DNA from: Catajapyx aquilonaris
Taxonomy: Eukaryota
Length of the DNA stretch: 57,696 nucleotides
NCBI GenBank assembly: GCA_000934665.2
Contig: JYFJ02002388.1
Span: 1 to 57,696 of the forward strand
Reading direction: 5' to 3'
Shown: in pieces, positions 1-57,696 of the stretch
How positions within the stretch are numbered: position 1 is the first letter of the stretch
Layout: each line of letters starts with the position of its first letter
Position numbers and translations under genes: made by a program
The notes under the pieces: generated by a model
Database searches by the model: none
What the model was told of the DNA's origin: nothing
The model's input: the letters and a program-made list of their open reading frames with translations, nothing else

Positions 1-428
1 TATCTCTGAGACGAACGGTAATGTCAGGGGAAGAGATGAAAGTCGGAAAAAATTCGAGGTCTGTTCGAGAGTGGCGCCGCCTGGCCACCTGGCCAAGTTA
101 GGCGACGTTGGATAGAGCGCCGCCCTTCCCAACGGGCACTAGGGGAAGTTGGCTTCGGACACAACCAGATCCCCACAGATCCCCATACCCGCAGGCAACT
201 TATCCAAGTCGCCGTTGGGCAGGGCGGCGCTACTATCCAACGTCGCCTAACTTGGCCAGGTGGGCAGGCGGCGCCACTCTCGAACAGACCTCGAATTTTT
301 TCCGACTTTCATCTCTTCCCCTGACATTACCGTTCGTCTCAGAGATAAACGGATGGTATCACCGGAATCAGGATTTTTTGCATGATTTTTACAGATCAAC
401 TTGTATTTTGAGTGGAGTGTCCCTTTAA
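1..428. mobile_element. Palindromic non-autonomous DNA transposon (MITE), left end outside window, lying upstream of the NDUFB5 last exon (probably intronic)
   Basis: 1-~126 is nearly the perfect reverse complement of ~221-347 (TATCTCTGAGACGAACGGTAATGTCAGGGG.../...CCCCTGACATTACCGTTCGTCTCAGAGATA). The right arm runs on to GTGTCCCTTTAA, ending in TTAA at 425-428 (TTAA target, Kolobok/piggyBac style). Confidence 0.8.
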
Positions 429-846
429 GGCTCCCATGTGATTCCACAAAACGCAGGTTTCGCTGTAGTAGGAAGAGAGCTAATTGTCCTGAAGTCCTGA
501 GGCACTTCAGCTGCAAAACCATGCAAATGTCATATTAGGTGCTATCATATTCACAGAAGCATGTTAAGACAAATCCGCTTTAATTTTGTCCTTCAAGCAT
601 GCATTTCTGTCTTGAAAATGTACTGGTTGGGCCTCAGTAAGTCAGATATATTCCAGCAAAGAAGCTTTGAGTGCTGGTGAGGGAGGAAAAGACTTGCGAA
701 TAACACTTAATGTAATGCATTTCATTGCAAGAAAATAATGTTGAAGTTTCTATAAGCAGTAGCTGGTAATGTGCTCTTGTCCAATAAGTGTTTAGTTACC
801 AGAGAATTAGGGGAGATGAATTGACGCTTGTTGCTTCACCTTGCAG

Positions 847-1307
847 GTTCCCCGAGTTTGGGTGGTCATGGACCCCGCCTCATGACGATCACCGCCTCCC
901 GCTGGCAGTGGCACAAGTTCAAGGACCTCCTCCACTATTACGTGATGATGGGTGCCATACCTCTGACCCTGGTGGTGCTCTATGCCAACATATTCATTGG
1001 CCCTGCTCAACTGACGGAGATCCCTGAGGATTATGTTCCCAAGCATTGGGAATACTACCGCCACCCAATCACCCGTTTTATGGCCCGCTACGTCTACCCC
1101 TCCCCGCAGCAGGAGTATGAGAAGTACATGCACTTTCTGTATGAGGAAGATCAGAAGAAGAAGCTGCGCCTCCTGGAGAAGCAGATCAAGCAGAAGATGA
1201 GGGAACGTTCTGATTACCAAGCCTACTACTACCGTCCTATGTACGGGAAGTACCACCGGGCAGTCAAGGAGGAGGCTGACTACCTCAAGAGCATCCGTGG
1301 CGATTGA
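847..1307 (+). CDS. NDUFB5: NADH dehydrogenase 1 beta subcomplex subunit 5 (SGDH), terminal exon; 5' exon(s) not identified in window
   Basis: Translation SRWQWHKFKDLLHYYVMMGAIP...FIGPAQLTEIPEDYVPKHWEYYRHPITRFMARY matches recalled NDUFB5 motifs. Acceptor TTGCAG ends at 846; AATAAA at ~1388. Confidence 0.93.
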
Positions 1308-1501
1308 AATACCACGTCTTTTGCCGTTGTTATGTAGTCTTTTTTTGTTTGTACATACACGCAGTACCATCTAGTTGGAATGAAGTGGAATAAAATGAAT
1401 GCGACACATTTGAACCTGCCTTTCTAACACTCAACCAGTGTGACTCGAGGAGAAAACTGAATGGAGTTGTAGTCTGGCCTTTGGAATTCAAGTCACATGT
1501 G

Positions 1502-1666
1502 TACAGTCTTTTAAAGGAGTATCTTACCAGACCAGACCAGGAAATTAGCCTCCAACAGAGGTGCTGCCTCCCCCTGATGCAATAACTTGCACTCCCCCAG
1601 GCAGCACCTCTGTTGGAGGCTTATTTCTTCGTCTGGTCTGGTAAGATACTCCTTTAACAGAGTGTA
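1502..1666. mobile_element. ~165 bp hairpin MITE between the convergent 3' ends of NDUFB5 and PDE6D
   Basis: TTAAAGGAGTATCTTACCAGACCAGAC...GCCTCCAACAGAGGTGCTGCCT is mirrored by AGGCAGCACCTCTGTTGGAGGC...GTCTGGTCTGGTAAGATACTCCTTTAA; TA at both ends. Confidence 0.8.
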
Positions 1667-1943
1667 CTTACGACCTAATTTATTAACATAAATGAAACAA
1701 AGAGTTTGATCATTGTTTTTATTAAGCTAAAGCAAAGGCACTCGGAACCAGTGTCGGTGCAAAAAACGAGTTAAAATCTATAAAGGTTGTGGTCCGTATA
1801 CTGTGACGGCTTTTGCAGGTACTTCTTTTCTCTGCTCCCACCTCCCGATTCCATTCTGCCTGATTTTTCGTTGAGATCCATGTAAAGCATTTACACCAAA
1901 AAAATGTGCACATCACATTGACCACCACATTAAACAAGTGCAG

Positions 1944-2988
<1,045 letters not shown>

Positions 2989-3378
2989 CTTTTTTCCCCC
3001 CTCTGTATGCCAAAGTCTTCTGAACCCAACGCACTACCCGTCCAACATCACCCTAAACCGCACCCAACGCTGGATCTTCCCCCCCGCAAAATAAAAACCT
3101 GCGACGAAAACCACAAACGAAGAGGTCAAACGACAGCCATCTTTTGGTTTTCGAGAAATCAACACTGTTCGATTTTATTGGGCCAGGGTTGCCAACCCGG
3201 CGGAGCAGTGCTGCCAACCAGCTTGGAGATTGGAAGTAGCGCTCGTGGTTTCGATAGTATCATTTTCAAGGTTAGGGTCGGAAACGTATGATGTTGGGAT
3301 AAATTCCAAGTGTCTTTTTTTTTTTTACAACTTGCGCACGTTCATTTACCGACAGAGAACAACATAGGCGACAGTGCC
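2989..3378. promoter_or_regulatory. Putative bidirectional promoter/5'UTR region of PDE6D and MMADHC
   Basis: Divergent start codons only 390 bp apart. Confidence 0.6.
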
Positions 3379-4967
3379 ATGGCGGCTAGGGTACTGTCTG
3401 ATGGGGGGAGGAATAATGGGTACGTTGGTTAATTACATTAATTGAGTATGTGTGCATTGCAGCAGCTGCTGGTGGGCAAGGGTAAGGTGGTGCTGTATGG
3501 TCGAGGGCTGCAGGCATTTGCACGACACCTCAGGTGCTTCTCTAGCAGCAGTGGGAGCGACAAGCAGGTCAAGGCGCAGGCACTGGATGAGTACGAAGGT
3601 ATCGTATGTCACAGATGCGACAAACAACATATAAACGATTCAAGAAATGTTCCAGACAATTCACCCACCGTATCTTTCAGAGCGGAACACTATTTGGCCC
3701 GACCCAAATCTGGGTCTGTTTGGCCCGCAGGACCGCCGCTTGACCCTCCCTGGCAATATAGGGTTCGGCCAGCATCTTCATCCAGCTCAGCCATTATCCT
3801 TGAGTTCCACTCCGCCTAAGCATGATGGAGCGCAGCGGCTGGAAGAGCTGGCGTCCCTCTCTGGATACGAGAGACAAGCGACGGTCATGACTCAAGTGGC
3901 TCAGGCTGGAGATGAGGAGGCTTTCATGGAGGGTGATCTCTTTCAGGTGCACATTACTGTACTTTAATTGATATATTGTGAAATGCACTGTACTCCCAAT
4001 TATCCGGTGCGGATTGTCAGTGCATGGGTAAAACAACGAAAAGTCAGAAAAAAATGTCAATTTGTCTCGCAAACAAACGAATATAACTGACTATTTCCAG
4101 TAGACAAACTAAAAATCCATGGGAATTTTCCTAATTTTGATGAAATCTTATTTAAAGAGTAATGCAATATATAATGTAAAGTCGTTCATTGAAAACCTGT
4201 GAATACCTCATTCTGCAGTATATAGGACCATTTTCCAATTATCCGGCGATACCCGTGCATCCATTAGCCTGGATAATCGGGAGTACAGAGTATGTACTAT
4301 GGAACTATGCAGTGCTTTTCTAACACATCTTGGCTAGGAGCTGGAATCACCTACGTTTAACCTGGAATGTGTGATTCAAATCTGCCCTGAGCTGCTGAGG
4401 CGTGATCTGTGCAGCTTGTTCCCAGGCGTGGAGTCAAACAGTGCGAGCAACCTGACTGTGATTACTCTCAGCCAGCATACTGAGAATGATATGTCGGGTT
4501 GGAGTCCGGCGGTGGAGGACGAGAGGGAGGCACTGACCAGCTGTTTCGTGGCTGTGGCCAAGCAGTTGTGTCAGCGCCTGCAGCAAGACGGTTTCTGGGT
4601 TGACTTTATAGACCCAAGTAGTGGGAGGCCGTACCTGGGACCTTATACCAATGCGACTCTCTTCGAGACAGACGAGAGGTACAGGAAGCTGGGGTTCCAG
4701 ATAGAGGATCTTGGGTGCTGCAAGGTTATACGGCACCACAAGTGGGGAACAAAGGCATTTGTGGGTAAGTGTCTTTTTATTTGTTTGTGAAAGGTCTTAT
4801 GCAGTGGTGACATGTATTGCTAGAATTAAGACGGTTGAATAATAAAATCACTACTGGTTTTCATTTTCTTTTCAGGGAGCATCTTTACCGATGCACCACC
4901 AGGGAGTGAGCTCATCAGCTCCTTGCTAAAGCAATGTAGCTACTCAGTCGATGTCAAAGATTCATAA
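3379..4967 (+). CDS. MMADHC: Cobalamin trafficking protein CblD, ~5 exons (3379-3390, ~3463-3598, 3681-3946, 4338-4764, 4876-4967)
   Basis: Motifs [25 protein letters not shown] and [65 protein letters not shown]. The N-terminus is Arg-rich, like a mitochondrial presequence. Confidence 0.95.
3986..4290. mobile_element. MITE (pogo/Tc1-like) in an MMADHC intron
   Basis: Terminal inverted repeats CTGTACTCCCAATTATCC / GGATAATCGGGAGTACAG. Confidence 0.7.
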
Positions 4968-5397
4968 TCCTGGCTTCACTTAAGCACATTTTTTAGGTTT
5001 TTTTTTTTGTGAGCAGTCTCAGTATACTTACTGTGTGTGTATTTATTTGAGACTAGAACATCTGGAAATTATTTTAAATTTAGGAGTGATTATGCCACTA
5101 CTCCTGCTTAGGAGATGTATAAAACTGCACTCTGGTGTATTAAATGCTTCGTCTGTGGATATATGACCCAGGTGACTTTCAATGAATTACTGGTGAATAA
5201 TTCTTAAGGAAGCTTAGATGATGGTAATGATGATTGTGATAATAACAATACCAGTCCAAGTTGATTTGGAAGCTGAAATTTTTCATATATGTCGTAAGGT
5301 AACAAATTGCAATAAGTTCAAAATTTGAGGGGGTTTTGATTCTTATTGCACCGTTTTATTTCCAATTAGCTGTTTAAAAATTCATACTGGATATGAA

Positions 5398-7223
5398 TTA
5401 CGTCCAGGGAAGCTTGTTAAGATATCTGTTCATCATCTCGTAGGACCATTTTGGCTGATCATGCACCACAATGTGGCCAGAATTTCTCACCACTACATAG
5501 GTAAGATTGTCAGCAAATGTGACATGACCTGCGTTGGCTCCATCAACCCTCCATACTGATGGGACAGCATCCCTGAATTTTTGGACACCTGGCCAGTTCA
5601 ACTGTTTCAGAAAGTACGGAAGATGAGTGTGGACAAATGTTATGTCCATGTTTCCGTGATAGATAAGTATTGGTAAACTGCTGTTGAGGATTTCTTCCAT
5701 TAGGTTCTGGATTCCGCTGACCAGGTCACGAGACATGTACTCTCCAACCGCCTGTGCTGCACCATAGAAAGTCTTGAATGTTTCGTTGCCTGCATGTAGT
5801 GAGCGCCGAGCATGTTTCAGCTGGACAAACTCCTCGTAATAAAAGTAATCACCAGGGGCTTTTTCCAGGGGAAGGAAGTCTGCTGTTTTATCATATCCAG
5901 CCACTTCCATAAAACGGTCACTCATTTGCCGTGCAATCTAAAAGCATCAGGATGTTAATTCCAATTATTCTCTTTGACAGACCAATATATCTCACCATTG
6001 CTGCTGCTGAAAGGTTTCCTTTCTTGTACTCTTCCAGAACCATAGCATACTGTTGCCTTCCCCAGTCTCGAGTGTTCTTGTCGATGAAGTTGACCTGGTA
6101 ATAGAAGTCACCTTTGTCTACCATTGCAATTGGGTCGACGAAACCACTGGCGATGACTATCCCTTTAAAGTTGATGTTTGCTCCAGCTTTGTTTTCATGA
6201 AGGATGCGCTGAGAAAGTGCAGCCGAACATTTGCCTGTCAACAAATATAAATCAATGTTCAGGCGGACTTGATTATAATCTAATGCATACCTCCAAATGA
6301 AATTCCCGCAACATAGAAATCGTTGTCTTTATACATGGGAAAGAGGGTGAAAAACTGGGTCAAGGCATGGAACAAATCTGTGGTTGATTGGGTCACGTTG
6401 GTAGCATATCCCCTCTCATCTCGGGTGAAGCTGAAACCACTTCCCACTGGTTGGTCGATGTAAATCATGTTGAACATTTTGGTCCAAGATGTTTTTCTTT
6501 TTTCCAACTTCAGGTTCTTGTTCACCTTGAAAGGACCATGCTGGACAAACGCACCGAAGAACCCATTTTCACCAGGTCCACCTTCCAACCAAATCATAAC
6601 TGGTGCTTTCTCATGATTTTTCTACAACATGAAACAAGACAAGCATGAGTTATAATACTAATAATACAGTAATATTTACCTCGCTTTCAATATCAGTGGA
6701 ATTATGTGATTCACCCACTTCAATCATTGTCTTTTTTTGCAGATTATTACATGATTATGAAGGACTATATAATTACTTCAGCAGGGAAGAACCAGAAGAA
6801 GAGATTGGACTGGTACTCCTCGTTGATGGTCAGGTATCCGGAGAAGCTCTTCACTTTTTCCGAGTGCATCCTGCGTACTCTGGCCAACTCTCTTCCTTCT
6901 TGGACACGACCAGATTCAATGTACGGAGTGAGGAAAAGATGTTCCAATTCTTCCAGGTCATTCTCAGAGTCCGCTTGCACCTGTCCACCTACGGTGCTCC
7001 CCAGTTGTCCTTGGAGAGGTCCTGCCGCAGCATGGCTACCTGCACTGTTACTCGATGTCACAACAGTGACGGCACATAACAAACCGACTGTTACCAGCAA
7101 GCCCATTCCTAATGCTATACCAGGTCTAGTCGAAATGACAGTGCGACGCTGTGAGGAGGTCCCTAATATAGGGGCTGTCTCCATCTGCTCCAGGATGAAG
7201 TCATCACTGCGTTTCATTGGCAT
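5398..7223 (-). CDS. Serine carboxypeptidase S10 (CPVL-like) copy 1, with a possible type II membrane anchor
   Basis: Exons with [44 protein letters not shown], nucleophile GISFGG, Asp in GNMDI and His in RNSGHIVVHDQP. GT-AG junctions are in frame. Confidence 0.92.
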
Positions 7224-7828
7224 TGTAGGTGTCGATATGTCAAGGAATCAAAGGAGAGTTGTGAGTGCGATATCATTACTGATAGATAGCCGACTGGGAC
7301 TTTGACTTGTGTTGTTAATTCCAGCTGCCAAACAGATTAGTTGTACAGTACTTAATCTTTGAGAATATGTCAAGAGATTACTGGAAGTTGTGGGTTTTGT
7401 GTGCAGGGTTCAAATGCGGGTATGGAAATTTCACAGATAATAAACCGACAACTGCATGGGTAAGGGATGTAAGTGCTGCAGAAAGGGATAATATTTTATG
7501 CACTATGAGATGTCTCTAATCTGGGATCAGCTGTTTATCTTCTCAGGCATGTTGCATAAGTTGTCGCGATAGGTTCATAATCGCAATTTTATAAGTGGAT
7601 GCTTGTTACCAGTTACAGTACTGTCACCCAGTGAGGCCTATACATGTGGTTAGCAACTCCCCAAAAAAGTGTACACCAGATCCTGGAACCAAGCCGGTTT
7701 GCACCACCAGGAAATAAATATCCGTAGTCATCGATTTAGGAGTAAACAATTTCCAAATACAAGTGTCAATGAATAAATGTCAAGTGTTCAGAAGGGCTGT
7801 TACATAACTGCTACGTACGATGCACTTG

Positions 7829-7830
<2 letters not shown>

Positions 7831-7874
<44 letters not shown>
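7831..7874. repeat. (TC)n microsatellite
   Basis: About 22 TC units. Confidence 0.97.
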
Positions 7875-7876
<2 letters not shown>

Positions 7877-7988
7877 CTGGGCTATTAATCACATTTAGGT
7901 TGATGACAGCACACAATCGGAACACAGTGTTGGATAAATAGTTATATTTTTTCTTTGGTAAAATTCTTACAGCAATGTAATTTTCATT

Positions 7989-9694
7989 TTATTTGCAGCT
8001 TTGTTCCGTTTCGTTTACATTCATGGCAACCTGCAGACTATACACGAATACTTTCAAAATCTCAAAGGACCACTCCGGCTGGTCATACACCACACAGTGT
8101 CCCGAATTTCTTACAATCGCGTACACCAGAGTATCAGTGAAGACGACACGACCTGCGAGTTCTCCATTCACTCTCCACACAGCCGGCATTGTTTCCTTCA
8201 ATATCTTCGCTCCTGACCAGTTTAAAGTTCTCAGATAGGGAAGCAGGTGTTCATTAGCCAATGTAATGTCCATATTCCCATGGAAAAGTAGGACTGGAAC
8301 TTCGGTGTTGAGGATTTCTTCCATGAGTTCCTTTATTCCGTTGATCAAGTCCGAAACCATGTAGGTAGTGACCATCGTACCCCCAGGACCATAGTATGGA
8401 TTGAAAGTCTCGTTACCAACGTGTAGTGAACTTCGCGTAGAGTATTTCTGTACAAACTCCTGGTAATAAAAGTAGTCGTGTGGTGCTGTCTCCAGTGGTA
8501 GGGAATCTGCTGTTTTATGGTATCCAGCCACTTCCGCAATGCGAGAATTCATATCTAGTGCCATCTGGAAGAGTCACGTTGTCATTGTAATTTTTTGAGC
8601 AGTAATTGGGCTTACCATTGCAGCTCCTGCGGTGTTTCCTTTCTTGTACTCTTCACGAACCATAGCATACTGTTCTTTTCCCCAGTCTAGGGTGTCTTTG
8701 TCTATTAGGCCTACCTGATATAAATAGTCACTCTTATCCACCATAGCAATTGGGTCGATGAATCCACTGGCAATGATCATTCCTTTTAGATTGATGTCTG
8801 TTCCCAATTCCCTTTCTCTGATGATGCGCTGAGCAAGGCCAGCAGCAAATTTACCTGTAAAAAAAAAGGGCGCTGGCACAATCTCACCCAACCTGGCACA
8901 ATCTCACCCCAATTGACTGCACCTTCGAATTTCTAATAAAGCAATTTGGCAAATTAAAACGCCAATCAGTACAAAATGGCATTCACAAAAATAAAACTCA
9001 CCTCCGTACGATATACCTGCCACATAAAAATCGTTTCCTCTGTACTCGGGGAAGAGGACTAAAAATTGGGTCAAAGCAAGGTACAAATCATCGGTTGATT
9101 CTGTCAGATTTGTGGCGTAACCCTTAGTTGATTTGGTGAAGCTGTAACCGCTTCCAACTGGTTGGTCGATGTAAAGCATGTTGAACAGTTTGGTCCATGA
9201 CGTTTTCCTCGATTCTAATTGCATCTTCGCATTTACTTTGAAAGGCCCGTGCAGCACAAACACCGCGAACAATCCGGATTCACCAGGTCCACCTTCCAGC
9301 CAGATCATAAGCGGTGCTTCTTCGTGTCTTATCTATAAATGGAAATTACTGGAAACAGTTAAACTGCAATTCATTATAGCTTAACTCCTAGATCTCAGTT
9401 TAAAACTCTTGATTTAATATATAAGGAAATTATTACTTCGGCTCGGAAGAACCAGAAGAAGAGATTAGATTGGTATTCCTCGTTGACGGTCAAGTATCCT
9501 GAGAAGCTCTTCAGTTTGGAAGAATGCAACTTTCTCACCCTGGACTTCTGTCGTCCTTCTAGGGCACGGCCAGAGAGGATGAATGGGGTGAGGAAGAGTG
9601 GTCTCAAGTCTTGGAACACTTTCGATGGATTACAATCCGAGACAGCATTATTGGTGGGTCTACAACACGAGGAGATCGTCGATAGAAAACCCAT
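7989..9694 (-). CDS. Serine carboxypeptidase S10 copy 2 (start uncertain)
   Basis: WLEGGPGE, GISYGG, GNMDI, RNSGHCVVYDQP; same exon structure as copy 1. The nearest in-frame ATG is at 9694 and lacks a clear signal peptide. Confidence 0.87.
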
Positions 9695-10348
9695 CGCTGT
9701 GGCTGTTATGATGGGCCTGGTCTGTAGGACAGTCCGGAGATGACGGGAAGATTTTGAGATAACATGTGCTGACTGAGTATAATATCGCTCGGCGGCAACA
9801 ATGGGTGGAAATGACAGTAAGTATGGAAACCAATACACTTTCGATTTGGTTTTTAAAAGCGGCAACAGGTATAGAAGAAAATATATTGAACAAGCTCATG
9901 TCTGAAGTCATGTGATGAGTACACCTGCTATAATCATATTATATCAGGTGTATACATACCATGCGAGAATGAACATTAACCAACAGTAACATTACCAGAG
10001 CCATTTGTTAGATTAATATCTTGGTAACTAATTCAGTTTTAATGGGAGTAAGGGACAAGGAATAAGCTACAAATTAATATTGCCATTTAGTCGATGCCGT
10101 CTTGTCACATATAATTTTATTGCTCCATGAATAATTGTACTGTATACTATTTGGCAAGGTTGATTTCTGGACTTGAGAATGATTCTTTTCAGTGAAATAT
10201 ATTGTGACACATCTATACAGGACTAGCAAATTGACCAGATGCGTTATTCTTTGGTAAATAATTTCCGTAGGTAATCAAGATTATTTAACACTGCAATGTG
10301 GTATGATTACTGATGGATTTGCATTTACCTGGTATTTTTTATTGGCAC

Positions 10349-12160
10349 TTAGTAATACTGCGTTAGAGTTCCATCAAGGAACTCTCCACGCAGAAACCTT
10401 CTCACCGTATGAAAGGACCATTCCGGCTGATCGTGCACCACAATATGACCAGCATTTCTTAGAAGTACATGTACTACATTGTCGGCAACTGTGACATGAC
10501 CTGCATTATCTCCATTTACCACACACACGGATGGCACTGTTCCCCTGAATATTTTTGCGCCCGGCCAGTTCAATTTTTTGAGATAGGACGGTAGGTGCTC
10601 GGGAGCTATAGAAATGTCCATATTTCCATTCAAAAACAAGATTGGAAGAGAAGGGGCGTTCAGGATATCTTCCATTATCTCTTGGATGTCGTTGATCATG
10701 TCAAAAATCATATGCTGGATGACCACTTGCCCTCCACCGTAATAAGTGTTGAATGTCTGTTTGCCAACGTGTAGTGAGCGTCGAGCTGGGATTTTCTGAA
10801 CAAACTCCTCGTAATAAAAGTAGTCGTCAGGTGCTTTAGCCAGTAGAAGGGAATCTGCCGTTTCTTTATATCCAGCTACGTCAAGAAAACGAGAATTCAT
10901 TCCCAGAGCAATCTGGAAGTATCAAGAGGACATTATCAATAATATCACTGTTGCATATGGATAGATAAGTGCATCTCACCATTCCGGCTGCCATGAGGTT
11001 TCCATTGTTGTACTCCTCCAGAAGAATTTCATATTGTTCCTTCCCCCAGCTTAGAGTGATGTTGCCTATTAAGCCAACTTGGTAGTAGTAATCACTGTTG
11101 TCCACCATTGCAACTGGGTCGATGAAGCCACTGGCGATAATTACCCCTTTCAGGTTTATGTTTGCTCCCGATTCGTTTTCTCTGATGATGTGCTGGGTCA
11201 GTGCAGCCGCAAATTTGCCTACAAATAAGCACAGTATTTAGCAAATAAGGCCTGGTTGCTGTTGATTGTGACATTCAGTTACTGTTTGCTGTTATCTTAT
11301 TTTACTATCAGCTCATATTAAATGTTTTCTCATTGTACTTCATCCTGGTGATAATAACCCACATCAGGGATAAAAACAGATGCTTCGCTGCTTATGAATA
11401 GTATAATTATGCAACATATTGCTTACCTCCATACGAAATTCCTGCCACATAGAAATCGTTTGCTTGAAATATGGGGAAGAGGGTAAAAAACTGCATCAAT
11501 GCGTCATAAAGATCTCTAGTTGATTGTGTCAGGTTCCTGGCATAACCCCTGTCGTCTCTGGTGAAACTGTAACCGCTTCCCACTGGTTGGTCGATATACA
11601 GCATGTTGAACATTTTGGTCCACGAGTGTCTCCTGGACTCCAGTTTGAGCCTCTTGTTTAACTTGAATGGACCGTTCTGTACAAACACCCCGTAGAACCC
11701 AGGTTCGCCAGGTCCACCTTCCAACCAAATCATAAGCGGCGCATTTTCATGTCCTTTCTGAAATAGCAAGGAGACATTGCTGCTAGAGTGGACCAATGTC
11801 AGGGCAACATGCGTTATCTTCAAAACTGATGTGAATATTTGGTAGCGTAATAGTTACTTCTGCTAGGAAGAACCAGAAGAAAAGATTGGACTGGTACTCC
11901 TCGTTGACGGTCAGATATCCGGAGAAGCTCTTCACGTTTTCCGAGGGGAACCTTCGCACCCTGGCCTTCTGTCGTCCTTCTTCGACCCGGCCAGATTGGA
12001 TATACTGGGTGAGAAAGAGGGGTCGCAGGGAATTGTCGTCGTTGGCCTGTTGCACTGGTTCACCACCGAGTTCTTGGGCAACATGTTTGTGGGATCTGCC
12101 ATGGGTCGTCGCCATAAAAGTAAGGGCACACAACAATAAAACAGCTAGCCACGAATTCAT
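10349..12160 (-). CDS. Serine carboxypeptidase S10 copy 3, secreted
   Basis: Signal peptide MNSWLAVLLLCALTFMATTHG; WLEGGPGE, GISYGG, GNMDI, RNAGHIVVHDQP. Confidence 0.92.
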
Positions 12161-13617
12161 TTCTGTATGTGTGCTCAGTTTGGTCTGATGGCCCGACGAC
12201 GAGAGGCGGTTCCTGATATAGCATAAATAGGCCTACATTGTATGCAGAGGTGTTGCCGCATAGTGGCCGATAGTAAGCTTTTATATGCCACTTCGAATCA
12301 GGAAACTGAATTCTGTGAAAACATAAACGAAAAGCAGACACCGCTACGCTGCGCTGGTGAGGACTTGAAGAAAATTACTGTATACTGTACTCTATGTATT
12401 ACTCAGGTAAAAGCTAGCACTTTTGGAAGGTAGGTTATGCCATTGTGTGCCATTCACCTATAGACGCTGACCTTCAACTTGGGGTAACGCAAAACTCAAG
12501 GCAAAACTGCTTCTGTGTTAACATTCTAAACACGGCCAAACGTCATTTATCGTTGAAGTTGATCGTGTAAGGCAGGCTCCTATAGGCCAATAAATCATTA
12601 TACCATTGGAAGTATTAAATCATGGGGCATTATGATGACCCAGTGGATAGGAAGAGTACTCCACAACTCTTATAAGCCAATACATACTGGTATTGCTGCT
12701 AATGCAAGATCTGATCTTGAAAGCTTTATTTGTTTGTTGAAGCCACATAAGCACTCTGCTTTCAACCTTTCACATTACAAGTGCACTGATGACGTCCTTT
12801 GCAGATCATCTTATCTTATAAAAAATTGCACAGATGAATACAACTGTAGATAAAGCAAACCTCCCCTTTTTCATAAAAGCAAGTTAGGGGAGTTGGCACT
12901 TTATAGCATTCGAGGGTTTATTATTCTTGTAAACAGTCATGCTAATGGGGACCAACACTGATACCGCAAGAGAAGAATCAGCTTTTGCTCAAATAATGAC
13001 TGATTTCCTCACATTTTAAGCGGCCTCTGTTGTGTATACTAACCGACGTGTCTGGATTTTTAAAGATTCTTATCAAGACCATATTCATGACCATCATCCG
13101 ACCTTCCTCTCTTTATCTCACAAGTCGCACATCGGTAATCAAAATGTGTCGCAAGAATGGATGGGATTGTCTGGGATTTCATCCACCTACAGTACCTGTC
13201 GCCTCTAGTCAGATAATTTTGTGTATGTGCTTACGCATTAGGATATTTACGCCATTTATTACACAACCAATGAACCCCTTACCAAAACTTGCCAAAGCTT
13301 TCCGGGCCCCCGACTGTCCACGTAGTGCCATACCCACGGGTATAGGCTACATATGTCTCTCTGCACACCACTGCCATTGTCAGGGTCGTGCGGGGGAAAG
13401 CGGTACCGGTACTACATATGAACGAGCTGATGACTCACCGCAGACAAACAGAGATCTGGAGGCACACAGCACTCAAGCCAATTATTCTATAGCATATACT
13501 GATGCATTTTGAAACAATTTATTTGAGACCTGAAATTATGAACAATCAAAGGTTTGAAATATTTACGAAGGAATGAAGTGTAACCATGCAGCCTGCACAT
13601 TTTTATTGAAGTGTTGT

Positions 13618-24924: not shown

Positions 24925-27107
24925 ATGAAATTCCCACTCCTGGGTTTTGCTCTTTGCATCAACGCCCTCTGGGTTTTGGCCATCCGACCGGATGATGCCA
25001 AACCAAGTGGCGAATCATCCGAACGGATCAGGTTCATCCAACAGAGAAGACATGGCATCCGGTGGCCGTCCAGATCCCTAGTTCCGGAGGTCCAGCGGTC
25101 ATTTTCCAACCGTCGTCTGGATGTCCGACCATCAGGTCAAAACGGGTTCGCCAACAACATGGACGCGACCAAGAACATGTCCACGGACGATGCTTATGTC
25201 ACCTTCCAAAGGGTGAAACTAAAAGATCCGGATGGCCGCACGCTCGTGTACAGGCTTGCATCGTTAGAGTCAGAAGAAGAGGACGATTATGACGACGAAG
25301 ATGTCCAAAACACTACTAGTATTTCCAACATCAAGAAGGAGTTTGAAAAGCTGACTCCTGCCGACATTGTCCGGTTGGTCAAGAAACTAGAAAAAGCAGG
25401 TGAGTCATTTTGTGAGAAAACTTGACGAGCAATTTATGACGTATTGTGACAGCCGAACAGGAGTTGTCCCAACCCGCACTGCGCAGTGATGACGACGACG
25501 ATAGTAGCGACGAGGACGACGACGAGGACAATGAGGACGAGGACAGAATAAAGGACGAAAAGGAAGACCTACCAGAAGACCTGAACTCCCTGACGGAAGA
25601 CATTGCGGACGACGTGGCCGCTGGAGTGGAAGAAGCACTCCGGATCACATCAAGTATGTGTACCAACCGCATTATTAACGGTCGCCGTTTTAACGAACGA
25701 CAAAAACCTCTTGTTTCCTTCCTCTCCCCCCTCAGGGCCTTCTGACTACGAGGCGTGGAAAAAGTCGAATACAACCCTGCAGCACCGTAAGTGACAAAAA
25801 TGCAAGCTTCTTCCTTGTCTTTACGGTGTGAATTAAAAACCAGCCTTCTTGGTCAGGTTACTTCACGGTGCACCTGTATCAGGGTCACTACTTCCCGGAA
25901 CCTCGGCTGAACCGATTCATAGATGGAATAGTTGGAAACATCAAGTCAGAGGTACGCACCACCAGGATGGATCCGCTGTACTTCAGAGTGGTCAGACACG
26001 GCCGAAAAATAGCTGTCACGTAAATATAATAATTGAATGTCGCGCTATTGTTCGCATGTCAAAGAACAGTTAAGTAATTTTTGGGTGGCGTTGTCACACA
26101 GGGGAGGACGTCTGAGACGACCTCTGGTCCGATTACCGTTCAGGAGACGACCGGCTTTGGGCACAGCCAGGGGGAGAAGGCCGGCCAGAAGGAGGAGGAG
26201 GAGGAGAAGGAGAAGGAGGAAACCGGGGAGGAGAAGGAGAAGGAGGAGGCGTCGACGACCCAACCGACGCAGGCCAGGGAAACGACCGCTCGTCACTCGA
26301 AGGTTCGATGCACTGTCTCTTATAGGATTTCTGATTTTTATATATAGTAAAGAGTGGTAGTAATTACTATGTTTTTTGGGGTTAAAATAGTGATTTGATA
26401 ACTACTTGTTCGTAGGAAAAACGGAAGGCAAATTATCGGTGGCGGTCGAGTCGAAGGTCTCAGCAAGATCAAGAGAGACGGTGATGCTGAGATGCAAATA
26501 TTTGGAAATTACACCCTGGTATGACCTCAACCTATACGAAATCAGTTTCTGAAATATTTTAAGCGAATTTTAATAATATTCTAGATACGATCACACTACA
26601 AAATGGGAAAAGTCGAGTTGGCTTTGACATTCAGAACCCGACGTGGCATACGACGAACAGGAGCAACGTTGGACGACCTGAGGCTGCATTCGGTCACACG
26701 AGTCTCAGCAGATGGGTCCGAAATGATCGACTTCGTCCTGGACAGGTACGCTCAGTTTGATTCCAGAGAAGTCGTCATATTTTGAACTGAGACTAATATT
26801 TTAATACCGGTTTCTCCCCAGCCCTCACCCTGAAACAATCGAAGTTCGAGGCAGCCTCTTTCCTCTGGCCCATCGCATTGCCAGAAACATATTCGCAGCC
26901 TTATTCCGCGATGGCAGTTTCCTAATATCTCAGCTGCGCAGCTGTGGAGCTCACGCCATGCTGTCACGGCCTGCTGGATACCAAGAGGACAACCGACACC
27001 ACGCCGGAACATCGTATCCAACCACCATCCCTGAAAGCACTGGAAGGCCTCCATATGGCGGAGACATCATCATCACGTCCACTAAGAACACTTGGTGGCG
27101 AAAATAA
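24925..27107 (+). CDS. Secreted protein: acidic N-terminal region plus Group 7 mite allergen (Der p 7)/TULIP-like domain
   Basis: Signal peptide MKFPLLGFALCINALWVLA and D/E tracts. Spliced segments LNRFIDGIVGNIKSEVRTTRMDPL and GRVEGLSKIKRDGDAEMQ resemble Der p 7 (…TFDPM…VRGLKQMKRVGDANVK). Last exon ends ...TKNTWWRK* at 27107. Confidence 0.68.
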
Positions 27108-27436
27108 TTACCTGTTTTTCAACTCTCATAATTTACACGTATTTATTACCTGCACTGTACCATCCTCCATACTGTAACACAATGGCGTGTGATATGAAAA
27201 TAATACATGTCTGGAAATTGATGACACTGCCATTTTTGTCACCATCAACAATGATTATTTCCCCACATAAATCACTTCCGCGTATGACAGTCGGTTACAC
27301 CTGCGCATAGAAAATCGCGAAAGAACAACCAGCGTTTATGACAGTTTTCCTGCCTAGTTAGTAGGTCAGGATGGTGTATAAATAGACTGCGTGCGACAAA
27401 TTAGCGCCCCATTCTTTAGAATAACTGGGTGTCACT

Positions 27437-29256
27437 ATGAGGGTGTTAGCAACCTTTTTGATCGTACTGTCAGCGACACTTGCGGAGGAGTGTCGCTCTA
27501 TATTAGAGTGTGACCGATACGACAATGGTCGCACTGGAGAGCCGCTTTTCGTGACACAGCTGCTGGAGAGGCAAGATGGACAAGCTGCCAGAAAAGCTTC
27601 AAGGGTGCTCGGATTAGGTGACAAAGTAGAGAGCTACTCGGGGATGTTGACAGTCAACCAGAAGCATGATTCCAACGTGTTCTTCTGGTTTTTTCCCGCG
27701 TCGGTAAGCGCTGAATACTTTTGCTGGTTCTGTTACAGCTGGTTACTTCAAATTACATAATTTGTAGGATGCTGATCGTACGACTGCTCCTGTAATAGTG
27801 TGGATAGAAGGAAGGCCTGGATCATCCGTTCTGGAATCTATATTTAATCTGAACGGTCCTTATTATGTGGACAGCAGAATGAATTTACGTGTACGTGAGC
27901 AGTCATGGAGCAAGAATTTCTCAATGCTGTATTTTGACAGCCCTGTTGGGTCAGGTAAGGAGTTATCAATGTGACAGAAAAATTGTTGCTCATTGGCTGG
28001 TCTTTGTAGGCTTTAGTTACACTGGCAGCGAAGAAGGGCTGGCCACAACACAAGATGAAGTGGCGGACAACCTTTTAGTTGCAATCAAACAGTTTCTGCA
28101 GACGTTTCCAGAATATGAGAAAAACGAGATGTACTTGGGTGGCGAATTTTACGCTGGCAAAATCGTACCTGTTCTGGGGCAAAAAATGATCAAGGCGAAC
28201 AAAGCACCGGACGTGAATATCAATCTGAGAGGTATACAGTATATTATTACTTAACAATTGATGTGCGGAGAAAGTGCGTGGGCGGTAATGACTACGTACA
28301 TTTGAACAGGAATAATAATCGGAAACGGGTTGACCGACCCTGCGTCTGTGATGGACTTGAGTGATAACTTGTATCAAAGAGGGTACTTGGGATACAACGA
28401 CCGCCTTCACTTCCGACTGGAAGGAGAGAAAATCATGATGAAGATCCACCAAGGAAAACTTTCAGACGCCTTTCAGGTAATTACTAGTAATACGTATAAC
28501 AACGTTAGAAAAAAATCGGGATGTGTTATCATAACTGATATTAATGTAAGAGCTTCCAATAATTAATAATAATTATTCGACATACAATAACGTCAAAAAT
28601 AATCGCTTGAGCAGCTTTTACATGACACGATGTGAAAATTGCAGGACATGGACTCGCTTTTTGGAGGAATTATTGAGAAGCAGACCTACTTCTCCAAAGT
28701 GACCGGATTAGAAGGCCTTCACAGCCTAACCCGCCGCCAAAATCCTGACATAGAATTACTGTACAAACATTTCAGCAAAGCACCCTGTGCACGCAGATCT
28801 ATCCACGTTGGAGACTTGCAATTTGACGGTAATTCCACATAAACAATATACATATGTACCAAAAATAATTCTACTCATTTTTGAGCAGCCATGAACGAGA
28901 CTGTGGTCAACTATCTCCGAGGCGATTATCTCAAGTCAGCCAAAATCTACCTGGAAACCTTGCTAAATCGGGGCAATGTGTCGGCCCTCTTCTACACCAG
29001 ATCGGATCAGGTTCTGGCCGTGCCGTACAGCAACACGGTGCATTTCTTGTCTCATCTGCACTGGAGCAGAACGCCTGGGTTTCTCCAAGCGACTAGAACG
29101 ATCTTGAGAAAAGGAGAAAATGTGGTCGGATACGTGACTGATCTGAAGGACTTGCGGCATGTTGTATTTACAGACGCTGGAACAACCGATGCTGACTTTT
29201 CAGAACTGACCTTGGACGCCGTGACACAGTTTATAAGGAGTAAAAGTAAACCTTAA
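27437..29256 (+). CDS. S10 carboxypeptidase homolog copy 5, predicted catalytically inactive
   Basis: Signal peptide and intact exons, but WIEGRPG, GEFYAG (Ser to Phe, TTT at 28147-28149) and FTDAGTTDAD in place of RNAGHMVP. TATAAATA ~60 bp upstream. Confidence 0.9.
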
Positions 29257-30168
29257 AAAGCGAGACAATTCTGTGGGAAAAAAATGAATATTTAAAACAA
29301 GAAAAATCTGGAAACATGTCTTCGAGTGGAAAATAAAAGGAAGACTCACATTTTCGCGCTGTATGTTGATATTATTTAGCTTAAAACATAAATAAATTAT
29401 TACAATTAATTATAGCAAAAATTCAATATGTAGGGAGGTGTATTTTCCGAGTCAACAGTTCATGAGCAATGGAAATGGAGGTGAAGTTATGGATTGTTTA
29501 CTCCAGTTCGAAGAAAAGCAACAATCAAGTAAGGGTGATTGCTCCTTTTTAAATAGTTGCTTTGGATAAACCATCCATATAATCGTTTCCTATACCTCTG
29601 TTCAACTGAGGATTTGCGCATATATTTATAATATAATATTGAAAATGATTCCAAACTTAATTATAATACTGTACAAGGAATGTAGACTATTACAATGAAA
29701 TAATAATAATCGTTACTGTAAATAACTTACAGAAACATGTGGAAAATAATTATTAACAATAGAATAAATGAAAAAACGGTGCTGGATAATACTTTATTAT
29801 AGTACTGTAAGGCAGAGAAGGGAAGGAATAAATTATTTAAATTATTATTTAGCACTGTCCCTAATATTGAGAAGGCATGCCCAATCATCACTGCACATTA
29901 TTTCCAATAATGGTTTAGCCGCATGCAATACAGTACAAACTTCCAGTCACATAGTGCCTAATAATCAAGTCATTCTCTTCTGACCTTTTTGGTAAAAACA
30001 ATGTCTTAATTAGTTCTGGACAAAACTTATAAAAAAAGCAAGTGCGTGTAAATTAGAGGCAATGACGCATTTCCACACATCACTGGCTATTCGATGTCGA
30101 AAGTACACCTTTTCAAAGTTGACCCGATCTCAGAAGAAATTAGGGCTAGTTGTGTCAAAACATTGGAC

Positions 30169-31824
30169 ATGGAGAGAAGCATAACCCTCCTGATAGTCGC
30201 CTTAAGCTTAGCTAGAAGCGAAATGTATTCACCTCTATTTTTGACACCACTGTTAAACAAAAGAGACATCGAAGCTGCTCGAGAAGCATCGCACGTGACA
30301 GGAATGTCTACCGATGTGTGTAGTTACTCCGGTTTCTTCACAGTCAACAGAACCATCAACTCCAACCTTTTCTTCTGGTTCTTCCCATCTATGGTAAGTC
30401 CCAAGTCACACCCATTTGCTCGTGTTAATCGGATCTGTTTTTATCCGCCAGAATAACCCAAAGGAAGATCCTATCTTCCTGTGGATCAACGGAGGTCCAG
30501 GATTTTCGTCACTTTTCGGTCTGTTTGTGGAACACGGTCCTTTTGCTGTTGGTAATCAGTATCAGCTCTTACGTCGGAATCATACGTTGGTCAACTTAAT
30601 GTCTGTCATTTACCTGGATGCACCGGTTGGAACAGGTTAGTACTGGGGATTAGGTGTAATTATAAGGGAGTGAACCACCTTCTTTTGTAGGTTACAGCTT
30701 CACTGACTCTGAACTTGGTTATTCCAAGAGCCAGACGGATATATCTGATGATGTGTATGAAGCGTTGAGGCAGTTTTTTGCGATGTTTCCTGAATACCAA
30801 GAAAACGAGTTTTATCTCGGTGGAACATCCTACGCGGGTATAGACCTCTTACGTGTATGTAAAACCACCAATTAGTCGTAGAAAAAATAAACCGCGTCTT
30901 TTTTACAGGGAAATTTGCTTCGTCTATAGCCTATAAAATTCATTTGGAAAATTTTGGAGGAAATTGTAAGATCAACCTCAGAGGTATGTGCTGTCTATCT
31001 GTCATTATTATGTGCACGTGATTAATTACTACTTATCTAATTGGAGGAGTGGCACTGGGGAATGCTTTTCTGGATCCTCTAACAATGCTGCGGAATAGCG
31101 ACGTGCTCTACAATGTCGGACTGTTGGACAAGGTCAACAAAGACTATTTCGATAGCCAGTATGACCTGATACAACATCTAATTTTGTCCCAAAAATGGGA
31201 AGAAGCATTTTGGGTAAATTTTGTTTAAAGAGGACTTCCTTCAATATTTTAGTCCGAAATTAATCGACTTCTTTCAATTTGCAGATATATGACAATCTGT
31301 TTGCTGGAAGCTTGACCCCGTACATGAGCCACTTCCACAACATTACCGGATACAATTACGTCTTCAATTACATCCTAACTGATCGTCCTAAGAGCTGGAG
31401 CCGCTACCAGACATTGGTGACATCCTCACCATTACGAAGAGCAATCCACGTCGGAAACCTCACGTTCAAAGGATACAACAAGAACGTCCTGCGTCAATAC
31501 GTAACCGACTATATGCAATCGGTCAAAGGTCAAGTAGAGTCTCTCCTGGAGAACAACTACAGGGTGCTCATCTACAATGGAGTACTGGACTTGCGCGTGC
31601 CTTACACCAGCACGCTCTCATTTTTGGATTCGCTGATATGGGACGGTTTGCAGGATTTTATGGTTTCGCCTAGAAGAGTATGGAAATCACGTGCTGATGT
31701 GCTTGGTTACATTAAGTCTAGTAGAAACTTGCACCAAGTGACAGTGCGTAACGTTGGTCATCTGGTGGCAGAGGAACACCCCTCACTGTTTGTGGAATTA
31801 ATTAGATATTTTATTGATAAGTAA
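30169..31824 (+). CDS. Serine carboxypeptidase S10 copy 6
   Basis: Signal [47 protein letters not shown]. Confidence 0.9.
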
Positions 31825-33098
31825 TTTTTTGGATGAAGAGGTATTCTTAGGTCCAATTGCATGAATTCTACTTTAGAGTCAGTTTCTAATTATTACGAAT
31901 CATGTACATAATAGAAGGTTTGTGAAAGTAAATTAAGTCAAACCTTAGATTATTCCTAAGTAATCGCGACAAATGTCGAGCTTACCTGATGGCCTTATTA
32001 ATCACCTTAATGTAGTAGTCATAAAATAAATTTCTCGAACTGTTAATTTACGCACTTTTCGTTGTTTTTTCAAAAGCAGACAACTCAAGGTCATGGGCAA
32101 ATACATAGTAAGCTTGGCCTTGATTTTTTTTCACACGCATCCGGTGTGCTGCATGTCTGTTTATTGCTCAGTGAGTAGAACATGCACTTTTGTTTGCCCA
32201 TTGTAGGTCAACATGAATGACATTATCACTTAACCTTCTCTTGAACCTTCTAGTCTGGATGAGTAGCTTACACACCGTTTATTCATGGCAAGGTATATTC
32301 TATATAATTACAGAAGTAACACATCATTTACTTTTTTTTTCAAGTGAATTACTGGGTCAGTGACCATCCCACGCATAAATTATCACATTCGAAAATAATA
32401 ATGACTCATCTTTTATCTCTCAGATTTCACGTCCACTGACCTTATATCAGAACGGCCCTTGAATTTTGCGAACTCAAGTTCAGGTTAGCATCATCGCACA
32501 AAAAAGGTTGTTTGGTAAGTCGATGAGATCGGCCAAACTTGCCTTGGGAAGTGTTATTAACATTGAGAGAGGTTAAGGTCCTTTCATTCTATCTGGGGAA
32601 TTGGCTCTGATACTGCTGCAATATATGTGATAGCCTTTTGACTACCGGTAGTCTACTAGGCTAATTTCTTGGGGAATATGATTGTCGTGTTGTATTACAC
32701 ACAAGGCCAATAATAATGCAAGGGCTCAATATTAATTGTTCTGTGATAATAAATGTCACGTAATCATTCGTTTTTTTCCTTGTAATTATTGCCTTACACA
32801 ATATTATTCTGTAGGTGTGCTTACGTAAGTAACATATTGCGACCATATTTTCAAGCAAATTGACAGATATTGTGTTAGATTTTTAAACAAAGCTGTTTCT
32901 TCATGCTACCACTGTAACAGTCACTCCAAAAAATACATTACTTGTTAAAATCAACTCGAAAAATCTGCACACACTTCTGCGCATGCTGTGATAAACAGGT
33001 AACAAAAAACTTCACTGCACCTATAATTATGCATGCAGACCACGACTCCTCTTCGTATAAAAGTAAACCAGTCAGTTGTTAACTCCTGTCGGTTGAAA

Positions 33099-35564
33099 AT
33101 GGCAGCAGCATCACCAATTGCGGTAATATTGACAGCGGCGACACTACTTGCAAGCGCTGTTAGGTGCGAGGACACTACTACTAACATAGTGCCAATAGCA
33201 GCTGAGGATGTGGGCGAAAGACTGTTTTTGACGCCTTTCATTGAAACCAACGACATCGAGGGAGCCATACAGGCCTCTCAGGTCACAGGAATTCATCCGG
33301 ACATAACGAGCTACTCGGGATACCTGACTGTCAACAAAGAATATGCTTCGAATCTGTTCTTTTGGTTCTTCCCTGCCAAGGTATAAGTATATGTAAACTT
33401 TATGGTTTACCTGCATAATAATATGGCTCATTTTTCTCTCAGGTCAACCCAGAGGAAGCGCCGCTGATTTTGTGGCTCCAAGGTGGACCAGGGTTAACCA
33501 CACTCATTGGGCTCTTTCTTGAACACGGGCCTTTTTGTGTGGACAAGGATTTGAACGTCACCCTGCGAGAATATGCGTGGACTACTAATTATTCAGTCCT
33601 GTATGTGGATCAGCCTGTTGGAACTGGTAATGAATTATTTTACTGTGTTAATTATTAGGCAATAATTAGTTTTCAATTAAATACGTATTATCATATCGTA
33701 TCATATCATATCGTATTATTAAATACGTATTTTCCTCTGATATGATTACGGTAGGCCTACTTCAAAATTGCAAACATTTATTTGACAAAATGTACAGTAC
33801 AGATGCGGTATATAAAATGGAATATACGTCTCTCTCTAATAAGACCAAGAGTCTCATCATGTGATAATGGAATAAAATCTATATAAATAAATAATAACAA
33901 TCAACTATAGATGATTACGAAAAATTGATATTTTTACCAATGGATGTTAATTTAAACTGACGATAAATTAACAATATTAACATTAGGAATAATACTATTA
34001 TAATACAGGGTATCTCAACTTTTTTGTCCTAACAGTTATTGGAAATATTGCACTAAGGTGCTTATTTGTTAGCAGTGACTTGCAACTAGGGATGCTTCCG
34101 TGGCTTTATCAGTTGAGGGATGTGCCAGGAATGTTGGGGCATATTCTGGCTATACATAGCTAGAAGATACATAGGCTTTTCCGATAAGTGTTCGGACAAA
34201 AAAGTTGAGACACCCTGTATAATGAGTACTTATCATTCACTTTTGCTTTTAAAAACAGACATTAGAACTTGCGCACTGACACCATAATAATTATCATTTT
34301 GTCAGTGGCATAATATTGCTACGTTGAAAGTCAATATTGCCCGAACCATATGACATCAGTAGGTTACTAATTCAAACGGTACTTTGTTATTGTGTTAATT
34401 AGGCATTTACGGCGCAACTTTCCAGGCTTTAGTTACACCGAGAAGGAAAGTGGATACGCTCAGGATCAGACTGACATTGTCCGAGATTTGTTCAACTTCC
34501 TCCGTCAATTCTACGCCCTTTTCCCCGATTACCAGAACAATGACTTGTACATCGCAGGGCAATCGTACGGTGGTAAGTGCAATAAGTGCTACAACTTGCA
34601 GATTGATTCTTAAAAATAATTATCGAACACATCTTGGTTTCAGGCAAATACGTCCCTAGCATCACCTGGAAAATCCTGCAGGAGAATTTTGCCGAAGTTG
34701 AAGAAATGCAGTTTCATCTTAAAGGTATCTAAATCCTGAACAGTCCTTGGACACCACTAACCGACTGATCATTGTCAGGTGTGATGATTGGCAACGGTCT
34801 GACTGACCCCCACATCCAGCTTCGAGGGTACAGCGACTTCTTTTACCAGGTGGGACTGGTAGACCAACAAGGCCGAGACCACATGAAGCACATCGAAGAC
34901 CACTTCAGTCACCTCCTGGGCTCAGGCGAAGTGGTTGACGCCTTCAAGGTAAAACCAATTTGCGTACGTCTGCCCAACCAAGTTACGTCACCTGCAATTA
35001 TCTCAGGTTATCGACGCAATGGTGATTGGCGATCTCCACCAATACGATTCGTACATCAACAACGTGACCGGTTTGCACGGATCCTTCTTCAACCTGGTGT
35101 GGCCCGAAGACCCGGTGGACTGGACTTACTACCAGGCTTTGGTTAGAACCGGTCCTATCAGACGCGCATTGCACGTAGGCAACCAAAGCCACAGCCATGG
35201 AAACAAGGAAGTGTTCCGGACCATGAGAGAAGACATCTTGAATTCGACCAAGCCTGTTCTGGAGAACATCCTGTCCACTGGAAAGGTCAGGGTTTTGCTG
35301 TACCATGGTCTGCTTGACATGATCATACCGTACGTGCCAACCTCCGATTTTTACAACTCGTTGGTCTGGGAAGGAAGCAGAGAGTACACTTCTGCATCCA
35401 GGAAGGTTTGGAAGGTTGGAGGAAAGGTGGCCGGATACGTCAAGGAGACGTCCGATCTGGTGACTGTGGCCATTCGCAACGCAGGACACGCTGCTCCGTA
35501 CGACCAGCCGCACCTTACGTACGACATGATCAATCGGTTCATTAGCAACCGGTCATTTGATTAG
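33099..35564 (+). CDS. Serine carboxypeptidase S10 copy 7
   Basis: Signal MAAASPIAVILTAATLLASAVRC; WLQGGPG, GQSYGG, HGLLD, RNAGHAAPYDQP. TATAAAA at 33056. Confidence 0.92.
34004..34219. mobile_element. Tc1/mariner-type MITE in a copy 7 intron
   Basis: TA-CAGGGTATCTCAACTTTTTTGTCC...GGACAAAAAAGTTGAGACACCCTG-TA. Confidence 0.88.
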
Positions 35565-37082
35565 GGAAGATGGATGGCGTTGCGTAAGCTGGTGTGATAC
35601 AAGGGTGGGTGTCAGTTTTATGGGTTGACGAGCGATTTATTTACGAGCAATAACTTGGATTGTAGTCAGTCTGGGTACGTCCAGATTGGAGAAAAGATAA
35701 CAGGGTGTGTCATAACGATTCAGTTTATAGTCAAATCATAGCATCATAGTGGTGTCTCTTGGTTTCTGTAGTGTCCTTAGTGGGCTTCAACCACCCTGTA
35801 TTTCGGGGTGAATTGGACAAACTTAGGAGTGTACCAAATTCAATGTTGTGTAAGTGCATATGACTAGAAAATAACAAAAAAATATTGTGAAATGAATAAA
35901 ATTGTTATTCAACTTCAAATAACTAATCTGATATTTGCGGTATTGCAATAATTATGCATTTCGAATACAGTATGTTGCAACAATATGACTCTGTTTAGGT
36001 TCCTTTTGATTCTTTGTATACCAAAACTTACATGGTGAATCCCGGATGACCAATTGTTACTCCATGAACAAAATATTCCAAAAATTCGATGCAATTTCTC
36101 CAGTTAAAGTAATAAAAGCGAGGAAGGGTGGGTATATCCTCTATTTTTTTCCTAATGATGACTAATAGCTTTATTCCATGACGTGAAAATTTACTGTAGC
36201 GAGGACCACACCCACTTACATAACTATTGACGTGAACGAATAAATTGGCATCAATCAATTTATGAGTGAGAGTGATCACAGGCTGCAATCTCCCAGTTTT
36301 CCTTTGACTGTGTGGGTTTAACGAGGATTTTTTAAATTGATCCTAAACATAAAAAATATTTTTTATTGGGTGCTAATAATAATTTGTTTAAAATTATTGC
36401 TGGTACTACTATTTGGTATAAATCATTTTAAATATAAAAATGCACTGCATGAGTTATTGGCTGTGAATAAGGCAAGCAAAAGTACTTCTGAGAATCTCGA
36501 GCCAAATAAGTATGTTAAAATATATGGTTATGGTAAAACACAAACACTATACTTTGATATCTTATTAGTACGTAAATCCCATTAAGAAATAACAACTTGA
36601 AATACAATGTATTATCTCCCAACCATTTAGTAAACGTATAATCTTGTGCAAATTCAATTATATCTGATGCCGGAATGGCGAAGGATGCGAAATGGCATCT
36701 GGGCAATAAGGTAAATGACTTTTTGTCACGAAACAAGGTATGGTAACGAGCCCACCTGGTTATCCCGGCAATGAAAAAAAACAGCGTAAAACTCCTATTA
36801 TGAGAAATCTTTTCAAGGCCTCTGTCACACTATTTTTTTTTGTTATCCAACAATCCCCCTCGTTTCCGTCGAAAATGCCTCTTCCTTCCCTACCTCAAGG
36901 CCTGGAGCAAACAAACGCTGACCATGGGACGAGGCTGTTAAAAAATTTTCCGTTTTAAAAAATGTGCATAACTTAGGCATTCATTAGTGTACTTCCAAGG
37001 TTCGTTCACCCTCCGGGCAGCAGCTTCACACAGCAAAAGGATCTGCTTCGAGATACACCTTCTTGTCGGATTTTTGGAAAAG

Positions 37083-39170
37083 ATGAAGCACAGTGTGGTT
37101 CAACTTTTGGTGATTGTGTTAGTAGCAGACATGTGCAACTCCAGAGAAGGTCCCAGAATAATATCCAGCAAAGTGGGTGACCCTCTGTATTTGACCCCTC
37201 TGATTGACAAGAAGGATTTGGACAAGGCTCGTAACCTGTCGGCGGTCACAGGTTTTATCGACGATGGTGTCCCCAGCTACTCTGGTTACTTGACTGTCAA
37301 CAAGACGTACAGGTCGAACCTCTTCTTTTGGTACTTTCCAGCTCAGGTAAGCGCACTTGATTTATAATTAGGATAGGTCATGCAAATGTGTGTTTTATTT
37401 TGCATGTCCAGAAGGCTGAAAAGGCGCCATTAATATTGTGGCTCTCAGGAGGTCCTGGGGCCACCAGCATGTTTGCGGTTTTCGTTCAGAATGGACCATA
37501 TTACATCAACGAAAATGGAAGGTTACGTTTCAGGCAGCATACTTGGACAGCCAATTATTCAATGTTGTACGTCGATCAGCCGGTGGGAACAGGTGAATTT
37601 TTTAAAGATTAAAGAAGTTACAAAGCAGAATGTTCAACAAGTCATAGAGATGTGCTAAAACATAATTTTTAAAGATTCTAATTATTAAACAATAAGAATA
37701 AAATGCCTTCTCTGTCAGTCTATTTTGTTTGAAAATTGACCTTATCTTGGACATTTGTGTCAAGAGCATTCATTTGAGACCAAACTGTGACTTTGATCGG
37801 TCAGAACTTTCATAATGTATATTAAAATTACAGGACACAATTTGTTCAGAATGGATTATATTTCAGGGTTTAGTTTCACAAACCATGAAAAAGGGTATGC
37901 ACGGAATCAAACAGATGTTACAAGGGATTTGTACAACGCACTTGTCCAGTTTCTCACTTTATTTCCTGAAGAGCAAAGCAGTGATATTTACATAGCTGGA
38001 GATTCATATGCAGGTAATCTGTTTGGCAATCTTTGTTATTCTGCAGATTTCAAACATGTGATTGATTTTCTGCAGGGAAGTACGTACCCAACATTGCCCA
38101 CAAAATATTTACGGAAGCAAAGCGATCACCGGTAAAAATAAAATTGAAAGGTGATATCTGCCACGTTTTTCGATTGGTTATTTTTAGAAGTATTAATTTT
38201 GAATTATTTTCAGCCTTAATGATAGGAAACGGTCTGACAGACCCTGTATCTAATTTACGCTACGGCGACTTCTTGTACTACTTGGGTCTTCTGGATGAGA
38301 AGACAAGAGACCACTTCAAAGAGCGCGAAAAGGTGGCCGAGAATCTTATCAACAAACAAGAATTCACAAAAGCTCTGAAGGTCAGTAGTTCCACTCCTTG
38401 TTTTTGTTGTGGCCTAAAGTCCACGAAATTCAAGGCTGAATATTATTTTTGTTCATATAAATAGCCAATATGCTAACTAATCGGCTTGTTTTGAAAAAAA
38501 AACATCTGACAATAATACAAAATAAATAAATATTTATATTTTTATTAATAACAAAGACGAAATGAAATTTCATAAATTATGCAAACGAATGATTGTTGTA
38601 ATTAATCAGGTGATCGACGAGCTTGTTCCTGGTGACCTGTCTCCTTATTCGACCGCCTTTGAAAACGTGACCGGTCTGACCCGATCCATCATCAACTTCA
38701 TGCGCGATTCGACCCCCGAGTACTGGAAGTACTTTGTGAGTTACGTCAATTCCGCTCACAGTCGGAAAGCCCTGCACGTTGGGTCCACCAGACTTCTATC
38801 CTGGAATAGAAAAGTGTTTGAGGAGATGGAAGGCGACATAATGCATTCGGCCAAACCATTGGTGGAGGAGATTCTTCAGAGAGGAACTAGAGTCCTCTAC
38901 TTCCATGGACTAATGGACATCCTTATCCCTTATGCCGGAGCTCAGACATTTTACAGGTCACTCAAGTGGGACGGGGCTCAGGAGTATCTGAAGGATCAGA
39001 GGCAGATATGGAAGGTCGGAGGTCGAGTCGCTGGGTTTGTCAGGGAGAGCAGGAATTTCGTGGAGGTTGCGGTCAGGAATGCAGGACACTTGGTCCTGTG
39101 CGATCAGCCATTACGAGCATTGGATTTGGTCAACAAGTTTATCAGTGGAGTTCATATTGGAGAATTGTGA
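37083..39170 (+). CDS. Serine carboxypeptidase S10 copy 8 (GDS motif)
   Basis: Signal MKHSVVQLLVIVLVADMCNS; WLSGGPG, FVQNGP, GDSYAG, HGLMD, RNAGHLVLCDQP. Confidence 0.92.
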
Positions 39171-40069
39171 AATCAGTCTGAATTAAATAGATTTTTATAG
39201 TGTACTGGCTTCATTTCCTACTGTAAGTGCCAGAGTTTGAAAAGGTGGAGCCTTCAGTGATTGCGAAAGGAAGGCTGAAACTGGATTAGATTCGGGATAA
39301 TCTTGTGTGATTCCGGGTTGTCTCGTCGTTGTCTCACATCCTTCCTGGAAACTCCGATGTGACGATACACCCCCGCTTTATTATGTTCAAACAAAATGGT
39401 ATTTCCGGACACAACTGCTTCCGCATCCAGATAGTCAGAGCATTTACCGATGTTGTCGTGTGACCAAGGCACACGCCAAATACATTATGTCGCATTAGGT
39501 TGTATGTAGCTCCAGTTCAAAAGGACCACTTTCAAATTTTCAGCACGTAAACATACAAAAATGGCGCACGCATAAATTCAGTGTAATCTCAAATAGATCT
39601 ATAGGAGAGCAAAATTGTGTAAAAATAATAAACAAGTAGACATACACCCTGATATAATTGGTTCGTAATTTGCAATCAATCACTACTAATGGCTTGTAGC
39701 ATATACGAGTACGTATACCAAAGATTAACACTTCCTGTCATGTTATGTTTTTATGACATTGCCCTTGGTGTATTTCCTAGTAGTTATCTAACTTACCATA
39801 CATATTCCATGGAGTGTTTTGGTAATTAGCATATATATCGAACAGCTCTCTGTGTACTAATAACGTTTCATTACGTCCTTTTCATCTTCACGGCAGCATA
39901 CTGGTCGATGCAGGTAATATGAATTGTATTAGTCATACTGTAGTATTATGTATGTATTATTTTTTGTTGCCTCTTACAGGCTCTAATGACAAATAAGCCT
40001 TTAGTCAATTTTCTATAGTATATAGATAGGATACTGAACAATTTCAGCTAGTCTCACATATCATCCCGG

Positions 40070-42020
40070 ATGCTGCGCCTAATCTACTTAGTGATTGTTC
40101 TGGTTGGTCAGATCTCATCTCAACACCATGCTAATGATGTTAAGGATGACCCTGACCCAGGACAAGCTCTCTTCTTAACTCCTTATATCGAAGAGAATCG
40201 CATAGAAGAGGCTCTAGAAAGAGCTCACGTACACGGAATAAGCGATGACGTCGTCAGCTACTCCGGATTCATTACTGTCAACAAAAATTACAACTCAAAC
40301 TTATTTTTCTGGTTTTTCCCAGCAATGGTAGGCTACCGTACAAATATTAAACATTTTATTACGTGATTTCTGATTTTAAAGTTGATGTGTTTTTCGACAG
40401 GAAGTAGAAATAGAAAAGGCTCCTGTAATAGCTTATCTGAATAGTGGACCTGGTTTGTCCTCAGTGAATACACTTTTTACCGAAAACGGACCATTCATGA
40501 TCGACGAGCATCAGCAAATGAGTCGACGGGAAGACACCTGGACAAAGTATCACTCGGTCATTTACATTGACTCTCCAGTAGGAGTTGGTAAGTATAGCAT
40601 GTCTTCGCATGTGAACTACTGGACACTGAACATATGATTTTTGCAGGATTCAGTTTCACGGACAGTAATCAGGGATTTCCAAGAAACGAGAGCCAAGTAT
40701 CCAAAGATCTGCATATCTTCTTGGTGCAATTTTTCACAATGTTTTCAAATTTACAAAGCAACGATTTTTATATTGCAGGAGAGTCTTATGGAGGTATGTA
40801 AATTATGCATCATATTTGGCATTACCTGACCTTATAATATTGTGCAATATGTGTTTCAGGGAAATATGCTCCTAGCCTAGCATGGAAAATACATTTTGAA
40901 AATCAGAAGTCTAGCACACGCATCAATTTAAAGGGTATGCTTATTCCTCTCGTTTCAAGGCGAATCGCACAATAGAGCACAACTGATGCAAGATTGAAAC
41001 TTGTTTTTCAGGCGTTACGATAGGAAATGGATTCACCCATCCGCAATACCACATAGACCGAACAGAATTGCTCTTCCAGCTAGGTCTTGTCGACATACGA
41101 AGCAAATATTATCTTGCCCAGAATGTCAAGCAAGTGCAGGACTTAATTTTGGAAGAAAAGTGGGATGAAGCAATGAAGGTATGGTGTATGAAGGATGAAG
41201 CACTGTCGTAGACTGAAACAGGAAAGTCCGTCTCTACCGCTGAGTCATTATGTTTCGCAAAAGAATTTCGCAATGAATAAGTTTTTGTTATAATGGGCGG
41301 AAATGCAATTAAAATCATCTATTGAAACAACAAAGCAAAGGTTCAGTCGTGAACAAATTAGAAGCAGGTTTCACTTTATTTGATTCATCTACATTGATAT
41401 GTTTCTCTATCTGTCCTTTTCAGAGCTTCTTTGAATACCTAGGCAACATGGGCAACGCAACTGATTATCATTTTTGGTACAACGTATTGTACCCAGAAGC
41501 GCCTGATGTCTACTTCTACTATATCGATTATGTTTCCAGCAACTCTGTCAAGAAGAAAGTGCATGTCGGGCACGTCTCCTTCAACCATTTCTCATCAGAT
41601 GTATAATGCTCAAATATTTAGCCTCCTTTTACTGGATTTGAAGTTTTGTGTTTCTATTGGTTCCAGGTGTACGAATCTCTCTGGCAGGATTTCATGAAGT
41701 CTGCAAAACCCGAGGTGGAATTCCTCCTTCAAAACGGGTACTTCGTCCTGTTTTACAACGGATTGCTGGACCTCTGCGTACCGTACGCCTCGACTGCTCG
41801 TCTTATGAACGAGCTGGAATGGGAAGGGTCCAAGGATTTCCAGGAAGCCAAGAGACTATTTTGGCATGTGGATGGAGAGTTGGCAGGATACATTCAGGAA
41901 GGACACAATCTCGTATTCATTGGGGTGAGAAATGCAGGTCACATGGTGCCATTCGATCAGCCTAAGGTGGCCGAAAGGCTGATTCGAGAGTTTGTATCAG
42001 GACGAATAACTTCCCAGTGA
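40070..42020 (+). CDS. Serine carboxypeptidase S10 copy 9
   Basis: Signal MLRLIYLVIVLVGQISS; YLNSGPG, GESYGG, NGLLD, RNAGHMVPFDQP. Confidence 0.92.
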
Positions 42021-43188
42021 TGGTAAATTAAATATGTCTCGTGACATAAAAATACAGACGGACGGTTATTATTATTTTGAGTAAAACCTTGACGGATACC
42101 TTCTGAGGATGAAGTCAGTTTCCTGCAGTTTGAAAGAAGAATGTGCCAGAGGGGAAAGGATTTACGTTTAAACACCTACACGTGACCGTATGCAGGGTAA
42201 AACGTCCTGGACTTACTTCAACTACAGTATTGTCCCTCTTCTGCAGCTGTACAGTATAATTCTACGCCAACCAGCAAGGTTGTGCATACTTTTGATGATG
42301 GGCAATAAAGTAATGCAGGCCATTGCCACTATTCGCTGTTGATCTGTTGTTGCCTTTTTCCTGTACCATGACGCATTATTACACAGGCGCTTGAAAAGAT
42401 AGCGCAAGTGGTGAAAATGATGCGAATACCACAATACTAGTCACCATCACAAACTGTTGAGAGGGTGATAGAATGATGTCCGAAGGCATGTTGGGAACCC
42501 TTAAAAGTAAGCAACCTGCTGATCAATATTTTATAGTTAATATGTGCTTTGTTTTTACTCGAAATTGAGGACTATTCCACTTGAAAACTTTCATTCCCTC
42601 CTAATCAATTCATAATATAACTCAAAATATTATTATCAGGTGTAATGTTTCGATAATTACAGATTTATTATTGAAGTCAGTCATTTAAAAGTGCGAACTT
42701 GCTTAACAAGTCAATTATAATACTTCCGATATAAGCCTCTGTGATCCCTGCTGTTGGATTACTTCACTCTTATCTTATGTGAAACACATGCCGGAACACT
42801 TGTTAATTGATATTTACGGAGGCACTTCCTCTCTACAATACTACAAATCACATCATTACTACAACCCTACTGCAGCTGTTGGTAAAATGAGTATTTACTG
42901 GTATTGAGAATAACAATAGAGCAGCCGGTATGACGATTTTGTTGTTTCTCTATGGCTGTCATTTGCCTGAGGCAAAGGCTTCACAGCTATACACTCTTAG
43001 CCTGATCACGTTTATTTTGGAATTACAAATGACATTTTTATACGTCAAAATGCCTTTTACGTGCCTTGGTCACGTATATTATAACGTGACTGGTCTAAGA
43101 GTGTATTATAAGATCAAACAAGTTGGAGTTACAATAAGAGAGTGTTATATTTTCAGCTTACGTCGAATAATACTTATCCATCTATACC

Positions 43189-45423
43189 ATGGTTCTACAA
43201 CGAGTGTACGTAGTGATTCTCTTGGCCTTTCCAATCGTGTCTCCACACCACAAAAATGACGTGAAGGATGACCCACACCCAGGACAGGCTCTCTTTTTAA
43301 CTTCCTTTATCGAGGAGAACCGCATAGAAGAGGCCCGAGAACAATCCCGAGTGCACGGAATATTCGATGACATTGTCAGCTACTCTGGATTCCTGACTGT
43401 CAACAAGAAATACAACTCAAACATGTTTTTCTGGTTTTTCCCAGCAATGGCACGTATGCAAAATACAGAGTATATAATGTTTCATAATTATTCAGACAAA
43501 CTTGTAGGGTAAGCTATTGGGCATTATGAAGAGGTGTCACTGAGTCTCTGCATGCATACAGTGTTGTAATTTGCATTACCCAAAAAGTGTTTCTTGTACG
43601 ACCTCCTTTGTCGAGGATACAACCTATGATACTTCCATCCTCTCGACAACGGCATGATTTGACAATGCCAAAGAACCTTGCAAAGAACTCATCTGTTGGT
43701 GCTTAGTAAGTCACCCTATGAGTCTGTCTGAATCGTTACAAAACGCCCTGAATGTTACTAGAACATATCTCCACACTCTTTTACTCAGGAGGTAGAAGTA
43801 GAAAAGGCTGCAATTATAGTTTATCTGAATGGCGGCCCGGGATTTTCCTCAATGAACACAATATTTACTGAAAATGGACCCTTCATGGTGAACAAGCATC
43901 AGCAAATGAGTAGAAGGGAAGACACTTGGGCGAAATATCATTCAATCATTTACATTGACTCGCCAGTGGGAGCTGGTAAGTAATATTTATTGTAACCATT
44001 TTGTAAAAGGTATTGTACAGTTGATGTAGAGTTGAACTGACTTTTTGGAGACATCTTTTTCAGGATACAGTTTCACAGAACATGATGAGGGCTACCCAAA
44101 AAATCAGAGAGGAGTGGCAAACGATTTATATGCATTCCTTGTACAATTTTGTACCATATTTTCGGAATTGCAGAGAAATGAATTTTATGTGGCTGGAGAA
44201 TCATATGGAGGCAAGTAAAACAGTGCAAAAATGTGTCCCTTATACCAGTATTGTTGTACTCATTGGTTGCACTATTTACAAGGTCTGCTGCTCATGCTTT
44301 TCAGGAAAATATGCTCCTAGCTTAGCCAAGAAGATACATGATGAGAATCAGAAGTCGGATTTCAATACTATAAATTTGAAGGGTATAGTGCTTATGACAC
44401 GTATTTCAGTTTTTTTATCAAGCGGTATGGTCACTGTTTAAAGTTTAAAATACTTATTTCATATCAGGATTAGATGACTTGTGAACATAAAGCTTTCTTT
44501 TTTCCTTTTCATGGTAGGCTACTATCAAAATAATTGGTGGCAAAATAGGATGATAATTTATATTTCAGGAATTACCATTGGGAATGGTTTCACACATCCA
44601 CTGTACCACGTAGACCGCGTAGATATATTTTACCAGTTGGGACTTATTGGAATAAATAACAAAAGCAACCACGAAGAAAATGTCAAACAATTGCAAGGCT
44701 TGATTTTGGAAGATAGTTGGGATGACGCCATGACGGTAAGGCGGTTTATAACAGCACTTTGCAACATTAAAAGTTGCTACTTCAAATTCCGAAAACAATC
44801 TATCGTGACTGTTATTTATGCCTTTTCAGAGTTTCTTTGGCTGCACAGAAGACTTGTGCAGAGAGAGTGGTTATAGCTATTTGTATAACCTTCTGGATTC
44901 AGAGCCACCTCAAGAACATTATTACCATATAGATTTTTTGTCAAGTAACGCCGTGAAAAAAATGTTGCATGCTGGACATACCTCCTTTTTCTACCACTCA
45001 GGAAAGGTAATTCAACGAGTATCACTTATCTTCAGTTTCGTAAATAAATTGTACTTCTATTGGTTCCAGGTATACGAGTTTCTCTGGCAGGATTTCTTGA
45101 AATCTGCGAAACCCGAAGTAGAATTCCTACTTCAGAACGGGTACCGTGTTCTGTTCTACAATGGATTGCTGGACCTCTGCGTACCGTATGCTTCGACGGT
45201 TCGTCTTCTCGACGAGTTGGAATGGGAAGGGTCCAAGGAGTTCCAAAAAGCCAGGAGACGATTTTGGCACGTCGATGGGGAGTTGGCAGGATATGTTCAG
45301 GAAGGACAAAACCTGATGTTTGTTGGTGTGCGAAACGCAGGTCACATGGTGCCATACGAACAGCCTAAGGTGGCCGAAAGGTTGATTCGAGAGTTTGTAT
45401 CCGGACGAATAACGTCTCATTGA
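43189..45423 (+). CDS. Serine carboxypeptidase S10 copy 10 (close paralog of copy 9; two GC-AG introns)
   Basis: YLNGGPG, GESYGG, RNAGHMVPYEQP. The last exon is highly similar to that of copy 9. GC donors at 43450 and 44211 are needed to keep frame. Confidence 0.9.
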
Positions 45424-47562
45424 CATCAAAATAAATGCGTCTGGTGGCACAACAATATATTTACCCACTCTATTTTTATTACGTAACGTAAAATATAGCT
45501 CCTCTATGTATGCAATAAGTGTGACGAATAATAATTACAGTAGCCTCTCCGCTTTACCACTGGGTTAGGTACACCAATAAAACAAGGTCGTAAAATGGAC
45601 AGTAAAAAGGGAGCTACCTCTATAGTGCAACGCTGACAAGATTCCACAGGAAAACATTGAGGTATTTTACTTTTCATTCATAATTTATTGCAGGCAGCAT
45701 AGAATGGACTTCCAGTCAATCATGTTGCAGGGTACAGTCCACAGTAGTTATCTTGCATGAAACTCATGTCATAAGGTTAGTTAATATTTTTCGAAGTACA
45801 ACCTGTGGTATCATACCAGTCTCCTACACTACACCTCCACAGCTGGTGCTGTTAGCTCAGTGAGTATTGGCTCGCAGCGTATCATACTAGACTACTAGAG
45901 TGTAGAGGTGTTACCTGGGTGCAACCATTTTACGCCGGTGATAGGTTCCAGCAATACAGAAGCTGCGCAAAGTGAATTTATTATAGTAAAACAACTCAAA
46001 ATTATATGGTAAGAAAATGAGACAGGATCCAATATTTTCGTGTATAAGTCATCCAGGCCCTCGGTTGAACCGCTTAAATACATAAAGCCCATGTTGGCCG
46101 AACTGTTGCATTTATGATGTGTTGCTAAGATGACTTCAATTTTAATGTGTTTGAAAAATTCTCCGGTTTACATCTGGTCGTTTCTCGCTTGATGTCTCTC
46201 AGGAAAAAAAAAACCCATGAGCTGATATGCTGCAAGGAGCGTAATGTTTCATAATACGTGTAGAACCCTAACAGACTCTTCTTCTTTCTTGTACTGTATC
46301 ATCAAAAGAACTATTCTACTCTTGCACCATGCTAATTTTGAGATATTTTGCAAATGTGAAAATGGAAGATCGAATAATATAGAGATAGACTATACTGCAT
46401 GCACCTGCGATGGTATGTACTCATGCAATTGGAAGCTTGGAATGTGCATCTGTTGCATAGCCTCGCGTCTTGCCTGACGTGCGCAGGTGCAGGTTTTGAC
46501 GTGTGCTTAGTTTCATATACGTAGATAGCTGATTAATATGCTATATGTTCTGCGTTGGTTGAAGGTGAGTGAGGTTAGATTAGTCATATTCAGGTGAGTA
46601 TTGGTAAGATGTAATCGAAGTTGTACCTGAAAAATATACAGTATAGGCCTATATAGTGTTCACAAGACGTTACATACGTATATACAATGATGCACTAAAT
46701 GCCCTGCATTACTATGGAATGGCATATAATGTTCATTTTTAGTACAAATATTAACTTGGAAGTTATGCGAGTTATGACCCATCCTGCATACAGTGTGAAT
46801 ACTTGGATTTATGTTGACATGATTGTGTGCTGAACTTTATGAGATTTATAACATGTAATAATGACGCATAAGATAATTATAATGACATTAATGAGATGAA
46901 AATACCCCCAAGAATTTAGTTCGTCAGCGATTTAAGTCCCTAATCTTGTCTGGAGCAGACCAAAACATGGAAGCGATGACCGCCATGTTAGTCCAGTTAT
47001 CCGACACAACGACCTTCACGTACTTCATAAGTCAAGGCCACACACGCATCCTTACACCACCATTACAAAGGCAATAAATCATGTAGGGGCAAACTTAACG
47101 AGGCATTTAAAAACGATAATGTAATCGGATTTCTCCCAACAATAACAATAATTTCCTGCACATTGCCTAATAAAATATGGTAGTATGATACATGTTATTG
47201 TGTTCAATACTCTAGAACATGCAGGAGGTCCTGCTATTGTGCGTTTAAAAGTCAGATTTTGAGGCTATTGTTGCAGCAGGGGCGTTGGAATCTTATCGGC
47301 CTCTCTCGTAAAGGCAATCCAGTCAACGTCTGCGCTGACCATCAAAGGAATGCTAAACATTTTGTCCGATATAGTCGTACGAAAAACATCACATCAGTCA
47401 GTAAACAGCCGGTGGACATGCCTCCTTCATGCATGCAAGTACCACGTACAATGCTCTGGGAGTCTGCACTTAGGGAGCCCATTGTGTGTACCGCAATTGC
47501 ATAATGTCACTGCTTGTTGCAGATGCGACGCAAACATTTAACGGACACAGCTCGGATCGAAC

Positions 47563-50458
47563 ATGACTTACGGATCTTTCGCCCTCTTGGACTATGTGGT
47601 GTTCGTGGGAACCATTGTGTTGTCTCTGGCCATTGGATTGTACTATGCATGTTTCGTGGACCAAAAGACCAACAAGGACTTCCTCCTCGGAGGAAGGAAG
47701 ATGAAAGTGTTCCCCATCTCCATATCTCTACTAGCAACATACATGTCTGCAGTGCTCGTATTGGGTAAGAACATGCTCGACATTTTTTGTGCAGAATATT
47801 TGTCATTGTGCCTCGAAAATTGGTGCCTCATCCTCTACATGAAGTGATCCTCATTAATTATTATGAAACACATTGTGATTCAAGAAGACATCAATTCCAT
47901 GTGGCACAGAAGCGAAATTATTATTTTGAATGTGTACTACCTGATATAATAATACAAATATTTAACAGGCTATGCGTCAGAAATGTACAGCTATGGCACA
48001 CTACAATCTGAAGTGATAGTCAGCTTTGCAGTGTGGGTTCCTCTGGGCGGGTTGATGTTCCTGCCGATATTTTACCAGCTGAAGCTAACTAGTGTGTACG
48101 AGGTGAGTTGTCCCTTTCTGTCCGATTACGCAATATTCACGTGCTTTTATTTGCAGTACTTAGAATTAAGATTCAAGTCCATCTGGGTTCGATGGCTGGC
48201 TGCGATCACTTTTATAGTCCAAATAGTTTTGTACCTGGGGATAGTGCTGTTTGCTCCTTCGTTAGCGCTCGACAGCATTTTGGACTTTCCAGTGTGGGCG
48301 TCCATTCTGTGTGTAGGCGGCTCTGCTACTATTTACACAGCACTGGTATGTCGCATCAACACACGTGTCAAATAGCATCATAAATTTTGTGACCATTACA
48401 TTAAAATGTGTAGGGTGGAATAAGAGCCGTTGTGTGGACGGATGTGTTCCAAGTGTTTATGTACCTGGCAGGCCTGCTGGCCATTGTCATCAAGGGCAGC
48501 AGCATTGTGGGCGGGTTGGACGTCGCCATTGACATCGCCAACCGGCATGGACGTATCCGGTTCTTAAGGCAAGTTCCGTTATACTATATGGCGTGTTTGA
48601 CAATAACTCAGATTTCCGGCCTATTTGCTGTGCAGTTTCGACCCCAGCCCGTTCTCAAGAGTGACCAGTCTATCAGTCTTTTTTGGCCAGGGATTCCTAT
48701 GGGTCAGTGCTTACGTTTGCCATCAGACGCAGGTTCAACGGTATTGCAGCATGGGATCTCTAAGAGATGCCTTCAAGTTAGTGACATTTGCCTGGATTTA
48801 CACTGAAAAATGGTATATAGTTTCCATATTTTATTAATATTAATAACTGTCATTTCAGATCTCTATTTCTGAATGTCCCGTTAATTGCTTTCACAATTGG
48901 CGCGGCAACATTGTCCGGAATAGTAATTTACGCCAATTATGCCACTTGCGACGTTGTAAGTGCGGGCGTTATCAATAAAAGCGATCAAATTGCGCCGTTT
49001 TTTGTGGTGGACCACCTGTCAGTCATACCGGGTATGGTCGGTCTCTTCGTGGCGTGTCTTTTCAGCGGTTCTCTAAGGTAATTATGGTTACGTACAGTGT
49101 GCGCACGTGCTTTTTTCACATAGCATTAACCAAAGCACATGCTATACAAGTATTCCAGCTGTTTATCCACTTTTTGTCATGTCGTGATGTCATTCCGGAA
49201 GCTACACCGGATCATACACGCAGCATTAAATTACACGCACTCCATGTATTTACAGTACTGTGTCTTCCGGGCTCAGCTCGTTGGCTGCAGTCACATGGGA
49301 AGATTTTTTAAGCAAAATATATTACTTCAGGAAGATGTCAGCTGAAAAGCAAGCCAGCATCACTAAAATATTGGGTAGTTAATATTGTTTTGAAATTTTT
49401 TTTTGTCAGGTTCTATTTTACTAACATATCTCTGTCATTCCAGCACTGATGTATGGGATCGTGTGCATCTGTATGGCGTTTGTGGCCCAGAAATTGGGAG
49501 GAATACTTGCAGCATCTCTTACTGTTAATGGAACAGTGTCTGGACCTCTACTCGGCGTCTTTATCTTAGGAGCACTCTTGCCCTTCACCAACAGTAAGGC
49601 AAGTACTGGTAATTCTAATACGTGTACTGCATTTTCGTACAGTTCACCTTGCAGTTGTTTAGGTGAATAACTTCGGAGTTGTAACAAATATGTTCATCAT
49701 GAAGGTGTCACAGGGTTCATTTACGTGCACACTGGTATTTACGATGTTGGATGTTAATGTTGATATTTTCATCTTGTTATTGCAGACGGTAAATTCAATT
49801 GTAATTTTCATTCGTTGATTGTCGAAATGTTTCTGAGTTCACACACTACTTGTTCGCATAGGGAGCCATCACAGGAATGCTAGCAGGACACTCCCTAACT
49901 TTGTGGATCAGTGTCGGTGCGCTTGTAAACGACGTCAAGGAAAAGCCACTGCCTGTTGACGTTAGCAACTGCAGCGCATATTTGTCTTCTCGCAATTTCA
50001 CATCGATGTTATCACCGGCTTTTAGTAATGTAACGACAACACCTTCACCTGCGTCGGAGTAAGTCATGTGTTTGTATAATAATGACTCAATATTTTTACT
50101 CAAACACTGCCTTTCCAGTGACTGGATGCTACAGATGTACCGCATATCATTTCTACTCTATCCGCTAATCGGTTGTTTAACCACAGTTATTGTGGGTGTA
50201 ATAGTCAGCTTGTTCACTGGTAAATATGACTACACTGCACTGCCAAGATTAGACAAGCCACGTTTCATGCGCATTTTTTCAGGGCCAATGGAAGTAAATA
50301 AGGAAATGGAGCCGTATGTCAGTGCTCCTATTCTCAAACTGATCCGACTAGTGAGACCAGAGAGAGCAGCCGAGGACATGTACAACTTCGACAATCACGC
50401 ATTTACTAGTCACGAAAAGAATCTCAGCGAAGAAAATGGAGACGTTACGAGACTTTGA
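47563..50458 (+). CDS. SLC5 sodium:solute symporter (SMCT/SMVT/NIS-like subgroup), multi-exon
   Basis: LDYVVFVGTIVLSLAIGLYY, DFLLGGRKM..PISISLLATYMSA, TSVYEYLELRF, GGIRAVVWTDVFQ, QTQVQRYCS, PGMVGLFVACLFSGSL, GPLLGVFILG. C-terminal VTRL is a PDZ-type motif. Confidence 0.93.
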
Positions 50459-51053
50459 TAGGAAAAATATTTTATCCACCTGTGGAGGCAGCTCCTTTGC
50501 AGACAGGGACATTTTATCAGACAGAGTAGCCTTGAAGTCAAGACTACTCTGTCTGATCAAATGTGGCTCCTGAGCTGCACATACCACCACGATAATAATC
50601 TGTGGTCCTGGTCAATTAGGCAGGGGTTAACCGTGGCACCTGAACGTCCGCAAAATCACTCATAATGTAGTTTCATTTTCTCATGGTTAATAAATAATTG
50701 TTGTTGTGAAAAAAAGCATTTATACATCTCCCTATGTTGTCAAAACATGATTGTCGATGATACAGACGCGTATAATTTCCTCTGGCTGAAGATATTGCGC
50801 AATTGAATGAAATCCGGATGCAAACTATCTAATGCCATGTATGCCTAACTTTGCCTGGTAATCTGTAACAGTGTCCTTGTAAATTAAACAAAAATGGTAG
50901 ATTCGGTCATGCTAAAATCATTGCCCGTTTTGATCTGTTCACGAGAACTTGAGACGAGCTCTGCACTTTACAAATATTCAGGTAAATAATTTCAGTAATT
51001 TAATTTTTCCTCGTGAAACTTGCTAACTGTTACTTTCTTGTAATAATTAAAGC

Positions 51054-53417
51054 ATGCTGCTTTATGCTGCCATTTTACTGGCAGCTTCGAATTTTGGGGT
51101 CGAATGTCGAAACCTAATTTTGTCTCCCATAATTCAAAATGGGAGAATTGACGAAGCTCGAGAAATGGCACAAGTTCGAGGCCTTCACGACAGCATCACT
51201 AGTTATTCAGGATACCTGACCGTCAACGCCGAGTTCAACTCCAACATGTTATTTTGGTTTTTTCCAGCCCAAGTATACTTTATTTACCTCATTCATACTG
51301 CATTCATAGTTGGATTTTGAGTTGTGCAGTACATCGCACTTTGTATTATAACGACTGCTGGAGCTTTTCTTATAGATAGATCCAGCATCAGCTCCTCTAA
51401 TTCTTTACCTAAATGGAGGCCCAGGTTTGTCTTCACTTATGTCTCTTTTCGTGGAAAATGGACCTTTCCTAGTGGACAAAGAGGGAAACTTACACGAACG
51501 AGACCACACCTGGACAAAGTCGAGTTCTGTCCTCTACATTGATAATCCTGTGGGTGCAGGTAACAGACCACCTTCATCACACACAGTTGACACACAAACA
51601 TGATTCAATATACAGTTTAACCCTTTCATTCCCACCGTTGCCATATGGCAACAATTAATCTGGCGGCAAAGCGTTCGCATGCAGAAGGCAAACTTTGTGG
51701 GTCAAACTTCTTGTGCCATCTAGTGGATGGTGACTCAGCACCCACAAAGTCGGATTGTTATATTTTGCTCGCGCCCTTGAACGGCAAACAACCCCCCACC
51801 CGGCGGCATAATTACAGGGTGTCCCATAAGTCTGGACGCTTAGGAATTTCTCATAGTGCAGTGTTTTAGTATTATTTTGCAACCATCGTAACAATTTTAT
51901 AGTGATTTTAAAATTTTAAATTAATTTAATTGCATTTAAAGTTAATGGCATTTAATTTTTTTCTGGAACACCCTGTAGGTGAACGTTTTTGGCATTTTTA
52001 CATTTCAAAGGACCACCACGAGTAAAAATGATAAATATTGAAGCATATTGTTTTTCATTATATCACTCCTACTACAAATTTTTTTCAAAAAAAAAAGAAA
52101 CGGCCCAAAAAATTCAGGAATGAAAGGGTTAACGCCGTCACTTCCTATCTCTATACTATGAATAAATTCTAATATTTTGCGTGTAAATTTTTAGGACTTA
52201 GTTACACCGATAAAGAGGAAGGGTATGCGAGGAGTCAACAAGATGTAGCTAGAGATTTATACAGCGCTCTCCTACAGTTCTTCCAAATGTTCCCCGAATT
52301 TCGAAGGAATGATTTTTATATTGCGGGCGAATCGTACGGAGGTAACGTAACGTAGCACTCTGTATATAAGAATTATTGAAAGCTCCTAATGACAGGTATT
52401 TCATGCAGGAAAATATGCACCATCGCTGGGAGAGAAAATTCACATGGAAAATCAAAATACGGACATGGGGTTGAATCTTAAAGGTAGGCCTGAAAGAGTG
52501 TAATATTAACCCATGAAACACAGACTGAGGTCAAAATGTGACTGTTTCAGGGCTTATCATAGGGAATGGGTATACTGATCCAGTGTCTGTATTGTGCCAA
52601 AGTGAGATGTATTTTCAACTGGGTCTGCTCAACCAGAAAATATTTGAGAAGGCCTACAGATTGGAAGAAAAACTTCGCGACGCAATTAATTCAAAAAAGT
52701 GGACTTTAGCGACTCAAGTATGTCAAAATTTTCCCATTACTCATACACCAATCAGTTTATAAAAATAGTAAGTGAGAAGCATACTCTTAGTGCAATGCAT
52801 TTTAATCCTCTGCGTATTTTACTGCAGATATTTTTTCGGCGCATGCGCGTACTTAACGCCGGTACAGGGTACCGTTACGAGTATAATTTCTTGCAAACAA
52901 AACAACCCGCTGAATTTGAATATCACACACCTTTCCTACAACAGAAGAGCATTCTCGAGAGAATTCATGCAGAGGATTCGACATACTCGTCGTTTGTTGG
53001 ACAGGTTTGTTATCATTTATAGGAAAGCATTAAATCTCACCTTTTGACGCACTAATTATTCAGGTGCGCCACCACCTCAGATATGATATTTATAAATCTG
53101 AAAAGCCTGCTGTGGAGCTTCTCCTGCGTAAAGGATATCGTATATTGTACTACCACGGACTGTTGGATTTTAACGTTCCTTACGCAGGACAAACGAAATT
53201 TCTGAATTCACTGAACTGGAGCGGATCCGGGGAATTCCAAGATGCTCGAAGGAGGCTTTGGATGGTGGATGGAGACATTGCAGGCTATGTGCAAGACGGC
53301 GGTAACTTGACATTTGCTGGCATACGTAAAGCCGGACACATGGTACCTTACGATCAGCCTGAACTGGCCGAATCTCTCATTCGAAAATACGTGTCTGAGG
53401 AATCCATAGTTTCGTAA
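51054..53417 (+). CDS. Serine carboxypeptidase S10 copy 11
   Basis: Signal MLLYAAILLAASNFGVEC; YLNGGPG, GESYGG, HGLLD, RKAGHMVPYDQP. Confidence 0.92.
51617..52132. mobile_element. piggyBac-type MITE in a copy 11 intron
   Basis: TTAA-CCCTTTCATTCC ... GGAATGAAAGGG-TTAA. Absent from the equivalent short intron of copy 12. Confidence 0.85.
51813..51977. mobile_element. Tc1/mariner-type MITE nested in the piggyBac-type MITE
   Basis: TA-CAGGGTGTCCCA ... TGGAACACCCTG-TA. Confidence 0.75.
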
Positions 53418-54057
53418 TGAATCTAAAATCCGGAAAGCCCCCACATTTATAGAATATTTTCAAATATCATTCTTAACTATAAAATAATATAAACAACCTT
53501 TAAGCTTTTGTACCTTTTATTTCAACTCCCGCCCATATTCATGGAGATATTTGCACAATTTCACATCGATGTTACCACCATGTGGTCTGTGCACATCATA
53601 AGTCACATTCGTCTTTTTTGCTCACTTTTACCGATGTACTGTTCCTGACACAATGTAGCTACAGTATAAATAATATTAATGATGTAACAAATGTATTTTC
53701 AGCAAACATAATTGTCCATATGTAGTATATAGACAATATAATTACGCGTGACATTAATTAGTCCACAGTGTCGTAACTTCCTTCCTTTTAAGCCATTGAG
53801 TAATAGATAAATAAAAAACCGGACGCCAATTACAAACTCGTTTGTATCTGTGTATCACGCCTGACTTTGATGATAAACTGTAAAATTGTCCTTGAAAATT
53901 AAAAATCATGCCCTACTAAAATCATAGTCCATTGTGATCAGCTCAAGTGCACTTCAGAGCAAGACCTGCACTTCACAATATTACTCAGGTAAATAAATCC
54001 AAAATGTTAATTTGTCCTCGAGAAATTTACTAACTGGTACATGCTTCTATTTCAAGC

Positions 54058-55899
54058 ATGCTACTTTATGCTGCCATTTTACTGGCGGCTACAAACTTTG
54101 GAATAGCACGCACAAACCTCATTTTGACACCAATCATTCAAAATGGGAGAATTGACAAAGCTCGTGAAATGGCACAAGTTCGAGGGCTTCACGACAGCAT
54201 CACTAGTTATTCAGGATACCTGACCGTCAACGCCGAATACAACTCCAACATGTTCTTTTGGTTTTTTCCAGCCCAAGTGCGACATTTTAATATTTTAACT
54301 GCTTTTCCTAGCTATATTCACATTTTAAGATGAGAAATTCACCAACCTTGTGTAGGCCTATATCATAACGACTTGAGATTTTTTTAAGGTAGATCCAGCA
54401 TCAGCCCCTGTTATCCTTTACCTAAACGGAGGTCCCGGTTTATCGTCACTTATGGCTCTTTTCGTGGAAAATGGACCTTTCCTAGTGGACAAGGAAGGAA
54501 ATTTGCACGAAAGAAAGCACACTTGGACAAAATCAAATTCTGTGCTTTACATTGACAATCCAGTGGGTGCAGGTAACATGTTTACCATAATATTACAGTG
54601 TTTGGCTGCCTGCATTATTGGAGAAAATTCAGGTTCTGATATGGTTTAATATTTTGCGTATTTCAAGGGCTTAGTTACACCGATGAAGAAGACGGGTATG
54701 CCCGTAGTCAACAAGATGTAGCTCGAGATTTATACACTGCTCTCCTGCAATTCTTTCAAATGTTCCCAGAATTTCTCAAGAATGATTTTTACATTGCGGG
54801 CGAATCGTACGGAGGTAAAGCAGCATAGCAGCAGGTAGGGTCAATATGAAAAAAAATTTATAATATTTGGCATATTTTTGTGTAGGAAAATATGTCCCAT
54901 CTCTGGGGGAGAAAATTCACATGGAAAATAAAAATACTGATATGTGGATAAATCTTAAAGGTAAGCTTAAAATAGTGTAATTAACTCATCAAACACAGAC
55001 GGAGGTCAACATGTTACTATTTCAGGACTTATCATAGGCAACGGATGGACTGATCCAGTGTCTCTATTGTGTCAAAGTGAGATGTATTTTCAACTGGGTC
55101 TACTCAACCAGAAAACATTTAAGGAGGCCTACAGAACGGAAGAAGAACTTCGCGATGCAATTAATTCAAACAAGTTCACTGAGGCGACTCATGTAAGCTC
55201 AAAAGTTATTACCTTGGTTATTACAGTGAACTGTTAATAGAAAGGGGAAGCGAGAACAATAAGATTGATGACATGCATTTTAATCCAATTGTTGCAGATA
55301 TTTTGGCGGCTGGTGGAAGTAATGGATGGCAGTACAGGGTACCGTTACGAGTATAATTTCTTGGAAACAAAACAACCGGCTGACTTTGAGTATCACACAC
55401 CTTTATTACGACAGAGGAGCATTCTCAAAAAACTTCATGCAGAGGATTCGACATACACGTCATTTTCTTTAAAGGTTAGTCGTTCTTTGTAGCATAATTA
55501 ATGCATTTTTACGTATGTAACTCGCTCAATTTTCAGGTGCACCGCGAACTCAGCTCTGAATTCTTTGATTCCGCCAAACCTGCTGTGGAGCTTCTACTGC
55601 GTAAAGGATATCGTGTTTTGTACTATCACGGGCTATTGGATCTTGCCGTTCCGTACGCTGGACAAACTAAATATCTGAATTCACTGAATTGGAGCGGATC
55701 CGACCTGTTTGTAGATGCATCTAGGCGGATTTGGACCGTGGATGGAGACATTGCAGGCTACGTCCAAGACGGCGGAAATCTGTCATTTGTTGGCGTACGT
55801 AATGCAGGGCATATGGTACCTTACGAGCAGCCCAAATTGGCCGAACTTCTCATTCGAAATTTTGTGTCGGAAGAAGAAACTGCTCAGAATTTAATCTAA
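54058..55899 (+). CDS. Serine carboxypeptidase S10 copy 12 (close paralog of copy 11)
   Basis: MLLYAAILLAATNFGIA; YLNGGPG, GESYGG, HGLLD, RNAGHMVPYEQP. Confidence 0.92.
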
Positions 55900-56243
55900 A
55901 ATATTGAAACCCCACCACTTATCAACTGTTTTCAATATTACTTGGAATATATTAAACATATGAACGTTGTTGCGGCCTTTCCTTTCAACTGCTGTCCATA
56001 TATTCAGCCGGGAACATGACATTGGCATACAAATGTGCCAGTGTCATAAATTGTTGCCTGCCAATATACCAAACATTCGACCTCATAGTTTGACCATGAC
56101 TACTACGACGCCCTTATGTGACCCTCAATTTCAATAACCTCGTGCAGTTGTAATGAAGCAACCTATAAACTGTGTTGGTTCCAATGCACTTGATCCACAT
56201 AAATATATAAAAGCTGCAACACAAGTGGAACTATACGGTAGTC

Positions 56244-56969
56244 ATGTTGGGGTTCATCCTCTGGATACCATGCGTTTTCGCTGCTGACAATCCATTGCTG
56301 CTAACACCTTACATCAACTCTATCAACACTAGTGAAGCTCAGAAGCTGGCAAAGGTTGAAGGATTACCTGTGGATATCCTCAGCTATTCCGGATTCCTTA
56401 ACGTCAATCCGGATTACAACTCTAACCTGTTCTTCTGGTTTTTTCCAGCAGAGGTGAGGTGTTAATCATGTAGACTGGTCAATTTTGCCATTATTCTCTC
56501 TTTTCCATATCTTTAAGTATAAACCCGAGGATGCGCCGGTGGTTCTCTGGCTATTGGGAGGTCCTGGGTCGTCCACTCACAGTTTATTCAATGAGAATGG
56601 GCCGATAGAGGTGGACGAAGTTGGTAATATCCGGAGACGTACTTTCACGTGGACATCGGCCTGCAATATGCTTTACATCGACGCACCTGCTGGAGCTGGG
56701 TTCAGCTTCACGGATAATCCCCTAGGATACTCCAAGAATCAAACGGATGTTGCGGAGGATTTGTACAATGCTGTTGGCCAGTTCTTCGACTTATTTACGG
56801 AGTACAAACAGAATGAGTTCTACGTCATGGGCGAATCGTATGCTGGTGAGTTGGAATGTCAATGCGAAAGTGACAGTTGATTTATTACTGATTGAATCCT
56901 TAGGAAAATATGCAACGGCATTATCGTACAGAATCTTTCAAGATAACAACAGCACCATCAACTACAGAG
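56244..56969 (+). CDS. Serine carboxypeptidase S10 copy 13, 5' part; remaining exons not seen in window
   Basis: Signal [51 protein letters not shown], then a GC donor at 56970. TATATAAAA ~40 bp upstream. Confidence 0.88.
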
Positions 56970-57313
56970 GCATGTCTAAGCTCATATTTTAACTCATAAT
57001 TTCATTGAACACTTTTTGAGTTCAGATATTTAACCATTATGTGTGCTAAAGTTGAGGGGCTTAGACAAAAGCGGCCCGAGTCCAAAAAAACTCCAATTGG
57101 GATAATTCACCTGCAAGTTTGAAAGGTCATAGAAAAAAAGGAAATAATATGTCTGGATCCATATTATGTCAGATTGGCAATCATTACAGGGCAGTCTTTT
57201 TCGATGTATGGCTACTATCACAAAAAATTGATTTATTGATTTAAAAATCATGTGCCTGACACCATATCAATCCTACAAATCATGGACTTACACCATTTTT
57301 GACTGGGTGTATA

Positions 57314-57473
57314 CAGTTGAATCAGGTTATAACAGACGTCAAGGGACCGCGGAAATCAGTATTGCTATAACCAAGGTCTGTTATAGCCGAATACACAAAC
57401 CGTATGTGGAAGAATGCCGGGACCGGCCTTTCGAGCCTGTTATAGCCGAGGCTGTTATATCCGGATTAAACTG
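57314..57473. mobile_element. pogo/Tigger-like MITE
   Basis: Imperfect TIRs CAGTTGAATCAGGTTATAACAG / CTGTTATATCCGGATTAAACTG, with internal repeats of CTGTTATAGCCGA. Confidence 0.65.
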
Positions 57474-57696
57474 AATTTATAACATTTCCTTTGATCATTC
57501 CTCGATTGTAACAGAAATAGTTTTAGTAAAAATTAATTTAAATGAAAAATTTAAGAGAAGGAAATTTTCAGTAAAAATTGAAAATTCACAAATTCACATT
57601 TTTTTTACGTTACCCCGTGCTAGGGCCATGGGCCCTTATAGGGGGGTGGATTACCACCATTTTCCTTCAATTTTCTTATTATTTTCTTCTAACACC

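Follow-up and report, generated by a model that had tools for sequence, protein, structure and literature searches.

Does the row of serine carboxypeptidase-like genes at this locus, in which the motif around the nucleophile is spelt differently from copy to copy, encode one kind of enzyme or several, and are the altered copies still maintained? The window, meaning the whole stretch of 57,696 nucleotides analysed, had been interpreted in an earlier note as possibly holding an independent animal radiation of S10 enzymes into non-carboxypeptidase chemistry. The explanation that we favour, and to which we give roughly an even chance, is that a hexapod-like genome carries an old tandem array of genes whose products are secreted S10 serine hydrolases of the CPVL type, descended from at least three ancestral lineages and split in function as set out below.

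Gene content and layout of the array

Thirteen S10 (PF00450) genes were identified in the window with a six-frame motif scan, four on the minus strand and nine on the plus strand. The minus-strand nucleophile motifs lie at 6289 (GISFGG), 9000 and 11425 (both GISYGG) and 14497 (GESYAG). On the plus strand, those of copies 5–8 lie at 28141 (GEFYAG), 30822 (GTSYAG), 34557 (GQSYGG) and 37998 (GDSYAG), and those of copies 9–13 at 40778, 44195, 52326 and 54799 (all GESYGG) and 56830 (GESYAG), which reproduces the order and the spelling reported previously for copies 1–13. Using tblastn with an insect homologue as query, 13 co-linear chains of exon matches were obtained, and no S10 exon matches were found in the gaps at 15.4–27.5 kb and 45.5–51 kb. 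PF00450 was matched by 26/26 exon translations from all 13 copies (two per copy, except three for copy 5 and one for copy 13) at 25.6–147 bits, with a cut-off of 21.9 bits and the lowest score in the C-terminal exon of copy 5. Reading frames had been described as intact, which holds for 12 copies (0 in-frame stops in the spliced models); copy 13 is incomplete, with three exons before the window end. The array had been delimited at 5398, which is the end of the copy 1 stop codon, and at 56969, which falls inside exon 3 of copy 13.

Hydrophobic N-terminal leaders were detected in all copies, that of copy 2 being weak. Each of the S10 proteins in the window contains 1–5 cysteines, whereas yeast carboxypeptidase Y (CPY) and human cathepsin A have several disulfides. 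For CPY, four disulfides around the V-shape helix are described in PMC6609556.

Apart from the S10 copies, the window was found to contain NDUFB5, MMADHC, a solute symporter and an ORF resembling ankyrins. That the array is from an animal was corroborated by the flanking NDUFB5, with at most 72% identity to insect proteins, and by the S10 copies, whose best named matches are arthropod CPVL-type proteins (‘venom serine carboxypeptidase’, ‘vitellogenic carboxypeptidase-like’ and ‘probable serine carboxypeptidase CPVL’) at 44–54% identity over the searched exons. Judged by sequence, the genes probably belong with CPVL and the insect proteins called “venom or vitellogenic serine carboxypeptidase”. 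They share with these proteins the Pfam family, a length of ~440–480 aa and a signal peptide, and copy 4, with WLQGGPG, ExGP, GESY and GHM, corresponds to the common type. Unlike them, six window copies lack Glu145 and four of these also Glu65, Trp49 is replaced by Tyr in copies 9–12, and one copy is without the triad. There was no indication in this analysis of venom or defensive-gland expression.

Catalytic residues and carboxylate-binding site

The window copies have the fold family and catalytic motifs in common with CPY (1YSC/1WPX), cathepsin A (1IVY) and wheat carboxypeptidase II (1WHT/3SC2). End-to-end alignments of copy 4 exon 2 were obtained with cathepsin A (E 4e-28) and CPY (E 3e-17), with the equivalents of Asn51, Glu65, Glu145 and Ser146 in register. 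In the exon 2 alignment the variable residues fall on human cathepsin A Asn55/Glu69/Glu149/Ser150, equal to CPY Asn51/Glu65/Glu145/Ser146, and the earlier note was right to equate the varying residues with CPY Asn51, Glu65 and Glu145. The spliced models confirm the parallel variation that it described in the WLNGGPG, FxExGP and GHMVP motifs.

The Ser-Asp-His triad (CPY Ser146-Asp338-His397) is present in 11 of the 12 complete copies, the exception being copy 5, and copy 13 shows the Ser only. The oxyanion hole has Gly53 in 11/12 copies (Arg in copy 5) and Tyr147 in 11/12 (Phe in copy 1). Variation is concentrated on the equivalents of CPY Trp49/Asn51/Glu65/Glu145/Met398, the site of the C-terminal carboxylate. 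Among the 70 columns with conservation of ≥85% across 56 outside relatives, those from which the 12 window copies depart most include Glu145 (6/12), Glu65 (5/12) and two loop positions after GGPG (7/12 and 5/12); the outside full-length relatives have Glu at position 145 in 52/56 and at position 65 in 53/56. A full carboxylate-binding set, made up of two Glu and either Asn or the Gln that is common in insects, occurs only in copies 4 and 9–12, and the complete Asn/Glu/Glu set of the solved S10 enzymes is missing from copies 1–3, 5, 6, 7 and 8. Glu145 is replaced in six triad-bearing copies (Ile in three, then Thr, Gln and Asp), and Glu65 is also replaced in copies 1–3 and 8.

Replacements of Glu65 and Glu145 are said to have been found by Mortensen, Remington and Breddam in 1994 to affect peptide versus ester substrates. 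In solved S10 enzymes, the altered site is the one that holds the C-terminal carboxylate and the P1' residue of the substrate; in PMC7034887, the contacts of wheat carboxypeptidase II with benzylsuccinate are given as N51, G52, G53, C56, E145, S146, Y147, H397 and E398. With the catalytic core mostly retained, the peptide-end pocket was remodelled several times, which hints at new substrate preferences.

Copies 4 and 9–13

Copy 4 (13618..15371, minus strand) has four exons (15075–15371, 14499–14829, 14196–14437 and 13618–14139) and a canonical insect-type site with the motifs WLQGGPG, FKEIGP, GESYAG and GHLAP. Copies 9 (40070..42020), 10 (43189..45423), 11 (51054..53417) and 12 (54058..55899), all on the plus strand with seven exons, have GESYGG and GHMVP in common. 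Their first motif is YLNSGPG in copy 9 and YLNGGPG in copies 10–12, with Tyr in place of Trp49 throughout, and the second is FTENGP in copies 9 and 10 and FVENGP in copies 11 and 12, the latter two having 80% protein identity. The model of copy 10 requires a GC-AG intron, which belongs to a known minor intron class, at 44211–44304, with the GC donor just past the nucleophile exon. Copy 13 (56244..56973, plus strand) consists of the first three exons only (56244–56453, 56518–56845 and 56904–56973; WLLGGPG, FNENGP and GESYAG) and has Leu, Glu and Glu at 51/65/145; further exons were not found between exon 3 and the window end at 57696. Copies 4 and 9–13 would be unexceptional acid carboxypeptidases with a role in digestion or in lysosomal turnover.

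Copies 1–3

Copies 1–3 are on the minus strand and have four exons each. Copy 1 spans 5398..7223 (6777–7223, 6291–6621, 5996–6234 and 5398–5937; WLEGGPG, FVQHGP, GISFGG and GHIVV), copy 2 spans 7989..9694 (9437–9694, 9002–9332, 8616–8854 and 7989–8564; WLEGGPG, FVLHGP, GISYGG and GHCVV) and copy 3 spans 10349..12160 (11858–12160, 11427–11757, 10980–11218 and 10349–10912; WLEGGPG, FVQNGP, GISYGG and GHIVV). The start of copy 1 is probably the Met at 7104–7106, with a signal peptide as the result; were translation to begin in frame at 7223 instead, the longer N-terminus would form a membrane anchor. The N-terminus of copy 2 is uncertain, its signal peptide or hydrophobic leader being weak, and a signal peptide is present in copy 3. 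At 51/65/145 (CPY numbering) the residues are Glu, Gln/Leu and Ile, both glutamates being gone, and Ile145 is encoded by ATT, ATA and ATT, respectively. Pairwise dN/dS was 0.21–0.30, compared to 0.18–0.24 for the canonical copies 9/10 and 0.26–0.29 for copies 11/12, and copies 1–3 are under purifying selection.

A shift of copies 1–3 to non-peptidase chemistry is plausible. In the explanation favoured here they would not depend on a free carboxylate at the C-terminus, and their activity would be that of esterases, amidases or acyl-transfer-type hydrolases. A reading in line with the earlier note goes further: some variant copies (1–3, possibly 8) would have left peptidase chemistry altogether and would act as small-molecule acyltransferases or lyases, converging on the plant SCPL acyltransferases and the sorghum hydroxynitrile lyase. 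The replaced carboxylate-recognition residues next to a conserved Ser-Asp-His are consistent with this, the S10 fold supports such activities (the relatives of exon 2 with solved structures include hydroxynitrile lyase 1GXS), and the GDSY of copy 8 presumably resembles the motif of plant clade IA acyltransferases. PMC9541279 reviews the SCPL acyltransferases, and the plant SCPL paralogues are likewise S10 proteins born by duplication, the surroundings of the active site being altered in some. They belong, however, to another kingdom and clade, and the window copies stood apart in the tree from the plant-type sequences sampled (P0154, a Cochlearia protein). Acyl-glucose pathway genes are absent near the copies, no metabolic neighbours such as glucosyltransferases occur within the window, and an animal S10 acyltransferase was not found in the literature searched. 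We consider this proposal unlikely.

Copies 6–8 and transcription

Copies 6–8 are on the plus strand with six exons each. Copy 6 (30169..31824) has a signal peptide with its start at 30169, the motifs WINGGPG, FVEHGP, GTSYAG and GHLVA, and Asn, Glu and Thr at 51/65/145. Copy 7 (33099..35564; exons 33099–33380, 33443–33626, 34426–34572, 34644–34724, 34779–34948 and 35007–35564) reads WLQGGPG, FLEHGP, GQSYGG and GHAAP, with Gln, Glu and Gln at these positions, and copy 8 (37083..39170; exons 37083–37346, 37412–37592, 37867–38013, 38076–38150, 38214–38380 and 38610–39170) reads WLSGGPG, FVQNGP, GDSYAG and GHLVL, with Ser, Gln and Asp. These copies may be unremarkable carboxypeptidases, because Gln or Asp at 145 is conservative and Gln for Asn51 is already usual in insect relatives (86/141 scored motifs). 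Under the favoured explanation they would still be exopeptidases, with an altered pH dependence or P1' preference.

Run X5 is transcript-like, of a kind not on record, and was taken as RNA-derived because its contigs skip introns; DNA run X1 covers the introns evenly, at a depth of ~17–23. The contig checks cover copies 7 and 8 and intron 1 of copy 9 only, and 11/11 GT..AG joints fit the gene models: five in copy 7, where a 2083-base spliced contig confirmed 5/5 introns, five in copy 8 (5/5 introns, spliced contigs) and one in copy 9 (intron 1, 40328–40400). For copies 7 (GQSY) and 8 (GDSY), the contigs of run X5 show both transcription and correct splicing. Since dS was saturated in every comparison with copies 4–8, the case for selection on these is built on their open reading frames, to which the transcripts are added in copies 7 and 8. 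The earlier note had named unexpressed variants with dN/dS near 1 as evidence against its interpretation; where examined, the opposite was observed, namely the low dN/dS of copies 1–3 and the spliced transcripts of copies 7 and 8. The variant copies are maintained, not decaying.

Copy 5

Copy 5 (27437..29256, plus strand) was modelled from the sequence as six exons with an intact frame of 464 codons and five GT-AG introns, the exon 4/5 boundaries being uncertain. The catalytic Ser is replaced by Phe (GEFYAG), the His is absent (AG-TT), the Asp region is changed and the oxyanion Gly53 is Arg (WIEGRPG). At 16/69 conserved columns, the highest count in the array, it differs from the outside consensus. 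It is a candidate pseudoenzyme.

These losses, together with the weakly hydrophobic leader of copy 2 and the non-GT donor of copy 10, could be read as signs that the variant copies are unprocessed pseudogenes, duplicates in decay whose frames are open by chance. Against this, none of the 12 complete models has an in-frame stop, copies 1–3 have dN/dS equal to that of the canonical pairs, spliced transcripts are seen for copies 7 and 8, and GC-AG introns are an established class. Moreover, an open frame of the size of that in copy 5 would soon be lost under neutrality (survival P = 0.04 at 0.05 substitutions/site and 0.0015 at 0.1), whereas the youngest pair in the array has a dS of ~0.4. Decay is in our estimate highly improbable.

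Under the favoured explanation, copy 5 would be a non-catalytic paralogue retained as a binding protein or as the partner of an active copy. Tea CsSCPL5, with the triad T-D-Y, is described in PMC9541279 as an inactive S10 paralogue needed by its active partner, and copy 5 (F, changed Asp region, no His) is a similar case of a triad-less paralogue next to active-looking copies. It is a doubtful further step that copies 1–3, without recognition of the C-terminal carboxylate (Ile145, Gln/Leu65 and Glu51), use esters, amides or acyl-sugar-type donors in convergence on the plant SCPL acyltransferases, with copy 5 stabilising or regulating an active neighbour as CsSCPL5 does.

Relationships and comparison with other arthropods

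In trees built without cathepsin A, SCPEP1 or human CPVL sequences, all copies were placed among arthropod CPVL-like sequences, with weak deep branches (SH-aLRT 38–91). Copies 1–3, copy 4 and copies 6–12 form at least three old lineages that lie separately among sequences of other species, the placement of copy 5 is unstable, and Glu145 was replaced independently four times in the array. A search of 1.84 billion representatives with exon 2 of copy 3 as query retrieved no orthologue of >57% identity. Among the best database relatives, 23/168 domains have a residue other than Glu before the nucleophile, with moths and a whitefly among the species concerned; on this comparison the replacement is not peculiar to the array and recurs in other arthropods. 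The interpretation in the earlier note is partly supported: the animal array and the site residues stand, as does, where examined, the maintenance of the copies, and a single radiation, given the separate lineages, does not.

The same domains also bear on whether all triad-bearing copies are carboxypeptidases of an ordinary digestive or lysosomal expansion, in which the motif differences do no more than adjust the pH optimum and the P1/P1' preference, as happens in other multigene families of digestive proteases. This is possible, though we lean against it. It is supported by the triad and oxyanion residues retained in 11/12 complete copies, by the non-Glu residues in the 23/168 domains and by digestive S10 expansions in insects, such as the 12 S10 genes of a mirid bug genome (PMC10510153). 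CPVL is among the final-digestion enzymes of a spider (PMC5013568), and many database relatives are fused predictions of 2–4 domains, which suggest similar tandem arrays elsewhere. Copies 1–3 speak against it, as they lack both carboxylate-binding glutamates, otherwise kept in 52/56 (145) and 53/56 (65) outside relatives, and carry a hydrophobic Ile beside the nucleophile, a change that persisted under purifying selection across two duplications.

S10 gene models

The window carries a gene cluster for predicted secreted S10 hydrolases, probably of the CPVL type. A six-frame scan of the window recovered 13 S10 nucleophile motifs, reading GISF, GISY, GISY and GESY on the minus strand (6.3–14.5 kb; copies 1–4) and GEFY, GTSY, GQSY, GDSY and then five times GESY on the plus strand (28.1–56.8 kb; copies 5–13), in the order given in the earlier note. 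With an insect homologue as query, tblastn found 13 co-linear exon chains and no S10-like matches in the gaps at 15.4–27.5 kb and 45.5–51 kb.

Gene models were built using a protein-to-genome aligner with GT-AG introns, with three database homologues and then the paralogues themselves as queries. Spurious tiny end exons were trimmed, ends were extended to start or stop codons, and three points were set by eye: a GC-AG intron in copy 10, the start of copy 10 at 43189 and the start of copy 6 at 30169. The final spliced models comprise 12 complete frames of 440–518 codons with no internal stops, and a three-exon fragment, copy 13, which is truncated close to the end of the window; past 56973, queries with four reference proteins gave no convincing exons. 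All 26 submitted exon translations exceeded the PF00450 cut-off. The copy 10 intron at 44211–44304, directly after the nucleophile exon, has a GC donor (GCAAGT) in place of GT, and all other modelled introns are GT-AG. Two exon plans were observed: the region from GGPG to the nucleophile lies within a single exon of 328–331 bases in copies 1–4 and 13, and is split between exons in copies 5–12.

In the first exon of copy 1 (6939–7223, minus strand), the frame has no stop for about 100 codons ahead of the conserved domain. A start at 7223 would yield a cytoplasmic tail and a membrane anchor, and a start at the Met at 7104–7106, in line with the start Mets of copies 2 and 3, would yield a normal signal peptide. 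In copy 2 the homologous leader is rich in Ser and Thr and only weakly hydrophobic, and no convincing signal-peptide exon was found upstream of it.

The window, of eukaryotic DNA, has a G+C content of about 42% and lacks tRNA genes. Its left flank carries, on the plus strand, NDUFB5 (825–1304; a single 160-codon ORF, Pfam 237 bits) and MMADHC (3635–4787; two ORFs, Pfam 40 and 224 bits). NDUFB5 reaches no more than 72% identity to proteins from many insect orders, which suggests a hexapod lacking near relatives among the proteins searched. In the 12 kb that separate the array halves, an ankyrin-like ORF (20306–20629, minus strand) gives the sole Pfam match. Sodium:solute symporter-like ORFs on the plus strand (47542–48803 and on to about 50.5 kb; PF00474 at 17–21 bits, below cut-off) lie between copies 10 and 11 and break up the array. 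The Pfam matches of the other ORFs in the window included no transposase and no metabolic partner genes.

Active-site residues

Exon 2 of copy 4 was aligned to human cathepsin A and yeast carboxypeptidase Y (CPY) with no gaps in the relevant stretch, placing the variable positions at cathepsin A Asn55, Glu69, Glu149 and Ser150, equivalent to CPY Asn51, Glu65, Glu145 and Ser146. In CPY numbering, positions 51, 65, 145, 146, 397 and 398 read Glu, Gln, Ile, Ser, His, Ile in copies 1 and 3, Glu, Leu, Ile, Ser, His, Cys in copy 2, and Gln, Glu, Glu, Ser, His, Leu in copy 4. They read Asn, Glu, Thr, Ser, His, Leu in copy 6, Gln, Glu, Gln, Ser, His, Ala in copy 7, Ser, Gln, Asp, Ser, His, Leu in copy 8, and Asn, Glu, Glu, Ser, His, Met in each of copies 9–12, which also carry Tyr for Trp49. 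The partial copy 13 has Leu, Glu, Glu and Ser at the first four. Copy 5 has Glu51, Leu65, Glu145 and Phe146, lacks the His of position 397, has a gap at 398, and carries Arg for Gly53; Asp338 is present in every complete copy except this one. A published contact table for inhibitor-bound wheat carboxypeptidase II gives N51, G52, G53, C56, E145, S146, Y147, H397 and E398 (PMC7034887). Taken with the residues of each copy, this means that 11 of the 12 complete copies retain the catalytic machinery, and that it is the carboxylate/P1' site that varies.

Comparison with outside relatives

Departures among the 12 complete window copies were counted at the 70 columns with conservation of at least 85% in outside relatives. 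A loop position after GGPG departs most often (7/12), followed by the Glu145 column and a Leu-to-Met column of conservative change (6/12 each), and by the Glu65 column and another loop position after GGPG (5/12 each). Among 56 outside full-length relatives, Glu is found in 52 at position 145 and in 53 at position 65. At position 145, residues other than Glu are thus carried by 6/12 window copies and 4/56 outside sequences, a difference (Fisher P = 0.0012) which overstates independence because on the tree the cases reduce to eight changes in all, four of them within the window.

Exons of copies 9 and 3 are 44–54% identical to arthropod venom serine carboxypeptidase, carboxypeptidase and CPVL-like proteins. 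With copy 3 exon 2 as the HMMER query, 1.84 billion representatives yielded 7000 matches at E ≤ 0.001, none above 57% identity. A pattern census was made of the best 150 matches and 10 named proteins, together 168 domains, of which 137 have Glu-Ser, 23 another residue before Ser, and eight no Ser, at least one of the eight being a false pattern match (the database relative P0219, scored as 'LN', aligns as Glu-Ser). The residues in the 23 non-Glu domains are Val (7), Gln (6), His (4) and Asp (3), and also Ala, Ser and Met. A potato tuber moth protein combines WLEGGPG with GVSYGG, and GQSYAG was found in one moth and one whitefly protein. Replacement of the Glu before the nucleophile Ser is thus not unique to the array; no characterisation of such Glu145-type replacements from moths or whitefly was found in the open literature.

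Many of the best database relatives (P0134–P0149 and others) are predicted proteins of 850–2300 residues with two to four S10 domains; a Caenorhabditis japonica protein and two moth proteins are examples. The most likely cause is that gene callers joined adjacent genes into one prediction, and tandem S10 arrays therefore seem to be common in other invertebrates.

Phylogeny

Two quick maximum-likelihood trees were computed, with SH-aLRT as the only support measure. Copies 1–3 form a clade with a long stem (support 100), copies 9/10 and 11/12 are pairs (100 each), copies 7/8 pair at 95–97, and copies 6–12 form a clade at 97. Copy 4 is placed apart from the other copies, among sequences of other species. 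Copy 5, the longest branch, groups with copies 6–12 in one tree (91) and with copies 1–3 in the other (80). Val/Ile-Ser forms from other species do not group with copies 1–3, so the hydrophobic replacement arose at least three times. The array therefore combines at least three old lineages with local duplications, and is not one radiation. The earlier note had raised the possibility of an independent radiation into non-carboxypeptidase chemistry; its observation of the motifs was confirmed, and its interpretation is in part supported.

Selection

Estimation of dN/dS was restricted to young pairs, dS being saturated or undefined for copies 4–8 and for copies 9/10 against 11/12. Pairwise dN/dS was 0.21–0.30 among copies 1–3 (dS 0.77–1.18; protein identity 63–66%), 0.18–0.24 for copies 9/10 and 0.26–0.29 for copies 11/12. 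Purifying selection acts on copies 1–3, the replaced forms in which it can be measured. In copies 1, 2 and 3, the Ile145 codons are ATT, ATA and ATT, and the nucleophile Ser codons TCA, TCG and TCG.

Copy 5 departs from the consensus at 16 of 69 conserved columns and its dS is saturated against every other copy. A stop would be created by 4.7% of single substitutions, and the probability of its open frame surviving neutrally is 0.04 at 0.05 substitutions per site and 0.0015 at 0.1. Open despite saturated divergence, the frame was therefore held by selection nearly throughout its history, a very recent death being possible.

Functional interpretation

In plants, the recruitment of the S10 hydrolase fold to new chemistry is a textbook case; animal S10 enzymes are regarded as routine lysosomal or digestive carboxypeptidases. 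Within 52 kb, the array holds four independent replacements of the nucleophile-adjacent glutamate and one complete loss of the triad.

Judged by their residues, copies 4 and 9–13 look like ordinary carboxypeptidases. Copies 6–8, in which Glu145 is swapped for a single polar or acidic residue (copy 8 also swaps Asn51 and Glu65), are probably still exopeptidases whose pH or P1' behaviour is shifted. In copies 1–3 both glutamates are gone and an Ile has come to stand next to the nucleophile; these copies have most likely been freed from the need for a free C-terminal carboxylate. Mutagenesis of CPY in 1994 reportedly leads one to expect ester and amide hydrolysis to survive such changes.

Plant-type non-peptidase chemistry in the array is possible, in that the residue pattern, and nothing further, points to it. 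No pathway neighbours were found in the window, the window copies do not group with plant sequences in the tree, and no animal precedent was found in the main text of openly accessible papers. The copies form a compact natural series on the part that the carboxylate-binding network plays in setting substrate class and pH dependence, and an entry point to the search for animal S10 enzymes other than carboxypeptidases. The array is a good natural series for enzymology, not a demonstration of new chemistry.

Copy 5 is a candidate pseudoenzyme. In lacking the triad it resembles tea CsSCPL5, which has CsSCPL4 as its partner; this pair shows that a triad-less S10 paralogue can be an essential non-catalytic partner (PMC9541279).

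Transcript-like contigs and distinct loci

Contigs of a DNA sequencing run (X1) and of a run of unrecorded kind with transcript-like contigs (X5) were compared with one stretch, 27301–47300, which spans copies 5–10. X5 amounts to 32 million letters of contigs and contains 41% of the words sampled from 32.9–42.1 kb. Its contigs skip 11 intervals in the stretch, all bounded by GT..AG and all equal to modelled introns: five of five in copy 7 (in a contig of 2083 bases, 33092–36215, depth 28.9), five of five in copy 8 (depth 8.06) and intron 1 of copy 9. X1 reads through the introns of copies 7–9 at an even depth of 17–23, apart from a high-copy repeat. The copies are therefore distinct loci, and an assembly artefact as their source is ruled out by this even depth.

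Since its contigs skip introns that X1 reads through, X5 was treated as RNA-derived, and the GQSY (copy 7) and GDSY (copy 8) copies are therefore transcribed and correctly spliced. Cover of copies 5, 6 and 10 by X5 in the same stretch is not meaningful and carries no inference on their expression. The small X5 depth near 30.0–30.6 kb and 43.3–44.0 kb comes from a contig that diverges from the window. One contig in both X1 and X5 matches a conserved piece of copy 10 to 43403, then has nine other letters and copy 6 from 30357, after which it is unlike the window. It probably derives from an additional S10 paralogue at another place in the genome, which is apparently transcribed.

Within intron 2 of copy 7 (799 bases), the summed X1 contig depth rises from about 23 in the surrounding sequence to about 6800 at 34112–34226, where many contig ends are loose. 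This interval is a repeat of high copy number and probably a piece of a transposon.

Follow-up and report, generated by a model that had tools for sequence, protein, structure and literature searches.

Three adjacent genes (copies 1-3) in the 57,696-nucleotide stretch of Catajapyx aquilonaris DNA analysed here, referred to below as the window, encode proteins of the S10 serine carboxypeptidase family in which the catalytic triad is retained and, by alignment, the carboxylate-binding network is half replaced, with both sides of the scissile bond altered. Judged from sequence comparisons, they represent a real, lineage-specific and selected S10 variant with parallels in two other lineages. Our preferred but tentative reading, to which we give somewhat less than an even chance, is that the copies are active ester or amide hydrolases, possibly transacylases, whose substrates would lack a carboxylate on the leaving group.

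On the basis of motif scans, tblastn and a spliced aligner, 13 genes of the CPVL type of S10 proteins could be identified in the window, of which W1-W4 are on the minus strand and W5-W13 on the plus strand. Copy 1 (W1; 5398..7223, minus strand) has exons at 7223-6777, 6621-6291, 6234-5996 and 5937-5398 and encodes 518 amino acids from the first in-frame ATG. Copy 2 (W2; 7989..9694, minus strand), known as a gene model only, has exons at 9694-9437, 9332-9002, 8854-8616 and 8564-7989 (467 amino acids), and copy 3 (W3; 10349..12160, minus strand) has exons at 12160-11858, 11757-11427, 11218-10980 and 10912-10349 (478 amino acids). All three genes are intact and comprise four exons; their introns are all GT-AG, and the spliced frames have no internal stop. 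The neighbouring W4 (13618..15371, minus strand), a CPVL-type paralogue with an ordinary network (Q51, E65, E145 and IxGD), has four exons in the same layout, shares 34% identity with copies 1 and 3 and offers a local control for copies 1-3. The rest of the tandem array consists of nine more CPVL-type genes (W5-W13; 27536..57696, plus strand), the last of which is cut by the window end. Further genomic copies are present on contigs C55 (eight, two of which are incomplete in the segments extracted), C396 and C1374; the last carries a fourth member of the same clade, C1374a (L001 4439-6096). With regard to the N-termini, copy 1 has a 39-residue extension ahead of a hydrophobic stretch, and a later ATG at 7106 opens a signal-peptide-like stretch; the N-terminus of copy 3 is also signal-peptide-like. 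No clear hydrophobic signal follows the predicted ATG of copy 2 or C1374a, and the starts of these two are uncertain. Every one of the four proteins has 2-5 N-glycosylation sequons.

In yeast carboxypeptidase Y (CPY), the substrate carboxylate is bound by N51, G52, protonated E145 and H397, which are oriented by E65 and W49, whereas ester hydrolysis requires none of this network. The S1 pocket is lined by L178, I340 and C341, and the Glu-Glu pair E65/E145 is tied to acid pH. Ionised E145 of CPY reportedly accepts the NH2 of peptide amides (Mortensen et al. 1994, JBC). Substrates of CPY include peptides, esters, amides and anilides, and its triad is S146/H397/D338, as given in PMC6609556.

Copies 1, 2 and 3 all contain WLEGGPGE (read on the minus strand), IASG and GNMD. 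The motif around position 65 is FVQHGP, FVLHGP and FVQNGP, that around the nucleophile GISFGG, GISYGG and GISYGG (the final G straddling a phase-1 GT-AG intron), and that around the catalytic His GHIVV, GHCVV and GHIVV, respectively. All of these motifs had been claimed in the preliminary description and were found in their places in open frames. The residue equivalences that it had drawn by eye were borne out by HMMER alignments, in which E51, Q65, I145 and the nucleophile Ser stand opposite N55, E69, E149 and S150 of cathepsin A, and GNMD and GHIVV opposite D338 and H397-M398-V399-P400 of CPY. CPY numbering, including that of G175, N176, L178 and I340, was read off entry 1CPY. The positions are 6585 (E51), 6570 (E56), 6543 (Q65), 6303 (I145), 6300 (S146), 5646 (D338) and 5475 (H397) in copy 1; 9296 (E51), 9281 (E56), 9254 (L65), 9014 (I145), 9011 (S146), 8270 (D338) and 8099 (H397) in copy 2; and 11721 (E51), 11706 (E56), 11679 (Q65), 11439 (I145), 11436 (S146), 10618 (D338) and 10447 (H397) in copy 3.

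The four clade members carry E51, E56, Q/L65, I145, A153, A175, S176, N336, T/S340 and V400, and keep W49, G52, G53, S146, D338 and H397. The catalytic Ser, Asp and His were thus kept as claimed in copies 1-3, and in the fourth member as well; triad and G52-G53 are retained in four of four although the Ser and His codons vary. The suggestion that the whole network had been co-substituted went too far: measured against the carboxylate-site pattern (N/Q51, G52, E65, E145, H397), positions 51, 65 and 145 have changed, but G52 and H397 are kept, as is W49. Position 65 reads Q, L, Q and Q across the four copies, a variability that would be expected of a freed site. A second new Glu, a change distinct from E51, occupies position 56, which in CPY is a disulfide Cys. 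Changes in the S1 (acyl) pocket comprise L178F, I340T/S and C341 to F, L or I. E56, these pocket changes and the copy on C1374 are additions to the preliminary description.

By descent, the copies are S10 proteins of the CPVL type, as judged from profile matches, motifs and trees, and their sequences depart from the carboxylate site of that family. Pfam PF00450 (Peptidase_S10; cut-off 21.9 bits) matched exon 2 of copy 3 with 124 bits (E 1e-35) and exon 4 of copy 1 with 84 bits, and the S10 order Ser-Asp-His and the GGPG oxyanion loop are present. The copies fall among CPVL-type proteins in the tree, contain the PLFLTP motif and lack Cys56. CPVL, or vitellogenic carboxypeptidase-like, proteins (automatically named 'venom serine carboxypeptidase-like'; MEROPS S10) share with them the N-terminal PLFLTP motif, a single chain and the triad; the closest exon-2 matches are 48-54% identical, and paralogues of the same genome 34-37% over the whole protein. 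The differences from CPVL are Q51E, E65Q/L, E145I, P153A, G175A, D/N176S, Q336N, I340T/S and P400V, the original residues being near-invariant in the references. These were 117 CPVL-type proteins, a set biased to conserved orthologues (homology-search matches plus six extra proteins, after five proteins over 520 amino acids and five mite-clade proteins had been dropped), among which Q51 was found in 115, E65 in 117, E145 in 115, P153 in 116, G175 in 117, Q336 in 111, I340 in 117 and P400 in 114. The change that had been described as N51 to Glu does end in Glu, but the subfamily residue is Gln, so that it is Q to E and takes one base. Likewise, GH[IC]VV does stand in place of GHMVP, but only P400V is diagnostic, Ile398 being the commonest residue at its position in CPVL (67 of 117).

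Of 119 columns conserved in at least 90% of the references, 72 are unchanged in all four clade members, 27 are altered in all four and 20 in some. In the same columns, 9-15 changes are seen in the canonical paralogues of contigs C55 and C396 and 20-41 in the other window paralogues; by these counts, the genes of the array as a whole diverge fast. Gene models outside the divergence counts were W13, C55a and C55b (partial) and C1028a (another subfamily). Several paralogues have unusual active sites of their own. W5 has lost the catalytic Ser (S to F) and also the Asp and His-region residues. Position 145 is T in W6, Q in W7 and D in W8, the last of which also has S51 and Q65; in the tree, these losses of E145 lie on a branch separate from the clade of copies 1-3. 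Paralogue C55f likewise has Glu51, in its case together with E65 and E145, and E51 occurs with an intact E145 in two database domains among the best 150 profile matches and the earlier matches.

Searches of the species' own genome gave at least four clade members among at least 36 and at least 20 matches. The four copies form one clade (SH-aLRT 100) whose stem measures 1.1-1.3 changes per site and whose tips are short, all trees having been made in quick mode; three independent origins are ruled out by this single clade. Pairwise identity among the copies is 61-64%, and Nei-Gojobori dN/dS for the copy pairs is 0.21, 0.30 and 0.24 at dS of 1.17, 0.89 and 1.02, respectively. Although dS to C1374a is saturated, the new residues are unchanged there. 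E51, E56, I145, A175, S176, N336 and V400 are invariant in four of four, compared with 184 invariant columns among 424 overall; the chance that all seven sites are invariant is about 0.003 if columns are independent. The pattern in these alignments is that of one burst of substitutions and constraint thereafter, and selection on the altered active site is supported by the sequence data. The proposal that retention of the changes in three paralogues reflects selection therefore stands as to the long stem and the subsequent low dN/dS, but the changes arose once and not three times.

To look for relatives, exon 2 of copy 3 was compared with longer proteins by phmmer (7 matches among 24 candidates, best 54%), and a profile was searched against 1.84 billion representatives; the best 150 of 7982 matches together with 7 earlier matches gave 216 domain rows. 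A search of other taxa for homologues with WLEGGPGE and GISYGG had been proposed. No protein with both E51 and I145 was found among the 197 of these rows that were complete at the four sites, and lineages with Q65 and V145 were found instead. Rows with the Ser kept and no acid at either 65 or 145 numbered 17, eight of which have Q65/V145, a class over-represented since the search profile was built from these copies. The eight rows belong to two lineages, a mite clade and a group of two-domain ENA proteins. Members of the mite clade (P0159, P0165, P0166, which is named Tyrophagus putrescentiae, P0167 and P0103) nest in the tree with CPVL of Dermatophagoides, Blomia and Sarcoptes; two that are labelled Rhagoletis presumably represent mite contamination. 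V145 is present in five of five and Q65 in four of five; the three complete members also have N336 and T/S400. A tree joining the mite clade to the clade of the copies was rejected (p-AU 7e-7; trait columns removed, 24 rows). Of 12 changed conserved columns, 7 are common to the mite clade and the copies (p 0.005), an overlap weakened by the lability of these columns, as W7 and W8 overlap too (p about 0.03). In the ENA proteins (P0011, P0053, P0070, P0104 and P0113), the triad of the second domain is intact, and its residues include S51, Q65 and V145, with IASG or VASG. These domains are 23-29% identical to the copies and, in a placement that involves long branches, stand apart on the tree, which suggests a separate origin of this metagenome lineage. 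Like the copies, both lineages have Q65 and a beta-branched residue 145, lack P400 and retain the triad; the copies share N336 with the mites and A175-S176 with the ENA lineage, whereas E51 and E56 are absent from both. Two unrelated lineages thus appear, from these sequences, to have made a similar switch. The predicted fold of mite P0159, a proxy and not a window protein, is that of S10 (pLDDT 90.9), with cathepsin A, Kex1 and CPY as best matches. A search of structures with exon 3 on its own yielded no S10 match, so that the numbering in this exon was taken from entry 1CPY, and the ESM Atlas gave generic S10 clusters only.

The copies share with yeast CPY (1YSC) and human cathepsin A (1IVY) the triad, GGPG loop, W49, G52 and presumably the fold family, and differ from them in the replacement of N51, E65 and E145 and in the absence of the C56 disulfide. 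A solved CPY entry, 1CPY, has Ala at 65 and 145; the copies may be regarded as a natural analogue of this engineered form, but with Gln or Leu and Ile at these sites and two new Glu. Established non-peptidase S10 enzymes, namely acyltransferases and hydroxynitrile lyase, are found in plants. According to PMC11009366 and PMC7946891, plant SCPL acyltransferases (clade IA; SMT, SCT, EpCAS and Sad7) have in common with the copies the S10 scaffold, the triad and a changed Glu before the Ser. They have GDSYS and act on 1-O-acyl-glucose donors in vacuoles, whereas the copies are of the animal CPVL type and have GIS[YF]G in place of this pentapeptide. The pre-Ser residue separates the plant acyltransferases (GDSYS) from peptidases (GESYA) according to PMC11009366, and the former retain and require the triad and also hydrolyse, as stated in PMC7946891, PMC13415971 and PMC7330524. 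GISY also occurs in one Ilex SCPL-type protein (P0089). In trees built without plant sequences, the closest relatives of the copies are animal CPVL-type proteins. No characterised animal S10 protein without E145 was found in the literature searched, which lay mostly outside subscription papers.

Support for the gene models came from run X5, which has no record as RNA and is RNA-like because its contigs skip introns; among the sequencing runs listed as containing this DNA, none was recorded as RNA. In one X5 contig, all three introns of copy 1 are missing where the gene model predicts them; in W4, two introns are skipped. Spliced X5 contigs are listed for neither copy 2 nor copy 3, and missing X5 cover of copy 2 is not evidence. 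Between the genome and X5, 11 codons of copy 1 differ, of which 8 are silent, two are F to Y and one is C to F. Assembly error was rejected as a source of the new residues: DNA run X1, which may be the assembly's own source, showed no difference at the key codons, and X5 showed none at those of copy 1. GISYG is not a product of frameshift or mis-splicing, as its Ile and Ser codons are internal to exon 2.

Under the preferred reading of ester or amide hydrolysis, a duplicate of a CPVL-type serine carboxypeptidase would have undergone one round of remodelling before duplication gave the four genes. Ser146 would attack with His397/Asp338 as relay and Gly53/Tyr147 as oxyanion hole to give an acyl-enzyme; these residues are observed, and their activity is likely retained since the triad is kept in all four copies despite codon change, unlike in W5. 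By analogy with CPY, replacement of E145 by Ile and of E65 by Gln or Leu may abolish both the grip on the C-terminal carboxylate and the acid-pH Glu pair. E51 and E56 would acidify the leaving-group side, which may suit leaving groups or acceptors that are neutral or carry an amine, and L178F, I340T/S and the changes at C341 would reshape the acyl pocket. The substrate class (ester, amide or cationic leaving group) is extrapolated from CPY chemistry; the most likely role, whether digestive, detoxifying or in specialised metabolism, would be hydrolysis of small-molecule esters or amides, and transfer of an acyl group, as by plant SCPL enzymes, may be carried out by some copies. Against this reading, many of the columns altered throughout the clade lie away from the motifs, packing alone may explain why buried active-site residues do not vary, and no acyl-donor pathway gene was recognised beside copies 1-3.

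The two new Glu residues could also serve a peptidase for blocked or basic ends, in which ionised E51 would bind a C-terminal amide through its NH2 group and a basic last residue would be favoured by E56, so that amino-acid amides would be clipped from amidated peptides (neuropeptides or antimicrobial peptides). The retained G52 and H397, the invariance of E51 and E56, the amide binding reported for ionised E145 and the signal-like N-termini of copies 1 and 3 agree with this; we nevertheless consider it rather unlikely, as the mite and ENA lineages have the change at 65 and 145 without E51 and E56, and the S1 pocket is altered too. About as improbable is a rewired carboxypeptidase, in which protonated E51, perhaps with E56, would replace E145/E65 as carboxylate donor and only side-chain preference or pH would differ. 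In its favour, the loss of two Glu (65 and 145) is matched by the gain of two others (51 and 56), W49, G52 and H397 are kept, and E51 is tolerated in the apparently ordinary sites of C55f and the two database domains. However, above its pKa, Glu51 would be expected to repel a carboxylate, Ile145 is no donor, and position 56 is five residues further along the loop, where CPY has a disulfide Cys. That the copies are weak or silent binding or companion proteins, with the triad kept for structure, is very unlikely: P153A, G175A and D/N176S lie near the nucleophile elbow and the catalytic Asp (153 and 175 being fixed in 116-117 of 117 references), and a clear signal peptide could not be recognised in copy 2 or C1374a, but loss of a triad residue, the mark of an S10 pseudoenzyme, is seen in none of the four over saturated dS, whereas the true pseudoenzyme W5 lost all three regions, and A175-S176 accompanies an intact triad in the unrelated ENA lineage. 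Functionless drift of redundant duplicates to pseudogenes would fit a large array with many odd active sites and the listing of a spliced contig for neither copy 2 nor copy 3; it has only the slightest probability and is largely refuted by the mostly silent codon changes of copy 1 and the dN/dS values, besides the open frames and the spliced RNA-like contig of copy 1.

More broadly, the copies might be animal counterparts of the plant SCPL acyltransferases, with CPVL duplicates becoming transacylases of specialised metabolism and Q65 with V/I145 being a recurrent switch signature, an idea that we regard as improbable. If true, the signature, often accompanied by A175-S176 or by N336 and loss of P400, would have been reached separately here, in astigmatid mites and in the eukaryotic ENA lineage. 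An animal clade under selection and apparently expressed, together with the parallels in mites and a third lineage, would provide a natural experiment on what E65 and E145 decide, and the motif could help to spot mis-annotated 'CPVL' or 'venom carboxypeptidase' genes. A comparison of copy 1 or 3 with its neighbour W4 is directly testable. As to the genomic surroundings, and in keeping with an arthropod, probably a hexapod lacking a close annotated relative, a neighbouring NDUFB5 exon has its best matches, 68-72% identical, in insects of several orders.

Replacement of E145 was also found on another branch: W6-W8 (window 30232-39167, plus strand) lie apart from copies 1-3 in the tree, and in the alignment these three paralogues carry T, Q and D at residue 145, respectively, with the triad retained in all of them. 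W8 additionally has S51 and Q65, and its GDSY motif resembles that of the plant acyltransferases. In W9-W12 (40154-55896, plus strand), E65 and E145 are retained, the YLNxGPG motif of these paralogues aligns as Y49 and N51, and I340 is replaced by C, N or A. The longest branch in the tree belongs to W5 (27536-29253, plus strand), a CPVL-type paralogue with an open frame. Its nucleophile motif, GEFYAG, has Phe in place of the catalytic Ser; furthermore, the catalytic Asp is replaced by Gln, G53 by Arg, and the His motif is gone. Judging from these residues, W5 is likely a pseudoenzyme.

Relatives outside the window were also compared. The S10 gene of contig C1028 (L006 4749-5392, minus strand), which we take from its motif to be of the SCPEP1/RISC type, is more distant within the family, and its GESY-like site is unaltered. 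Five ENA proteins (P0011, P0053, P0070, P0104 and P0113) consist of two S10 domains in tandem, both lacking the usual glutamates: the first has G/Y65 and GHS[YF]G, and the second has Q65, GVSYAG and IASG.

No clear hydrophobic signal was found in the modelled N-termini of copy 2 (MGFLSTISSCC, window 9694-9660, minus strand) and the fourth copy, C1374a (MWFCG, L001 4364-4438, plus strand). Either an upstream exon was missed in these models or the secretory route has been abandoned.

The S10 array is flanked by two housekeeping genes, NDUFB5 (825-1307, plus strand) and MMADHC (3635-4960, plus strand; its intron 4764-4874 is skipped in sequencing run X5). A sodium:solute symporter-like gene (47542-50455, plus strand), with weak Pfam SSF matches below the cut-off, is located within the array between W10 and W11. 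ORF pieces at 19700-21097 (minus strand) appear ankyrin-like on inspection by eye, and a Pfam scan of one minus-strand piece gave no match at E 0.01. Short dispersed repeats between copies 1 and 2 (7648-7691) and inside intron 2 of copy 2 (8873-8917) are matched by many contigs with loose ends. The region upstream of C1374a contains, as read by eye, an ankyrin and protein-kinase-like gene (L007 130-1628, plus strand) and a long C2H2 zinc-finger ORF (L007 8086-9342, minus strand).
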